The notes beneath the pieces are model-generated. The model saw only the letters and a program-made list of their open reading frames with translations. It did no database searches and had not been told where the DNA came from. Below, piece by piece: positions 1-64,000 of a DNA stretch of 64,000 nucleotides. Location of the stretch: contig CM114271.1 in assembly GCA_050084515.1 (NCBI GenBank), forward strand, positions 10,850,001-10,914,000. Reading direction: 5' to 3'. This DNA comes from Blasia pusilla (taxonomy: Eukaryota). The translations under genes and the position numbers were made by a program. The number at the start of each line of letters is the position of its first letter. Positions within the stretch are counted from its first letter, which is position 1.

Positions 1-311
1 CACAGAGTCCTTCCTGTGAGCTAGGTTCCATTGTGCTTTCTTTGTGTGAGTAATCTCCACCAAAGCGTATGTTGCTGGATCTGTGTGGTTGCTCCAATGA
101 TAGAGGCTACGTGTTCCCTGAAGTACTTCTTGATTGAACAAATGTATGTGGTTGCCACGATGCGGTCATTGCGACCCCTTTGTCTTGCTCTTCATGTTGG
201 TTCTCGCTTGAGACCATCCACTATTGTAGATCTTATAGGCGCAGGCGCCATTTCTCTATTGCGGAGCGATGCCAGAATGCTTTTCGATCTAATTAACTGA
301 GCGAACCACAT

Positions 312-1174
312 TGATTCATTGAACAACATGCTAATCTTCGAGAATCCGGGTAGAGATGCCTGTCAAGAAATGTGAAAGTTATATATCTAGAATATATATT
401 TCAATATGTATGAGTTTAAGATGATCGATGATTCAATAGTAGAGGCCTCAAGGGTAGATTCTGAATCAAGAGCTATCTGTATCATCAATGTGTCCTCCAA
501 AGGATTTCTTGATTCTACTATTTGTGGCAAATGTATATGCTTGCCTTTATGGACTCATTGCGACCCCTTTGTCTTGCTCTTCATGCTGGTCCCCCCTTGA
601 GGCCGTCCACCCTTATAGATCGTATTGGCGCAATTTCTTTGTTACGGAGCGATGCCAGAATGCATTCCGATGTAATTAACTGATCGGACGCCACTGATTC
701 ATTGAACAACATGCTAATCTTCGAGAATCCGGGTAGAGATGCCTGTCAAGAAATGTGAAAGTTATATATCTAGAATATATATTTCAATATGTATGAGTTT
801 AAGATGATCGATGATTCAATAGTAGAGGCCTCAAGGGTAGATTCTGAATCAAGAGCTATCTGTATCATCAATGTGTCCTCCAAAGGATTTCTTGATTCTA
901 CTATTTGTGGCAAATGTATATGCTTGCCTTTATGGACTCATTGCGACCCCTTTGTCTTGCTCTTCATGCTGGTCCCCCCTTGAGGCCGTCCACCGTTGTA
1001 GATCGTATTGGCGCAATTTCTTTGTTACGGAGCGATGCCAGAATGCATTCCGATGTAATTAACTGATCGGACGCCACTGATTCATTGAACATCATGCCAA
1101 TCTTCGAGAATCCGGGTAGAGACGTCTGTGAAGAAAGGTGACAGTTGTATATATAGAATATATATTCAATATGT
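312..1174. repeat. Tandem repeat, 383-bp unit (two near-identical copies plus a partial third; diverged copies at ~100-311 and ~1380-1670)
   Basis: TGATTCATTGAAC recurs at 312, 695 and 1078. ORFs 406-600 and 789-983 are identical and offset by 383 bp. Confidence 0.92.
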
Positions 1175-2924
1175 AGGGGCTGAGGATTATCAACCCACAT
1201 GCATGAGTTTCTAATTAGCAATTTGATAATTCTGTCATTTTTCAAGGCAAGTGATTGAAATGCACACACTTAATAGTGTGAGTACTGGTTTGATATTGTT
1301 ATGTTGCCTAAAAGCATTGAGTTTCTTATTTTTGCACTTGTGAAGATGTTGGTTATTTTTAAATGCCTCATTGGTCGAGGCTGAATGAACAGTTCTGTGT
1401 GACATCAATGTGCCTTGTTAATCATTTCTTGATTGTACTAGTTGTGGTGAATCTATGTGCTTGCCTTTGTGGAGTCACTGCGATCCCTTTCTCTTGCTCC
1501 GGTATTCCAAATCCTAATGGAACAATTTGTCTACTGTTTAGCGATTCCATAATGCTTGCCGATGGAATGCCTTCATTGAGTAGCATGTTGAGATTAGAGA
1601 ATCTGGTTGGAGACTTTTATCTCAAAATGTGACAATTATAGAAAGTTGAAGAGAATGTGTAGTTCAATATCAAGGTGTTGAGACCCTCAACCCCTTTATT
1701 GCGAGGGGTTAAGATTGATCAACCCTCGTGCATGAGTTTGTAATATAATGATATGCTCGGTTGTCATTTGTGGAGCAAAAGTTAGTGAAATGCATGTACT
1801 TTATACAGAATGCTTACCACGTTAGGATGATAAAAAGCATTCTGTCCATGCCATAGCATTTGTAATTTAGTTCCATTATCATGAGTTTAGATTGCCTTTC
1901 CCTTTTACTTGCTCTAGAGTGATCAAGAAAGTGAATGTAAATCTAACATTTCACTTGGAATGTTTGTCTTTCTTAGACGTGTAGAGGTGCTTAAGTTAAG
2001 GAGCATATACCCTAAAAATTGTCCCATTCCGGTTGTGATTGAAGGGTACGAGGTGATTCTAGTGGATACACATGGCTTCAAGTGAACCACCAGACAAAGA
2101 TTTCCTCCAAAGCTTAACAAGGTGAAAGTTAGGAAAGCTAAATTAGAGGAAGAATTAGAGTTGGAAAAAATTTCACAAGTGGAAGCAGAATTAAAAAAAC
2201 GTGCAGAGGAAAGAGATAAGTTCTACATGGAATGTGCTATCTCAGAGCAAGAGGAGAAAGATAGGGCAGAATCTATGGCTTATGTTGAAACCCTTCAGTG
2301 TGAAGAACGGTTAGCACCATACAGGAAGAAAGTTGAGAAGGAGGAGAGAAGGTGGCAGAATATAAAGGTTTGGTCACCAAAATGATTTTTGGTTGTATAC
2401 TTGCTTTCAAACCTAGCCTTTGAGCTAAAACTTTGTTTGAAATGGGCTTAATGGAAGTAAATTCAAAGATTGTGGAAGCACTTTTTTTTGCTGATTCTTC
2501 ATAAGCATAAATTGTGTTTATCATGAATTTATTTTGTAGCGTATTCTTTTTCATGTATAGAGTAAATATCATGCCATGATGACCATATTGTGTCATATGT
2601 ACCAATAGATTACTAAGAATACTCAATGGCATGTGGGCATTGTGGGATAAAGGGAAGCATTGTACTTGCTCCGTAGGGTGAAGCTTTAGTACATTGGGAT
2701 TCTTGGTTGAATTTATTAGGCGAAGCCTGAATTTTTTAATTTGTTAAAAACTTCCCTCGCTCTTTTTGTATCCTACAAATCATGCTCTCTCAAGAAACAT
2801 GGAATGAAGTTTGGAATTGGAGCACTTATTCAATACAAATGTTTATTTTGTTGACCATTAGAGAGTGATGTCTACGTATCTCCTTCCAATCGAATATTAC
2901 AAATTTCAAAACTATTGGAAGGTC

Positions 2925-5650
2925 TCCGACACAATTGTATGAAAATCATGTGAATGATTTAACGCATGGTAGGAAAAAATATATTGGAGACAAAAAACCT
3001 CCATTTTCATGGAATATCATGATAACAATAAAAAATTAAAAGTTACAAAAATGAAAATGAGTATGCTATTATTTTTGTAGCTCTGGAAATTTTTTCCTAT
3101 TTGAACTCATAAGAAATGTTTGCCAATTGCAGAAATTCAAGGAACATAGGAAGGCATTTTGTTCAAGTCTTCTTTACTAACGAAAGGTATTCTGTTCAAA
3201 TGAGTTTTGTACACACGGCTCCCCCTACAAGCAGAATGCATTCCGCCACCTAACCAAAATACATCGTTTTGGTATATGTTATTGTGCGCATACATAAGGC
3301 TACACAAATGGCTCTTCTCCCAAAACTAGCCTCCAAATGATAACGTGTGTATACAGGTTACTTGTGATCGTTTACTCGGTCAGCGGGTCACTTGGGGGAA
3401 GTAAAACGCACGTTATCTACCGGTGGGCTAACGAAGATGTAACAATGTCTACTGTAATATTTGTTAGTGTTGGTTCAAAATGTGAGTGATCGTATTCGTT
3501 GAGAATGCTGTGAGAGGAGTTTTTAAAAGTAAGAGGCACACTCCAATATTAGTGTATATTTCAAATTTTAGGTAATTATAATGTCGGTTTCATATATGAA
3601 TTTAAATTATGAAACCTTTCTAAACTATAGGACTTTTAAATGTGACATCTTAAAAATTTGTAGTATATTGTTTAATTACTTTAAGTAGTTGTTATGCCAT
3701 TGAGATGCATGGTTTTAAAAAAACCCCAACATTCTATTTTTATATATATTGGATATTTTCTAGATTTTGATTTCATCATTTCATTTGAGTATCTTATTTG
3801 AAAACTTTGTTTGAAATGGGGTTGATGGAGGCAAATTCAAAGTTTGAGGAAGCACCTTTTTTTGCATGCTCTCTCGAGAAACATGGAGTGAAATTTGGAA
3901 TTGGAGCACTTATTCAATAGCAACTTATTTTTGTGTTGGCCATTAGGGAATGATGTCTATAGATCTCCTTCTAATCGAATATCCAAAATTTTATATATAA
4001 GAAATTTGAACCCAAAAACGTATCACTAATCCACCTATAGCTATGGATAATAGTAGAATTCCATTTGCATTCGAATAATTACAACATGTAAGAAACATTT
4101 ATAGGATCCTTCTATATTTTATTCGCTTTAAAAAAAAGAGGAAAAAACGATCATACTATTACAGGCATTCGGATGATTATCTCATAGATTCTCACTTTGA
4201 TAGCCTATGAATGAATCTCACATGTGAAATTTGTCTATGAAGCCTCTCCAATATTTTATTTAATTGCATATTAATTGGGAAAATGTGATATTATCGTTTC
4301 CTTTTCGTGGGAGTCCATGGCCGAGAAAATAAAATCACTTTTTCAATTAGGAACATGTCAATAATATTTTAAAATATAAACCAAAAATAAATTTAAATTA
4401 ATATGATTATTTAATTTAAAATTTAAAATTTATTTCTTTTAATATTTAAAATTAAATTCTATGAGAAAAATCATATGTAATTAAGAAATTAAAGGGAGGC
4501 ATACCAAATTACCTAAAATTTGGGAAAGTGTAGAACCTATGTGAGGATATAAATGTTTGGATAAGGAATCCCTTCATATCATATTTGGTAGGGAGAAAGA
4601 ATATGATGATTGTCTTTGTACATCTTATAGAGACCTTAAAAGTCTTATAGTTTAGAAAGGTTTCATAATTTAAATTCATATACGAAACCGACATTATAAT
4701 TACCTAAACTTTGAAATATACACTAGTTTTGGAGTGTGCCTCTTACTTTTTAAAACTCCTCTCACAGCATTCTCAACGAATACGATCACTCACATTTTGA
4801 ACCAACACTAGTAAGCATTACAATAGACATTTTCACATCTTAGTTATCCTACCGGTAGATAACATGCGTTTTACTTTCCCCAAGTGACTCGTTGACCGAG
4901 TCAACAATCATAGGTAACCTGTTTACAAACGTTATCATTTAGAGGCTAGTTTTGGGGGAAGAGCCATTTGTAAAGAAGACTTGAACAAAATGCCTTCCTT
5001 TATTTGCTGGTTTTGGGGGAAACGCACAATAACATATACCAAAACGATGAAGTCACACTATCCTTGTCTCATCTAAAATTATTTTTTCCTTTTGCAATTT
5101 TTTAAATCGTTTTCGCTCTCCCCTTATTACTTGGTTATATAATACTAGCGTAATAAATTGTACAATATAGAAAGTTAAGAGCCCACAATTTGGAATTTCT
5201 TCCATTGAATAGATCAAAATTTAATATTCTTCATTCCTTCATAAGGTAAATCGGACAACATTATGATAATTACAAATTTTTCTCACGCATCTTAAAAAAT
5301 ATACTACCACATATAATCTATATTGGTTAAGGGTATGACCACCTTCCGTTTATAGATGAGTGCATAATAACTTCCGTTCATCAGGTTTAAGTGGCGGAAT
5401 GCATTTTGCTTGTAGGGGGAGCCATGTGTACAAAACTCATATAAACAGTTAGTACCTTTCGTTAGTAAAGAAGACTTGAACAAAATGCCTTCCTATACTC
5501 CTTGAATTTCTTCAATTGGAAAACATTTATTATGAGTTGAAATGGGAAAAAAATTCTAGGGATACTAAAAGAAAGGCATATTCCTTTTCATTTTTGTAAC
5601 TTCCAATTTCTTATTGTTATCATAACTGTTTCATACAACCGTGTCGGAAC
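2925..5650. repeat. Long imperfect inverted repeat: arms ~2925-3640 and ~4637-5650 around an AT-rich ~1-kb spacer
   Basis: 3303-3640 is the reverse complement of 4637-4971 (e.g. GAGAATGCTGTGAGAGGAGTTTTTAAAAGTAAGAGGCACACTCCA vs TGGAGTGTGCCTCTTACTTTTTAAAACTCCTCTCACAGCATTCTC). 2925-3255 matches 5385-5650 in reverse. Confidence 0.88.
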
Positions 5651-6354
5651 ATTATTTGGAAGAAAATGGAAAGCATTCCACCTTGCCCATATGATCACTA
5701 TGGAAGGATTTTTTCAAATAAAATATGTGATGTTTCAAAAGCTAACGTTCATATGTCATTGTTATTTGCTAGCAAATAGAAAGCTTTCTTCCTTTCCCAT
5801 ATCCTACCTTACAAGGGCCTTACAAGAGACATTCTACTATCAAACATAGCCTTATTTGGAGTACTTATACCGAAGTGTGTATCAAGTGTCACAAACCAAA
5901 TAGGGTGCGAAGGGATTGAAGACTAAGATGGAGAAGATTGAAAGCATTCTAGTTTTCTGAATCTGAAATATTATACAATATGTACATGGAATGCATTCCA
6001 TCAAGTTATCAGCCAACAAAGCTCTCGTGATGTGTCTTTCAGAATGAGAAGGGTGGCATTCCAGCAATATAGTACAGTATTATATAACAATGTCTGAAAA
6101 ATTTATTTCCTTCATGCTACTAGAACAAAACACAGAGAAAATCCATGCTACTATCCATGTTACTATACTCCATACGTGCAACTTACAGCTATGGACCAAC
6201 CATAACAATAATGAATGCAAATAAGAGAAGGAATACTTTATTATCACAGAAAAAAAGCTTTCTTATAACAGGTTGCAGAAATTCCCATGGGTTATGGTGA
6301 TATTTAAGTCTCATGTCTTCCTTTATATTTGAAGGAAGAGTTTTAATGGATAAG

Positions 6355-6981
6355 CTACCTCAGCTTTTTTGGCCAAAGATCCAATGTGATTTGAGCGCGC
6401 AGGAATTCCCATGCACTCCTGTTATCATCTAAATACCCTAACACATCATGTTTTGCTACAATCAATCCTAAAACGTCCATCTGTTCCACCATGGAATGTC
6501 CTTTGCAAACAAATTTTTGTACAACCTCAGGGAAGCCATGAAAAGTTTCCTCAAGAGGCGTACTTTGAAGCTGATGGAGAAGAACCTGCAGCGTGTTGAA
6601 TGAGGTCTGCAATTCATTCACGATTGAATCCATACTATTGCAGACATTTGAGATTGCTTTCAAGCTATTTGATAAAGCCAAAAACTTAGCCAACGTTCTC
6701 TGCTCATAATTGGTTGTACCCTTCCCTATATGGCCCATAAAAAAATTGATGAAAGTCTCGCCAAAGTGCTTATTCATGTCCAACAAAGATGCATTTGTTG
6801 TATACAATGGACAGTTGGATATACTATCCTTCAACTTTCGTGAGCGTTTCCCACTCCCCTTGACCGATATCACACTTATATCGCCTTCTTTGTGGCTTAC
6901 ATCATGTGGAGTGCCCTTCCAAAATTCCAAGCTTTCTTTTCGGCTTCTCTTCCTTCCAGCATCTGAACTTTCCATGGGCAT
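6355..6981 (-). CDS. Hypothetical 208-aa protein, probable transposon accessory ORF
   Basis: Open 208-aa frame with a basic N-terminus (RKRSRK) and helical C-terminus, co-oriented with the adjacent transposase. No family recognised. Confidence 0.35.
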   Translation of the reverse strand: MPMESSDAGRKRSRKESLEFWKGTPHDVSHKEGDISVISVKGSGKRSRKLKDSISNCPLYTTNASLLDMNKHFGETFINFFMGHIGKGTTNYEQRTLAKFLALSNSLKAISNVCNSMDSIVNELQTSFNTLQVLLHQLQSTPLEETFHGFPEVVQKFVCKGHSMVEQMDVLGLIVAKHDVLGYLDDNRSAWEFLRAQITLDLWPKKLR

Positions 6982-7881
6982 AAAATCTTAGAAGATTGAA
7001 TACTCTGAATGGCTCTTGATGCAGAGTTATGATGCTGCCCAATAGCCACTTCTCCAGATTGTAGGTGCCCTCTAAAAAAACTCTCTTGCCATCATGTGCA
7101 AATCCCTGTATAGCAATGCCCACAAGGAAATATTTAAGAATGAGATTGCTTTTACAATTTTGATAGTCAGTAGTAAGCAATCTCTCTATCATTCTCGCGC
7201 ACACTTCTTCAACGCCACAGAATCCAACCACGATGACTTGCCTCATTACGTGCATCCTGAATCGCGTCCGCGTGGGCGCAAGAGGGTCCGCGGCGGCTCC
7301 TAAAATTTTGGAAGCATAGGTCAGGTCTAAAGGGAAGATTCACTTGGGCGTCGCCCAAGCGCGTCCGCGGGGTTGACGCTTGGGATAGCATGGTGTTGTG
7401 ATAGAATGCCTTCTGATAATATTTTTGGTAAGCATTCCGGTATTTTTACGAGACATAGAAGTTAGTACTTAGAGTTTTAAAGTTGTTCATTTTTTCAATA
7501 AACGCAAGTCTAAAGGGACCTTTGATAGAATGCCTTCCGATAACATTTTCGGTAAGCATTGTGGATTTCTTTATCACTACCGGACATATGCGTTAGTCTT
7601 GAAACGTATATTGTGCCATGTTTATCTCTCATGTATTTCATTATTTCCTCAAAGTGCAGTCGTTTCCTTCCGAAAACATTGAAGAGTTGTTCATTATTTC
7701 AATTACATGGTGGGGAAAAAAAGAGCAAGGAAGGATCACCATCTAATCTAGGGAGAGACATTTCTATAAAGATGCAATAAGACAATCAATGAAATAGTAA
7801 TAAACACCATAGCACATGGTAGAAACTGTATCAAGGATTTTGCATTGATCAAAATGTATTGGAGGATGAAGGATTGCATCC

Positions 7882-10800
7882 TTATTCAAAATTTCCAATG
7901 ATATCACCAAAAGCGTACTGTATACGATGAGATCTGAAAATGAAGTTCATTCAGATATGGACATTCATACCTCCATTTTCTGAATTATTGTTCTGGAATA
8001 TAGCAGCATCTCCGTCTAGTTCCTCTTGTGGACCCAATTTTCTCTTCTTGGGTTTTGGCTTTGGAAAACATGGCAAAGAGGAACTATTGACCTCATCTAT
8101 TTGAGAACTTCTACTTGCAATTCGAGTACTTCTTCTAGAAGGTTATGGCCATCGTTCAACGCTAGACTTCACTCGTTTGATGGAGTTATTATTGATGAAT
8201 CCATCTCTGTAAATCTGAAACGGATTTCCTGGTTGCGGTGTTAAGCCATTGTTGAAAGTCACCTTTGCCGTCTCTATTCTACCATTGGTTTCTCTCAACA
8301 TCTTACATACTAATGTCAAATATTGCAGGTTTCCTCCACAATTAGTGCATAGTTCAGTGTATAACTTGTCCATAGTAACGACCATCTGCTCCATAGAGGA
8401 AGATGGACTTGGATGAGTTCTATTAGAACTCTCTTGTATTCCCATTAGCATCGATGGAGATCCTTCTGCAATTGGTGGATGGTGCAGAAACGTGCCCATA
8501 TCTCCATCTTCTATATATGAAGAAAATATGGTACTATCTTCATCTAGAATGCCTTCTGAAACATACCACATAGTAGCCATAACTTAAAAAAGGATATGTC
8601 ACAACAAATAAGACACCTCAACACCAAGGATATATCTTGAAGTATGAATTCATTGACAGGAGAAAATACTTGATTCTCTTGCTGGTAATTTATTGAGATC
8701 CAATGTGTTCGCCAACAATGGATGTAAGGTAGTGCTTGATTCGATCCTCACCATTTGTAGATGGCATATTCCTCCTCGTGTCGTACCCAATCTTGTTCCT
8801 AATACCCTCACCAATTCGGCCTCATCAAATTTTTCCTGCAACAAAGCAGCAATCTATTTTCCACTTCCACATTCAGTCGGTTTCTACTACATAATTCCTA
8901 TTTTCTCCTGAACCATTTATTAACAAAAGATATTACTTCATGGAAAAATCATCAAGTGAAACTTACCATATGCTTACAAATGTTACCCTTGAGAGACCAT
9001 TGACACTCACAATGTCCCCACTCAGTGTCATAATTGTACACTTCGTACCACTTATTGAGAACTGTCTAGCTCTTTACTCGCGCCATGCGTATATTATCCC
9101 TCGCTTCACTTAGTACAACGTCACTGGCCGCAATAGCTTTTCCTTTTAGAACTGCATTGTTGATATATTGCTCTTGTGCTGCATTTTGCACAAAGCCTTT
9201 CTTTTTTAAGAGTTGTATGTGGAAATACCATGCTTCAATGGACTCAAGGAGCTTCCACACAAGGTAGTCACCTCTTCTTTTAGCCAAACTCTTGTTATCA
9301 TCATTTAGTACTGCTTTCATGCTTCCGTGATAAGCTTCAATAGCAACATTCGTATCTTGGTTTGCATGAGGATAGTCCCTAGCTGCTCTAATCCACTTTT
9401 CTGCACAAAAAACCAGCAAGAGTCACCACATATTGACTCTTGGTTACATATATAACTTAAAAGACGAACAGAGAGGGAAAATCTAAGAGACATGAGAGGT
9501 TCAATGAACTTGCCTAGTTTGGGCTCCCAATAAGTCTGGATGTATTTCACAAAATCGACTGCTCCCCTGAAGTCTGCGTAGAACTGTTGCAAGGCGTTTC
9601 TTGCATCATACAAGATCTCACCTCTTGTGTAGGTACCACAACGGTTGACATACATTATTTCACCAAGGCGTCGTGACATTTGTGCTCTTAAATGGGATAG
9701 TGGACCTTGCGCTTCAATTGCTTCAACCAATCGTGTCGTACATGCCAAAGGCACAAAATGATGTTTACACCTCCAAATGTCTCTCTGCATGGAATGAAAA
9801 ATAGATAACGTCACTGAATTTGCATGGCTATAATGCTTTCCAGGTTTGCATGATGCATGCCATAATTTTAAAATAGAATTATGTTGCTTATTTATTACAA
9901 GATACAATATGGACAAGAAGTGGAGGGAAAAACCTCAAGGCAAAAACAAAATGCCTTGAGGTTTTTCCCTCCACTTCTTGTTGAGGTTTTTCCCTCCACT
10001 TCCAAATGCAGTCATTTGTATAATCCACAATGACTGCATTTGGCTCCCAATTGGGTTGGATTGTCTTACATTTCCCAACCACTGCCTTCATCCACCTAAT
10101 CAAATATACCTCTTTCGAGCTACTTGTCAAAACCCATGCCACCAGTATCCCTGTATGATGCTCATCAAATACCAAAATAGTGTATAATGGGAACTTCACT
10201 CATACAATCCACACACCCAACAAACCATTACAACAGTGTTTGAGACTTTGCTCAATAAATTAGTGATGAATTTTTTTTTCAAAACACCATGATAACATGC
10301 AGTGAGCTTACCTTGCTTTGATTTGTTCCAAATGTACTGTCCATACTCAAAACACTATTGTGTCCAAGCTTGACCAATGTTTGCAATTGCCATTGGCTTT
10401 GGAAGCCTAAGATGAAGGGCCTTGTATTCTCTATATATGGTTCATAAAAGAACACCTTGTCTGGATATAGGGTAACAAAATGTCTCAATGAATCATTTTC
10501 ACTGATACAATATTGAAAGGTCTCCATGTTCAGCTCCTTCTTCACATTGAGGATATTATGCATTTGCAAGAAATCATCTCTCTTCATGCTTTCTTCAAAT
10601 TTTGGATCCGTCTCAGATCGCATCTTCAATGTGACACCATGCTCTGACATAATCTGGTGGGGCTTCACCCCAAGACGAAGCCTCTCTTTAATATAGGATC
10701 TCAGATTGTGTGATATTCTTGGGGCATACATCTTTGGTGTGTCCTTGCATATTGGATCATGTGAACCGTGACATGGCTTCCCTTCCTTGTCGATATGTAG

Positions 10801-11589
10801 CCTGTGCTTGTAAACAATCTTTGCACCATGAATAGGATCCCTCAACTCCGAAACAGAAAAGCGACATTGACATCCACGCTTCCAACTTCCCCCTCGAATG
10901 ATCTTTTGGCCACGTGGCCTACTTCCAGGTCCTGTTTTAGGAATATTTGACCTGTAATATCCAATGATATGTCCAATGTTAATAGTTATTCAATGGACTG
11001 TTATCACCTGTGTTACAATTATGGAGGAAAAATACAAAAGTCATTCCGACATGTGTTTTGGGAGATAATGATTATGAAACCTCCTCATACAAGAATGAAG
11101 AAAAGTTTTGAAATCAGAACATGACAGGAAAGGAACTTTAGAATCCAAACATGATATAAAAAGAGCAAAACAAAAATGAATATATGGAGTCTACTTTATT
11201 TACCTATTGATAGCTGGTTGTCGTTGATGTCGGTGGTCTTGCGGCCCATAAGCACAAAAGAAAAAAATGTATGTTGGATCCTTTCGTTCCATATCTCCGA
11301 CATCTTTCAGACATCTTGACGTTACTTTCCAAAAATTCGTGGGATTCATCCCATCTCCATCACCTTCACCTTCAATAAAATCCTCCAATCTTTCCCAAGG
11401 AATATAGGCAGTATTGCAAATATCCCAGTATAGGCAGGAGGCTGATATAGGTCATGGTGGCATATCCCCTTGGATTTGTATCCTCCCCATGGCTAAGATT
11501 CTTTTGTTTAAAGCACTTTGATGTACGTCTATATGGTCCATCTCAGGAGGATGTTCCAATAGAGGGTTGGGATGTATATTTCTATCCAT
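7882..11589 (-). pseudogene. Spliced Mutator-superfamily DDE transposase with SWIM zinc finger, resembling the plant At4g13970/At1g60560 SWIM protein family; pseudogenised
   Basis: Exon fragments read FCAYGPQDHR, KRGCQCRF, HIDKEGKPCHG, SMDSTFGTN (D1), FPLYTILVFD, NAVIVD (D2), LCLWHV (CxxH, ~9750), DTNVAIEAYH (E) and HCECQWSLKGNICKHM (SWIM, ~8966-9015). In-frame TAG at 9066-9068, frameshift near 9690, GT-AG introns. Ends are approximate. Confidence 0.85.
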
Positions 11590-11678
11590 GTAATCCTGCA
11601 CAATAATTAATCATCGGCCAAAGTGATTAACTTCGTAAGAGAAACAAAATATTGTAGAATAGCAAAATATATCATGAT

Positions 11679-12260
11679 AGAAATAATTCCAAATCCGACA
11701 GAAGAAGATATAGAGAATCAAAGAAAAACATGCACCATGCACACTAAACGTCTGGCTGAACTTAAGATATCATTTCTGCCCTTGTGAGTGACAGGTTGCC
11801 ATAATGCCTTCCAAAATATGGAGAGAGGCCACACTGAAAACCTTGGTAAGAGGAAAACTTTACAGAAACCAAGCACTCCTCAATTGCAAGTTATACGAGG
11901 AAAGAAATAATTCCAAATCCGACAGAAGAAGATATAGAGAATCAAAGAAAAACATGCACCATGCACACTAAACGCCTGGCTGAACTTAAGATATCATTTC
12001 TGCCCTTGTGAGTGACAGGTTGCCATAATGCCTTCCAAAATATGGAGAGAGGCCACACTGAAAACCTTGGTAAGAGGAAAACATTACAGAAACCAAGCAC
12101 TCCTCAATTGCAAGTTATACGAGGAAAGAAATAATTCCAAATCCGACAGAAGAAGATATAGAGAATCAAAGAAAAACATGCACCATGCACACTAAACGCC
12201 TGGCTAAACTTAAGTCATAATTTCAGCCTTTGTGAGTGAGAGATTTCCATATTGCCTTCC
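11679..12260. repeat. Tandem repeat, 224-bp unit, ~2.5 copies, directly upstream of the SWIM transposase
   Basis: AAATAATTCCAAATCCGACAGAAGAAG at 11681, 11905 and 12129. Confidence 0.92.
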
Positions 12261-13240
12261 AGAATAAACATAACGGAAAGACTCCATTTATTTAGGAGCA
12301 CCTTCTGTTATGTTGTATTGGAGAAATGAAAGGATTTCTTCAATAGCTTCCAGAAATAATGGAAAAGGTCTTGAAAGGAAGACTTATTACACAAGCTCTA
12401 GTCAAATAAAGGATGGAATACCTTCCTTTAACTATGGTTGAAGGTAAAATGTTATTCTTCTAATTATCAATGAGTATTGTAGCATCATTTCTAATCAAAG
12501 TAGAATGTCTGTAAACTTATTATGTCTGATACCAAAGCCAAGTAAGTATATCATGAATTGTTGTTTCATGCACTTATGTCCTTGCTTTGGAGACCAGAAA
12601 AAATTGTCTAATGCTCATAACAAGTATTCATATGCCACATATGAAAACGAATACACTTGTTCACACATATGGGTGTATAGTGAGCAGAAAGTTGCCCAAA
12701 TGTAGTTGCCTCAAGAAGAGTATCATCTGTGTGGTATTGAGCAATATTATTGTCTCCCACAATGTAGAGTGATGTGGACCACATTGAAAAGTCAAGAAGA
12801 AGATTTCTTTCAACTTCTGAAAGCAGGCCTAAACTCTAAAGTAGTAATGAAAGAAAATAAAGTAGACTATGCCGCCATTTCTAAGAGAAAAAAATATAGA
12901 TTTATATTCTATCCTTGTGGCCAAAATCTCGAGGTGATCATTCTTTTGAACATATTCCATGCCCAAACAACAAATTTCTTCATGAGAAAACAACCCCATT
13001 CGTTTCTCTAATGATTATATCTGCAAGCTATCTTGTATATCCTACAAAGATCATCTATTTCAATGTAGCACCTCAACCTGCAATCCAACTCCACCTGAGA
13101 ACACAAAGCCACATCCATTCATCATCTTTAGAATTATATCTAAGTAGCTCTTTCGTTTTGATACATGATATCTACAATAGGAATATACTTTAAAAAGCAA
13201 GATGGTTGAAAGAGGTGAAAAAACTAAATCAAACGGTACC

Positions 13241-14620
13241 TCAATGTCTTCTCCGCTTCTGCCCTGCATTTGATTTTCCATATATATTGTTCTTCTTTGC
13301 TCGGCGAGTGGGAGGAGTAGCCAACATCTCTTCAAGAACTTCAGACCTTGACTTGCCTAGATCTCTACATTCCTCCATGGTGGGAGATAATCCAGTATGT
13401 CGTTGGATGGTCTTAGACCTTTTCAAGCTTTCATCCACAAGAAGAGTTGTATTTGTCTCAACCATGACCTGAGTAAAATGGAGTTGGGATGCACTTGGTA
13501 GCTCATCCTCCATGTTCTCACATTCTACTGCATTTGCTACTTGGGTCATGGATGGAGGCATGGTCCATTCTTCATTAATCTCATTTAGCTCCCTTAATAT
13601 ATGAGTATCAGATATGGGATCTAAATCCTCCACTTCAGTGGAAACCCCCCCTCTTGTAGAATCTTCCACTTCTTCTTGCAGTGAGACACTCTTCTTCCTT
13701 GCTGCATATGAGGATGCAACTTTCAACAAGTTCTTTTTCAAAGTAAGAAGGTCCTGAGAAGAAGGTCCCATGCTCACGCCATCAAGATGAGCATGACAAT
13801 CCTCACCTACTATAGTTGAATTCTTGAGAGAATCCAAATCTGTATTCACCGGAGTAACAAAGCTATGCTCGGGAGGAATCTTTGAGATGTGATGGTTAAC
13901 ACTATCTACAATGTCACACAATGAATCCACAAAATGTAAAGACTCAGATGTATCAACATGTATGTGACCAAGTCCAACAACATGTGTTGTCTCTCCTAAG
14001 TCATCCACGAGCTTTTCACTCACCTCTATCAAGCTGCCCATTCTGGACCCATCAGTCGGAATGCCTTCCATATTTGGACCATCATCTCCAACAGGTTCAT
14101 GAGTGGATGGAATGCATGGCACTTCTTCTAATGGTGTAGGAATAGAGGAAACTTCCACTGATACGGAAGTGCTTCCAACATCCAAAATTCCTACCTGAAT
14201 GGGATCCAAACCACCTTGTATGGATATGGTGGAAACAGGAGTTTGAGTAACTCCTATATGTGAGGTAGGACTTTCCCCAAATAAATCTCTATCTCCATGA
14301 TATGGACTTGTGCTCAAAGAACTGAAATCTGGAGTTTTCCTTTGTGGTGAGGTATTGGTGCTCTTTCCAGTAACCTCACACGGATGAGTATGAGGATCTA
14401 TGCTAACACATGATGGAATGCCTTCCATGCCTCTAACTGTAGGTTGCACTAATGGTTCTCCTACATCATCTTCATCTACCTCCATGGAAATAGGGATCTC
14501 TATAGGCACCGTGGAAGAGCCATTACCAACCTCATGCCTCACTCTCTTCTTGAGCCTTTTGAAGACTCGTGGTAATCTCTCCTCAGATGCAATGGTTCCT
14601 CCCATGGATCTGGTCCGCAT
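13241..14620 (-). CDS. Hypothetical 459-aa acidic, probably disordered protein with basic NLS-like ends
   Basis: Uninterrupted 1380-bp ORF, S/T/E/D/P-rich, with N-terminal FKRLKKR and C-terminal QKRRRH. Confidence 0.5.
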   Translation of the reverse strand: MRTRSMGGTIASEERLPRVFKRLKKRVRHEVGNGSSTVPIEIPISMEVDEDDVGEPLVQPTVRGMEGIPSCVSIDPHTHPCEVTGKSTNTSPQRKTPDFSSLSTSPYHGDRDLFGESPTSHIGVTQTPVSTISIQGGLDPIQVGILDVGSTSVSVEVSSIPTPLEEVPCIPSTHEPVGDDGPNMEGIPTDGSRMGSLIEVSEKLVDDLGETTHVVGLGHIHVDTSESLHFVDSLCDIVDSVNHHISKIPPEHSFVTPVNTDLDSLKNSTIVGEDCHAHLDGVSMGPSSQDLLTLKKNLLKVASSYAARKKSVSLQEEVEDSTRGGVSTEVEDLDPISDTHILRELNEINEEWTMPPSMTQVANAVECENMEDELPSASQLHFTQVMVETNTTLLVDESLKRSKTIQRHTGLSPTMEECRDLGKSRSEVLEEMLATPPTRRAKKNNIYGKSNAGQKRRRH

Positions 14621-14638
14621 AGCTCTTCGTCTCGGCTC

Positions 14639-15661
14639 CTATGGCTCTTTATGGACATCCTGGTCCTGTCCCATCTCCTCAACCAGAATAGGACTCCTCC
14701 GTGTAACACAATCATGAACCATCTTAGAAGACCTTCGTGGGTGCAAAACTTCAAAGTCACTACTACGTTGAGAGTTATCTGATGTAGAAGTGGACGAGGT
14801 ACAGGACTTATTGGAGCTACCTCCAACTCCAGATTGATGTACACTCTTTCTAGACCATTGAAGATCTACATCTATCTTCTCTTTGGGCACATACCTACAT
14901 GCCCTTTCCTCACAAACCTCCTTCACTTTATCTGAATTCCTCTTCTCCAACCATTCTCGATATTGTTGCTTTGCCATGAAGTCTGAGTATTTTTCCTGAT
15001 CTCTTTCAAGCCAACCCATCAAGTTTTGCTTCTTCCTAGCTATCCAAGCAATTGTCTCCCTCACTTGCTGATCTCTCTCAATAGAATATTCAGAAGGAAG
15101 CAAATCCAAGTCTACACCCCCTTTCTTCTCCACCACCCCCCATAGTTTCTTCACCAAGTGAAGGTGTACAAAATATTCCTTGCCCCTTCCAATCAAATCT
15201 GTAGATGTAGGATCACTTGCTCTCTCAATGGCAGCCACGCATCCCAACACCACCATCTTCATCGTGGCATTGCTTGATTGGCACTCACGAACTCTCAAAA
15301 TACAATGCCCATACTTTTTGTTGTCTAAGAGCTCTTCCCAATCATCAATGGCAAAACACTGCTGAAGATCACACTCCATCAAAGCCAACAAGGATGGCTT
15401 CTTTCCCAAGTGAGGGATTCTAGGACGTTCTTTAATTGCTAACCATCTCTCTGAATGAAATTGGCGCAATCGATATAATTTCTCCCTTCTCATTTTTTCC
15501 TCTCTCTTGGTTGCATCACCAAGTTTCCTCAACTTCTCTTGCTCTCTTTGGGAATCACTAATCTGCCTTTTACCGCCCTTTGTAGGGTCCATAGGAGGTC
15601 TATCCGCATGTTCCGATGGAACTAAGTAGCATTGTTCCAGGTTTGGATGCTTCTTAATCAA
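14639..15661 (-). CDS. Hypothetical ~340-aa highly charged helical protein
   Basis: Uninterrupted 1023-bp ORF, K/E/R-rich. Start codon uncertain. Ends 18 bp before the next co-oriented ORF. Confidence 0.5.
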   Translation of the reverse strand: MIKKHPNLEQCYLVPSEHADRPPMDPTKGGKRQISDSQREQEKLRKLGDATKREEKMRREKLYRLRQFHSERWLAIKERPRIPHLGKKPSLLALMECDLQQCFAIDDWEELLDNKKYGHCILRVRECQSSNATMKMVVLGCVAAIERASDPTSTDLIGRGKEYFVHLHLVKKLWGVVEKKGGVDLDLLPSEYSIERDQQVRETIAWIARKKQNLMGWLERDQEKYSDFMAKQQYREWLEKRNSDKVKEVCEERACRYVPKEKIDVDLQWSRKSVHQSGVGGSSNKSCTSSTSTSDNSQRSSDFEVLHPRRSSKMVHDCVTRRSPILVEEMGQDQDVHKEP

Positions 15662-16429
15662 GTGTTGGTTTCACTTTGTCTTGTTCTTGGCAGAGAACAT
15701 ACGGTTGCAAACCAAGCATATCCACTTGGTGCCATCATGTAAATATCTCCAATACGTATTCTCCCCCAAAGAAACACCACATATAGCTCGAGAGAGATCT
15801 GGATTTGAAGTAGACATAGAGATATCACTCTTGAGACACATTGAATTCTAGAGAAAAAGTCACAAAACAACAATTTTATTTACTTCTGAGGGAGAGAGAA
15901 AGAGAACTTTTTTGGCTGTCAAAGATGTATACTACATCTACTGTGTGAGATAAATATGATGAAAGGCCCATCTATGGTGAACGTGCATGGTGGCAAAAGC
16001 TAAGAGAGCTCAGCCAATGCCGACAGGAAAGGGGAAGGTACTAATTCCAAATTCCTCTTCGATTTGCTTCTTTAAGTTAATTCTGCTTTTAAGCTATTGA
16101 ATCATGAGTGTGTATTGTTTGTCCTCTGCAGCTGAAGCTTCGAAGATGAGATGGTTGAGCACCTCATCAGCTACATCTCCTCCATCTCCACTCTAACTGG
16201 TTTCAGATATGTCATCTTTCATGGACATTTCCAAAACGTCCTCGTCTGCATGGAGCAGCTTGAGAGCTGGCTCACTGTACCATTCATAATGGATATCTTC
16301 CACAGTTCTGGTTCAGCATCTATGTGCAGCTTGCACATAGACGTACTGATATTTGCAATAGCCGACCAAATATCGTTTGTAAGGACATGATATCTCTGCA
16401 GGGACAACAAATTGACCATTTATAGGGAC

Positions 16430-16910
16430 ATATACTGATCTGGAGAGGATCGCTAACAGGACCAGTCTCTTAGGCATTGTACAAGTTCCGATTGTCAAGA
16501 CACGAAGTAGAGGTTCCTCAAGTTCTGATCTGCAGATCAGTTCCTTGAGGAACTTGTCTTGTTCTGGAGAGGATTGCTAGCAGGACCAGTCTCTTAGGCA
16601 TTGTACAAGTTCCGATTGTCAAGACACGAAGTAGAGGTTCCTCAAGTTCCGATTGTCAAGACATGAAGTAGAGGTTCCTCAAGTTCCGATTGTCCAGATC
16701 AGTACTCAAGGAACTGATCTTGTTCCTTGAGGAACCTCAAGCTCCTCTCCAAAACAGAACAAGACAATCTGCAAATCAGTTCCTTGAGGAACCTTTTACT
16801 CAAGGAACAAGATCAGTTCCTTGAGTACTGATCAAGTTTAGATTGTCCAGATCAGTACTCAAGTAGAGGTTCCTCAAGGAACAAGATCAATTCCTTGAGG
16901 AACCTCTACT
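16430..16910. repeat. Patchwork of short direct and inverted repeats
   Basis: Blocks CAAGTTCCGATTGTCAAGACACGAAGTAGAGGTTCCT, GATCAGTTCCTTGAGGAAC and CTCAAGGAACAAGATC recur many times in both orientations. Confidence 0.85.
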
Positions 16911-17068
16911 GCAACTTCCGGGGGCCATGAAATGTGTGAATTTAGTAGTCAAGAAATCCTAATAGAGACTAAAAGACAAACCTACAGAAGTCGATTCTCT
17001 TCTCTTTTCTTGAGAAATTGGCAGGTCGTTCACAGGTTTCTCCAAATCATTTTCCGTGTTCAGATCGG

Positions 17069-17704
17069 CTATTTCATGTGAGTGGTTTCAACGAGTGTCT
17101 TCTTCTCTGGAGGATCCTCTCTCACCAATGAGGCACCAATGGCCTCGGCACTCTGGTTCTCCTCGATATGGATGCTGTAGCGAGAGTCGAATGTGAGACT
17201 TCGTGCATTCCCGATTCTGTCAACTACTCGAACTGGAAGCCCGAGATGGTAAATCGAGGATGCGATTTGTGACCTTCCCCGCCTTCGAACAATGAGAGGG
17301 TCCTCAATGACCCTCAAAGCTCTTGCAAACGCAGGGGCCAGGATAAATCTCTGCTGGTTATCATGCTTGAATCCGCTCTGAGTAGAGAACATCTGAGGTA
17401 ACTCTATCATGAAATTTTGGGGGAGCCCCTCTCTTATGTAGCTGGATTGATCGTTCATAATATTCATGAGATCATTGGTTGTGTTTTGTCGGATTCTTAC
17501 ATCCGTAGTATTGATGCAGATAGTCAATGCTATTATGATCCCGCGGAGAATTATCTTTGGTCGGTACCAAGTCCAACGGATATCCTCATCACGGAGCCAA
17601 AACACATCATTTGAGTTGAAGCTTCCCAAAATATGAAGACTTAAGTCCGAAAGTAACTGGAGGGCTCCTTGGAAATGAGGATGACTAGTGTAGCTAGCGT
17701 TCAT
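17069..17704 (-). CDS. Hypothetical 211-aa protein
   Basis: Open 636-bp frame with globular-looking composition. No family recognised. Confidence 0.35.
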   Translation of the reverse strand: MNASYTSHPHFQGALQLLSDLSLHILGSFNSNDVFWLRDEDIRWTWYRPKIILRGIIIALTICINTTDVRIRQNTTNDLMNIMNDQSSYIREGLPQNFMIELPQMFSTQSGFKHDNQQRFILAPAFARALRVIEDPLIVRRRGRSQIASSIYHLGLPVRVVDRIGNARSLTFDSRYSIHIEENQSAEAIGASLVREDPPEKKTLVETTHMK

Positions 17705-18488
17705 AACTGAAGTGAAGCAGGAGATACGTCTGATGTACGAGGTTGGAATTGGGATCTTGCATGGGTTGTGGTTCTTCCTCTACTTCAGTCTATACCTGCC
17801 GGTTCTCTGGAGTAGGACACGGCCAGAGTCTGGTTTCGTACTCTTGATCAGGAAGAGTGAAAAGGCATTCTAGAGAGAAAGTGAAAAATAACACGGGAAA
17901 CAGTAAGAATAAATTCACCCACCAAAAAGCGACAAGGGAAGGGTAAGGGGAAAAGCACACAGTGTTCAAATGAATTTCTACGTAAACAAACCCACGTAAT
18001 GGCACGTCACAAGCCAGAATAAGTAGAGGGATCTTACCGCCTTCAAAAGCGATCGCTTCCCAAGTTCGGGTCCAATTTCAGATAGACTTTATGTTTGTAC
18101 TCACTTCTTTCTGGATCTTCTTTCCACGATTCAACTTAGAGGCCTTTGTATCCGGCTTTGTATCCCCTGCGCATCCTCTTCGAATCCCCTCCGGATTGGT
18201 CTCCAAACTTAGGGAAATTCTTGACACAGAATAATACTAAGTGACAAGACACCCCACGAGACACAGACCGGATCTCACGAAAGCCATTCTTGCAATTTTC
18301 ATCAAGCCACTGTAGGAATCTTATGTACTTACCTTTTGAAGAAGCTTGATTCCAACTTCAATCTCGGAGAGCCTCGATGTGACGTTGAGCACGAAAGCGG
18401 CATGAGTTCATTAAGCCCTAAACGTGCTACGGTAAGTGTTTGTTTCAACGAACGTCGTAAGGGTGTCCGAGTCGGGATTAGTTTGGGA

Positions 18489-18626
18489 CGTAAGCATTCT
18501 AACGATGGTCCTGTAAGCATTCTGACCACTCGGAAGGGTTTCCATGGTCCAGTAAGCATTTTGACCACTCGGAAGGGTTTCCATGGTCCTGTAAGCATTC
18601 TGACAACTCCGGAAGGGTTTCCATGG
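18489..18626. repeat. Tandem repeat, 39-bp unit, ~3 copies
   Basis: ATGGTCCTGTAAGCATTCTGACCACTCGGAAGGGTTTCC repeated; seen as the GPVSILTTRKGFH repeats in ORF 18336-18713. Confidence 0.9.
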
Positions 18627-21349
18627 GATTTGAGGTCCAAAATGAAATTTCGTCGTTTAGGGTTCCTCTCAGACATTGGATCTCAACTACCTCCATCTCC
18701 ACCGTCTACGTAAAATGCAGCCTGATTGGTTAATACTTTGGTGCGGTGGATCAACTCCTACAGAATGCTAAAATTTCATTGGCCAATGGAGGGATCGGCA
18801 GTCCACACCTGAAATATATTTCCGGACTTAGAGTTCATTCTCACCGCCTTAGCAACCATATGAGCATTGATGATCGTTCGTACGCATGTGAACGTGCATG
18901 CCTACCATGGATGCACATGATGAATATCGGCCAAGAGCATGACCATGGATATCCGGTATGTATGGGGGTCGAGGGATAACTATGGGGGTCCAGGGGAAAG
19001 TCCGATATCCGACCTAGAGGGCGGATATTTAGAGGTCGGTCGGAAGAAAGTTCCCGGCTGACTGGCGCGACCCGAGTAACAGGTTGGGAGAGGGGATCGC
19101 GGGTAAGTAGGGGAGGTAGGGGGGGTTCCGGGGGTTCTAGAGGACCAGGGCCCATAGCAATAAAGGCTCTGAGTTCTCGGTTTATCGAGAGCCGTTTTTG
19201 GGCGAAGTACTAGACGTTCGGTTGAATGCGAGGTGCCCGAAGAGGTGGGCCCCCATCTCTTGCTGCCGGATGTCTGGTCCATTTTCTCATTTATTGCTAT
19301 GTATTTAATATGGTACTTAGCAAAATTAAATGTATTTGGACGTAATTGTAAGTCGTTCATATTTTACGGTAAAATTCTAAGATGACATTGCGAGACCTAC
19401 CTCCCGTATTATGAGACATCCTAATGTTGGAATGGAATGCCGCGGATATCAGTCATAAATGTTGCCATGGCATGGGGATGTTTATGAAGCATACATGGGA
19501 ACGATATCATGTACATGACCTCCATGCTAACCCGCAAGCCCACAAAAATTGCTCTAAAAAGTGTTGACCTTCTTCTTCTTTCTCTCCATCTTATGGGTGG
19601 CAAACGGGAGCTTGTGAGCTGACGTGTACTTGTCCAACCAATAGAAATTTATGTTGGAGATCCGTGTAAGCAACCAATCATGACTTGAGGATGAATCACC
19701 TCTAACGGTCGTCACAGCCCAACCATTGGATGGAAGCTGAGAACGATCTGATGGCAAAAAATTGTGTATCAATAGAATGGCTTCTGACATCATCGAATGA
19801 CCTCCTTCCTTCGCAAATCCTAAGCTCATTTACCAACGTTTTCTTAGTGGACTACTCACGGAATGGTTTCCCAAGATTGGAATGGTCTTTGATCTTTGGA
19901 ATGGTTTCTGTCGAACATCGCACATTGAAATTGTTGAATCTTCTTCTAATAAGGGCTTTCTCATCTACCAGGTTATTGCTAGGAGTAGCCAATTCATTGT
20001 TTGCTACATCTTTGACTAGACACGAGGGAGTATTCGTGAAAGCTACTAACGCTCGGTATCCCATTTGCAAAGTGTTAAAGGTCTGAGTACACGACGAATG
20101 CATGTTTGTGGTTGGAAATTTTTTTATTGTAATGCTTTCTGCCACACATTGCGATCTGCAAAAGCACTCAAAATTTTGTTCATGAGATGTTTCATCTGAC
20201 TTTTTAGGTCACTTCTTAGCCTCGCTAAAGGCCTTGGCTGGTGAGGACACTAGTTCCAGGCAGACGTGCTTCAACGAAGCGGACCGGTATGAGCTACTAG
20301 GGTATGTATCTTTTTTCTTTTTTCTTCCATGCACTCAAAGAAGCTTTGGCGGGGCTTGCTTGCGTGCGTTTGTTGGGACGGGCATTATGTTTACTAATTG
20401 AGTCATCAAATTGCTGAGGATATATAGAGCACTCCTCTGCAATTGTGAGAATTCTGAGCGGTGTGGTAAAATATGTGTACGCTCCATGGTGGATGTTTTT
20501 TTTTCCATTTTTCTTAGCCAACGTCTTCCTGCAATGAGCAATGTTCTTGAGGGTTTAGAAAGTGCATTTGTTCACAAGATGTAGTTGGGAAGGATAAGCC
20601 AATTCTCTTGAGTGTGAACTTATGAAAATTTTGGTGCTCATGTTGAGGTACTCCAAGAGTTTTCCACTCTTCCGCTCCTACTCATCTATAATATCTTGTC
20701 TCACGCAAGCCACATTGTATCGTTCTTGATCTAGACTTGCAGCCTTGTGATTAAGAAAGTCTCTATGGAACTAATTTATGCACACCTTTGAATGTTGGTG
20801 GCCGCACTCCCTAGTCATTGGTATGTGTATGCTCCTCTGTGTACATCTTCTTTGAATCAAACATTGAATCCACTATATTGATTGTGCACGATTTTTTTCA
20901 AGGTTGTTCAACTGAAGTTGTTTGATCATGAATGCACAAGTTATAATAGCACTCTTTGTTGAGGGGTAACTCAAAACGGACTCTTAAACCTCTCACATAG
21001 CTCTACACATAGGAAGTGAGGATGCGCAAAGTGTTTCAACACTAAAATTAAAAATCCACAAACATTCTTTCATATTGCGATGTTCATTTGTTGTTGTCTC
21101 AATGCTGGAAGAAGACATAAAAAAGGCTCATCAATTCCTTGTTGTAAGAAATTGTTGCTACACGCAATTCCGTGCAACAATGTGGGGAAGGGGTTTGGCA
21201 TCTTTGTTGGGAGAGTTGGTTTTGTTGTGCAGCGGTTCTAAAGAATTGAAAAGGGAGTTGATTGGATGGACAGAAGCCATGCAGTGCTTCATGATGCAAC
21301 TCCTTGATCACCTTATGCATGTGCATGTATCAGGGTTGGTTGACACTTG

Positions 21350-23335
21350 GTCTAGACCTTAGAGGGATTTTAATTGCCACAAGTCTCCATCCGGTGAATC
21401 CGCCATCCAATCTCTTACTCTCAAGGCTTGTAGGGAGCATTCCACCAATCTGTATGGAGCAATGAGCACTGCATTGCAAATCAAATCGATGGTCCCTACC
21501 TGCTCCAAGTCTTGCACCCCTAGAAACGAAATATCCCTCAATAGGGAACTCTGGTACCCTTGTATGGCGAACGCAAACAACAAGTTCGGAAAACGGAGGC
21601 ATAATTGTGGCACATGTTGTAGTGAAACGCGCCTCGCAACCTCATCAAGCTCAACATACAAATACTGATGCACGCGGAGTCCTGCTTGCAAAATAGCAGC
21701 CAACCTAGTGTTAATCCCTCCAAAGAGATCCAATACTCGAATACCCTCCTCTAGGATGCGCCACACAATTGGTGTGGTGTCCAAAGGTATCATCGTAGCA
21801 CTCTCGGCTACCTCGAGTTCCTTTGATCCGTCACGCTCTGGTGCAAATGTCTCACTCCATGCCATATACACGTGCTCATTGACCAAGCATCAAAGCTCCT
21901 CACTCAAGCCCCACATCGGCACCTCGCCTCCACAGAATGATGCGGCTACCATAACACTCCTCTCCCTAGAATAAGGGGGCATGGCTATGTCATTTGCATG
22001 GACATGCCCGTCAATCAAATCACTAGGCCACGTTAGGGCGCTGCTAAGTACTGTTAATGTCACCATCTCTCTTGGCCGTCACTCGATCATTCCACCTGTG
22101 AATCGAACGGGTAGTGAGCTAAGTCGCCCATGAATTGACTGCTTTCTTGCTTTATAGGATGCTGACTCCTACCAGTAATCTAGGGAAAATCCCATTGGGT
22201 ATAACACTGCTCCACCAACCAAGACATCATAGGACTCCGCATCGGTTACTATCGCCTTGGATCGCACCATGGACTCATCTGATGGATGTCCCAAGTGAAT
22301 CCTCACCATAACCTTATGTCGGGTCATAAATTCCATTGTACTCACTCCATCCAAGGATATATGTATCCTGAATGGGCTATGCTCCACATTGGCCCTCGTC
22401 ACGCCCAATCACGTAAATTCCGCCTTCCCCAACATCAGGGGTTGCGCTCCTGAATCCAACAAGATGCGTTGTGGACTAAAAAATCTGCCTCCTGGACTCA
22501 CCAACTAGAAGACTTCTCCCTCGTTATCCAGCAAGACAACACATGGCGACACCATGGCACGCTCTATAGCGGGTCTAGTGGGCATCTTTGCCATCCTAGC
22601 AGCCCCAACTTGCCATGACTCTAAGGTGGATGGCCCGAGCATAGGCTCCAAGGATAGGTCCACCGCCTTCTCTACAATCACCTCTAATTGTAACGCATGA
22701 ACATCAACTCCATGCTCACATAGGGTAGCAGGTAGGCGGAAAACCTCGGCATGCATACCTCTTGACGTCATAACATCGGAACCATAAAACAATGGGGTGC
22801 AATACATAGCAGTGGCTTCCCCCAACAACATACTCGACATGGGCTTTACATGAGCTTATGCAGTAGGAGTCATTGCACTCGCTTCTCCTATCACCCTCCG
22901 TGTTTGCACACCCACAACATCGATCCTTCGGGAACTTTGATCAAGACCCATCAATGGGGTCCTCATCGACTCGGACACCGTGAAAGACTAAGGAAGCCGG
23001 GTCTATTTCCTGGCCTCCCCTCTTTGCGGATCCAACTCTCCAATTGCTCCACGCGTAACAACAACGGCTATCTCATCTGTACAGCTACGCACATCCAACC
23101 AGGATCCTCCATATCTGTGGCTGCTCCATAAGACGTCGATGCCACTGATCCAACATCGGGTAATCTCAATGCCATGGCGGCAATCTACTACTGTAATTGT
23201 TGTATCTTAACGACAATCCCAATCTCATGCCCGACGTTTCCCTCGATGCATCTAGGTTGTAGACAACTACCTCCTCCACAAAACTCCCCCATCCTCGCAG
23301 GCGAATCCACCTCCTTGTCCCCCAATAGGACCACC
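21350..23335 (-). mobile_element. Decayed Ty3/Gypsy fragment: gag end, aspartic protease, then C5 DNA methyltransferase-like domain
   Basis: Protease motif RILLDSGAQPLMLG (~22428-22470) and YDVLVGGAVLYPMG. Downstream lies IRVLDLFGGI...YLYVELD...RDI...IDLI. Confidence 0.75.
21480..21886 (-). pseudogene. C5 cytosine DNA methyltransferase N-terminal part (DNMT3-like motifs I-III), truncated before the catalytic PC
   Basis: VLDLFGGI (motif I FxGxG), YVELDEVA (II), DI (III). IDLI is followed by unrelated sequence instead of GxPC. Confidence 0.75.
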
Positions 23336-23337
23336 TG

Positions 23338-26102
23338 GTGCAGACGGGTTGCAAGCAGAAAAGCATTTTAGAAAAAAACCGCCTTCAACTCGTCAACAAG
23401 CAGCAAAACATTTTTGAAAAAATCCCCTTACAACCTGTTGGCAAACAACTTTCCTTTGCCAATGTTCTTGCAACCCGTCGGAATCCGACAAGTTGCAAGA
23501 TGATTTTTCCTCGCAAAAAGTCACTTGCAACCCATCGGATTCCGACGGGTTGCAAGATGAACTTTTTTCGCAGAAAAGTAACTTACAACCCGTCAGATTC
23601 TGAAGGGTTGCAAGATGATATTCTTTCACAAATAAGTTACTTGCAACTTGTCGGATTCCAACGAGTTGCAAGACGGACTTTTTTTTGCAAAAAACTAGCT
23701 CGCAAGCGGTCGGATTCAAAGAGTCTGCAATGTGATGCAACTTGTCAATTTCGACGAGTTGCTTTACCTACCTATTTTGCAACACATATGATTCCAAGGG
23801 GTTGCAACCTCACACTTGGACCACATACTTGGAAAAAATGGAGAAAACTCACCTGTCGCAGAAAATTTCCCCATTGCCTCATACGGACGGTCCATCAACT
23901 GAGCCACAAACACAACTCTTTGTATTTCCACTCAATTCCATCCTTTCTCCACCACACATGAAGCTCTTCCTAGCACTCCATGGCTTGTTTCAAGGTTTTG
24001 CTATCCTTGCAATGTTGAAGTAGAGCTACATGGTCTGTTCTCATACTCTCCTTGATGCAGGATTGTTGCCAATGGAAAACATCCAATCTTTCCCTTTCCG
24101 GTTGAACTTCCTCCCTCCCCCCAGAACACTTCCCTGATAGCAATCCATCCGGGTTGGGCATTGTCCGCCATGAAGCCATATATTTCAGGAGGAGGTCTTT
24201 TGTTTTCCTTCACCACCTCCAATAGAAGTAATCAACACATCTTCAAGCTGCCAACTTCTTCCGCTTTCACCTCACAGACAAAGATGGTTTTCAGACCCTT
24301 CTCCACATGGTCGTAGACGTGTGCACCCATGGTCAACCATCCATTTAACACCCTATAGCAAATATCAAAGCTAACCTAGATCCCAAATAGATCTTCTCCC
24401 TCCCTCGGTTAATAAGATATAGGCCGCTAGACGGCCCTGTAGTAGACATTTTGAAGACACAAGCTCTGGATCCTTTGCCTCCTTGGCCCATGAACTGCCA
24501 TCTTTGAATGAATGGAAACCGTGAGTTGGCCTTGATCTTGGAATTGGCATCCATCTCCGTGGTCTTTCCATCAAGTATTCGTATTTGACGCAATAAGTTC
24601 CTAAAGCTTTCTGGATCAGCCAAGAATGCAAGATTTTCCCATAGTTGTTTCTCCTCAACTGCCATGATCTCCCCTTGGCTAGGGATACCCAACAGTTGTT
24701 TGCAAATTTGTGATGCAATTGTCAATTTGATCACTCCGAGCTTTGATCCTTGAGAATTTTTGTACACTTCGGCCACTTTCTTTGCCACATCCTCTTTGAT
24801 GTGTCTCTGAATTGCACCTATGACAAGATGAGTGCGAGACCCAACATGAATTTCCAACCTTGTGTACTCGGACGTAGAACTATAGTCGTGCACTATGAAA
24901 AAAATTTAAGCCAGACATGCTCTAACACAGAAAAGGGAGGCTTGACAATGCAAACATCGATGGCCACCTGACACTATGGTTGTACCCACGAGGTAAGGAG
25001 ATTTTGCATTTTTGGGAGAAAATTGGGAAGTATTCACGACTCCGTTCCTCTCAAGGAAGGGGCATCCTAGACTTCTGCACTCTAAGGATCCAAAACATTT
25101 GGTGACGAGACACAATCCAAGGACCACATAGGATTGAAGCGCTTTTCCGTTGCAATCTGCACCATCGGTGACAGTCAATTTTTGGTCCATACCCTTCAAG
25201 CGGCCTCCATCTTTCTTATGAGCAAGACTGATAAGTGGAGGCAGCTCAAAAATGAAGTTTCCATCATACGTTGTTGGTAGCTCATCCAAATTATGTGCCT
25301 GAAAAATTTCAAGGGGAGGGAAGAAAGCAAAGAATTTCTTGAAACTTGAAGCAAGAACGAGTAAGCAGATGTTGGGTCTGACATGTTTCCAACAGATTGT
25401 GTGAGATCGACGACATCCAAAATGTCCACAGCTTCAATCGCGATATTTCGAGCTTGTGAGTTTGGAGTTGATGCTGGATAGGCCGAAGCTGCCGTGCCAA
25501 ATGTGGAGCATGGAGCACTCGAAGGTTTCAGACCGTCTTCATGAGTCGCAGTGGTGATCAGATGAAGGCCATAAACTCTGAATTTTCCATTGGAGTAGGG
25601 TAAGAGGTTCCACACTTTGGAGCCTCCAATTTCTGGTTGGTCTATTTCACCAATAATATCATCCGTTCCATCAACTTTGATATCCTTGGATACAAAGATG
25701 GTTCCAATGTGGAGAAGAAATTGAAGTGAAAGGAAATGTTCTTCGACAATTACATGAATGTCACCAGGTTGGGCTCAAATTATCTCCAATTGAGGAAGGC
25801 CCGCTAGATGATTGCCACATGTGAGCTTCACATAATTATCCATTTGGGTCAGACCAAGAATGATTGCCCAGATATAGGAATAAGAATGAGTAGAAGAATG
25901 AGAATGTTGAATTTTTAGTGACCAGTGTCCGTTTAAATTCTAACAGAATATATCTGACATGTAGTTGGTAATTAGGTTGAACCATCGCCATGTGGGAAAA
26001 TATTTGCCAAGGCTCCTTCAACCCGTGGGAATTTGATGGGTTGAATAGCCAAGAGCCCGTAGCATTATCATGGGGCAAAGACCCAAAGAGTCCGACGGGT
26101 TG
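23338..26102 (-). mobile_element. Internal fragment (copy A) of the palindrome-bearing MULE-like DNA transposon
   Basis: Contains a transposase exon paralogous to 38670-40700, with palindrome copies at both ends. Confidence 0.8.
23853..25860 (-). pseudogene. GCM-like zinc domain + MULE-type DDE transposase exon, copy A (frameshifted)
   Basis: ELPTTYDGNFIFELPP, CFGSLEC..GCPF, CLHCQ, HVGS.TH, VFKMS, GFMADNAQ, DVFHWQQS. Ends at a CAG|GTGAGT donor near 23853. Confidence 0.75.
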
Positions 26103-26149
26103 GAAGGTAGACTCAAGGGGAATCCAACTCTAGCCCTCAAACTGGACGT

Positions 26150-27484
26150 AACTCAAGGTGTAGGCTGAAACATCGCGCACCTATGTGACATACCTCTAAC
26201 AATGGTCACACTGGTAAACTCTTTGTGTAGACCCATCTCCTCCTCCATGCTGAGGCAGTGTCCACTACCATGACGGGTGCAATCGCACTGGTAATGGGCT
26301 CCACCGCATGCCCAATGCAACAAATAATCCATGAAAACTACTTTTGAGCCGCATTGATGGCGCAGGTTGCTATGGCATAGACTCGCGTTTTCCTCCTTGA
26401 GCTCGTGGTTCCACAATCCTCTCCCAAAATCCACATTGTTGCACTGGTGGTGCACGCAATCGTGACTGCTCTCGCACAGAACCCATGGTTGCTGCGCTCT
26501 CCTCAGCCATGTTGCACTCAATATTCTCTGTGGTCTCAAAAACATATCTCATCATAGGTGAGGTGTGCATAAGAAGTACCCCATCCCTCACCTGTCTCCG
26601 CACGTCTCGGTCCTACATTGCGTATTATGCCTAGATACCCTGGGACACTATCACCCTCTAAGTGACACTTCTCAACGGACGCAATCAAGTGAACACCTCA
26701 TACAAACTCTCACCTAGACGCCTATGCAAGTCGTGGATACTCCGCAACTTCTCCGTCCGCACCACCTCGTAGCTTGTCCGCAACTCCGCAAAGAACTCAA
26801 CTACGGGCTAAACCTACGACAAACGTGATTGGATGATGCAACTCCTCAAGTTCGAGTTACCCCTCCTAACATATCACGGGTGGAAGAGGAAGTAGCCTCT
26901 CCTAACTCCTTCTCATCATCTGGAAACAACTCAGTCCATGACATATAGTGTGGGTCATAGTAAAGTCTCCATGCCTCAATCTTATGGATATATCTCTGAG
27001 AGAACTCATGGCAATCATCCATCGGTGCCCCCTCTAAGTGCTACAATATTCCATTCTATGTTGTAAATGGGTTGAACTCTCTAGAGTTCCTTACCCGTTG
27101 TGAATCACACCAACTCCTAGACTCCGCAATGAAGTCGTACAACTCAATCGTGCCTATAGCTCCCGAAAAACCTACGCGGTCCTCTATTTCGGTCGTCCAT
27201 CTCGTACGTCCAACTAGTAGGACCACTCAATGTGTGCGATGAATCACTGACAAACCCCTCTACATCCTCCCCTTTGTTTGACAATGACATAGAAGGAGAT
27301 CGAGGCGGTCCCTCATGTGGAGACCTTCGGAACCTCACGCCACTCTGCGTATATCCTCTAGAGCTACTCTCGAGTCCAGCACCTCGCCTCTCAAAGTCCC
27401 GAAAGGACGCCGTGATGATCCTCGTGCCTATCTCACGTGATCACTCTCAATCTCACGAGAAATCCCTCAATCACTCAACCCAAA
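26150..27484 (-). mobile_element. Degenerate retroelement-like 5' region (possible gag start), target of the full-length LTR insertion; continues at 38216-38430
   Basis: Sequence is contiguous across the CCAAA TSD. Contains broken ORFs (27144-27338, 26153-26545) with no diagnostic motif. Confidence 0.3.
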
Positions 27485-28702
27485 TGTAATGTACAAGTGT
27501 TTCTATTTTATAGTCGATTTAGTAAGTTCGATCCCCAAGAGGATCATTGCTTGATGAAAAGAGAGTTCGGAATTATAATTCTGTTGTAATAATTGTATTT
27601 AAATGTGTGTGAGTTATATTCAATGTCTTATCAATATCTTCTGATATTTCTTAGTACCAAAGGATCTTTTCTCGGTTCTCTCTAGTGGAATTGACAGCAT
27701 GTTCAGGTAGATTTTCCTCTCGACATCAAGAAACCTCACGGAGATCTCAACACAGAAGCTGGCTTCTCCTACTTTCGGAACTCAATCCGTCTTGGCAGGT
27801 TACTCTCTGTCAAACAGATTTCCTACAACTCATGTTGATTATTTCGCTGATGAGAAAGGTTCTCCTGATTCACTCCTCATTCTGCAGACCCAAAAAGAAT
27901 ACTCAAACATAAGCATCGCACATCAGAATGAATGAATGACTGCTTTACTACTCCATCAAGAACGAGAAAGCTTCAAAGTGTATACAAGCTCAAGAGGATA
28001 CTACTCTCTTGCTCGGACCATTCCTACAACATAAGGACTTCGTAAGAGAATGATGATAATGACTTCTGCTTTGCTTCTTAAATATTCGTTGGAGTGGAAG
28101 TGATCCTAAGATTCGAAACGTTCTTGATGAAGCTAGTGTCTCTTCACTATTTCTAACTACCTAGATCTATGGTTCTCTTAGCTTTTCCTACGATCCCTAT
28201 GAATCCGCGGTACAAAATTGTTCTAACTACCAATTTGATACAACGGGTCGCACCCTTCCCTAGTCGAACTGTTTTAACATGTGTCTCTTGAAATCACTGT
28301 CCTTCTTAGCTTCGCTTCGTTGGACTTCAGGAGGACGAAGTACTCCATGCTTCGTTCTTATTTCCTGTGCTTCGTACTTCGTGCTTCGCGCTTCGTTAAA
28401 GAGCGAAGTACTTCGTTCTTCTTTTCTTCGTGATGCTTCGTTATGTAGCGAAGCACTTTGTAGACAGAGCTTCGTATATCTTCGTTAGGCTTCGTTAAGC
28501 TTTGTTAAGCTTCGTTATTGCGTTTTCCTCTCCTCTAAGGCAAATCCTTGATCTTCCATCTCTCGGCCTTGTCCCAAGAGCTTCGTGATTCACTTATTCT
28601 TCTTCATAGTAATAAATAATCATAATCAAAATCATAATATACAAGAGTCTTCGTTGAATAAAAAGATATATTCTTCAAGAGTACAAAATTGTGGGTATCA
28701 CA
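27485..28702 (-). repeat. 3' LTR
   Basis: Direct repeat of 37015-38215 (TGTAATGTACAAG...GGGTATCACA on +), with roughly two dozen substitutions and two small indels by eye. Confidence 0.96.
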
Positions 28703-28715
28703 TACCCCCTCCCTC
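28703..28715 (-). other. Polypurine tract
   Basis: GAGGGAGGGGGTA on the minus strand directly before the 3' LTR. Confidence 0.9.
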
Positions 28716-28741
28716 AAATGTGAGCCGCCCTGGAGAACACT

Positions 28742-30643
28742 TCATGATGTTTCTCCTATCTCCATAAAAGTATCCTCTAAACTATCGAACTCCAGGGTAG
28801 ATGCAAAACAACCGTGAATTGTAAAAGGTTTGTTGATAATGTTAGAAGTATGATTGCGCATTCTTTCTCGTGACTTGTTAACAACTAATTTACTCCCTAG
28901 TACTTTGTTCTGGACTAAGACGTCAGATGGATTAAATACTGGTAAGTCTTCAAGAATAATGGAAAGAGTGGGTACAACTTCTGGAAGAGACTTTGTATGG
29001 TTGTCGAATTGGCGCTTCCAATGTTTGTTGATGTAGTCGATTTCTTCATTCATTTGTTCTTCGAAACTCTTGGCAGCTACCTCGACTAACTCTTTGACAT
29101 GTTCGAGGTCTAACTCCACTTTGTTAAGCAGTTTCTGCTCCGCTTCCAATAGTGCGATCCTCCCTGTGAACTCTGACCATTGCGCCAAGAAGTCTTTGTT
29201 TGTTTCTTGCTGTTCCTGAAGCAGTTTCGAGGACTCAGCATGTTGGGTGGCCAATTTCTTGAACTCGCAGTGCACACGATGTATTTGCTGTCGATATTGG
29301 TCAATAAGGTGCGAAGCTTCCTTGATCTGCGAAGCTAACTGATCAGTCCCACATTCCAAGTTAATCGCCAAGCTCTCCCATTGGCATGCATTTCGTGCTT
29401 CGTACTGACACTGAACTAAGTTGCTTTGAGCTTTGCGAAGCGTGGTCTTCGTATCTTTGAGTTCTTGATCCCGAACGTGAAGATTGGTTTCTGCTATTCG
29501 ACGCTGTGCTTCGTTTTCTGACGAAGCTTGAGCCCTACAGTTGAGGTCATCTAGGGCTTGTAAATAATCTTCCACCGACGCTGTGTCGTCTAGGTGGAGG
29601 ACGTCTTGCAGTTGATGCATGACCGGAACTGCTATATTCAAGAACCACACCATATCGTTGGCTGTCTGAGACATCAAGCGAAGGGAAGGGTGGTGATCGC
29701 TAGCACGAGGCGTCTCATCGGAGTCCTCCTGAGTAGCAGGTTCTGGTTCCAATGGCATTTCGAAGTTGACCCTGCCGCGCTTCGGTCTTGGCTATTTAAT
29801 GACATCTTCGACTTTGCGCGAAGCCGAAGCATGAGGATGGTGCTTTAGGGCTGCTTCGCTTGGTGGTGTGGCTTCACGGCTTCCACTAGTGCCCGCTCCG
29901 CTCCTTCTTGGTAAGCGAACCGGAGTGACCTACGACCACTCGAGTGCTTCGTTCGACGTCAATTCCTGCTTATGAAGATACAGGTGGATTATAAAAGGCG
30001 ATAAGTAGGACTTCGTGCTTGGATGAAGCACCTCCAGCATGTTTCGTACGTTCCCGTCGACAAAGGAAGCAAAGTCGACTCCCGACGCCGTGGGATCCAA
30101 GTGTTGATTCCAAAGAAGGTAACAAATCTTGACGAGCTTGTTGGTTAGGTAGTAAGATCAAGCAGGATAAAATAACGTCATCACATGCTTACAAAACTCT
30201 CCAAATAATGGTGGAGACAGCGATGTAGCCTTGTAACCATTCCTGCTCAGACGATCAGACGTGACACAGCCGAGTGCCAACAATTCTTCGTGTTTTACCA
30301 AGAGCTCAGTATCGTACTCATATTGTGGAGCAGCCGGAAGCATGTACATGGCTTGCCAATCATCCGGCGTCCACTGTTGGGGTTGTGGGCGATATCGAAG
30401 ACCCTTCTTCCAAAACTTGGCTGCTGCCGTTGAGGAACGAAGCTCTCCGAGGAGTTCTCCTAAGGTAAGTGTCCAATTGGATTGAAAGAACGTCGCCAAA
30501 GAGCGCGCTTCCAGTGCTTCGACTAGCTCGGGGGACAGCTTGACCATCGGCATTGCCGCACTTCGCAGAATGGGAGTGGAGTCTTCGCAAGGCATGGCTG
30601 TATGTCGCGCTCGGTGAACACCGCGCTTTGGTATGCTCCGCAA
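28742..30643 (-). pseudogene. Extra 3' ORF of the Gypsy element (globular N-terminal part plus long coiled coil), interrupted by stops
   Basis: ORFs 30158-30643 and 28742-29758 are in the same frame, separated by premature stops, and lie between the integrase and the PPT. Confidence 0.65.
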
Positions 30644-30807
30644 CTTCTTGTTTACCCTGTCCAGGAATTGACCTGTCTGGTTCCATAAGGGCGCTTATAT
30701 AGTCCTTGCTCGGCTGTTGTTGTTGGCGTTGGAACTGCAACAATTAGTTTGGCGCTTCGCTGCTTCGCTCTTCAAGAACTGTCGCGCTTCGTTGCTTCGC
30801 TACAAAG

Positions 30808-33800
30808 CTAGAGGCATGCGCTTACCCCCCTTCCTCCGGTTTCAGTCCGCATAAGGTTGAGGCTCATAATACTGACGCACATGCATTCCATTGACCCGCG
30901 TGGGCAGGGATTCTCCCTGTAAGGTCCCCAAATCAGGGATCCATTATCATAGATGGCCAATACCCGGTAGGGCCCCATCCAATTTAGTTTTAATTTTCCG
31001 GGGAACTTGAGTCGCCGGTTATCGTACAACAGCACCAGGTCTCCAACGCTTATCGATTGTGGCCGGAGATGTCGATCGTAACGTTGTTTGCGTGCTTTTT
31101 GCACCTGTTCCGTCTGGCGTAACGCCAACGTGCGTGCTTCTTCCAACGCGACTAAGGTCTCATTCCATCCTTGGAAAACTTTGTTGACGGCCTCTGTTCT
31201 CGTTCCTTCCAGTACTCGATAAGTGGGCAAAGCCCATTCAATAGGGGTTAAGGGATGAACACCATAAGTCAAGAAGAACGAGGTATGCTTTGTCATGACT
31301 TTCTCCGCTGTTCGGTATGCCCACAATGCCGTGGAGATTTTCATGTCCCAATCATAGGAATAGGTGACCGTCAATCGATTCAATATCCGGCAGATCAGGC
31401 CGTTAGATTTTTCCGTCAACCCATTGGCTTTAGGGTTGTAGGGCGTGGTTTTCCGATGCTTAATCACAAAGTGGGAAGTGAGAGACTCAATAGTATTGTT
31501 TAAGAAGTGAGTGCCCCGATCACTTACTAATTCCAATGGGCAGCCATAACGAGTGATAATCATCTCGTATAAAAATTTGGCCACTGCTTCGCTATCATCT
31601 TTACGCGTGGCCACCGCCTCGACCATCTTAGTACAATAGTCGGTGGCTATCACAATATACTTACGCCGTGTTTGGCGAGTAGCGGGGGAGATAGGTCCTA
31701 CAAAGTCAATACCCCATTTTTCAAAAGGGGGCTAGGGGCATGATAGGTACCAAAGGCCACCGGGAGGTTGCCGTGGGTCGACCTGCTCTTTGACAGGCAT
31801 CACAACTCTGGATAAAGTGACCTACATCTTTGTACATAGTTGGCCACCAATAACGTGCGGCCAAGATTTTCTTGATAGTATTTTTTACCGCATAATGTCC
31901 ACCAGAATCAGCCGTATGCATGGCTCTGATGACTTGGGGAACTTCGTCTGCTTCCAAGCATCGTCGATACTCTTCATCCGCACCTAATTTGAATAGGATC
32001 CCCCGACATATCTCAAATGGTCCTATCTTATGTAAGAAAAGTGTGCGCTCCTCCGCTATCATAGGGCCTGGAAGTTGCAAAGTAATTAAAAAACGCAAAA
32101 TATCCTCATAAAAGGACTTGCACAACCGGTCTTCTCTAATATGGAACATGTCTTCGTCGGGAAAGGTATCATCGAAGGACTGGGTGAGGTCCACGTTCGT
32201 CATCCTTAACCTGGAAAGAAAATCGGCATTGGTATGCACCTTGCCGGCACGGGTGACCACATCGAAAGTGAATTCTTGGAGCAGAAGGATCCATCGCGCA
32301 ATACGACCGGACAAGTCCGCCTTTACCATTAATGGTCTGAGCGCGAAATGGTCGACATGGAAAACAAATTCGTAACCCAATAAATAGTGTCGAAACTTTT
32401 TACACGAGAAGACCATGCCTAGCGCCTCTCGTTTGGTGGTAGTAAATTTTTGTTCCGCCGAAGAGAGTTGCCGTCCGGCGTAGTAAACCGGAAAGTCATG
32501 TTTATTGTCATCTAGTTGGTTGAGCACCACTCCAATGGCAAACGAGGATGTGTCCACATATACGTGGAAGGGTTTGGTCCAATCAAGGGACCGGAGTACA
32601 GGCGCTGTTTGCAATGCCCCTTTTAAAGTATCAAATGCCGCTTGGCACGTTGGATTCCACTCCCATTTGGTAGATTTTTTAAGTAATGCAGTAAGAGCTC
32701 CTGCTTTTACCGCATAATCTTTAATAAATCGTCGATAGTATCCGACGTGTCCCAAGAATCCTCTCAATTCTCGGAGATTGGTGGGTGGTTCCAATGCGAC
32801 GATAATATCCACCTTAGCCTTGTCGACCTCAATTCCTTGCGCCGACACTCTGTGCCCCAACAAGATCCCTTGTTTCATAGCAATATACGATTTTTCCGGA
32901 TGGAGGGACAAGTGCACTTCACGACAACATGCGAGGGTTAATTCTAATTTCTCCAAGTGTTCGGCCTCTGTACTGAAGATACAAAAATTGTCCAAGAAAA
33001 TTTCAACAAACTACCACACATACTCTTGGAAGATGGAGATCATCATTCGTTGGAAGGTAGCTGGGACATTGCACAACCCAAAGGGCATCACGCGATACGC
33101 AAACGTTCCCCAGTGCGTGGTGAAAGTGGTGAGGGGCCGATCTTTTTCTCGTATGGATACTTGGTTATAACCCGAGTATCCATCCAAGAAAGTATAACGC
33201 TCGTGGCCGGCAACCTTATCCAAAATACTGTCAGTAAAAGGTAGAGGGTGATGGTCCTTTAAGGTGGCCGCATTCAATTTCCGGTAATCTTGGCACACTC
33301 TAATTTTTCCCATTTGTTTCTTGGGTACAATCACAATGGGAGACACCCACTCGCTACTTAACACTGGATAAATTATTCCTACTCTGAGACTCTGGTCAAT
33401 CTCGTCCTTGACTAGTAACGAGTACTTCGGGTTGAGGCGATACTGCCTCATTCGTACAAGGACCGCACCTTCTTTTAGGTCAATTTTGTGTTCACCATAC
33501 CGTGCTAGAATGCCTGTCATTTCATCCATGGAGTATGCAAACACATCCAAATACTCAAACAATAATCTTTTATACTTCAAGAGTTCGGTGGGCGACAAAT
33601 CCGCCGAGAGGCGTAAAGACTTCTAATCTGTAATTAAGACTGGTATGTAGTCCTTTTCTTGAACCATACTCTCTGTAAAATGGAATGTGCTATGACCCAG
33701 CTTCTCTTCTTCTCGGGTCGACATTGGTTTGCTAGGTATCGACTCCTCGTCTATTTCATAACATTCTAAATAATATACATTGGCCGAGGACTCTGTAGAT

Positions 33801-36595
33801 GTAGTTTGCTCTTGGTCTGATGTATAGCCCTCGTCGGTCGGTGGTGTTTCTCCTTGGGACGGTCGTGATTTCCACGACAACTTGATGAGCCACTTGGAGA
33901 CCTGGTCCAGAGCTTGGAATGTGAAACGTCGCCTCCTCCAATCCGTCGTCACTCGCGCACCATACAACCAGGGTCGTCCAATGAGCAAGGGATAGCCCGT
34001 GGTGGTCAGGGGCTGCAAGACTAAGTAGTCCAACAGAAATAGCACCCCCCCGAGCATGGTCGGAATCTGAGTGATCTGTCCGAGGGGTCGCTTCCGGGAC
34101 TGATCCGCCAACTGCAGGTACTTCTCGGTGGGCTCGTACTCCGTATATCCTAATGCCCGAGCTGTCTGTTCTGTCATAATGTTAATGCCGCTTCTTGAGT
34201 CAATGGGCACCTTCTTAATGGTGTGCCCCTCAATCTCTACCTCTACCTCTGGTGCTCCCAAGTCTTCCACTTCAATACGGAACAGATCCACTACTGGTAG
34301 ATGCTTTGCCGACTTCTTGGGTTTTTTACGGCTTATCTTCCACTGCTGCAAAATTTTGCCGTACACCGGTTTATCCATTAATAATTGCAATAGGGTTATA
34401 TTGGCCGGGGTTGACACCAGGTCCTTGAGTAGGTCGTAGACTTCTAAGACCAGTGGTGACGTCTCGATGGCTTGCACTGCCGAAGTCATTCCGGTTCTCG
34501 TCGGCTCGGGGGTCTTTCTCCCTTCTGGTCCTTGATCCTGACGCTCTTGAGCCTGAACCTGGTCCTCAATATCCTGATGGAAGTACTTAGGATGACTTCG
34601 ATCGAAGGCCGGGTCCACATCACCTTTTAGGATGGCCTTGCCGGCGCGAAAGGTGTCAACACCTTTCGTCTTGGGGTCTTGAGCTTCGAGCGAAGATGAA
34701 CCACCTTTCCTTTCCTTGGGGGTCTTCGCGGTCTGACTCTTGGACCTCGTGGTGACAGCCATAACGGTTTCTTGGAACTCTTTGGGCCAGTCCGACGATT
34801 CTTTGGTGTCCACTCTGCTTGAGTCTTCCTCTCTGATAGTGACTCGCTTTGGCCTGGGGGACCCTAACTCTTCCACGCAGACAAGTTGTACATTGACATC
34901 ATTCTTGGACTCTGGTTGGGCTCCTGGAGTGTTGACATATTTTACCAACAACAGTGGAACCTTGGGCTCCGGGCATTCCACTGTAGTGTGCCCGCCTTTC
35001 TTGCAATTCCTGCACAAGGGATTGAGTCCTACTGGCCGCTTTGGGTTTGGGCAATTATTAGCCCAATGGTCAGCCGCACCGCAATTATAACAACAGTTCC
35101 TTTTTATGGGGGGCGTGAAGGCCGCCGCGCCCATAATCTGCCTCAAGGGTCTCTGCTCCCCGTATTCTGGAGGTACATATCGGGTGATCCAACTTCATCC
35201 AGGATTTGGGGGTGGCACAGCTTGGATGGCATAGCACCCTTCCCACTGTTCGGGTTCATACCACCCTTCTTCAGTAGTGGGATCTTCCTGGATCCAACGT
35301 ACATCCCTCTGCATGTGGCATTCCTGGGCAGTATGCCCTTGGGATCCGCAGGTACTACACCAAATGTTGGGCCTCATCAGACCTGGGCGTCTTCTGGGGT
35401 CCTTCTGGGCCGCCGGATGTACCTTCATTTTTGCAATTTGCTTACTCAACTCTTCCATGGCCGACTTGCCGGCCTTCCTTGCTGTCCCCCTTACTGGACT
35501 TTCGGACCACTGGGGAAGGTGTTTTGTGGGTCGGGTTTTCCTTCGGTGCTTGGGAGAGTGGTGGCGCGTGCTCTTTCCTTTCCGTTTAGATTTTGCGTCT
35601 GGTTCCGAGTCCGAGGACTCCAAAGTATCCCCCATAGAGGATTCCGTGTCTGTGGAGGACGCTTCGTCCTCTGATAAAGCACTAGTTTGCGACAAACCTC
35701 GGCATTGGTGACGCCGTCTTCGTGTTTTACGGGACTTCTCTGAGGCTTTGTAAGCCTCTGCGGAGGCAATGACTGCTTTGAGGGAATCACGTTGGCCTCA
35801 CCGGCAGTACCGGTCCATTTCCTTGGATAGTCTTGACACGAACCAATCTACCAGTTGCGAGGTAGTGGTGTGTTCTAGTTTATTCACCAGGCTGCGAAAC
35901 CTCTGTGTGTACTCCCAAAGAGTTTCCTTCTTTTTCCGTTTCAGGTTGCAAAGCTTCGTAAGAAGCCTGTCCTCGAACTCCAAGTCGCGGAACTCATGTA
36001 GGAAGGACTCCAATACCCTCTTCCATGTTTCCGTGACGTCCGCTCCAAGACCCTCGTACCACTGGCTTGCTCGCTTCTTGAGCAGGCCCGGAAAGACTCG
36101 CAATAAGTCCTCTTCTGAACCTTCCCCATTTGCCTTGGCTACATGGGTAAATTCCAGCACAAAGTTGTCCACATCATCTCGCCGTCCTCCAGCAAAGGTG
36201 GGGTACCTTAGCAGCGTCTTCCTAGTATGAGCCATGGGGAATGGTCTGCTGCTGGGTCCCGGGCTTGAGGCTCGGAAGGGCGGAGGTAGCGGCTCCGCTC
36301 TAGTTGATTGGGTTGGCCCCGCGTCTTCGGACTCTCCAAAAGGGTCCCAGGTTGACTCTTCGTCCGACTGCGAACTGGTAGGGGACGTAGGGGAGAGTTT
36401 GTTCCTGTCTCTCTTCTTGCTCTTGGGCTTTGTGTGAAGACAAAGACCGGGAGACAACCTAGGAGGTCTCCAAGCCGGGTGCTCTTCTTGTTGCTTACTC
36501 CTTCTATCGGCTCGCTGATCTCGCGAAGAGGGCCGGGAGCCTTCCATGAGCCCCTTCTGGGATCCGGAAACTTGCTTCCGCACCCACGGTCGCAA
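30808..36595 (-). pseudogene. gag-pol polyprotein (gag, 3 CCHC knuckles, protease, RT, RNase H, integrase), disrupted
   Basis: CSTCGSQGHTAQEC, CYNCGAADHWANNC, CRNCKKGGHTTVEC. Protease PIDSRSG. RT motifs WVSPIVIVPKK, LDGYSGYNQ, MPFGLCN, FLDN. RNase H YVDTS, DFLSR. Integrase H..GGH..C..C, VSDRG, GLTEKSN, WMGPY. Several stops and frameshifts. Confidence 0.93.
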
Positions 36596-36979
36596 AAAGG
36601 TAGGGATCCATGGAGGGGAAATTAAAGGTTTCTACTTCCTAAGCCTACAGAAGTGTGCCAGGTGCTCTTAATCTTCCTGCCAGGTTTTCCTCCCATAAAG
36701 AGAAGTACCGGGTCATCACCAAGTACAATTGACGTTCATGGGTTGAGCACCGTTCGGCGACTGGTTTATTGACAAGGCTAATTAATTGTTCTATCTTTTC
36801 TAGCACCAATGCAGCAAATCTGTTGTAATCTTCTTTCATCCATTGTCTGAGGGGAATAGCTAGAGAGATCAGATGGTCTTCAGTAAGCACTAGCTGGTTG
36901 GGTCTTCTTAGAGACGAGGCTTCTTTCCCCGCTCCCGGATTCCCCATGTATCTCTCTCCCTTTTCAGCAAAGAATATGA

Positions 36980-36997
36980 TCCCCGGTAGCGGCACCA
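36980..36997 (-). other. Primer binding site (tRNA-Asp-like)
   Basis: TGGTGCCGCTACCGGGGA, 17 nt inside the 5' LTR boundary; resembles the plant tRNA-Asp PBS TGGCGCCGTTGCCGGGGA. Confidence 0.75.
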
Positions 36998-37014
36998 AAA
37001 AGTTTCTTGCTATA

Positions 37015-38215
37015 TGTAATGTACAAGTGTTTCTATTTTATAGTCGATTTAGTAAGTTCAATCCTCAAGAGGATCATTGCTTGATGAAAAGAGAGTTCGG
37101 AATTACAATTATGTTGTAATAATTGTATTTAAATGTGTGTGAGTTATATTCAATGTCTTATCAATATCTTCTGATATTTCTTAGTACCAAAGGATCTTTT
37201 CTCGGTTCTCTCTAGTGGAATTGACAGCATGTTCAGGTAGATTTTCCTCTCGACATCAAGAAACCTCACAGAGATCTCAACACAGAAGCTGGCTTCTCCT
37301 ACTTTCGGAACTCAATCCGTCTCGGTAGGTTACTCTCTGTCAAACAGATTTCCTACAACTCATGTTGATTATTTCACTGATGAGAAAGGTTCTCCTGATT
37401 TACTCCTCATTCTGCAGACCCAAAAAGAATACTCAGACATAAGAATCGCACATCAGAATGAATGAATGACTGCTTTACTACTCCATCAAGAATGAGAAAG
37501 CTTCAAAGTGTATACAAGCTTGAGAGGGTACTTCTCTCTTGCTCAGACCATTCCTACAACATAAGGACTTCGTAAGAGAATGATGATAATGACTTCTGCT
37601 TTGCTTCTTAAATATTCGTTGGAGTGGAAGTGATCCTAAGATTCGAAACGTTCTTGATGAAGCTAGTGTCTCTTCACTATTTCTAACTACCTAGATCTAT
37701 GGTTCTCTTAGCTTTTCCTACGATCCCTATGAATCCGCGGTACAAAATTGTTCTAACTACCAATTTGATAACTGTTTTAACATGTGTCTAACTGTTTTAA
37801 CATGTGTCTCTTGAAATCACTGTCCTTCTTAGCTTCGCTTCGTTGGACTTCAGGAGGACGAATTACTCCATGCTTCGTTCTTATTTCCTATGCTTCGTAC
37901 TTCGTGCTTCGCGCTTCGTTAAAGAGCGAAGTACTTCGTTCTTCTTTTCTTCGTGATGCTTCGTTATGTAGCGAAGCACTTCGTAGAAAGAGCTTCGTAT
38001 ATCTTCGTTAGGCTTCGTTAAGCTTCGTTATTGCGTTTTCCTCTCCTCTAAGGCAAATCCTTGATCTTCCATCTCTCTGCCTTGTCCCAGGAGCTTCGTG
38101 ATTCACTTATTCTTCTTCATAATAATAAATAATCATAATCAAAATCATAATATACAAGAGTCTTCGTTGAATAAAAAGATATATTCTTCAAGAGTACAAA
38201 ATTGTGGGTATCACA
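37015..38215 (-). repeat. 5' LTR
   Basis: Direct repeat of 27485-28702, followed by TSD CCAAA. Confidence 0.96.
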
Positions 38216-38669
38216 CCAAACTTACGGCACTCAATCTACAATCCCTCCCATTGAGACGTACTATGCGGCAACAAGCGATGTGGTGCGGCAAATCGGCTGA
38301 TCTATCGTTTCATGGACAAAACATACCCTCAACTCTGGACATCCCGCATAGGTCTATGTCCACTAAACCCATACATCAATGATGCTCTCAGCATCAACAC
38401 GAAACCCAATATCCCAAATAACTATTTGCAGGCCTTGTATACGGGTTGCACCAACATTCTTGATGCAATCCGTCGCTCTCCGACTGGTTGCACACTCAGG
38501 CAACTCGTCGGTTTCCGACGGGTTGCACACTCGGGCAACCTGTCGCATGCGACAAGTTGCTTGGTTTCTTTGGTTTGAAATCCCTATAGTGCCCACGCTT
38601 CTCAACTTGAGGTGCAACTTTTCAAAAAATTCTCACCGTGAGCTCGGCAAGACAAAATAGTGAACTCAC

Positions 38670-40700
38670 CTGCCGCATGAAGTTTCCCCATTGTCTCATT
38701 CGTACAGTCCACCAACTCAGCCAAGAGCACAACTCTTTGTACTTCCCCTCAATCGCATGCTTCCTCCACCACCCATGAAGTTCTTCTTGGCATTCCATGG
38801 CCTATTTTAAGGTTTTGCTGTCCTTGCAACGTTGGAGTAGAGTGACATGCTCTGTCTTCTTATTCTCCTTGATGCAAGATTTGGTGTACCGGGTCACAGA
38901 CTGTTGCCAATAGAAAGCATCTAACCTTTCCCTCTCCAGTTGAACCTCTTCATCCCAAAACACTTCCCTGATAGCAATCCACCCAGGTTGTGCATTGTCC
39001 GCCATGAACCCATAAATTTCCGGAGGTGGCCTTTTGTTTTTCTTCACCACCTCCAATAAGAGTAACCAGCACATCTTCAAACTGACAACGTCTTCTGCTT
39101 TTACATCACAGACAAATATAGTTTTGAGTCCCTTCTCCACATGGTCATAAATATGAGCACCCATTTTCAACCATCCGTTCAACACTCTATAGCAAATATC
39201 AAAGCTTACCCAGCTCCAGGAAAGATCTTCTCCTTCCCTCATTTGATCTATAAGATCGAGGCCCCTCGACGGACCTCTCGTTGACATTTTGAAGACATAG
39301 GCCCTGGATCCTTCGCCTCCTTGGCCGATGAACTGCCAGCTCTGAATGAATGGAAATCTGGAGTTGGCCTTGATTCTAGCAATGGCATCCATTCCGGCTG
39401 TCTTTCCATCAAATACCTGTATTTGACGCAGAAAATTCCAGAAGCATTCAGGATCAGCGAAAAATGCGAGATTTTCCCGTAGCTGTTTCACCTTAGCAGC
39501 CGTGATCTCGCCTTGTGGAGGGATTCCAAGCAGTTGTTCACATATTTGTGATGATGTTGTTAACTTGATCACTCCGAACTTTGAACCCGGAGAGTTTCTA
39601 TAGACCTCGGCCACTTTCTTCGCCACATCCTCCTTGATGTGTCTCTGAATTGCATCGGTCACAGGATGAGTGTGGGAGCCAACATGAACTGCCAGCCTTG
39701 TGTACTCAAACGTGGAACCCAAGTCGTGGACAATGAAAAATATGTATGCAGGACACGCTCCAACGTAGAAAGGGGATGCCTGACAATGAGGACATCGATG
39801 GCCTCCCGGTGGTATGGTGGCACCGACCTCATATGGAGTTTTTGCATTCTTGGGGGGAATTGCAACGTATTGACCTACCCGTTGCGCTCTAGATACGGGC
39901 ATGCTGGACTTCTACACTCCAAGGCTCCAACGCATTGGCGGCAGAAGACAATCCAAGGACCATTTGGAATTGAAGCACTAGTCCGTTGAAGATTGCACCA
40001 TCAATGACGATCAGACTTTCTGTCCATACCCTTCAAGTGTCCTCCATCTTTCTTTTGAGCAAGAGCAGCAAGTGGAGGTAACTCAAAAATGCAATTACCA
40101 TCGTACGTGGGCGGCAGCTCGTCGACAAGAATATGCTTGAACATTTTCAAGGCCAAAGACGATAGCAAACTATTGCCTGATACTCGCAAGAGGAACGAGT
40201 AGGGGGACAAAGGGCCCGGTTGGTGTCCAACATATCCACTGAGGTTGACAACATCTGGAATGTCTTCAGGAAGTACAACATTGTTACGAGCATGTGAAGT
40301 TGGAGTCAATGCTGGATCTATTGAGCTAGGAGTTGCAAACATAGAGCTCGGTGCACTAGGAAATTCTCGACCGTCTACTTGGGAAACTAAGGAATTCAGA
40401 GGCAAGCTGTAAACTCTATATTGACCATTTGCTAGAGGTAGGAGATTCCATACTTTACTGTCTGCAATCACTAGCTGGATTATCTCACCTATTATGTCCT
40501 CCGTACCGTCCATCATAACATCCTTGGACACAAAGATGGTTCCAATTTGAAGAAGAAATCGAACTGAGAGAAAATTTTCATCCATTGGTATGAAAGACTC
40601 ATGAGCTTGCGGTCGAACTATTTTTGATTGAGGAAGGGAGGCTAGATGACTGCCACAAGTGAGCTTCACATAATTATCCATTCCCAAATGATTCCACCGG
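38670..40700 (-). pseudogene. GCM-like zinc domain + MULE-type DDE transposase exon, copy B
   Basis: DRH*WC...CVGALECRSPACP...CPHC...C...HVGSHTHP (WRKY/GCM-like); VFKMS; WVSFD (D1); FMADNAQ (D2); DAFYWQQS at the CxxH position; WLSWW..R..QWGNF|GTGAGT donor at 38670. Contains stops and a frameshift. Confidence 0.78.
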
Positions 40701-41174
40701 GTGGAGATGAGAATAAGAATAAGAATGAGAATGAGAATGTTTAATTTATAGTGCATAGAGACTCAGATTCTCTTGACAGAATTTGACTGACAAGATGAAG
40801 TTTGGTAGGTGAGATTTTCTGACATGATGGATTGAATTCTGTTGCAACCTATTGGAGTCTGATCGGTTGCAGAATTTGGGAATCAGAGATATGGGTTGCG
40901 AAGCACCCAGTTCTGTTTTTTGTTTCCATGTCCCAATGCAAGTTGGAACCCGTCGGAGTCCGTTGGGTTGGTACCCCCTTCTTGCCGATCAATGGTATTT
41001 TGAGTCGATTTTGCTAGCATCAAACACGAGACATCATTTGCATTTGCTAAGGCAACCAATTGTTGGGGATTGTCACGGGATTGTCCAACTCAGGGTAGAC
41101 CTTGTGACCCGTCGGATTGCAAGGGATTGCCTCGGAACTATGCGTTGTCGCATTGTTACCCAAGGGATAGAAAA

Positions 41175-41760
41175 TCGTGCAATCTGTCGATAATCGACGG
41201 GTTGCCCAGGTACCTTGCCTATTACCCCAAGATGAGGGAAGCAAGCAACCCGTCGGTCTCCGACGAGTTGCGCAGGTATCCCGCCTTGTTATCCCAAGAT
41301 GAGGGAAGCGTGCAACTCGTCAGCCTTTGACGGGTTGCGCAAGTGCCTCGCCTTGTGACGCTTATATGAAGAAAGCGTGCAACCCGTCGGCCTCCGACAA
41401 GTTGCACGGGTACCCCGCCTTGTTATCCCAAGATGAAGGAAGCGTGCAACCCGTCGACCTCCAACTGGTTGCGCAAGTGCCTCGCCTTGTAACGCTCACA
41501 TGAAGGAAGCGTGCAACCCGTCGGCCTCCGACGAGTTGCGCGGGTACCCCGCCTAGTTATCCCAAGACGAGGGAAGTGTGAAACCCCCCGGTCTCCGACA
41601 GGTTGCGCGGGTACCTTGTGTTCTTGCCCGAAGACGGCGGAGGCGCGTAACCTGTCGGTCTCCGACGGGTTTCCAGGATAGCTCGGCTTTTTAACCCGAG
41701 GAGAACGGATGCCTGCAACCCGCGGGAAGCATGCAACCCGTCAGAGCCGTCAGGTTGGTG
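41175..41760. repeat. 67-bp-period tandem array of the 27-bp palindrome in the divergent promoter
   Basis: GCAAC starts at 41179, 41245, 41312, 41379, 41446, 41513, 41580 and 41647. Spacers are homologous and alternate between two types. Confidence 0.9.
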
Positions 41761-41847
41761 GTTTTCACGTCCAGACTTCCATAACCGCCGACACGTCACC
41801 GTCAGAACGACGGTGCGACCCAATGGCCAGCCCTACGGCTTGAAAAG

Positions 41848-41855
41848 TATAAATA
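41848..41855 (+). promoter_or_regulatory. Candidate TATA box of the ParB/MTase-like gene
   Basis: TATAAATA in GC-rich context, 233 bp upstream of the ATG at 42081. Confidence 0.5.
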
Positions 41856-42080
41856 GGCGAGGGTTTGCTCATTTTCGGTTTTTCGTTTCGCAATCTCGAT
41901 TGCTCTTCCGTGTGGCAGCTGACCAGATACCAAGGGGCGCTTTACACGGTGACTCATTGAGAGACTCATGGCGAGACGATTCAAGCGAATCATCAAGGCG
42001 ACTCATCGCGACATCAGCAAGGCAACTCATCGTGCGTAGAAAGTAACTTCATTGTCGAGGAGGATGTATTTTTGGGAAGC

Positions 42081-44853
42081 ATGACGAGGAAAAAATCTCA
42101 AGCAAGCAAAGTTGGGAGCTTCACTCCCAAGTCCATGAGGACTCTTGCGTCATCATCTCCAAGACCTCGTTTGGCCAATGAGATAAGGCAGAAAGAGATC
42201 GAGGAGCGGGAAAGGGAAGCGGATATGCACAGGCAGGAGCTTCTTGAAAAACGTGTTTTGGAGGTGCTCAAAAATAGAACGTAGAGGCTGAGGCATCGCA
42301 GGCCTTGAAGAAAGGGATCGGTGAGGAAAAGCGTGAAAAGAAGCGTCTGGACGCGTTAGTGAGGAGAGCAGAATTGGGAAAAGCTCGAAGGGAAAAAGCG
42401 AATGCCATTGAAGAAAGCCAGGTCCGTCCAACCGAAAGTGTTGAGATGCACCAAAATGTCCCAGATGAAGTCCAGAGCCACAATCAATATAAAATCGGTT
42501 GAGGAAACGGCCGAAGTTCAAGTGACGGACGATGAGGTCATGAGGACCGCCAGCGTGGAGATGGTGGACATCTATGAAGAAGCACGAGAGCAGTCTTCCT
42601 CGTCTCTGAGCCCGGCGGAAGAAATCGACCTCTATCGGATCGACGAGTTTCCACTGGACTTGCCAGCAACTGTCCCAGAGCAGTTGGCGGGCCAAGATAC
42701 TGACCCAACCTTTGAGCGGGTAAGAAAAGATCTTGGATCTTTGAGTTATGTGAAGGCCTATATTTCAATTCATTGGCAATTCATTGTAGTTTATTAACTT
42801 TGTCCCCATTGTGACAGGTTGTAAAGCAGATGGCATTGATGGAGGGCCAGAACGACTCGAGAATTCCACTTTGCCGATTGCGGAAAATGGAGTACATCCG
42901 CAAAATTCAGTCTGACGAGGATATTGCGAAGCTGAAACAGTCGGCAACGACAACATCCTACGTCGACAACTTCCCTCCGTTCTATGTTCAGCCTTACGAT
43001 CAACATGGAACCCAAGCGCTAGTGACGGAGGAGGACTTGGAAACGCTTAACACATTCTAGAGGATGAGAGATCAGGAATTCAGAAGAGCAATTGAGGGGA
43101 CGGAATTCAGCTGGATGCAGAACCTCTGTTTCTTCATCTGGGATGGAAACCACAGGTTCATGGCGTGGACCCAGTTTGCAGAGGAGCGCCAAAATTCATT
43201 GGAGGCGCATTTTTGTGTGAAGGCAGTCATGCTAAATCCATACCCTCATCACATGGCGACGGTGGAAATGGCCATGCGTGCCATGAACACGTAAGTTTCC
43301 TCTTCCTTTTGTTTTTTGATTGCTGCAAACCGTCGGACTCCGACGAGTGTTTAACTAGTGGTAACAAAATATCGGATGCCTTAAAGCAACTCATTGGAGT
43401 CCGACGAGTTGCTTGACTGGCCGCTGTTTTTAGGATATTTCTGGCCGAAAATAACTGGTCGGAGTCCGACGAGTTGCTTGACTAGCCGCTGTTTTTAGGA
43501 TGTTTTTGGCCGAAAGCAACTTGTCGGAGTCCGATGAGTTGCTTGACTGGCCGCTGTTTTTAGGATGTTTTTGGCCAAAAGCAACTCGTTGGACTCGACG
43601 GGTTGCATTTTCCGCCACGGGTAGGTGATCGGAGTAGGGGAGCTTGAGTTTTGGCATCAAATTGCAGCTTTACTTGAAATTGCGCAACCTGTCGGACTCT
43701 GATGGGTTGATATGTTCACTTTTTCTGCGGAAACCACTCTCTGAATAAAAATCATCTGACAACCTGTCGGAGTCTGACGGGTTGTAACCAAGCAATCAAA
43801 AATTTGAATGCAATCCGTCGGACTCTGATGGGTTGCAATATTTAGCTCTTAGCTACCATTTCGACCATGAGGTGTAGCGACCTGTCGGAGTCCGACGGGT
43901 TGCAGAACCCATGTAGCTTGCAAAAATTCTATAGTGTGTTTGGATGTGCAGGATTATATCCAAGGGGAACATCACCCACCACTGGATCCAGGATTGCAAT
44001 TGGGTGAAGAAAGTGCTAACGACGCATCCGACACAGTACAAGGGGTTCTTGGGAGACACTCTTTTTAATGAGATGCTGGCAAAGGGGGCTCAAATAAGAA
44101 AAAAGACTTGGGCAAATACATTTATTTCCCAAGATGCAGCCGTGACAATCCTTTGTTGGTCAAAGATACAGGTCGCCAAGAAGAGCGCTTCATTGGAGCT
44201 GGAGTAGAGGGAAAACGTGTATGCGTCTGAGCATGCTAAGTTCTTCCAAGCTGCAGTATGTGCAGTTACGAAGTACATTGCAAGCAAGATGCAGCGCTAC
44301 ATCGCCATTCTCAACCCTGAACTTGGCCCCGATTTCTACAAGGAGCTGAAGGCGATAATCAAGCGCCTGCAGAAGAGGGGTGAAGATCCGCATGGTCAGA
44401 TTGGGGAGAAAGTGTTTCTCAACCGCGTCCATAGATTTGCCTTGTCTGGAATTTCGGAATTCAGGAGAATCTGACCGATGAAAATCAGTTTGGAGGACGC
44501 AGAGGCCCAAAAGAGGGCGGCACACCATCCTCCGGGTGTCTATGATCCAGTGATCTCCCACTGGTTCCGTGAATGGTCATTTTGGGACTCGTTTTGGCTT
44601 CTCTAGAAGTCCATGCTCGTGGGTGTCCAAGTGGAGCTGAAAAAAATAGAGTTTGTTCCGGAGGAAGCAAAACTGGAGAGTGCTGAAGATTTCAAACTTT
44701 GGCTTGATGACATCCAGGACAAGCCCATGAAAAACCCAGGGTTCAGGACAATGTTCAAGGATCACATCCTCCCTCACGCAGACCTGGATGAAGAAATAGA
44801 GGCAAAGAAAAGGGATTTTGCAAAGAAGAAGCGAGATCTTGAGGAGCAGGCGG
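42081..44853 (+). pseudogene. ParB/Srx-domain gene, copy 1 (exons ~42081-42719, 42818-43290, 43952-44853), truncated by a Gypsy fragment
   Basis: GT-AG introns at 42720-42817 and 43291-43951. IPLCRL...IRKI...DIAKLKQS...PPFYV...FIWDGNHRFMAW. Premature stops. Confidence 0.8.
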
Positions 44854-44854
44854 T

Positions 44855-47800
44855 TGATGCAGGAGCGAGCATTTCAGTTGCTCAAGGACAGGTTGACGTC
44901 CGTACCCATCTTGAGGAGACCGATCAGGGGGCGTCCTTTCCAATTGCACACAGATTGGAGCATGTTGGGGCTTGGAGCGGTGCTCACCTAGCATGATGAT
45001 GAGGGTAGAGAGTTTGTGGTGGCTTACGCTAGTCGCTTTCGAACAACGCCGCAGAGGCTAAGCACACTCGTATGAGGGTGAGTGCTTGGTCATGTGTGGG
45101 CTGTCGCGCATTTCAGGTGTTACTTATTTGGCAACCCCTTTACCATCATCACTGATCATCAACCACTGAAGTGGTTGATGGAGTCCGAAAAGCTTACAGG
45201 GAAGCTTGCGAGATGGGCTCTGTTATTGCAGGAGTATGATTTTCAGGTGGTACATAGACCTGGGACGCTCAACCAGGATGCAGATGGGTTGAGTCGTAAC
45301 CTATGCCCGAGTCAACGAGATGCGATTGGAGCTCAATGGCACGGAGAGAGTGATGAGGAGTCGGTGCCAAGATGGCACGCGTCAGCCTATTTAGGCATGT
45401 TGGCTATGGAGAGCCAGAGTGTGGAGACTTCGATGGCGAGGTCTAGTGGAGAGTCCTTGGATCCCGAGGCCAGTGAGGACATGACAATTGGCCGAGATAT
45501 TCATGATGATGGAGTAGTCTTGGAGTACCTTCGTACAGGCAGCCTTGCGAGCACCATGGATGCTAGAGAGCGGGATTGGATCCTACAGTGGGCCAGACGG
45601 TTCCGTTGGGAGGGGACACATGTTTTGAGGGTTTGGGAGGATGGCAGAGTACGCGTAGTGCCGCATCCTTTGCAAAGAGCACGACTAGTGCAGCATGCCC
45701 ACGAGGAGTTGGGTCACTTTGGGGTGAAGCGGACGTACAACTTGCTCCAGATTCAGTATTGGTGGCGAGGCATGCAGACTGACGTTCAGCAGTTTGTTGC
45801 CAGGTGCATGGTGTGTGATCGGGTCCGAGCATCGTTCAATGCTCCGACTCCACAGTTGCATCCGTTACCGATCATGGGCTTAGGATATAGATGGAGTTTG
45901 GATTTTGCAGGACCTTTGCCCTTGACTGAGCGTCACAGTCGTTATGTGTTGGTGATGGTCGAGCACTTCTCGAAGTGGATCAAGTTGGTTGCATTGCCTG
46001 ACAAAGCGAGTGAGGGAGTAGCTTATGCCTTCCTTGACAGAGTGTTGAGTCATTATGGCACACCAGCTGAGGTGTTGATAGACCACGGTACTGAGTTTCG
46101 CGGTGAGTTCCACGCCTTGTGTGATCAGGCGCTGATCGACCACCGCACGACTTCGCGAGATCATCCCGAGGCGGATGGATTAGCGGAGAGAGTTTTGCAG
46201 ACCGTGAAGAGGGGTTTACGCAAGTATGGCTTGCAGAGAGGTCATCTAGGAGATTGGGACCTCTAGTTGCCATGGTTGGCGATGGGATATAGATTCAGCA
46301 GGCAGGCATCCTTAGCGTCTTTTTCACCGTACTTGCTACTTTATGGTCGAGAGCCAGATTTACTTGCGGCCACTCGTCGAGATGCTGGTGAGGTGCTGGA
46401 CCTTGATGACCCAGATGTATGGGTGTGAGCATATTCTCAGAGGGCTGAGTTATTTCAGAGAGTGATGTCCATGGCGTTCGAGAACTTGGCGATTGCACAA
46501 CATCGGGATACGTTGAGGTATGCGACTATTCGGGGTGGTGGTTATCGACCAACTATCCGGAGGTTTCATCAGGGAGATTATGTCTACTTGCAGCAGACGG
46601 CACCGACGACGTTGGATGTGACTGCAAGGCGCACAATCCTGAGAGTGCGTGACATTTTGCCATCGGGTGTTCTCTTGCTGGAGGGACGCGATGGTAAGGT
46701 ATGGAGGGACCATGTGCGTAACTGTGCGCCATGTCACCTTCCTAACATTGATGGTACAATAGATCCGAGCTTAGCAGTAGTTCTTGCAGGCTTGCGTTGT
46801 ATGTTGTGTGGTTCTGCCCGTGGTGCGGCCACAATGCTAGTCTGTGATGGGTGTTCGAGAGGATGGCATATGGCATGTTTGACGCCACCTCTCACTAGGG
46901 TTCCTCAGGGACGATGGATGTGTCCCAGATGTACATAGAGTAGGTAGTTCTACATTCCAACTTGTGTCTGTGACATGGATGACAAGGAGGCGACTAACGA
47001 TGGGGCCACATGAGCACCCGGCCTTCTTGCTCTTAGTGTCCGAGAGATGTATGTCATGGTAGGTAGGGATAGATGGCTATCTGGAGTTAGAGGGACCTAA
47101 CCACCAGCTAGGGGGGCGATTGGAGATATTTTGGTACTTCTTGTCTCGTTGTTTGGATGCCATGAGTTAGCATGGGATCATGCGTGTTTGTGTGTGTGTT
47201 CGGTGACAGCGATGTGTATGCGCATGACAGCTGTCACGTCTTTTAGGATAGATCGGTGAGATCTAATAGAGTGCCTTTGTGAGTAGTGGAGGACACGCTT
47301 AGTCGGTCGCGGATGACGTGCTGAGACCCCAGGAAACCTGAGATAGCAAGTTTCCCCTTCGTTTCGGCTCATTTGGAGCCATATTGAGGAACTTACTATT
47401 TTAGGTAAGTACCATTTTGAGTATATGATCGACTTGCTATTTTTGGTAAGTGGCCCTTGACCTCCTACATCAGGTCAAGATCCAAGGAGGTGACTTGGGA
47501 GAATCGGTTACCATGGAGAGAGCTTGGGAGAGGGGATGGGTATACCTCAAGGAGAGAGAGCTTGAGAGCTCATTCTCTCGTTGTTGAACCTCTTGGCATG
47601 AGGCGGCGGAGCTATGGTACCTTGCCTTGTGAGTGTAACCCAAGCCTCTAATTAGGAGAGTGGGTTTGGTTTGACATGAGAGAGAGTGCACACCTTTGAG
47701 AGCTATGGTGTGAGATGGTGGAGAGAGAGATTGGATCTTACTTTATTGGAGATATTTTGGTACTTCTTGTCTCGTTGTTTGGATGCCATGAGTTAGCATG

Positions 47801-47870
47801 GGATCATGCGTGTTTGTGTGTGTGTTCGGTGACAGCGATGTATGTTGTGTAGCGATGTGTATGCGCACGA
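44855..47870 (+). mobile_element. Ty3/Gypsy 3' fragment: RNase H, integrase, C-terminal PHD finger, PPT and partial LTR
   Basis: LHTDWS..GLGAVL, TDHQPLKW, ADGLSR, HEELGH..C..C, WSLDFAGP, DGLAER, CMLC...LVCDGCSRGWHMACL...WMCPRC. PPT AGGGGGGCGA at 47110-47119; TGTCACG at 47232 as the likely LTR start. Confidence 0.88.
46795..46938 (+). CDS. PHD finger at the integrase C-terminus
   Basis: C4HC3 pattern CMLC-x11-CDGC-x4-HMAC-x14-CPRC with the conserved W. Confidence 0.92.
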   Translation, partial: RCMLCGSARGAATMLVCDGCSRGWHMACLTPPLTRVPQGRWMCPRCT

Positions 47871-50800
47871 AACCTAGCAACAGAAGATAGAGGAGCAAGA
47901 AAGAGAAGCAGAAATGCGCAGGTAGGAGCTAGAGGCAAAGCTAGCGCTGGCGCAACTGGCCAAGCGGAACTCCGAGGTGGAGGCATCCAAGGCGATGAAG
48001 AAGAGGATTGAGGACAAGAAGAAAGAGAAGAAGTGTCAGGATGCGGCAATCAGGAGAGCTGAATTGGCGAAAGTGCAGAGGGAGAAGGCTATTGTCGTTG
48101 AAGAAGATAGTCCCGCACGTCCTACAGATAGCGTTGAAGTGGGAGACGTCTCCCCCTTGAAATCTAGCAATTCTATGAATGAGAAAATTGATGAAGGAGG
48201 AGGGGATGAGGACAACAAGTGTGGAGATGGTTGACACCTTTGAAGAAGCAGGAGAAGAATTGTCTTCTTCTTAAGCCCAGTGGAAGAAATTGACCTTTTC
48301 TGTGTGGATGAGTATCAAGTGGAGTTGCCTCCTATTGTCCTAAAGCTATTGGCCGGCCTTGACACTCAACCAATTTTTGAAAGGGTAAGCAGTCTTCATA
48401 ATTTCTTATGGAGCTTCCGAGATCCTTACTTAGAAGAAAATTGCAGGACATTCTCAAAATTCTTGTAGGTTGTTGAGCAGATGGTAGTGTCGATGGCCAC
48501 AAGGCCCCTAGCATTCCTCTTTTTTGACTTCGGACAATGGAATACGTGCATGAAATTTAGTTGGAAGAAGACATAGAAAAGTTGAAGCAGTCATATGCAA
48601 TAGCTTCTTACGTCGACAACTTCCCTCCGTTCTATGTTCAGCCTTATGATGAACATGGAATGTTGTCCCAAGTCACTGAAGAAGATCTGGAGAATCTGGA
48701 TACATTTTGGAGAATTAGGGATGCGGAGTTGAGAAAACCGATTGAAGGAACACAATTTAGTTGGATGCGGAGTTTGAATTTTCATATCTGGGATGGGAAC
48801 CACAAGTTAATGGCGTGGTTTAGTTTGTAGAGGAGCGCCCAAATTCATTGGAGGCGCATTTCTGCGTGAGGGCACTCGTCCTCAATCTCTTTCCCCATCA
48901 CATGGTGACAATGGAGATGGCTATGCACTCCATGAACACGTGAGTATTTCCCATTCTCTTTCATATTTTTCTACTTGCTCCAACCCATTGGATTCTGACG
49001 GGTTGCTCTAATGTCCATAAGAAAGAATGTCTGAAAGTATAGAAGACGATATCAGCAACCCGTCGGAGTCTAATGGATTGCATCTAGGGTCCTGTGACTT
49101 CTTTACTAGACCATCCTATAACCCCTTGTAGTCCGACGGGTTGCAAGATGGTTAAAGTTGTAGCGAGATTTCAAGATGAAATGAGTGTTCTGCAACAATT
49201 TGGAGTCCGACGGGTTGCAGATGGTCAAAGTTGTAGCCAAGTTTCAGGATGAAACAAGTGTTATGCAACTCGTCGGAGTCCAATGGGTTGTAGAATAGTC
49301 TAGTGAAGAAGTCAAGGAAGCCCTAAATGCAACCCATCAGACTCCGACGGGTTGCAAGCAACTTTTTTTACGCTTATTTGTAGGAATCCGATCGTGTGAA
49401 TTGCGCTTATGGGGCTTGCTTGCAACCCATCGAACTCCCACCAGTTGCATTGATTTGCAACCCATCAAACTCCAACGGGTTGGCGCAACTATAATGTGAA
49501 CCTATCTTAGCGGCAATCTCGAGGATTTGTCGCAACCCGTCAGAGTTCGACGGGTTGCACATCGATGCCATCGGCCTAGAGTGGTGCAACCCGTCGGAGT
49601 CCGACGCGTTGCACTTAGTTTCAGACATACTTTCTTCTTTGATCTTGTGTGCAACATGTTGAAATCCGACGGGTTGCAGGAGATTAAAATTCTCACTTTG
49701 GATTGATGATTGCAAGATTGTCTTGGAGGGGAACGTCACCCATCTCTGGATCCAAGAATGCAACAGAGTGAAGAAGGTTCTTACAATGTACCCATTGCAG
49801 TACGAAGAATTCCTAGGAGAGGACTTAGTGGATGAGATGCTCGCCAAGGGAGCACAGATCTAAAAGAAGACTTGGGCACATACATACATCTTCCAAGATG
49901 CATCTGTCACCATTCTATGCTGTTCGAAATCCAGGCAGCAAAGAAAAGCGCCACACTGGAGCTGGAGCAAAGGGAGAACATTTCAGCGTCGGAGCGAGCT
50001 AAGTTCATCTTTGCTGCAGTGTCAATAGCCACAAAGTACACTGCGAGCAAATTGCAACGTTATATAGCTGTCTTGAACCCAAAACTCGACCAAGAATTCT
50101 ACAAGGAGTTGAAGGCGATCATTAAACGCTAGTGAAAGAGGGAGGAAGATCCACATGGTCGAATCAGAGAGAAGCTTTTAGTGGATCGCGTCCACAGGTT
50201 TGCGCTCTCTGGGACTTCCAAGTTCACGCAAATGAGACTGATAAAAATCAATCTCAAGGGGATAGAGGCACAGAAGCGGGCAGCATACCACGTGCCAGGG
50301 GTATCAGACCCTCTAATCTCTCACTGGTTGAGAGAATGGTTTTTCTCAGATGCATTGCAGCTGCTTAGGAAGTCCATGATCACATGTCTTCAAGTTGAGC
50401 TCAAGAAGATTGAGCATGTTTTGCAGGAGGTCATCTTAGAGGCTGTTGAGGATTACGAACTTTAGCTAGATGACATGCGTGGTAAGCCACCGAAAAACCC
50501 CGGCTTCACAACGATGTTCAAAAATCATATCCTGCCACAAGCGGATCTTGACAAGGAAATTGGCAATGCAAAAAAATGGGATTTCGCAAAGAAGAAGAGG
50601 GATCTTCAAGAAAAAGCGGCCAAGTCCTCCCGACAACAAGCTACCCAACGGATTGTATATAGGTTCCTCATCTCCTTTGTGAATGCAAGTACCTGGAGCA
50701 AATATCCCGCAACATGCAAATTGTGGGCTTCTCCTCAAGATGGAGAAGGATTCTTCATGTACGACATGAAGATGGGGGAGGATATGAGTGATTGGGAAGT

Positions 50801-53097
50801 GTTGAATTGTCCAATTTGGTTAGACTTCAACAACCCTGAAGACATGACCAACAAGAACTTGCGAGTGGTGTATGATGCACTCGTATTTGGAAGGGACGAC
50901 ATCCACAACCTGTTGGAGGTTGAGAAATATTTTGAAGGAGATGTCGAGGAGCAAGCCATCCAGACCATCGAGTTGGTGTCCAAGGTAGTAATAGCCAAGG
51001 ATAAATCCACAACGGGCTTGAAAGTGAAGGCGAAGGGGTCGAGGCTTTCAGAGGCAAAATCCTCAAGATGGATTCGGGAAAAGGGACAAACAAGGGAGTC
51101 GTCCAAAAAGATGCTTGTAGAGTCCGAAGATAGTGAGACACCTATAAGTAGGCAGCAAACTTGCAAGAAGCAAAAGTGGGAGGCACCTGGATCCTCCAAG
51201 AGAGATAATAAGTATGTGAAATACACTCTACCATCCTTAGGCAGACATAGGGACACTACGAGCATGATCACTATCCTTCTCTACTAGACTTTTCTCCTTG
51301 ATTAACTGCAGAGTTTTTCTAGTCAGTAGTCCACCGTTGCAATCGAGAAGCTGGCCATTTTAGAAGGAAAGCTTCTTTGAAATGGGCATGGCCCATGGAC
51401 TGTCCACGGGGAAGCTAAGAAGGTGGCGATGGATCTCCTAATAGAAAATTTTCCTTTGGGATTCCGATTGTGGGACGACAATCCCTCAGACATTATCTCG
51501 GATTGGAATGCCCCACTTACTTATGACCAGATTGCTCTTTTGTTTTCTTTCGTGCACGCATGTCTGAGTGACAAGGGGTGTTTCTTGGTACTGATTGGAG
51601 GGAGTGAAGACGAGCTCTTCAGCCTCGAGTGCGTGAAGAGATGTCTCAAGTGGCGTATGGCACAATCTTAGTCGATAAAAAATGAACACCCACTCAGATC
51701 TGCATCAAATCAACTCTTTCAATGCTATTTTCTTTTTCAATGTTTTTTTTTTTTTTTCAGAAAACTGCAAGAAAAAAGTCCTTGTTTTAGCCTCTTGGTT
51801 CAAACAAGCAACCCATCGGATTTGGAGGGTTGCGGGAATTCTATTGTGAGATGAAGTGGAATCTGTCTCACAGTGACGGGTTGCATTTCGAGCCAGAAAA
51901 CTAGATTTGCAACCCGTCAAAACCCAACGGGTCGCAACTAGAATTTTGTCTAAGTTGATGAGCAACCCATCAGGATCCAACGGGTTGCAACTAGAATATT
52001 TTCTCAACTGATGAGCAACCCATTGAAATCTAACGGGCTACAAATAGATCTTTTTCTAAGCTCATGAGAAACCCGTCGGAATTCAACGGGTTGCAACTAT
52101 AATTTTGTCTCAACTGATAAGCAACCCGTCAGAATCCGACGGGTTGCAACTATAATTTTGTCCAAGTTGTACAGCAACCTGTGGGTTTCCGACGGGTTGC
52201 ATGCTTCTTCCACCATAAATCTGACATCATTTTGCACCTGTCTTGTGCATAGATTGAGCATTCTTATGTCTACTATTTTGTTAGATCGGAGCACAATTTC
52301 CAAGTGTTTCAAATCCATTAGATCCATGCTCCAATGGGTTCACATTGGATAGCCTCTATAATTCCCTACCCCTCGGCAGGAATTTTCATGCTAGAAGGTA
52401 CAAATGTGCTTGGAGGAAGGGAGAAGTCACTGGCGCTGATGTAGACGCTCATGGAGCTCTACTCAAGACCGGGTGACTTGGTCTTGGACTTGGTTGGCTT
52501 ATCAGGGGCGAGTATCAGAGGCTCGTGAAAGAATGGAAGGAATATTCTCTTCCTTGAGGGAAGGATGGAACTATTCGACCTTTGCAAGGACGCAAAGGGG
52601 GACTACAAAAGGCTGGTGGGAGTCTACAACTCGCCTCCAAAGTAAATTGCACTTGCAGCAAAGCCAATGGTAGTGACACCATCGTTACTTCCTGTTATTC
52701 GGAGAATCGGGAAGACAAGGCCGACAGTCATTTTGGAAGAGCTCTCGAATGATGATGAGTGAGTTCAATCGATTCATCAGGTTCAATCGATTCAAGCGTT
52801 TTGGAGTTGGGATTTAGTGCTTTCAAGCGGCCGAGCACCTATTGATACTCGATGGGTGTTACTTTGCAGAGCATACAAGATATATTGCCGAGAAAACGTT
52901 GGGAACTCTCTCATGATACATGGGACCAATATGGTGCATCTAGGGGGGCAAGGCTTTCGAATTTCCCTACATTCTCAATCCCCATCTACAATCGGGCACA
53001 TGAGCTAGTTGTATCTGCAGAGATTTCTATTGTACAGGAACCGAGGAGAGTTAGGAGTAAATTTGTAGATGACAAGGCAGAAGAACTCATAGACTAG
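47870..53097 (+). pseudogene. ParB/Srx + beta-class DNA amino-methyltransferase-like gene, copy 2 (nearly complete, 4 exons)
   Basis: IWDGNHK (48792-48806); MDLLIENFPLG...WN...LSDKGCFLV (~51430-51590); GGREKSLALM*TLMELYSRPGDLVLDLVGLSGAS..S*KNGRNILFLE (~52413-52558). Palindrome-filled introns at ~48940-49715 and ~51711-52250. Ends FVDDKAEELID*. Confidence 0.78.
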
Positions 53098-54804
53098 AGT
53101 TTCTAGTTTAGGTAATCAAATGTAAATTTTTGAGTTGCGATCAGATTATGATAAAGGACTTCCATTTTTTTTACATTCTTGTAATGTTTTCGGACTTTTG
53201 GTGCTTTTGTGTCTGGTCTCTTCTAGTCTCTCATGGACAGTCTTTATTTTGCAACCAGTCGGATTCTGACGGGTTGCATATTTTATCAGGGATTTTTTTT
53301 GGAAGGGGTGGCTTTAGGACTTGTTTAAACTTGTGAAAGAGGTCTTTGGTTACCTCTTATGATTGCTTCAATGAGGTCTACTAGCTTGCAACCCGTTGGA
53401 TTCTGACGGGTTGCAAACCAAAGACAATGTTTGCAACCTGTCGGATTCTGAAAGGTTGTAAGAGGAAACATTTGTTTTTCTTTTCTTTTTATTTGTTCCC
53501 CTTGGGAGTTCTCTATAAACTTTTCCTCTCTTGCAACCTGTCCGATTCCAATGGGTTGCAGGTTTGATTGGGTTTGTGTTTCCTAACATTAATTCATATG
53601 ACCCCCGATGATATCTTTCTCATACCTTTTGGCCTATACCCTGTCTTGCAACCTGTAGAATTTCATCAGGTTGCACGTCTAGGTGATTTGAGTTTCTCTC
53701 TGTTTTTTGTAATCTTTGATCTGAACCATAGTGTTACTTATCGTATCTACACATACGACTGGTTGTTATAGAATATTTGGTATAGGTTGTTATCGGCTAT
53801 TTTTTTCTCTCACCTCTGATCAGAATGGAAGCTTTGGGTTTCTTTTCATATCTTCATTTGTAGATCGAATAACTTCCTGGACGAAGTGTCGAGAATGAGG
53901 TTGGGAGTCTCAAATAAAGTGTCCAAAATCTGTCGAGGTTGCTCTTAGTGTTTCAAGTAACGTCTTCTTTTTTTTAACCCCTTTTTCTTTCATCCCGTCA
54001 CGCAACATGTCAGATTCCAAGTGGTTACATTTCAGGTTAATAGGCTTCTATTCGTTTCATTATCTGTGGTTTTTGTTCTTCATTTGGTGCTTCTACATTT
54101 TTTCACTTTTGACGTTCTCCAACCTGGTGGATTCTGACAGGTTGGCTACTTGATTGAATCTCTTTTCCTCTGAGTCTATCCTTTTAAGCACTTTGGCAAG
54201 CTTCCTTCACTTTCCTTTCGTTTCCCCATAATCTTCAAACCATTCTTCTCTAAGACATAATTTTCTGAGAGGTTGCACGCTTCCCCTTTGTGATTCCCTT
54301 GTAGGAATGAATTCTTAACTCTGTTTATTCTTCGCAACTCCCGGCAAGAGTTCTCATTTCCTTCATTGTGTTGGCTTCCTTCACTTCTAAGATTTGTGTT
54401 TAACCACACTTGCCTAACACCCATCAACTTAATAAAGAACTTTATATTGCCATTACTCCTTAATACTTAGACCGTCATGACTCGGTGTTAAATTTTCACA
54501 AAGTAGTGGGTATGAGGGTGGGAGCCTTGGATTAAGAGCCCATTATCTTTTCATCTATTGAGTAGTCTAACCCTTAAGTGCACTGTAGCCACTCGTATTT
54601 TAAAACATAAGGATGCAATATCTTCTATTAACACCATAGTATGAGTGATGTAAGCATGTCTGGAGTGGTCTTTGTATGTCTATTTTCAGATCCAAGCCAA
54701 GAAAGACGATGTTAGTTTTGGCCCCAATATGGTCCACTTCTTACTATCTTCTAAACATTTCTTACATTTGAAGGAGAGGAAAAAATAAGGTATGTCAGGA
54801 AGTT

Positions 54805-56690
54805 TTGAAGAGAGGGAGCGGATTGTGCCCTTTTTTTTTTAAAGAGAGACTCTCCTCTCTTCCTCTCTCCTGTTTGAATACCAGCCCCCCACCTTGTTTG
54901 CGTGGTAAGAAGGATGCCATTGTGGTTCAACCAGTGCATCAGGAAACAACTCAAATGGGCAGTGGAGGAGTAGAAGGACATAACTATATTGCTCACCCTT
55001 TTGCAAGTGGGGTAATTCGGACAAGTCTTCACAATTCACAACATGCAACAACTCCATATCAACTCCATACATGACAAGTACATATTGTTTCAATCTTGTA
55101 TAGCACCTTTAATATAAATTGTTGGTTTCTAATATTGGCATATGTAGGTGCCAAAGACATACCTCGACTTTGCAAACATAATATTGAATGATATGCCTAA
55201 CACACTTGTTGAGGAACTACCCCAATTTGTCACACCCAGCGATGCATAGTTACAATATGTAGACAGTCTTGGATTAGAGCACTGCACTTGGAAAAATGGC
55301 ATTACAAGACGGGAAATGAGCCATCTTATTGATGAAAGAAAGGCGTGGGCTCAAGCCTTCCGCGACAGAAAGAAGATTGCACCTACTTCTAGTAACCACC
55401 CTATTCGCTTATGTTTCAGTTTCTCATTTTGATAATTATACATTGAGTTAGTTTAGTATAAAATATATGCATTTTCTTTATGTAATATGATCATGTTGAA
55501 TGTAGGTGTCCAAAAGGAACTTCTCGCAATGAAGGGGATTGAGTATAGTGATGTTGAACTCACCGGTGACAAGATCAACAAGTAGTACTCACTGCTAACT
55601 TGCGGAATAAGACTTGAGCAGTTCCATGAGCTTAGAGTAATCATGCGGCTCCCCATGACAATCCTTGTAAATTTTTCTTCTTCCAAGGAAATCCATCTTA
55701 TGTCCCGTATGAAATCTGCAAGGGAAAGTGGGGACATTTGCCCTACTCCTACCTTGCTTGGGCGCTCTCCGATCAACCAGAATCATGATGTTCATTCCGG
55801 GAATGTCTACTCAGGAGCGAGAAATAACAATCCTACCCACCCAGGCTATGGTTTAAGGCACAGAACTTTTCAGTCTTCTCCCATTCATCTCAATAACGAC
55901 ATGCCTTCCTATGATGCTCCCCACCTGTGTTGCGACCCTCATAACCAAACGAACACCAAGCGGAACATTAGAACTTTAGCGGGCTCACGCTAGGATGGTT
56001 GAGCTTTGGAGAGGTCTCTTGGAAGAGTCGCAAGAGATGAAATGCACGAATAGAGTTTGTGCATTTCATGCGTTTATGGTTGCGACCAGGAAACCTAGAC
56101 CAAACGTGAACCAAGTCTTGAAAGAAGTCGAGTCTAAGAAGGTTGGTTACCAAAGAGGTGAGAACCAGATTTGGAACGCAACTAGCGGATGGAGTTTTGA
56201 TTGTGTTTCGGTCCATAAAATTTACTCCCAAAATGTGTTTGGCACAAGTAAAATGGCGTTGGAAATCTTATGCAAAGCCAATTATAAGAAGGTGTTCTGT
56301 ACATAGACGGATATGTGGAGTACTGCGAAATGCACCAATCCAGTTACTTAATTGGACTGGACTGGTGCAATAGACATGATTGAATCATTGGAGACTCTAC
56401 AACGTAGGACGCAGACCACAAAGAAAGCTTTCTAACGATTATGTAAACTCAGACGTCGTCTTCCATCGGTGGCTGTACCACAGGAAATACCTCTACCATC
56501 AATTACCAGCGGGATTTACATGCACGATAACATCCCAATGCATGTTTATGAAGCAGCAATTGGCAACATTGAAGCATTAGACTACAAGCACAGCGAGCTC
56601 CAGGAGCAACTCAGCATCATGCGTGATATTACAAGCTCCCTGAAGATATTGAGTTTAATATGGACAAGATTCACAACTTGAAGATCAAGT
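54805..56690 (+). pseudogene. Degraded spliced coding remnant of unknown family
   Basis: AG acceptors at ~55147 and ~55505 followed by protein-like frames with stops. ORFs 55995-56306 and 56469-56681 share a frame. Confidence 0.25.
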
Positions 56691-57364
56691 TGCAGAATCC
56701 AAAGGCCTGTTTGATAACTTTTGTTAGTAGAGCACCTGCAGCATGGCATAGTACTGATGTGTTTAAACATTTTGTAGCATCCATGGAGACTGCATTGAAA
56801 TAGATGGCATGCAGTGATCAGTAATGGGAATTTTCTTTCATCTGCACAAACACAATGTCACATTACTCCACTCTTTGCCAATACTTTTTGTACAAGGCTT
56901 CATGAGAAATCAGGCCTTGATCTCTATATATCTGATAATATTTTTATTTTGTGCATAGCGTCCACCAGCTATTTTCATCTTTGTATGTCATTCAATTGTT
57001 TGAATGGGTGATATTTTCGTATTTCATTCCACGTGTAAGCAGACTTCTTCATATATTCAAAATGGTATTAATTTTCTCCTACATGCCGAAGTGCCACAAC
57101 TGCCATTGTTTGGATCTTTCGTTTACCACAGCAGTTTTGTCTCAGGCTGTTTACTGGTCCAATGTTCTAATGCAACTATTCAACCGGTTTCTTCGTTACA
57201 AGGTACACATAAGTCAACATTCTATTGCAGGATTTAGGAGTATTTATCCATCATGGTCACTACCCAGGAAAATCATTGTCACTAATACCAAAAACTGTCA
57301 ATCCCCACGTTCGTCTCTGAATAACTCTACATGCATTGCCCCATTCACATGGATTGATAGTATG

Positions 57365-57490
57365 CATTTACCATATGCGCTCACATAATTCAGCAGAAGA
57401 CATACTTCAACTATCACACGCAACCTGCATTCACCATATGCGCTCACATGATTCAGCAGAAAACATACTACAACTGTCACACACAACCTG
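57365..57490. repeat. 63-bp tandem duplication
   Basis: CATT(T/C)ACCATATGCGCTCACAT(A/G)ATTCAGCAGAA at 57365 and 57428. Confidence 0.85.
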
Positions 57491-58449
57491 CTTCAAGTGC
57501 TCGCTCGGACCTATTCGGGCGCATAGGATCTTGCTGCACCTTCTCATCCTCCCGCCACTTCCGATTAAAGGGTTAACAGGGTTCTATGTACGAATTTACG
57601 CACCTTGCAGTTGCCACATAAACTGTTTATATTGATGCCATTTTTAATACATTTCTGTTCTAATATAAACTGCCCTTCCATATGCCATGGCTTTCATATC
57701 AATTATCGGCCGCATACTTGTTAGCCTGGACTAGTCCATGCTAACCTGTCTGACTAGCACTAGAATGCCTCCATTAATCTCAATACTCAACTGTTAAGCC
57801 ACAGGTCACTCGCTCGTGCTCATCATCCCTGTACCAATGAGAGAACCTAATTCTTCAATGTGATTTCTAGCTTGACAAATAGAAGAGAAGAGTTCATCCA
57901 GGGCGTGTGGAATCACATAACATTCATCCGAATTGCCCACTATCAACCCCAGGGACATGAACTTTATGGCTTTACGTGTAAACAGAAAATTAATGACAAG
58001 TGCTGATCAAATGCCACTCACTACTCACAACATTCCGAATATCAAACTGTGAAGGGGAGCTGGAAATTATAAAATTATTGAAAACATTAACCCCAGACTT
58101 TGTCCAGAGGCTTAGAAGTTCTGCTCTCAGATTAAATCCTACTAGCCTATATTGGTCGCACAGACCTGACGCGAAAAATCATTGTGCGAGATGAAAGAGG
58201 CAGCCGATGCGATCTCAGCTCGCAAACTTCGTTTTCCAACTCAAGTAGATGTGCAGAAGTGGTTCAATTCTTAGAAGCAAAGCTTTGGGCTAAGGTTCTT
58301 ATGTATTTTATTCACAAGAAGTACCAATTCCCCATCATATCAACCTGTAAAGGAAAAATAAGACGGTGATCGAAAGTTATTACGGTTCCAACCTCTTTGC
58401 CAGCGATTTCTATTGTCAAAACCGTCACGGAGCGGGAAGGCCCAGTGTT

Positions 58450-59124
58450 TTAAAGTTTAGTGAGAATGTAGATGTCCGTTTCTGCGTATTCGTCCTCTGG
58501 ATGGAATTCCCTACGATCGACGTTCTTGATGGAAAAGTACTGGGGAAGTAGACGCCAGAACAGAGCGTGCGCATCCGGGTCTCGTTGCTGGTAAGCGAGG
58601 AGGATGCGAGTATCAGAATTTGAGAGGTCCCCTAGAGCTGTAATGAGGGGCATGACGATGGAGTCCACATACACTACATCGGCTGCAATCAACACATCGA
58701 AAGGAGGCTTTACAGCTGCAGTTTGCTTCACATTGCCCCAGCACAACTGCGCGGTCTTCACCTTCCCAGCGGTGCAACCTCTGTTCCCTGCATCAGCCAG
58801 GGACGTAGCCGCCACATTACGCTTCACGTTTCGTTTCAATGCACCCATTACTGCTTGAATGTCGGTAAGCACCACATTTAGGCCCAAAAGCGCTGCCCCG
58901 AGACCTGCCGCTCCACAACCAGCTCCAATCTCTAGCCCTCGCCGGCCCTGCAGCTCCGGAGCAGATCCGCTACCTTCGCGAGCACAACGATCAAGCCACC
59001 GAACAAGAGCTAATGAACCCCGCCATACCGTAGTGCCTACTTCAAACGAGCTATTGTCCTGTTCGATCCGTAGCTTCTCCCCATTTGCGATCAATTCCAC
59101 CACAGGCCACTCCCCATAACCCAT
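58450..59124 (-). CDS. Methyltransf_16-family (METTL21-like) protein-lysine N-methyltransferase, intronless host gene, similar to Arabidopsis At5g44170
   Basis: Intact 224-aa ORF from the ATG at 59124: IEQDNSSFEVGTTVW, LEIGAGCG (motif I), VVLTD, LCWG, FDVLIAADVVY (DxxY), LAYQQRDP, EYAETDIY. Confidence 0.92.
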   Translation of the reverse strand: MGYGEWPVVELIANGEKLRIEQDNSSFEVGTTVWRGSLALVRWLDRCAREGSGSAPELQGRRGLEIGAGCGAAGLGAALLGLNVVLTDIQAVMGALKRNVKRNVAATSLADAGNRGCTAGKVKTAQLCWGNVKQTAAVKPPFDVLIAADVVYVDSIVMPLITALGDLSNSDTRILLAYQQRDPDAHALFWRLLPQYFSIKNVDRREFHPEDEYAETDIYILTKL

Positions 59125-60700
59125 TGCAGAACCCAACACAGCACTAGTGTTTCACTTATTGCTATGGTTCAGTAAGTTCTTCCTGGGACCATTCTCCGAA
59201 GAACCCGACAAGATAACCAGTATGTGATTTTGACTTTCTTAAAGAGAGTTCGGAGTCCGGAGACACTAATACTGCCGGGGGAAGAGGGTTCGGAGGGAAG
59301 AGAGTAACGCTCCGGCAGAGCCGCCACGAGAAAAGAGACGGGGAAAAACATGACTAGAACAAAAATAACTTGCAGCCTCTGCACTCAAACTCGACTATGT
59401 GTAGGGGTTGTAACTAACTTGCACCCTCTACCTAAACTCGCTGGCCGACTCCTAGTGAGTCCGTGTTACCACAAGTTCACAACTGGCCACTCTCCTCCTT
59501 TTCTAAATTGGTATTTTGGCAAGAAAGTCTCTCTTAAAAAAATGGCAGAATCCGTCTCCTATCTTCAAAACATTTTGAAATTTTTGTTTGCTTTCAAATT
59601 CATAAAATCTTTAGAAGAGAGTAGCAAGTGGACTACATTTGGGCCTAAACTAACCTTCTTTTTCCGGGCTTGGAAAGAGAAGTAGACATCATAACACCAT
59701 TGCAAACATCCTTCCATCTTTCTCCATGTGAGCTCAATTTTCTTCACATTGCCTGTCTAACCCAACTCTACAGTAAGCCGGGCTGAGGGGTATTATTGTT
59801 GGAGGACCATCGGCAGATAATTTGGCGAGTACAAACAATTTCATCAAAATGAAAGGTTTTAATAAAGACTCTGACTATGGTGTCAATAGACTCTTGTGCC
59901 CTTCAGGGTTCAACTTCTCAAAAGATGTGGTTGAGATGGGATTTTCTACAACAGAACAAAACACTAATCACTGCGCATTTATCGAAAAATTTCATGAGAA
60001 TCTTGGATGATGTTGGCTCATAAATGGGTGCATGAATTCGACCATGGATTGCTGTGTGTTTGACTACTTGGTTTTACCATTCTCTCAACCACTAAGAAAT
60101 GTATGCATCAAGAAGATAACGTGCAAGGACCAAGAGGACAATTGAAGCAACATGTTGGTAGCCGTCAGGAGTGCAGAGGAACTGATATGCACCCAAGTCC
60201 ATTCATTCAGACATGCAATCCGTCAAAATCTGACAAGTTGCATCCCTTGCAACATTTCGGCATCAACCCACAGGTTGCAACTCCTGCAACGCGTCGGAAT
60301 CCGACGAGTTGCAAGATACGGGACACTCCACATAAGCCAATTCTAATCTTCAGTTGGAGTGGTTCTCAACCTTTTGGAATTGGACGGGTTACCAACCTCT
60401 CAAACTGAAGGTTAGAGTCTAGGAAAGCAAGCGTACCACACCAAGAGAATTGAAGGTTACAAATTGGTGTTAGTACAGTGAAAAGACATCATGCAAAATG
60501 TATATGTGAGAAGACATCAGGCAACCCGTCGGTTTTTGACAGATTGTAAAAGCAGAAAAAGCCTCATCCCAATCTCGGACTGTGATCGAAAATAGCATCA
60601 GACCAAAAGCGTGAAGAGAATTGGGTGCATTTAAAAATCCACTTTATTTAAAACCGTTTGCGAATCAGTTATTTACATCTGATTTCCTTAACAAGAAAAT

Positions 60701-63700
60701 CTAGTCTATGATCTCTTCAGCCTCGTCATCTACAAAAATGTTCCTAACTCTTGCCGGTTCCTCTACAAGAGACTTCTTAGGGCTAGTCAGTGGCTCCTCT
60801 GCAGGATTGTAGATTGGAAGTGAGAAGGAAGGAGGATTTGAGAGCCTTGTCCCCCTAGAAACAACGTATCAGTCCCATGTTACCTCCAAAGAGTCCCAAC
60901 GCATGCCCCGATAGTTGATTTTAAAGCTTCTGCAAATGGAGACCCATTGATATCAATGTTTGCTCCTTCCCCGAGAACCAGCACATCTCAACTCCAAAAT
61001 GCTTCAAATCCAAGGCACCTACACTCACTCGTTATCATGCGACGGCTCCTCCAGACAAGCCGCTGGCCTTGCCCTTTCTATTTTGGGGATCATCTGTAGT
61101 GAGGATGGAGTCACAACCAGTGGCTCCAACGCAGGTTCTTTTGTCCATGCAGGCGACTTTTAAACAACAATCACCCTCTCATAGTCTGACTTTGCCTCCC
61201 GGAAAAGTGCAAACAAGGTGTTCCTAGACTCAAGGCAGAGAATGTTTCGGCCACTCTGCCAAGCAGCTCTCACACTTGCCCCAGGAAGACCCACCAAATC
61301 GAGCACCAAATCACCGGCCTTAAACACATCTCCATGAGGGTCTGTAGGAGTGCGGGTGATTTTTCCCTCCCTCCAAGCACTAGCACCCCTTCCTCGACGA
61401 CGATTCGTGGGTGTGAATTGGACAGATTGTTCAGAGTGTATCCATCTAAACCTCAAAAGACTCAAACCTGTGCTTTGTTCTGACAAAAAAATACACATAA
61501 GAGTATTTGATTTGCAAAAAACACATGTAAAAGTCAGCTAAGAATCGGTGGGAGGAATAGATCTTCCAAGAGCAACCCGATGGAATCCGACGGGTTGCAA
61601 ATGAAAGATATCACCAAGGAAATTCGCTCTAAGGGGGCCCTGAGCATTCAGACACTTTTCCCACCAACCGTGGATGCCCAAAAGGTTGCCCATATGCAAT
61701 CCGTCAGAATCCGACGGGTTGCTCGACACACCCCAGAACCCGACGAGTAGGTGCTACAACCCGTCTGACTCAGACAGGTTGCAGCAAGGCCTATAAGGGA
61801 GGGTGATGACCAACTCCCTTTTTGGGCTGTGTTTTGCAACCCGTCGGAGTTCGATGGGTTGCAGGAAAAAATGAAAACATTTGTAGCAAGAAAAGAAATA
61901 TGAATCATGAGTTATGGAACTTACCAAGACTTGGTTTGAAGTCGACCTTATTGGGTAGTCGTTCTTCACAACCAAAGACTGCACTGTTTGCCACTTCAAC
62001 GATCGCTTCACGCACTACAAGTTAGAGCTCATCCTCGCTTCTTCCAGTTAGAACCAGGAAACATCCCGTGTCACTAAGATATGCGTTGGCAAAGGAGAAC
62101 ATCAACGCGATCTGGTCATATGTGAATGGGGTGTTTCAATCCGGGACTATGTCGCGTGGGTTTTCTGCCCACAAATCTGAGCCCCAACGGTAGATTTACG
62201 ATGAGGAGGTCAACTACAACCTCCTCACGTACCCCATTGATGGTCCATGGGGCATGGCCGCCTCGCAGAAGCTTACATCCCAACAATGTTAGCTTCTCCA
62301 AGGCAAGCGTGGACTCTTGTGATGAGAACTTCTCCAATTCTTCCAGCAACGATGTCTGATGCAGCAAGATGGTGATTTGTGATACTCCATCCTTGTGCTT
62401 CCCCGACAATGAGGGAGTGTAGACAACATTCGTGTCCCCTCCTTCAGAGAAACCGGGAGTCTCCCTTTTTTGCTTCTTGCGAGTGGGGTGCCTGCTTGTT
62501 GGGATCTCTATGACATCGAAATCCACAAGATTCGGTTTGGAGGCCTCCCGTAGCCGTCCTTCTCGCCTTGATGATCGTGCATTGCATGGTTTGGGGGCCT
62601 TAACCTTGGATTTCAACCCCGCATTGGACTTGTCTTTTGTCGTTACTGTTTTTGACAAAATCTCCGCCGCCTCAATTGCTTGTGCCTCGGCATCCCCTTC
62701 GAAGTACTCCTCTGTCTTGAAAATGTTTGGGATGTCCTCCTAGCCAACAGCTAGCGCATTATACAAGTCTCGCATTGCTGGGTCAGTGAGCTCATTGGGG
62801 TCATTGAAGTCCAACTAGATTGGTCAGTTGAGCACTTCCCAAGGACTCATCTTGTGGGCCATCTCCATGTCATACATGGAGAATCCTTCACCATCCGGAG
62901 TATCTGCCCATAGCTTGAGCGCCGCCCGAAACTTCCTCCATGTTCCTGCGTTCACACAGGAGGTCAAGAATCTGAACACCATCCTCTACGCAACTCGATG
63001 GTGGGATAAAACGACAGCTTGATCTTGATGCTCTTTCTTCTTTTTCGCGAAGTCCCGTTTCTTCGGCTCGACAATCTCCTCGTCGATATCCCCCTACGCT
63101 AGAATGTGGTTCTTGAACATCGTCTTGAACCCAGGATTCTTTGTCAACTTATCTCGGATGTCATTCAACCACAACTCAAACTCCTCCCCCGATTTGAGGC
63201 TAGCCTCCTCCGGAACCGGCTGAATTCTCTGCAGGTCGGCTTGAAGGCATTCAATCATTGACTTTCCCAGCAAGCGCAAGGCATCCCATAAGGACCACTC
63301 TCATAGCCATTGGGAGATGACTGGGTCCGACACCCCCGATGAATGGTGTGCCGATTTTTTCTTTGCCTCCGTTCCCTCTAGACTGATTTTCATCAGTCAC
63401 GTGTGTGGGGATCCTCGTCCCTCTTTCGCTGCCTCTTGATTATGGCCTTCAACTCTTTGTAGAAGTCGGGCCCGAGCTTGGGGTTGAGGACAGCGATGTA
63501 CTGCTGCATCTTCTTTGCAATGTACCTGGTCGACGCTGACACCACAACTTGAATGAACTTGGCTCTCTCAGAAGCCGAAACATTCCCTCTCTGCTCTAGC
63601 TCTAGTGTCGCGCTTCTTTTCGCCGCCTGGATTTTTGACCAGTTGAGTATTGTAACAACTGCATCTTGGGAAATGAATGTGTTGGCCCACGTCTTCTTTA

Positions 63701-63845
63701 TTTGCGCTCCTTTTGCGAGCATCTCATCCACCAACTCCTCTCCGAGGAATCCTTTGTTTTGCGACGGGTGTGTTGTAAGAACCTTCCTCACTTGGTCACA
63801 TTCCTGGATCCAGTGATGGGTAACATTCCCTTTGGACACAAAGCT
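60701..63845 (-). pseudogene. ParB/MTase-like gene, copy 3 (exons 3-4; continues beyond the window)
   Basis: Paralogous to copies 1 and 2: GNVTHHWIQEC, NPGFKTMFKNHIL, VDLLIVNLPLG, GGREKSPALLQTLMEM, GDLVLDLVGLPGASVRAAWQSGRNILCLE. Ends FVDDEAEEIID*. Palindromes in the intron (~61480-61920), at 63880-64000 and in the 3' flank 60210-60550. Confidence 0.8.
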
Positions 63846-64000
63846 GCAAACATCAAGGAGAAGTAAGAAAATTTACAACTTGCAACTTGTCAATTTTTTA
63901 CGGGTTGGAAGTAGACGAACAAAATGACAGCTATTGCCAACCCGTCAAAGTCCCACAGGATGCTCCAAGAGCTTTCTTGGTGCAATCCGTTGGAAACGGA

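Follow-up and report, generated by a model that had tools for sequence, protein, structure and literature searches.

A few plant DNA transposons, VANDAL, Spm and AtMu1 among them, recognise themselves and escape silencing through dense clusters of family-specific motifs. In VANDAL21, a member of the Mutator-like superfamily, the element-encoded protein VANC21 binds a 9-bp, non-palindromic motif of one orientation, which is arrayed in non-coding regions and is dense in accessory-gene introns and in front of the transposase gene. According to the same passages of the source, the arrays evolve by tandem-repeat formation and vary between related copies, and both the binding and the loss of methylation have been demonstrated (parts of PMC5735166). 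The TnpA motifs of En/Spm are likewise short and family-specific, and the subterminal motifs of CACTA transposons are reiterated in direct and inverted copies that are able to form stem-loops (parts of PMC2613891). They contain CpG and are linked to methylation, their binder is a protein of the element distinct from the catalytic core, with clustering giving the specificity, and motif and protein diversify together (parts of 10.64898/2026.08.24.746577 and PMC2613891). Clustered family-specific motifs are bound by TnpA and also by the AtMu1 transposase (parts of 10.64898/2026.08.24.746577).

The locus described here lies in a 64,000-nucleotide stretch of Blasia pusilla DNA (the window, which was analysed as a whole) and holds many copies of a 27-bp palindrome with the consensus GCAACCCGTCGGA-N-TCCGACGGGTTGC, in which two 13-bp arms are inverted around one base. 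It resembles VANDAL21 in that an apparently family-specific motif is dense in the introns of an accessory gene and upstream of a transposase gene, in arrays that appear to grow by tandem duplication and that vary between related copies, and in its probably Mutator-like setting. The cases studied in Arabidopsis and maize have short, one-way motifs, whereas the site here is long, has two-fold symmetry and carries four CpGs, two per half-site. It is spread through internal non-coding DNA with a half-site gap fixed at 1 bp, in contrast to the subterminal CACTA motifs. VANDAL encodes VANC, whereas no VANC homologue was found among the ORFs scanned here, and the transposase family, unlike that of VANDAL21, is not recognised by the Pfam MULE models. 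The CACTA-type models Tnp2, Transposase_21 and Transposase_24 had no match in 30 window ORFs scanned, and CACTA ends were not found.

Two genes, one transposase-like and one an orphan named ORF2, are present in at least five diverged and broken copies, which are 70–77% identical. The first-pass annotation had treated the region as one single element; it is instead a cluster in which five or more old, broken and incomplete copies of a probably Mutator-like DNA transposon are nested, all of them dead here. The gene copies and the palindrome clusters follow in the order of the window.

23340–23810: cluster 1, 3' of transposase-like copy A; 5 palindromes and solo halves, with a 58-bp array at 23467–23717
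23846–25844, minus strand: transposase-like copy A; ORFs broken across several frames; 76.5% identical to copy B
26018–26103: cluster 2, upstream of copy A; a single degenerate palindrome with one half-site
38465–38547: cluster 3, 3' of copy B; 2 palindromes and 1 degenerate one, with a 35-bp period
38663–40762, minus strand: transposase-like copy B; ORFs 38802–39911 and 40001–40762
40844–41745: cluster 4, about 160–1065 bp upstream of the copy B start; 11 palindromes, with a 67-bp array at 41195–41722
42150–44840, plus strand: ORF2 copy C, from the upstream region through exon 1 and intron 1 into the 5' part of exon 2
43325–43903: cluster 5, 8 palindromes in the first intron of ORF2 copy C; 65-bp array at 43383–43606
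47926–51718, plus strand: ORF2 copy D; exon 2 occupies a single frame, about 49716–51671, and contains in-frame stops
48980–49677: cluster 6, 11 palindromes in the first intron of ORF2 copy D; 73-bp array at 49126–49294
51808–52200: cluster 7, 3' of ORF2 copy D; 6 palindromes and a half-site, with a 53-bp array at 51909–52201
53251–54145: cluster 8, in the D arm of an inverted duplication; 7 scattered palindromes with unrelated spacers
60215–60547: cluster 9, in the E arm, mirroring the position of cluster 8; 4 palindromes
61572–61862: cluster 10, 3' of ORF2 copy E, mirroring the position of cluster 7; 4 palindromes
61926–63880, minus strand: ORF2 copy E; ORFs 62116–62739 and 63393–63872
63937–64000: cluster 11, where intron 1 of ORF2 copy E begins, cut by the window end; 1 palindrome and a half-site

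Exon 1 of ORF2 copy C has its ATG at 43253 and the donor CAC/GTAAGT, and the copy is cut off by a Ty3 fragment at about 44840. Copy E is inverted relative to copy D, to which it is 65–75% identical. A spliceosomal-type intron, Ty3 elements and a PHD finger place the locus in a eukaryotic context. Element termini, or terminal inverted repeats with the 8–11-bp target duplications of Mutator/IS256 elements, could not be defined among the nested partial copies in the window.

On both strands together, 20 matches to the full 27-mer are found at up to 3 mismatches, compared with none in 100 dinucleotide shuffles. The count rises to 47, 60, 63, 66 and 70 when up to 5, 7, 8, 9 and 10 mismatches are allowed, and block-shuffled windows hold on average 0.05 matches at up to 7 mismatches and 0.5 at up to 9. 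The figure of about 70 copies given at first is reached only at the loose threshold of 10 mismatches, and the safer count, at up to 7, is 60. For the 13-bp half-site there are 90 matches at up to 2 mismatches, with 0.64 expected and 3 in the largest shuffle. Within the 60 palindromes lie 78 of these 90, as inverted pairs with a gap of exactly 1 base, and most of the other 12 belong to palindromes that an indel has damaged or that are heavily decayed. This near-exclusive pairing of inverted half-sites across a constant 1-bp gap is what is expected for the site of a dimer, in support of the dimeric-protein operator proposed by the first-pass annotation. The information content amounts to 0.9–1.9 bits at positions 1–13 and 15–27, values inflated by the selection of copies for their match to the consensus, and is about 0 outside. 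With these sharp edges and a central base that is evenly spread (T 16, C 15, G 15, A 14; n = 60), the earlier description of 13-bp arms around a variable base also holds; beyond them, a T stands at position 0 in 39 of 60 copies and an A at position 28 in 40 of 60.

The 27-mer has no match in viral contigs, an Rfam scan of 23000–64000 returned no family, and 12-mers of the palindrome matched only two unrelated primers in the main texts of 8.1 million PMC papers and of bioRxiv. The half-site has a CCGAC core, as has the TnpA motif of maize En/Spm. The idea that the half-site is DRE-like (CCGAC) or MYB-like was given up, as the bases on either side are wrong for such motifs.

All 60 copies lie within 23470–63963 and fall into the 13.3 kb of unannotated DNA that form 33% of this 40.7-kb region, which gives the non-coding DNA a density of about 4.5 sites per kb; a circular-shift test produced equally good confinement in 53 of 20000 shifts. 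They precede the transposase gene, occupy intron 1 of ORF2 and lie in 3' regions. Within the window, the coding parts of the transposons, the nested Ty3 retroelements and the central methyltransferase region are free of palindromes, and even at up to 10 mismatches no 27-mer is found in 1–23337, in the LTR retroelement at 27484–38215, in 44841–47925 or in 54855–59522. A single half-site inside the retroelement, at 34079, is at chance level. In the window, the confinement to non-coding DNA around the transposon genes and the absence from exons, retroelements and the first 23 kb agree with what had been noted by eye, and every one of the 11 clusters marked in that way holds at least one of the 60 copies.

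The same distribution bears on whether the palindrome is an independent dispersed short repeat, such as a tiny foldback element, or the target of a host protein, for instance a transcription factor or a methyl-DNA factor, common in the genome and dense here by accident. Two thirds of the copies carry the T...A extension and so form a 29-bp palindrome, which would suit such an origin. However, copies are absent from the first 23.3 kb, from 13.8 kb of retroelement DNA and from the 4.7-kb centre, and they are surrounded by neither a target-site duplication nor a conserved flank apart from positions 0 and 28. Diverged copies of the transposon genes, moreover, carry them at syntenic positions, which means that the sites were already in the element when it was copied. 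We regard this origin as improbable; a motif that proved to be genome-wide and unlinked to the family would be just another repeat.

Copies from different clusters (n = 1573 pairs) have a mean identity of 0.741 in the palindrome and of 0.304 in their 20+20-bp flanks, compared with 0.292 at random positions, and the palindrome is the sole sequence that the clusters have in common. Copying of whole satellite units would leave shared spacers, so flanks at the random level count against a plain satellite. Like minisatellites inside transposons, the locus has tandem arrays of 3–8 units with periods of 53–73 bp and fast turnover; unlike in ordinary minisatellites, only the 27-bp core is common to the arrays and many copies are solitary. 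The contrast with a satellite drawn by the first-pass annotation was too sharp, given that the motif does build ordinary tandem arrays. The array periods (53, 58, 65, 67 and 73 bp) have no common multiple that would indicate helical phasing.

Cluster 6 is syntenic with cluster 5, and intron 1 of ORF2, in which both lie, is 55% identical between copies C and D with 154 gap columns, compared with 74% for the upstream region and 71% for the exon; the palindromes still align. The arrays of arm D also mirror those of arm E. As judged from these alignments, syntenic arrays turn over their spacers but keep the motif. In the four regular arrays, identity at non-CpG positions is 0.825 (772/936) in the palindrome and 0.664 (1086/1636) in the spacer, a comparison biased by the choice of units by their palindrome. 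In this comparison, of the kind suggested with the first reading, the palindrome exceeds the spacer in three of the four arrays, and the youngest array shows no difference (0.926 vs 0.941).

These arrays could also have arisen as a structure-driven minisatellite with no protein partner, in which a palindrome prone to form hairpins or cruciforms seeds arrays by slippage or template switching and hitch-hikes in transposon non-coding DNA. The tandem periods fit this, as do the neutral-like decay of the copies and the folding of single strands into 10–13-bp hairpins (−12 to −13 kcal/mol, z-scores −4.7 to −6.3). Its difficulty lies in the arms, where 19 symmetric changes stand beside 189 changes in one arm; shuffling all copies gives 14.8±3.2 symmetric changes (642 of 5000 shuffles reach 19), and shuffling within clusters gives 17.1±3.0 (1619 of 5000). 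The two arms decay independently, and because they do not co-vary, nothing keeps or regenerates the stem. Slippage also leaves unexplained why one 27-mer alone recurs in 11 clusters with unrelated spacers, and why some copies, for example those in 53251–54145, are solitary. On balance, an origin by structure alone seems rather unlikely.

The palindromes have diverged from their consensus by 0.106 where no CpG is involved and by 0.265 at CpG sites, and half of their CpGs are lost. Judged by the pairwise divergence of the gene copies (23–30%), this is about what neutral decay predicts. The transposase-like copies are broken, so nothing at the locus can be under present selection, and the palindromes here are relics that decay at a roughly neutral rate, fastest at CpG.

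Transposase-like copy B is about 30% identical to a large DDE transposase family, which comprises 2937 representative clusters at E ≤ 1e-3. No domain library names this family. With the Pfam models MULE and Transposase_mut, the best match (P0005, to Transposase_mut) reached E 0.034 and 13.5 bits against a cut-off of 21, no window ORF matched either model, and the transposase profile gave only chance-level rows against PDB sequences. The named neighbours in the Atlas are MULE, at 0.88. Mutator and IS256 transposases share a signature of D, D and a C/D-x-x-H motif that follows the second D, and the family consensus fits it with MFDH..., FMADSAQANW and RERTCLFHW. Copy B reads FMADNAQ and RLDAFYW, so that its C..H motif is D..Y and the H is lost; about 60 residues of its zinc-binding region are missing. 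A first structure model of 574 residues had no clear fold match (GCM domain probability 0.75; ISCth4 Z 7.1, rmsd 15.6). For the core model (mean pLDDT 72.6), Foldseek ranks 1–5 are all ISCth4 of the IS256 family (E 1.4e-3 to 1.3e-2, probability 0.84–0.99, TM only 0.2), followed by integrase, Hermes and Mos1 cores, and the VIA structure comparison gives Z 6.2 with rmsd 13 for ISCth4 and Z 6.2–6.9 for integrase cores. The predicted core thus points to ISCth4 as the nearest solved fold.

IS256-type elements transpose via circles with abutted ends. With such nearest solved relatives, and with arms of 13 bp, a length typical of terminal repeats, the palindromes might be abutted transposon ends, from circle junctions or end-only derivatives, whose arms are terminal inverted repeats bound by the transposase. 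Against this, no copy boundary in the window ends in an outward-oriented half-site, the first site, at 23340, being a lone right arm. It would also take sixty insertions to place that many junctions within introns and promoters and in register with tandem units, and no target duplications are seen. We consider this explanation very improbable.

The reading that we favour, with confidence only a little above even, is that the palindrome served a dimeric protein of the element as a family-specific, methylation-sensitive site, which multiplied through tandem duplication on the spot and is now present as relics. The 27-mer would be the cis-recognition site of a Mutator/IS256-like DNA transposon family, and its two CpGs per half-site would make binding sensitive to DNA methylation. 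The binder may have been a dimer of the zinc-binding N-terminal part of the transposase or of the orphan ORF2 product; neither candidate has a recognised DNA-binding domain. Sites that began singly in the promoters, within intron 1 of ORF2 and in 3' regions may have been amplified by local tandem duplication, each array with its own spacer, which would yield dense clusters. By analogy with VANC and TnpA, cluster density could then have conferred specificity for the own family in anti-silencing, transcriptional activation or the assembly of a transposition complex.

One of the two comparisons first offered, that with a parS-like operator, lacks any basis for a transposon of a eukaryotic nucleus, and the ORFs scanned yielded no domain of the ParB type. 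Of the other, to VANC targets, the density in non-coding DNA and the array turnover that keeps the motif are retained, but no VANC-family protein was found among the ORFs scanned. ORF2 has no relatives in homologue searches, in local tblastn against 80 related loci, in the Atlas or in Pfam, searches that a distant relation to VANC may escape, the ORF2 copies being degenerate.

If confirmed, the 27-mer would offer a clean and easily assayed operator–protein pair, in which methylated and unmethylated sites can be offered to two candidate proteins, and a way to ask how widespread self-recognition systems are beyond the model angiosperm families. The locus further differs from the studied cases in the size of its transposase family, which domain libraries leave unnamed, and in a genome that is apparently large.

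Among 80 related loci, the window palindrome has no exact half-site and 2 matches at up to 2 mismatches. Palindrome arrays occur in only one other lineage among them, the rest having direct repeats, satellites or nothing. This independent lineage of the same transposase family (L040/L041, L043 and L047/L049, with an element of 15 kb or more whose copies are about 80% alike) has a 24–26-bp palindrome of its own, TCAACTTTTG-N4-CAAAAGTTGA, in 51-bp arrays and in scattered copies within the element. It is tempting, though rather doubtful, to see in the two lineages a second, independently evolved anti-silencing or self-recognition system of the VANC/TnpA type in a Pfam-invisible Mutator/IS256 branch across distant eukaryotes, in which a dimeric element protein, possibly ORF2, would read a long, methylation-sensitive palindrome particular to each lineage. 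The AATAACCA arrays (L040, L047, L050 and L037) were rejected as a part of such a system, as they lie in a separate 2.5-kb insertion of an unrelated element. A common end of the L040-type element at L040:17347 was likewise rejected, the break being found in L040 only. At L021, 9 direct copies of another motif and a 24-bp palindrome lie upstream of the gene, and L058 and L061 carry ordinary satellites.

The first-pass annotation had described about 70 copies of a 27-bp CpG-rich palindrome in eleven clusters, and scanning bears this out, with a copy number that depends on the tolerance applied. The consensus GCAACCCGTCGGA-N-TCCGACGGGTTGC, two 13-bp half-sites around one variable base, has 20 matches in the window at ≤3 mismatches and none in 100 dinucleotide-preserving shuffles, and the half-site has 90 matches at ≤2 mismatches against 0.64 expected. 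A separate scan recovered 47 palindromes at ≤5 mismatches, 60 at ≤7, 66 at ≤9 and 70 only at ≤10, with block-shuffled sequence giving 0.05 at ≤7 and 0.5 at ≤9. The copies range from 23470 to 63963, every one within the eleven clusters. At every threshold, up to 10 mismatches, they are absent from 1-23337, 27484-38215, 44841-47925 and 54855-59522.

The edges of the palindrome are sharp, since beyond it only a preceding T (39/60) and a following A (40/60) are enriched, and the central base is even in composition over 60 copies. Inverted pairs with a gap of exactly one base account for 78 of the 90 half-sites, and the other 12 are mostly remnants of pairs broken by indel or decay; the unit is therefore the pair and not the half. 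This form recalls the subterminal repeats of CACTA elements (PMC2613891).

The region from 23.3 to 64 kb had been taken for a single element, a view that self-comparison and domain scans do not sustain. It is a nest of insertions and copies, with two transposase-like gene copies (A and B), three copies of ORF2 (C, D and E) and Ty3 elements:

23846-25844, minus strand: transposase-like copy A
27484-38215, domains on the minus strand: Ty3-type LTR retroelement (gag, zinc knuckle, RNase H, integrase), without palindromes
38663-40762, minus strand: transposase-like copy B
about 42150-44840, plus strand: ORF2 copy C, truncated by a Ty3 fragment
45082-46938, plus strand: Ty3 fragment, RNase H and integrase part, then a PHD finger (E 5.6e-12) in a separate ORF
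47926-51718, plus strand: ORF2 copy D
49690-54854 versus 63869-59523: large inverted duplication with arms that are 65-75% identical and hold ORF2 (D, E) and arrays
53251-54145 and 60215-60547: palindromes in further arm segments
58450-59151, minus strand: intact, intronless lysine-methyltransferase-family ORF of 233 residues (Methyltransf_16, E 1e-28)
63880-61926, minus strand: ORF2 copy E

The Ty3 element at 27484-38215, flanked by a CCAAA target duplication (5 bp) and with LTRs of 1219 bp that are 96% identical, is a later insertion between A and B; without it, these are adjacent direct copies of a 2-kb gene, 76.5% identical. The ORF2 copies are 65-75% identical to one another, and every transposon gene copy is damaged by stops, frame changes or deletions. 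The methyltransferase ORF sits in the 4.7-kb centre between the arms of the inverted duplication and may be either a captured gene or one of the host's own, lying between two insertions. An exact 97-bp repeat (47119-47215 and 47745-47841) was noted with the Ty3 fragment.

Within this nest, the palindromes are confined to non-coding DNA, as had been proposed. Eleven lie upstream of copy B, 160-1065 bp from its start; others follow A and B, and the ORF2 copies D and E, on the 3' side, and in all three ORF2 copies (C, D and E) they fill intron 1, from about 30 bp past the donor to within about 45 bp of the acceptor. Of the 40,663-bp region, 13,342 bp are neither transposon coding sequence, retroelement nor centre; all 60 palindromes fall there, at a density of about 4.5 per kb, and only 53 of 20,000 circular shifts of their positions reach the same confinement. 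Arrays occupy syntenic positions in different gene copies, yet they change faster than the surrounding DNA; C and D are 55% identical in ORF2 intron 1, with 154 gap columns across which the palindromes nonetheless align, versus 74% in the upstream region and 71% in exon 2. Both this synteny and the clean absence of copies outside the transposons of the window weaken the view that the motif is an independent dispersed repeat or a host-factor site.

The arrays have periods of 58, 35, 67, 65, 73 and 53 bp (TRF), and their spacers are unrelated from one array to another. Whether the palindrome is better conserved than its spacers, a check suggested with the annotation, can be judged across clusters free of the bias of unit selection, and there (n=1573 pairs) palindrome identity is 0.741, with flanks at 0.304 versus 0.292 at random positions. 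In four regular arrays (MAFFT, non-CpG positions), identity is 0.825 in the palindrome versus 0.664 in the spacer, a comparison that is biased because units were picked by their palindrome; the difference is seen in three arrays, and the youngest shows none (0.926 vs 0.941). The two arms vary independently, with 189 one-arm changes and 19 symmetric ones, versus 14.8±3.2 and 17.1±3.0 in two shuffles. A structure-driven minisatellite, in which the inverted pair itself would underlie the repetition, is weakened by this independence and by the unrelated spacers.

Changes of the C>T or G>A type at the eight CpG positions make up 99 of the 241 departures from consensus. Intact CpGs number 122 of 240, another 90 now being TG or CA, and the copies diverge from the consensus by 0.265 at CpG sites and by 0.106 elsewhere; CpG observed/expected is 0.54-0.85 along the window, as in a methylated genome. 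The gene copies differ pairwise about twice as much as the palindromes do from their consensus, as neutral decay since a common ancestor would predict. With arms that change independently and decay that looks neutral, neither the stem nor the sites are maintained at present, and the palindromes here are remnants of sites that were close to perfect at the time of copying.

The reading best supported by this analysis is that a protein encoded by the element and acting as a dimer would bind the palindrome as its family-specific target, and that local tandem duplication multiplied the copies; the move from a site to a protein, and from there to a function, is one that we infer. Such a site would work like the targets of VANC of VANDAL21 (PMC5735166) and those of TnpA (En/Spm, CACTA) and the AtMu1 transposase, described in a preprint (10.64898/2026.08.24.746577). 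The operator proposed in the annotation is supported in part, a VANC- or TnpA-target-like site being the best reading, and its parS-like form is unfit. Binding would likely be methylation-sensitive, because each site holds four CpGs. Abutted transposon ends are a rival source of the inverted pairs, but one without any terminal evidence, no element termini having been found in the window.

The gene of A and B is read as a putative Mutator/IS256-type DDE transposase. In copy B, the 369-residue ORF shares 29-32% identity with proteins of 699-855 residues (E 1e-35 to 1e-47), all of them free of Pfam domains. A profile built from these reaches 2937 representative clusters at E≤1e-3, and 80 metagenome loci also hold relatives. 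The family consensus holds FDH, FMADSAQANW and RERTCLFHW, which we take for the D, D, C-x-x-H signature shared by Mutator-like transposases and the DDE enzymes related to them. For the modelled core (mean pLDDT 72.6), the top five Foldseek matches are the ISCth4 transposase of the IS256 family (E 1.4e-3 to 1.3e-2, probability 0.84-0.99, TM only about 0.2), followed by retroviral integrase, Hermes and Mos1 cores; VIA-align gives Z 6.2-6.9 for integrase cores and 6.2 for ISCth4. In the Atlas, the family adjoins MULE clusters at 0.88, and one member matches Pfam Transposase_mut below the cut-off (E 0.034). In one related protein, P0002, the N-terminal domain appears by eye to be tandemly duplicated (residues about 1-110 and 150-260), and copy B retains one such domain (ORF 40001-40762). 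ORF2 is an orphan, with no match in homologue searches, the 80 loci, the Atlas or Pfam; despite this, its gene structure is kept in C, D and E, with a first coding exon of 38 nt (in C, ATG at 43253, reading MATVEMAMRAMN) and an intron 1 that runs from a CAC/GTAAGT or GTGAGT donor to an AG acceptor, the reading phase agreeing with exon 2 in all three copies.

The window palindrome is missing from all 80 metagenome loci. One other lineage (L040/L041, L043, L047/L049), whose copies are about 80% alike across at least 15 kb, has its own palindrome, roughly TCAACTTTTG-N4-CAAAAGTTGA, in 51-bp arrays and in scattered copies with unrelated spacers elsewhere in the element (5 matches in L040 vs 0 in shuffles; 1 in L047). 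Upstream of a distant transposase relative, L021 carries an 11-mer in nine direct copies as well as a perfect 24-bp palindrome, whose five inner bases per arm (TCGGA/TCCGA) are those of the window motif, without the central base; as evidence this is weak, because both copies of the palindrome fall in a 321-bp duplication. Further loci hold direct repeats, a 72-bp satellite or nothing. Repeated family-specific motifs are therefore common near the transposase gene, and palindromic ones recur, though neither is universal. Arrays of AATAACCA were rejected as part of the system, since they belong to an unrelated inserted element whose varied insertion sites and orientations near transposase relatives mark it as an independent small mobile element.

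L021:286-310 and 607-631: palindrome GACCCTCTCGGA/TCCGAGAGGGTC
L058:12117-14840 and L061:16364-19901: 72-bp satellite, 38 and 49 copies, situated a few kb away from transposase relatives and extending to the ends of the contigs
L040:14596-17099, also in L037, L047, L050 and L080: 2.5-kb element packed with 25-bp arrays on AATAACCA

The first 23 kb of the window hold other repeats and ORFs:

166-1175: long-unit tandem repeat, 383 bp x 2.6 copies, 93% matches
11679-12266: long-unit tandem repeat, 224 bp x 2.6 copies, 96% matches
13241-15670, minus strand: two adjacent ORFs (465 and 343 residues) with one stop between, without Pfam family

An AT-rich segment at 3019-5623, lying between long inverted repeats (3019-3253 versus 5623-5387, 88%; 3304-3639 versus 4971-4636, 92%), could represent a foldback element or one with long TIRs.

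Follow-up and report, generated by a model that had tools for sequence, protein, structure and literature searches.

A decayed two-gene, probably Mutator-like element of Blasia pusilla with a methylase-like accessory gene and its own palindrome arrays

In Blasia pusilla, a transposase-like gene and a divergently transcribed, spliced second gene are supported, together with arrays of a 27-bp palindrome, as parts of one mobile element. The window, meaning the whole stretch of 64,000 nucleotides analysed here (contig CM114271.1, positions 10,850,001 to 10,914,000), contains three decayed copies of the second (accessory) gene and two of the transposase gene (Table 1), with stops or frameshifts in every copy. 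We regard the two-gene element as almost certainly real. The locus as a whole is best explained, with slightly better than even confidence, as an old, probably Mutator-like element in which an element-encoded dimer binds the element's own palindromes, resulting in self-recognition.

In copy A, the two genes are transcribed in opposite directions from a shared region of ~1.4 kb, and introns 1 and 2 of the second gene have canonical GT..AG sites in phase. The arrangement described in the original prediction is thus confirmed, as are its three copies of the second gene (42.1-44.9, 47.9-53.1 and 63.9-60.7 kb). In-frame TAG codons are found in the transposase-like main exon (38799-38801) and in exon 2 of the second gene (43058-43060), while exon 3 is truncated at ~44.87-45.0 kb by a retroelement fragment with an RNase H/integrase ORF (45082-46266). 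A search of the element copies revealed neither termini with inverted repeats nor target-site duplications, and all copies in the window and at related loci are pseudogenes.

Table 1. Features of the element copies in the window
Feature	Position	Strand	Remarks
Transposase copy T2	23846-25920 (region 23330..25920)	-	75% identical to 38663-40753; own palindrome array
Tandem palindrome array	23467-23717		58 bp x4.3; 3' flank of T2; sites reach 23762
Left flank, copy A	38438..38669	.	downstream of last recognisable transposase exon; palindromes 38465-38491, 38500-38526, 38535-38560
Transposase-like main exon	38670..39911	-	catalytic region, FMADNAQPGW ... CxxH-like pattern; GT donor end ~38669
Transposase-like N-terminal exon	40001..40762	-	by-eye match to N-terminal region of P0001-P0005 (YLPP.YDG..IFELPP)
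Divergent intergenic region	40763..42081	.	67-bp tandem array; degenerate palindrome sites 40844-40977
Tandem palindrome array	41195-41722		67 bp x7.9, one palindrome per unit; intergenic/promoter region, copy A
Second gene copy A, exon 1	42082..42720	+	Lys/Glu-rich, frameshifted
Second gene copy A, exon 2	42818..43289	+	conserved N-domain: IPLCRL..R, FYVQP, FFIWDGNHRFMAW, VMLN
Copy A intron 2	43290..43951	+	GT..AG, phase-consistent; ~7-9 palindromes including the 65-bp array
Tandem palindrome array	43383-43606		65 bp x3.5; intron 2, copy A
Second gene copy A, exon 3	43952..44864	+	helical region
Second gene copy B	47926..53097	+	close to full length, decayed; without promoter or transposase
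Copy B methylase-like N-half	51381..51671	+	motif IV position DLLIENFPLG, then W..LTYDQIALLFSF..LSDKGCFLVL
Copy B intron 3 (approximate limits)	51672..52396	+	splits the methylase-like domain; 53-bp palindrome array
Tandem palindrome array	51909-52201		53 bp x5.5; intron 3, copy B
Copy B methylase-like C-half	52397..52600	+	GGREKSLALM.TLMELYSRPGDLVLDLVGLSGAS..GRNILFLE = motif I region
Copy B 3' flank	53240..54150	.	scattered palindromes
Second gene copy C	60100..63910	-	decayed; exon 2 and 5' part beyond window edge

The transposase-like gene has homologues (P0001-P0005) with E values of 1e-47 to 3e-35. The leads towards a MULE/GCM assignment are weak, consisting of a Pfam match (E=0.034) in one of the five homologues and language-model look-alikes scoring below 0.9; of the MULE/GCM transposase proposed earlier, the transposase-like gene stands and the label is weakened. 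The element is best explained as a cut-and-paste DNA transposon, probably Mutator-like, with a DDE-type transposase. A Cys/His-rich segment shared by the homologues and copy T2 is missing from copy A, between 39911 and 40001; by eye, this segment resembles WRKY/GCM1. Copy T2, which was absent from the original prediction, has homology that stops ~200 bp upstream of its start.

The palindrome, GCAACCCGTCGGA-N-TCCGACGGGTTGC, has a 13-N-13 layout and, in line with the original prediction, is real: allowing up to 3 mismatches, the window contains 20 matches versus 0 expected from 100 shuffles, and allowing up to 6 mismatches it contains 55 sites versus 0 in 20 shuffles, all 55 being located inside element copies. 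The majority of sites occupy the internal promoter region and the accessory-gene introns rather than the element ends, including intron 3 of copy C (61560-61870), while outer-flank sites are present on both sides of the element (38465-38560, 23467-23762, 53240-54150 and 60147-60550, the last being the 3' flank of copy C). The distribution originally proposed holds for the promoter, the second-gene introns and the 3' flanks, and was not confirmed for a transposase-gene intron: the sites at 38465-38560 lie past the last recognisable coding exon and those at 40844-40977 lie before the gene start.

Such repeats might instead have arisen as satellite expansions prone to hairpin formation or as small foldback insertions, with no role as protein sites and perhaps feeding small-RNA silencing. 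The non-coding DNA of transposons commonly contains tandem arrays whose unit length varies, and the decay of the palindrome is biased towards CpG transitions (83 C-to-T/G-to-A changes at 8 CpG positions versus 60 at 16 other arm positions), as expected for methylated, silenced repeats. However, the arrays, with units of 53, 58, 65, 67 and 73 bp, have only the palindrome core in common, and among the 55 sites the centre base is free (A12 T13 C15 G15) while both 13-nt arms are conserved. Together with the confinement of the sites to element copies and the different palindrome kept at equivalent positions in a distant family, described below, this makes a satellite or foldback origin quite improbable.

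The linkage between gene and arrays was surveyed at 15 distinct metagenome loci, each with a transposase relative and at least 5 kb of sequence upstream of it. The accessory N-domain exon was present at five of them (four divergent, belonging to one family, and one on the same strand) and absent from the other 10. The related family, with 77-82% DNA identity over both genes, has a transposase ~30% identical in protein to that of the window family. Both its intergenic region and its accessory gene contain a family-specific 26-bp palindrome, T(T/C)CAACTTT..AAAGTTG(A/G)A, which differs in sequence from that of the window family yet occupies equivalent places. Because the divergent pair and a family-specific palindrome recur at equivalent positions in an independent family, the single mobile element is supported, in agreement with the earlier claim that the palindrome ties the two genes together. 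The co-occurrence of palindrome and accessory gene encompasses two independent families only, and one locus, L070, has the accessory exon and no array.

The partner of the palindromes could also be the transposase, with the accessory protein uninvolved and the sites acting, like those of Ac/Ds or En/Spm, as subterminal repeats that also extend into the promoter. The presence of arrays on both outer flanks is consistent with such a role, the Cys/His-rich segment of the transposase homologues could bind DNA, and the search gave no other terminal inverted repeat. On the other hand, recurring palindromes were found at 3/5 loci with the accessory exon versus 0/10 loci without it, and the sites are mostly internal, which renders transposase binding as the sole explanation improbable. 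Binding by the accessory protein itself is given an even chance.

The second gene has been shaped by purifying selection on its protein: in all five ungapped exon comparisons between copies, pN was 0.15-0.34 versus a pS of 0.71-1.0 (saturated). Gene capture is frequent in Mutator-like elements, and the second gene, missing as it is from two-thirds of the related loci, could be a gene fragment of host or foreign origin, captured as passive, Pack-MULE-like cargo that serves no function in the element. The low pN relative to pS argues against this, as do the retention of the gene beside the transposase across families with ~30% identical transposases, the preservation of its introns and of its placement with respect to the arrays, and the failure of protein-collection searches to give a host paralogue; passive cargo is thus highly improbable. 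Pack-MULEs are mentioned in PMC12477816. No full-length relatives were found in collections of 5.8 billion proteins and 1.84 billion representatives.

The accessory protein comprises ~1,200 codons in four exons and consists of a charged N-terminus, a conserved domain of ~150 residues, a helical region and a C-terminal methylase-like domain; the N-terminus encoded by exon 1 of copy A is probably helical. The conserved N-domain had been described as ParB/Srx-like. Sequence searches of Pfam, PHROGs, NCBIfam, PADLOC and PDB returned no such domain, its hhalign probability against phage ParB_N was 0.1%, equal to controls, and AlphaFold models of the protein were unusable (pLDDT 36 and 45; top Foldseek E 1.7). 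Since neither searches nor models recovered the domain, the assignment is left with a motif pattern, and a ParB/Srx identity is tentative and somewhat doubtful.

The C-terminus very probably adopts a methylase fold. With window positions 52397-52735 as the query (stops read as X), the C-half matched PF01555 (E=0.0081, profile positions 165-218 of 221), DpnA in PDB (5hfj, E=0.0038), M.RsrI at equivalent positions (E=0.43) and four PHROG DNA-methylase families (top E=1.6e-4). Against eight Pfam-verified phage ParB_N+N6_N4_Mtase proteins, it aligned with motif I at an hhalign probability of 85.9% (E=5e-6; controls at most 0.2%), and, once the related family was included, the N-half was colinear with motif IV at 10% (E=0.003), compared with 0.5% by itself. 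All methylase matches are below curated thresholds (16.6 bits versus a 26.7-bit cut-off) and span only ~55 residues. This weak but consistent similarity suggests descent from bacterial or phage beta-class N6-adenine/N4-cytosine DNA methylases with non-canonical catalytic and SAM motifs. Motif IV reads NFPL/NLPL here and DVPS/DIPF/NVPS in the related family, versus the canonical (D/N/S)PP(Y/F/W). Both families also have a degenerate SAM loop; the domain may therefore be inactive, and an active methylase in intact copies appears unlikely. The beta-class fold predicted earlier thus retains support, whereas methyltransferase activity is weakened.

The identity of the palindrome-binding protein, its binding as a dimer, any methylation and the self-marking or anti-silencing role of the original prediction are inferred. 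In our reading, the palindromes would be bound by an element-encoded protein acting as a dimer, the accessory protein being the likeliest candidate, and the element would thereby recognise its own DNA. The methylase-like domain might mark this DNA or, more likely given its motifs, hold or read it without canonical methyl transfer. En/Spm TnpA and VANDAL VANC serve as models for the expected outcome, control by the element over its promoter and chromatin. Maize TnpA is encoded by its element but is not the transposase; it binds repeats of a subterminal motif that overlap the promoter, with effects on transposition and on the methylation state of the element. En/Spm belongs to the CACTA superfamily, however, and has a different protein and 12-bp repeats rather than 27-bp palindromes. 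VANC, an accessory protein of the Mutator-like VANDAL elements in Arabidopsis, targets short motifs within their non-coding DNA, lacks a methylase-like domain and causes methylation loss. Its likeness to the present protein is a functional analogy alone, and no sequence relation is expected. VANC is named in bioRxiv 10.1101/2025.02.11.637652 and PMC12973397.

For brown and red algae, two sources describe accessory genes, ParB-like and DNA-methylase, that are encoded on the other strand from the transposase, with inverted-repeat arrays as their proposed own targets (PMC12477816; bioRxiv 10.1101/2025.02.11.637652). The concept of a ParB-like/methylase accessory protein acting on the arrays of its own transposon was published there in 2025, which weakens the earlier claim of a candidate new system; in the literature searched, no report of such a module in land plants was found. 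The accessory protein of Ectocarpus Sola1-1_Ec32 was proposed to bind and epigenetically modify its own transposon (Dinatale et al. 2025, PMC12477816). It is similarly large (1104 aa), encoded opposite the transposase and equipped with a prokaryote-type N4C/N6A DNA-methylase domain, but it belongs to a Sola1 rather than a Mutator-like element in another host lineage, and its reported ParB-like domain was not recovered here, where the catalytic motifs are non-canonical (compared by description only).

In red-algal Plavaka elements with the accessory genes PAG2 and PAG3 (Petroll et al., bioRxiv 10.1101/2025.02.11.637652), inverted-repeat tandem arrays likewise adjoin an accessory gene and are proposed as binding sites of its own protein, an accessory gene carries an N6-adenine methylase domain, and homologues are reported in Chondrus Mutator elements. 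There, however, PAG3 (ParB-like plus 2OG oxygenase) and PAG2 (methylase plus SET) are two genes, and the EnSpm/Plavaka elements that carry them are giants of 17-19 kb, in contrast to a single gene in an element estimated at ~10-15 kb with arrays also in introns. Chlorophyte and chytrid ParB-HTH plus Dam-type methylases provide a further parallel, as a phage-type ParB-linked adenine methylase acquired by eukaryotes, although they belong to the Dam/M.EcoKI group (Iyer, Zhang, Aravind 2016, PMC4738411), unlike the PF01555/DpnA-group similarity observed here. Among IMG/VR phage and prophage ORFs, 8/10 of those tested were ParB_N+N6_N4_Mtase fusions. These are shorter (~420-590 aa), their motifs are the canonical DPPY and DPFxGSGTT, and their ParB_N does not align with the element N-domain, but their motif I region aligns and motif IV precedes motif I, which is the beta-class order.

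Two oppositely oriented genes lie within 38.4-44.9 kb of the window, which is eukaryotic and rich in repeats: a transposase-like gene on the minus strand and a spliced accessory gene on the plus strand, the splice junctions of which are canonical and in phase in copy A. The divergent gene pair and the three copies of the accessory gene (A, B and C) that had been proposed are indeed present, and a second transposase copy (T2) was also located (table). Stops or frameshifts interrupt all copies of both genes in the window. When the copies of the accessory gene are compared, exon DNA can be aligned and intron DNA, apart from the palindromes, cannot. In all five ungapped exon comparisons between copies, pN (0.15-0.34) is far below pS (0.71-1.0, which is saturated); the lineages therefore separated while purifying selection acted on them, and their decay came later. 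Judged by these comparisons, the accessory gene is a real gene under constraint; the element, too, is real.

Features of the element copies and of their palindrome-bearing tandem arrays (window positions)
Feature	Position	Strand	Remarks
Second transposase copy (T2)	23846-25920	-	75% identity to the copy A transposase across 2.1 kb; absent from the original prediction
Cys/His-rich segment of T2 (C..LEC..LGC ... HRCLHC)	24906-25433	-	retained in T2; absent in copy A between 39911 and 40001
Transposase-like ORF, 369 codons	38802-39911	-	extends past an in-frame TAG to 38670, then GT donor
Transposase-like gene, upstream exon	40001-40762	-	
Accessory gene, copy A	42.1-44.9 kb	+	
Copy A, exon 1	42082-42720	+	ATG at 42082
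Copy A, intron 1	between 42720 and 42818	+	GT..AG
Copy A, exon 2	42818-43289	+	
Copy A, intron 2	43290-43951	+	
Copy A, exon 3	starts 43952	+	
Retroelement fragment	45082-47841		ends copy A near 44.9 kb; ORF 45082-46266 with RNase H and integrase domains
Accessory gene, copy B	47.9-53.1 kb	+	
Accessory gene, copy C	63.9-60.7 kb	-	
58-bp unit x4.3	23467-23717		downstream of T2
35-bp unit x2.2	38471-38546		downstream of first transposase copy
67-bp unit x7.9	41195-41722		between both genes
65-bp unit x3.5	43383-43606		intron 2, copy A
73-bp unit x2.3	49126-49294		intron 2, copy B
53-bp unit x5.5	51909-52201		interrupts methylase-like domain, copy B

The palindrome GCAACCCGTCGGA-N-TCCGACGGGTTGC was found 20 times at three or fewer mismatches, compared with no match in 100 shuffles, and at six or fewer mismatches the window holds 55 sites, compared with none in 20 shuffles. 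All 55 fall within element copies, T2 included, and the 27-bp palindrome is real. The units of the tandem arrays vary in length and in flanking sequence, the palindrome being common to all of them. The predicted spread of the palindrome holds for the intergenic region and for the accessory introns; palindromes could not be demonstrated in an intron of the transposase, the sites near that gene lying upstream of its start or downstream of its last recognisable exon. The central base is free (A12, T13, C15, G15, n=55) and both 13-nt arms are retained, a pattern that would be expected of a symmetric dimer site or of a hairpin. Decay of the sites consists mostly of transitions at C and G: the 8 CpG positions account for 83 and the 16 remaining arm positions for 60 (transversions, 23 and 25, respectively), a pattern consistent with a silenced repeat whose cytosines were methylated over a long time.

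The original prediction assigned the minus-strand gene to the MULE/GCM transposases, for which leads came from its homologues; the window ORFs matched no MULE or Transposase_mut profile. Five relatives of the transposase ORF, 700-855 aa in length, were found (E 1e-47 to 3e-35, approximately 31% identity), none of which carries a precomputed Pfam domain; one of the five matched PF00872 (Transposase_mut) at E=0.034. The Atlas look-alikes of one relative (P0001) belong mostly to MULE/SWIM clusters, their scores of 0.83-0.89 lying below the guide value of 0.9 and serving as leads only. A profile search of the PDB with the transposase gave no match. As judged by eye only, the protein resembles Mutator and WRKY-GCM1-like proteins in its D..D..CxxH spacing and in its Cys/His-rich segment. 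Since T2 retains the Cys/His-rich segment that copy A lacks, copy A has undergone an internal deletion. Terminal inverted repeats and target-site duplications, for which the original prediction had proposed a search in intact copies, were sought by comparing four candidate ends in the window, where truncation or nesting affects the copies; the only matches run from palindrome to palindrome, and neither feature could be defined.

Scanning metagenomes with the alignment of the transposase yielded 123 relatives, from which 80 loci were kept, and a six-frame HMM seeded only by the window exon 2 detected the same domain (hereafter the N-domain) in ten loci. Once near-identical contigs had been merged, there were 15 distinct loci in which the sequence upstream of the transposase match extends for 5 kb or more, and five of these carry the N-domain. 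Four of these (L033, L036, L037 and L075) form one family, with 77-82% DNA identity over both genes, in which the accessory gene lies upstream of the transposase and divergent from it, as in the window. The proteins of this related family share only approximately 30% identity with those of the window; the regions around motif IV and motif I, as well as the C-terminus, each have a recognisable counterpart in the family. The family has its own 26-bp palindrome, T(T/C)CAACTTT..AAAGTTG(A/G)A, unlike that of the window, arrayed between the two genes and within the accessory gene. A half-site common to both palindromes, built on their outer CAAC..GTTG, was considered and ruled out by the spacing (17 versus 14 nt). 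Recurring palindromes, defined as three or more like sites, were found in three of the five loci with the accessory domain and in none of the ten without it, shuffles giving none; L075 has three sites that were split by clustering. This distribution, which comes from two independent families only, makes the accessory protein a likelier putative partner of the palindrome than the transposase. The predicted co-occurrence of gene pair and palindrome is seen as a divergent pair with its own palindrome in one metagenome family, but not in L070, where the accessory domain is on the same strand as the transposase and no palindrome was found. On present sequence evidence, the palindromes are element-specific and co-vary with the accessory gene.

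The contigs of the related family have approximately 33% GC, and L033 contains an ORF (20161-20532) resembling, by eye, a fragment of an NB-ARC resistance gene, so these metagenomes seem here to include host DNA of a plant-like kind. A segment of approximately 920 bp, 76% identical between L033 (11769-12690) and L037 (140-1081), forms an insertion on the downstream side of the transposase in one family copy and lies beyond the accessory gene in another; it is probably a separate small repeat.

Single exons of the accessory gene initially matched no Pfam family. The C-terminal half of the methylase-like domain (C-half; copy B 52397-52735, with stops read as X) aligns with the exact end of the N6_N4_Mtase profile (PF01555, positions 165-218 of 221) at E=0.0081 and 16.6 bits, under the 26.7-bit cut-off. 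Equivalent positions were matched in PDB 5hfj, a solved DpnA-type adenine methylase (E=0.0038), and in M.RsrI (E=0.43), and four PHROG DNA-methylase families were also hit (best E=1.6e-4). Phage methylases for comparison were drawn from an IMG/VR motif scan by choosing ORFs with long N-terminal extensions; eight of the ten checked by Pfam are ParB_N + N6_N4_Mtase fusions. Against these eight, the C-half alignment reached 85.9% in hhalign (E=5e-6), on motif I. The N-terminal half (N-half) had no match in Pfam and alone gave 0.5%, landing on motif IV; combined with the related family it gave 10% (E=0.003), the 83 aligned columns being colinear with the template, reversed and unrelated control templates remaining at or below 0.2%. 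The N-half maps to columns 223-308 and the C-half to columns 384-432 of the phage alignment, and motif IV thus precedes motif I, which is the beta-class order.

We conclude that the C-terminus probably has a methylase-derived fold. The motif order agrees with the proposal of a beta-class methylase, and the sub-threshold similarity of the C-half points the same way, but neither the catalytic tetrapeptide nor the SAM loop is canonical. The motif (D/N/S)PP(Y/F/W) is absent from the window, where motif IV reads NFPL (copy B) and NLPL (copy C), and from the related family (DVPS, NVPS and DIPF). The SAM loop DPFxGSGTT (FxGxG) is likewise absent, being replaced by DLVGLSGAS or DLVGLPGAS in the window and by DLNCGTCTC or DFNCETCTC in the related family. 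HMMs of the window methylase halves did not reach the related family, nor did HMMs from single related-family ORFs reach the window, and the regions were matched by eye and by hhalign only. The domain may no longer be a canonical enzyme, and methylase activity of the accessory protein appears doubtful.

The N-domain is conserved, with a suggestive pattern, IPLCRL..R; FYV.P; F.IWDGNH.L.AW; ..MLN, and the pattern F.(V/I)WDGNH(R/K/Q/H)L.AW is kept, by eye, in the window and in four to five related loci. The ParB/Srx motif comprises a strand, a DG.HR/GxxR-type motif and a helix, and follows an I-P-x..R segment; relative to it, the Arg position of the N-domain varies and approximately 45 residues are inserted ahead of the motif. 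The ParB/Srx domain named in the original prediction was recovered by none of the searches. Neither the window exons nor any of the nine rows of the N-domain alignment matched ParB_N (PF02195) or its clan in Pfam at E<=10; no matches were found in PHROGs, NCBIfam or PADLOC, and no relevant match in the PDB with single sequences or profiles. Comparison with the eight phage ParB_N domains by hhalign gave 0.1%, the control level. AlphaFold2 models were of low confidence (mean pLDDT 36.4 with a three-row and 44.8 with the nine-row alignment), and Foldseek on the latter model returned a best E of 1.7. A ParB/Srx identity is regarded as possible, at somewhat under even chances, mostly because of published algal precedents. 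In a word-indexed protein collection ('longer' lengths), neither the nine-row alignment nor accessory exon 3 found relatives, and no HTH was detected in exon 3 (hhalign against the phage ParB-methylases, 0.08%). Among 93 pattern matches of a copy B exon in a metagenome scan there was no relative. A 273-aa ORF, searched with HMMER against 1.84 billion representatives, matched a single bacterial repeat protein, which was judged spurious.

The element had been presented as a candidate new system, a claim overtaken by published algal transposons of this kind. The Ectocarpus Sola1 element carries, on the strand opposite the transposase, a gene of 1104 aa with ParB-like and N4C/N6A methylase domains (Dinatale et al. 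2025, PMC12477816). Accessory genes of red-algal Plavaka elements include PAG2 (N6A methylase + SET) and PAG3 (ParB-like + 2OG oxygenase), and tandem inverted-repeat arrays adjoin PAG3 and are proposed as its targets (Petroll et al., bioRxiv 10.1101/2025.02.11.637652). Of the features described for Sola1-1 and the red-algal elements, the window element shows an accessory gene beside and opposite the transposase, a domain of DNA-modifying type and adjacent inverted-repeat arrays. ParB-HTH-fused Dam-type methylases are listed for chlorophytes and chytrids by Iyer et al. (2016, PMC4738411). Full-text searches returned no paper that describes a comparable module from bryophytes or any other land plant, nor is one mentioned in the accessible part of PMC12973397, which surveys active TIR transposons of plants; published transposon libraries may already contain relatives. 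The Blasia element would be a variant in a new host lineage, the idea being not new in kind. Overall, the original prediction was largely right, but its ParB label is unproven and the methylase activity is questionable.

A joint reading, which we consider speculative and rather unlikely as a whole, is that a land-plant (bryophyte-like) Mutator-like clade co-inherits the transposase, the accessory protein and family-specific 13-N-13 arrays, protein and site co-evolving as a self-recognition pair and the pseudo-methylase controlling the chromatin of its own promoter. Co-inheritance would then predate the divergence of the transposases to approximately 30% identity, and the accessory protein would consist of an unrecognised DNA-recognition domain and a phage-derived methylase fold without the canonical catalytic tetrapeptide; bound to its site, the pseudo-methylase would read or shield it, or else modify it non-canonically. 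If true, eukaryotes would possess a counterpart of parS/ParB-type systems that has been put to new use in the self-identity of a transposon.

To our knowledge, there are very few elements (VANDAL VANC and Spm TnpA) for which it is understood mechanistically how a transposon escapes or directs silencing by its host. Accessory proteins combining DNA recognition with a prokaryote-type DNA-modifying domain have only recently been described, in algal transposons and without experiments, and the same architecture now appears in a plant-like genome, as well as on related metagenome contigs that are likewise plant-like. What is added is a clearly defined candidate site (13-N-13, its centre free), another family whose site differs, and a methylase fold with altered catalytic motifs. 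Together these provide concrete candidate protein-site pairs and pose the question whether the domain has kept any ability to methylate. Since the window copies are dead, the value lies in the pointer to the family and not in the locus.

Several neighbouring features were also recorded. The retroelement fragment that ends copy A carries, after its RNase H/integrase ORF, a PHD-finger ORF (46429-46938), and contains a perfect 97-bp direct repeat (47119-47215 and 47745-47841). A Ty3/gypsy-type LTR retrotransposon (28490-38215, minus strand) lies between T2 and copy A, with RNase H and integrase domains in its ORFs at 30808-33010; a pair of 213-bp repeats (28490-28702 and 38003-38215, 97.7% identical) may belong to its LTRs. 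An intact 233-codon ORF between copies B and C (58450-59151, minus strand) matches Pfam Methyltransf_16, a lysine methyltransferase family (E=1e-28), and is probably a host gene unrelated to the element. At 16696-16899, a stretch of 200 bp holds three or more sites of another 27-bp palindrome, CTCAAGGAAC-N7-GTTCCTTGAG; no relative of either element gene was found nearby, and the sites may form an array that belongs to some other family of elements.

Follow-up and report, generated by a model that had tools for sequence, protein, structure and literature searches.

Fusions of a ParB-CTPase fold with an N6_N4 methyltransferase are described as frequent in phages (bioRxiv 10.1101/2025.10.10.680097). 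Red-algal transposons of the Plavaka, Mutator and Zisupton types are reported to harbour a PF01555 gene together with a ParB-like one beside tandem inverted-repeat arrays (bioRxiv 10.1101/2025.02.11.637652); as described there, the accessory gene PAG2 combines PF01555 with SET, and PAG3 combines a ParB-like domain with a 2OG oxygenase. DUF3723 has been described as a conserved cargo gene of the giant Starship transposons of fungi. For land plants, a review (PMC4738411) reports few N6A-methyltransferases, and in the same source Iyer et al. judge the transposon-borne MT domain of the DIRS1 retrotransposon to be inactive. Here we describe a stretch of Blasia pusilla DNA that carries three old, dead copies of a multi-exon gene belonging to a multi-copy family, which a DNA transposon or similar mobile element probably carried as accessory (cargo) gene.

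Self-BLAST of the window, that is, the whole 64-kb stretch that was analysed, revealed three related gene copies, A, B and C, with nucleotide identities of 65-74%. Copies A and B lie in tandem, C is inverted, and the cluster spans less than 22 kb. A decayed cluster of ordinary host genes would fit this tandem and inverted layout as well. Copy A (+) includes a candidate ParB-like upstream exon (42818..43291; IWDGNHR at 43136-43156; one in-frame stop), which was found by tblastn with P0007 (E 0.002) and P0008 (E 1.9e-4), both fern proteins. The start of its long exon (43872..44854, +) shares 70% identity with 49647-50619 of copy B (self-BLAST) and is broken off at about 44854, after which a fragment of an LTR retrotransposon follows. 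Copy B comprises a candidate ParB-like exon (48504..48830, +; IWDGNHK at 48786-48806; three in-frame stops), recovered by tblastn with P0007 and P0008, followed by intron 1 (48974..49677), a long exon (49669..51719, +), intron 2 (51720..52284, +) and exon 3 (52285..52762, +). The long exon holds the N-terminal and middle regions and the N-half of a methyltransferase-like domain, and NCPIWLDF (50805-50828) falls within its conserved N-terminal/middle part. It is homologous to Riccia P0003 and Adiantum P0006/P0007, was aligned to copy C by tblastx, is interrupted by nine in-frame stops and changes frame at least once. Exon 3 carries motifs X, I and II/III and the C-terminal tail with four internal stops, and its terminal stop after SNDDE is common to copies B and C. 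Copy C (61022..63890, −) consists of a long exon (63890-61925), intron 2 (61924 to about 61480) and exon 3 (to 61022), and its upstream part extends past the window end. The methyltransferase-like domain is the C-terminal portion of a far longer multi-exon protein.

A preliminary description, made from the letters of this DNA alone, had claimed that the domain is split by an intron, and the comparison of copies B and C confirmed the split. The two domain halves are separated by non-coding DNA, which in copy B was delimited to about 51720-52284 by B/C DNA alignment, contains tandem repeats and does not start at the 51670 stop as the raw open reading frame implies. Copy C retains a GTAAGT donor (61924-61919), which is destroyed in copy B (CAATGC instead), and the acceptor, a polypyrimidine tract with AG at 52283-52284, is conserved in both. 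The 3′ boundary in copy B is uncertain, with an alternative AG at 52251-52252; all three frames scored alike (23-32) when exon 3 was compared with the fern protein over its opening 30-40 codons. The 27-nt palindrome GCAACCCGTCGGANTCCGACGGGTTGC gave 47 matches in the window by fuzzy pattern scan, versus 0 in each of 20 shuffles, and 40 of the 47 fell within introns of the copies or in their flanks. Intron 1 of copy B contains 11 palindromes spaced about 35-93 nt, with a tandem repeat of period 73; its intron 2 contains 5.5 tandem 53-nt units (51909-52201) with a palindrome in each, and intron 2 of copy C contains four palindromes (61572-61862). Four copies lie in the 3′ flank of copy B (53234..53562), and eight lie upstream of copy A (40945..41673), in the interval that separates it from a repeated unit of divergent orientation (38663-40753); seven of the eight (41245-41673) recur regularly every 67 nt. 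No terminal inverted repeats stood out around copy B among the 25 longest of 88 reported inverted-repeat pairs, almost all of which are dispersed palindromes.

The motif strings quoted in the preliminary description were recovered in place in copies B (+) and C (−). The motifs are real; the consensus given for them spans two in-frame stops of copy B and a frameshift of copy C. At the motif IV position, copy B has DLLIENFPLG (51432-51461, +) and copy C DLLIVNLPLG (62182-62211, −), that is, NFPL and NLPL where enzymes have (D/N/S)PP(Y/F/W). A downstream strand reads GCFLVLIGG in B (51576-51602, +) and GCFLVLTGR in C (62040-62066, −), and copy B continues with LKWRMAQS (51645-51668, +) and KNEHPLRS (51678-51701, +). 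Beyond intron 2 come motif X (GGREKSLAL in B, 52412-52438, +; GGREKSPAL in C, 61348-61374, −), motif I (GDLVLDLVGLSGAS in B, 52472-52513, +; GDLVLDLVGLPGAS in C, 61274-61315, −) and motif II/III (GRNILFLE in B, 52535-52558, +; GRNILCLE in C, 61229-61252, −). In the motif IV register obtained by hhalign, dLl~idfPtG stood opposite vD~I~~dpPYg of genuine PF01555 enzymes, lsDsGc~vvli opposite lk~~Gsi~L~~, and the next W opposite the enzymes' iW~K. The copy B segment 51576..51701 aligned to LVNPNGCMVIFC of 5hek.

Copies B and C are pseudogenes: internal stops number at least 16 in B and at least 10 in C, which also has three or more frameshifts. Comparison of B with C over 843 codons gave a pS of 0.69 (saturated) and a pN of 0.25, and 195 codons spanning motifs V to III gave a pS of 0.74 and a pN of 0.24. 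Judged from these rates, a check that the preliminary description had proposed, the copies diverged under purifying selection. The excess of pS over pN means that most of the divergence accumulated while the genes still worked, like that of transposon subfamilies or old paralogues. The preliminary description had not included the death of the copies, the place of the domain in a longer multi-exon protein, or the generic Pfam signal of its C-half.

The upstream exon appears weakly ParB-like. Pfam gave no ParB_N match on it, DUF1015 alone being returned for copy A at a sub-threshold E of 0.078; searches of PDB by sequence or profile, of PHROG and of NCBIfam gave no match. For residues 1-175 of fern P0008, the Atlas returned ParB_N, DndB and DUF1015 rows with TM 0.42-0.47, all below the naming bar, and language-model features scored 0.91 for a ParB_N cluster. 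In the same feature search, 11 of 30 hits were to DUF3723 clusters, which scored 0.95 with 181 and 178 shared features. This likeness to DUF3723 is one of language-model features only, a lead, and Pfam gave no DUF3723 (PF12520) match at E ≤ 10 on P0003, P0006, P0007, P0008 or the window pieces. The AlphaFold model of the ParB-like domain was unusable (pLDDT 39.9). The putative ParB box II site (G-x-x-R), equated by eye and not by ParB alignment, reads DGNHR in copy A, DGNHK in copy B and EGNHH in fern P0008, so that its arginine is not conserved (R, K and H, respectively). Among 10 phage records, ParB_N was present in 0 of 5 and 0 of 5, four phage proteins scanned with Pfam were without it, and in E. 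coli K-12 it gave weak matches only.

In a full HMMER search of 1.84 billion representatives, five proteins passed E ≤ 0.001: the collinear relatives P0003 of Riccia (E 2.7e-11) and P0006 and P0007 of Adiantum, and two long repetitive proteins, which were set aside. Relatives were found in one liverwort and two ferns only, none is recognised by Pfam, and one fern carries three family proteins, the family being multi-copy there. A word-index search with copy C 63393-63872 found no longer relatives, and the literature searched held no description of the land-plant family, which is not proof of absence. At the aligned tetrad position, NFPL (B), NLPL (C), DLPT (Riccia) and DFPT (Adiantum) were found, and (D/N/S)PP(Y/F/W) is absent in each. 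Because the liverwort and fern homologues likewise have no tetrad, the alignments support an ancestral divergence rather than decay, as the preliminary description had supposed; motif I is degenerate as well. Where enzymes have an AdoMet loop of the D-P-F-x-G-S-G-T-T type, the window reads DLVGL(S/P)GAS, then ...L(F/C)LE; it keeps D, one G and E, while L stands in place of the first G in GSG, and the end of strand 2 in the fern reads FSFDID.

The preliminary description had also assigned the domain to a degenerate beta-class amino-methyltransferase fold, and this is supported by profile alignment (hhalign) of both halves and by the structural (Atlas) match of a fern homologue. When family profile A3 was compared with 10 genuine PF01555 enzymes by hhalign, the C-half (motifs X-I-III) aligned with a probability of 91.2% (E 1e-6). 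The N-half aligned in the DPPY register at a probability of a mere 16.6% and a score of 27.8, which 0 of 200 column shuffles reached (mean 11.9, sd 2.4, max 20.4). On one 10-enzyme profile, the N-half fell on enzyme positions 22-114 and the C-half on 191-248, in the permuted order of IV-VIII, target-recognition part and, C-terminally, X-I-II/III. In the Atlas, 10 of 10 rows for the model of fern P0006 residues 385-625 were PF01555 clusters (TM 0.64-0.69, about 200 residues aligned), the overall confidence of that model being low (pLDDT 0.42). In the HMMER comparison with PF01555 that had been proposed, copy B exon 3 matched the profile where expected (positions 165-218 of 221, E 0.0043), but its 17.4 bits fall below the Pfam gathering cut-off of 26.7 bits. 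For the same exon, four of the four PHROG families listed were named (DNA) methyltransferase (best E 2e-4), and PDB sequence matches comprised the beta-class enzymes M1.HpyAVI (E 0.0026) and M.RsrI (0.21); beta-class PDB structures (5hek, 5hfj, 1eg2) rank among the top matches of exon 3 and of the family profile.

Against homology, it could be argued that the resemblance is due to chance or to a generic Rossmann AdoMet motif and that the protein is no beta-class homologue. The sub-threshold Pfam score favours this view, as does PrmA of E. coli, a methyltransferase of class I that is unrelated and outside the beta class, which scored 22 bits at the same PF01555 end; taken alone, the Pfam-level signal of the C-half is, by these scores, generic. 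The N-half by itself had no match in Pfam, PDB, PHROG or NCBIfam, which points the same way. The 53-aa piece of copy C gave no PF01555 match in the Pfam scan, 0 of 4 full-length relatives (P0003, P0006, P0007, P0008) reached any Pfam family at E ≤ 10, NCBIfam gave no match for nine queries, and phmmer against PDB with fern P0006 and the copy B N-half found no methyltransferase. No match at E ≤ 10 was obtained by tblastn of copy B exon 3 against phage records, a search space too large for a 20-bit similarity. The AlphaFold model of the domain was poor (pLDDT 50.8); its top Foldseek rows were METTL3, MTA1, M1.HpyAVI and M.MboIIA (best E 3.1e-3), with no match at E ≤ 0.001. VIA-align gave generic Rossmann methyltransferases only (Z 6-9), M.MboIIA and M.BceJIV (Z 6.5) being no higher than these. 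A designed ankyrin (1n0r) heads the PDB list for copy B exon 3, but this match consists of three overlapping weak ones, each with an independent E-value of 6.7-33; Pfam gave no Ank match, and an ankyrin identity of exon 3 was rejected. Against a chance or generic origin, both halves are collinear with the enzymes in permuted order, and all 10 Atlas rows for P0006 were PF01555. The fold stops about 65 residues past motif III, so that strands 4-7 must be N-terminal. The chance or generic explanation is already largely refuted, and we hold it to be highly improbable. Granted the homology, the tetrad has become (D/N)(F/L)P(T/L) family-wide, with the stacking aromatic and one proline lost, so that, judged from the motifs alone, the intact protein would have been without methylation activity. 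A similar loss is seen in METTL14, whose tetrad is EPPL. Like the window family, METTL14 and the DIRS1 MT domain keep an amino-methyltransferase fold with a disrupted catalytic motif, as presumed binding scaffolds; unlike it, they belong to MT-A70 and to the PCIF1/TaqI-like group, respectively, neither being PF01555, and their partners and architectures differ. Intact members might instead have been active methyltransferases with an unusual loop (N/D-F/L-P-T/L), perhaps acting on another atom or substrate, such as RNA or protein. Past selection was strong on the methyltransferase-like region, and the window lineage retains K (motif X), D (strand 1 end), a G-x-x-G remnant, R-N, and E (strand 2 end), which makes cofactor binding conceivable there. 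However, the ferns are without even these residues, their motif I being gone as well (EMGCSTAP), and we know of no active amino-methyltransferase without the PP-aromatic part of motif IV. An active enzyme is in our judgement improbable.

As to the origin of the copies, the neighbourhood is rich in transposons, the LTR-retrotransposon fragment after copy A being marked at 45082-46938 by domains of the RNase H, integrase and PHD kinds, and a second repeated unit adjoins copy A. The placement of most palindromes in introns or flanks, the three family proteins of one fern and the red-algal precedent also speak for a mobile element. Terminal repeats, target-site duplications and a recognisable transposase were not detected in the window, and neighbouring open reading frames gave no Pfam or PDB match. 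The family could alternatively be an ordinary, non-mobile, lineage-specific host gene family that underwent local tandem and inverted duplication and then decay, its domain being what is left, domesticated and inactive, of an old transfer from a bacterium or phage. The clustering of the copies within 22 kb, the spliceosomal type of the introns, the strong purifying selection in the past and the lack of a transposase or terminal repeats all speak for such a host family. Yet all three copies are dead with B/C synonymous sites saturated, and the palindrome arrays persist in the introns although silent sites are saturated. Only five annotated relatives among 1.84 billion representatives, despite a liverwort-fern span, also count against it and fit sequences that are commonly masked as repeats. 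We consider a host family rather unlikely and favour a cargo gene of probable mobile-element origin, whose protein may have had some link to the palindrome arrays in its introns and flanks. The ancestral protein would have had an N-terminal domain possibly of ParB/Srx fold, a long conserved middle region and a C-terminal, circularly permuted (beta-class, PF01555-like) amino-methyltransferase fold, which the intact protein may have used as a DNA- or AdoMet-binding module. A bolder version of the cargo-gene reading, which we regard as unlikely, is an undescribed land-plant mobile-element gene joining a ParB-like DNA clamp or binder to a catalytically dead methyltransferase fold of bacterial type and recognising the 27-bp palindromes arrayed in tandem in its own introns and flanks. 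Such a gene would be a eukaryotic counterpart of the plasmid systems sopB/sopC or parB/parS, serving transposon maintenance, copy control or escape from silencing, and kin in kind to PAG2/PAG3 and perhaps to Starship DUF3723.

Likened by description only, the accessory genes of the red-algal Plavaka transposons would, on the best reading, be the closest parallel to the window gene. As PAG2 and PAG3 are described, multi-copy elements carry a PF01555-type and a ParB-like domain, and tandem inverted-repeat arrays lie beside the ParB-like gene; here, palindromes are arrayed in the introns and flanks of a gene with a PF01555-like and a candidate ParB-like domain. Unlike in PAG2/PAG3, both domains would share one protein here, and the lineage is that of land plants; PAG2 is recognised by Pfam, whereas the land-plant family is not. 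Pfam found no SET or 2OG domain on the window pieces scanned, and no Plavaka transposase was found in the neighbouring open reading frames. With the PF02195+PF01555 fusions of phages and prophages, the family shares the candidate domain order, ParB-like and then a beta-class amino-methyltransferase fold, and the Atlas neighbours of the fern homologue include clusters with ParB_N in 55% and 29% of members. In contrast to these fusions, the window gene is eukaryotic, has introns and a long extra middle region, has lost the tetrad and varies at the putative box II arginine. MpDN4MT1a/b of Marchantia and the bdelloid N4CMT resemble the family in being bacterial-type beta-class amino-methyltransferases in eukaryotes, one of them in a liverwort. 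As they have been described, they are active and cluster with prokaryotic 4mC enzymes, whereas the window family, compared by description, is far more diverged and has no tetrad.

Since all three copies are dead, the importance of the window itself is modest. Land plants seldom have amino-methyltransferase folds of the bacterial type, and the present family, invisible to Pfam, spans liverworts and ferns. Its catalytic loop was lost in the ancestor while selection went on, which points to some role of the fold other than catalysis. Should the family be the cargo of a transposon and bring along palindromic arrays to which it binds, it would provide a directly testable protein-DNA pair and would extend to land plants an idea recently put forward for red-algal Plavaka elements, namely that modules of the ParB/methyltransferase type, prokaryotic in origin, travel on DNA transposons of eukaryotes.

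Self-comparison of the window delimited three copies of one gene unit with pairwise nucleotide identities of 65-74%: A (42196-44854, plus strand), truncated by a retroelement fragment, B (47885-53127, plus strand) and C (63924-60671, minus strand), which continues past the window end. A gene model, built from the translated comparison of B with C and from tblastn with liverwort and fern relatives, was long and multi-exon. The upstream exon (48504-48830 in B, 42818-43291 in A, plus strand), to which the fern N-termini aligned in tblastn, is separated in B by intron 1 from a long exon (49669-51719, plus strand); intron 2 (about 51720-52284) and exon 3 (52285-52762, plus strand; frame of the first 30-40 codons tentative) follow. 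Exon 3 ends in B and C at a common stop after SNDDE/SHDNE. At the donor of intron 2, C has a canonical GTAAGT (61924-61919) where B reads CAATGC, and the polypyrimidine tract and AG of the acceptor are kept in both. The public model of a Riccia sorocarpa relative (P0003) stops exactly at the position where intron 2 of the window copies starts. Beyond exon 3, B and C share a further conserved block (52795-53097 in B; amino-acid identity 47%, dN/dS 0.53), a candidate exon or UTR.

All motif strings quoted in the preliminary description of B were found in place, with counterparts in C; the consensus drawn from them skips two in-frame stops in B and one frameshift in C. In aligned frames B carries at least 16 internal stops and C at least 10, and the methyltransferase part of C also has at least 3 frameshifts. 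The window copies are pseudogenes. Over 843 aligned codons, B and C differed with pS 0.69 (saturated) and pN 0.25, giving a Nei-Gojobori dN/dS of ~0.16, an estimate that the saturation of dS reduces to a bound; across motifs V to III (195 codons) the values were pS 0.74 and pN 0.24. Most of the divergence between B and C clearly built up under constraint.

A word-index search for related proteins of greater length returned none. An exhaustive HMMER search of 1.84 billion proteins, with B 50466-51668 as query and stops as X, gave 5 proteins at E ≤ 0.001, among which P0003 from the liverwort Riccia (E 2.7e-11) and the fern proteins P0006 and P0007 matched B in two collinear regions. P0004 and P0005, long repetitive proteins matching through 7-8 short stretches, were set aside. 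P0003, P0006, P0008 and P0009 (the last three from Adiantum nelumboides) and P0007 (A. capillus-veneris) are all annotated as "hypothetical protein", and these annotated relatives are probably incomplete gene models. Apart from one irrelevant weak match, P0003, P0006, P0007 and P0008 matched no Pfam family at E ≤ 10.

The preliminary description had read the feature as a degenerate beta-class amino-methyltransferase fold and had proposed a HMMER comparison with PF01555. In that comparison exon 3 of B, which holds the C-half (motifs X, I and II/III), matched profile positions 165-218 of 221 (E 0.0043, 17.4 bits), under the cut-off. Among PHROGs it matched four families, each labelled as a (DNA) methyltransferase (best E 2e-4). 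Its PDB matches included two beta-class enzymes, M1.HpyAVI (E 0.0026) and M.RsrI; both were again top with a family profile made from fern and liverwort parts plus window pieces. A second profile was made from ten bona fide PF01555 enzymes, nine from phages plus YhdJ of E. coli; hhalign aligned the family profile with it over 58 columns spanning motifs X, I and II/III (Prob 91.2%, E 1e-6). A weak match to the C-terminal end of PF01555 does not by itself single out a beta-class DNA methyltransferase: the ribosomal protein L11 methyltransferase of E. coli K-12, PrmA, scored 22 bits (E 3.6e-4) on the last 50 PF01555 positions. Because this unrelated class I methyltransferase scores alike, the C-half alone shows only an AdoMet-type Rossmann motif.

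Taken alone, the N-half, with motif IV in the long exon, matched nothing in Pfam, PDB, PHROGs or NCBIfam. Cut from the family profile and compared with the ten-enzyme profile, it aligned over 86 columns at enzyme positions 22-114 (score 27.8, Prob 16.6%, E 0.0015), in exactly the motif IV register proposed earlier: dLl~idfPtG lay on vD~I~~dpPYg, the next W on W, lsDsGc~vvli on the next strand and a later W on the iW~K segment. None of 200 column-shuffled controls reached this score (mean 11.9, sd 2.4, max 20.4), and the reversed alignment scored 13.4. On these alignments, both halves match in the permuted beta-class order, and the protein ends ~65 residues past motif III. An AlphaFold model of the fern domain was weak (pLDDT 50.8); with it no Foldseek match reached E ≤ 0.001, the list being headed by METTL3, MTA1, M1.HpyAVI and M.MboIIA, and VIA-align found only generic methyltransferases (Z 6-9). 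For the P0006 model provided by the Atlas (residues 385-625), all 10 rows were PF01555 clusters (TM 0.64-0.69, ~200 residues). These profile and structure matches bear out the fold and permuted motif order first suspected, and we regard homology of the family to the PF01555 fold as established by the alignments of both halves together with the structure matches. The family falls outside PF01555 in the Pfam sense; it represents a known fold in a new form that Pfam does not recognise.

At the DPPY position the family alignment reads NFPL in B, NLPL in C, DLPT in Riccia and DFPT in the ferns. Since window, Riccia and ferns all deviate here, the motif IV change is ancestral, as had been argued from the window copies. 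The motif X lysine is kept (REKS in the window, TQKS in M1.HpyAVI), as are R-N and the strand-end E of motif II/III; motif I reads VLDLVGL(S/P)GAS against VLDPFxGSGTT in the enzymes, and is still more degenerate in ferns (EMGCSTAP). We know of no active amino-methyltransferase without a PP-aromatic core. From these motifs we infer that the family protein may have a non-catalytic role. Inactive versions have precedents in METTL14 (EPPL) and the MT domain of DIRS1 (PMC4738411); the available portion of this review of eukaryotic adenine methyltransferases lists no such land-plant clade.

The upstream exon holds W(D/E)GNH(R/K/H). The P0007 model is without the WEGNHH segment and without the C-half. 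For P0008 residues 1-175, Atlas structure rows named ParB_N, DndB and DUF1015, all below the naming bar (TM 0.42-0.47), and in the Atlas feature search a ParB_N cluster scored 0.91 and clusters of fungal DUF3723 scored 0.95. The copy A exon matched only DUF1015 in Pfam (E 0.078); searches of PDB, PHROGs and NCBIfam gave no match, and an AlphaFold model of the region was unusable (pLDDT 39.9). In two Atlas neighbour clusters of P0006, ParB_N occurs in 55% and 29% of members. A ParB-like fold is a lead, not a result; if true, the architecture would equal the phage ParB-fold/N6_N4 methyltransferase fusions described in bioRxiv 10.1101/2025.10.10.680097.

A 27-nt GC-rich palindrome, GCAACCCGTCGGANTCCGACGGGTTGC, occurred 47 times in the window at ≤5 substitutions and never in any of 20 shuffles; the copies often recur at regular intervals, in tandem units of 53, 67 or 73 nt. 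Forty of the 47 lie in or beside the gene copies: upstream of A (40945-41673; 8, seven at exact 67-nt spacing), in intron 1 of A (43325-43903; 8) and of B (48980-49677; 11), in intron 2 of B (51909-52200; 5, in a 53-nt tandem unit) and of C (61572-61862; 4), and in the 3' flank of B (53251-53559; 4). Of the remaining seven, six are found immediately outside one or other copy of a second repeated unit (23470-23669, 4; 38465-38526, 2), and one stands ~360 nt past the end of copy C (60286-60312). That the palindrome persists in the introns although silent sites between the copies are saturated suggests constraint, ongoing spread or homogenisation.

The window is eukaryotic, plant-like and transposon-rich. 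A complete LTR retrotransposon (27484-38215, minus strand; gag, zinc knuckle, RT, RNase H, integrase) has LTRs at 27484-28702 and 37014-38215 that are 95.9% identical. Copy A breaks off at a retroelement fragment (45082-46938) carrying an RNase H end, integrase zinc finger and core, then a PHD finger (E 5.6e-12). The second repeated unit (23846-25920 and 38663-40753; 75% identity in self-comparison) has long minus-strand ORFs at 38805-39911 (369 aa) and 40004-40762 (253 aa), which had no match in Pfam or PDB; stretches such as FMADNAQPGWIAIREVF bear a possible resemblance to DDE (Mutator-like) transposases. Its second copy stands head-to-head with gene copy A, a palindrome array in between. 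Elsewhere, an intact-looking 233-aa ORF (58453-59151, minus strand), with a domain of the lysine methyltransferase type (PF10294 Methyltransf_16, E 1.2e-28), is an ordinary exon of a host gene and has no relation to the methyltransferase-like copies. An 809-codon frame with one stop and a serine-/acid-rich second half (13244-15670, minus strand) matched no Pfam family.

The family is probably mobile-element cargo. The closest parallel found, likened by description only, is in red algae, where, according to bioRxiv 10.1101/2025.02.11.637652, Plavaka, Mutator and Zisupton transposons bear an accessory cassette encoding a PF01555+SET protein and a ParB-like+2OG-oxygenase protein; tandem inverted-repeat arrays adjoin the latter gene, and the authors suggest that they are its binding sites. 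By this analogy, the family would correspond in land plants to the red-algal cassette, in a fused and catalytically degenerate form, and the candidate link between the family protein and the palindrome arrays is the question of interest.
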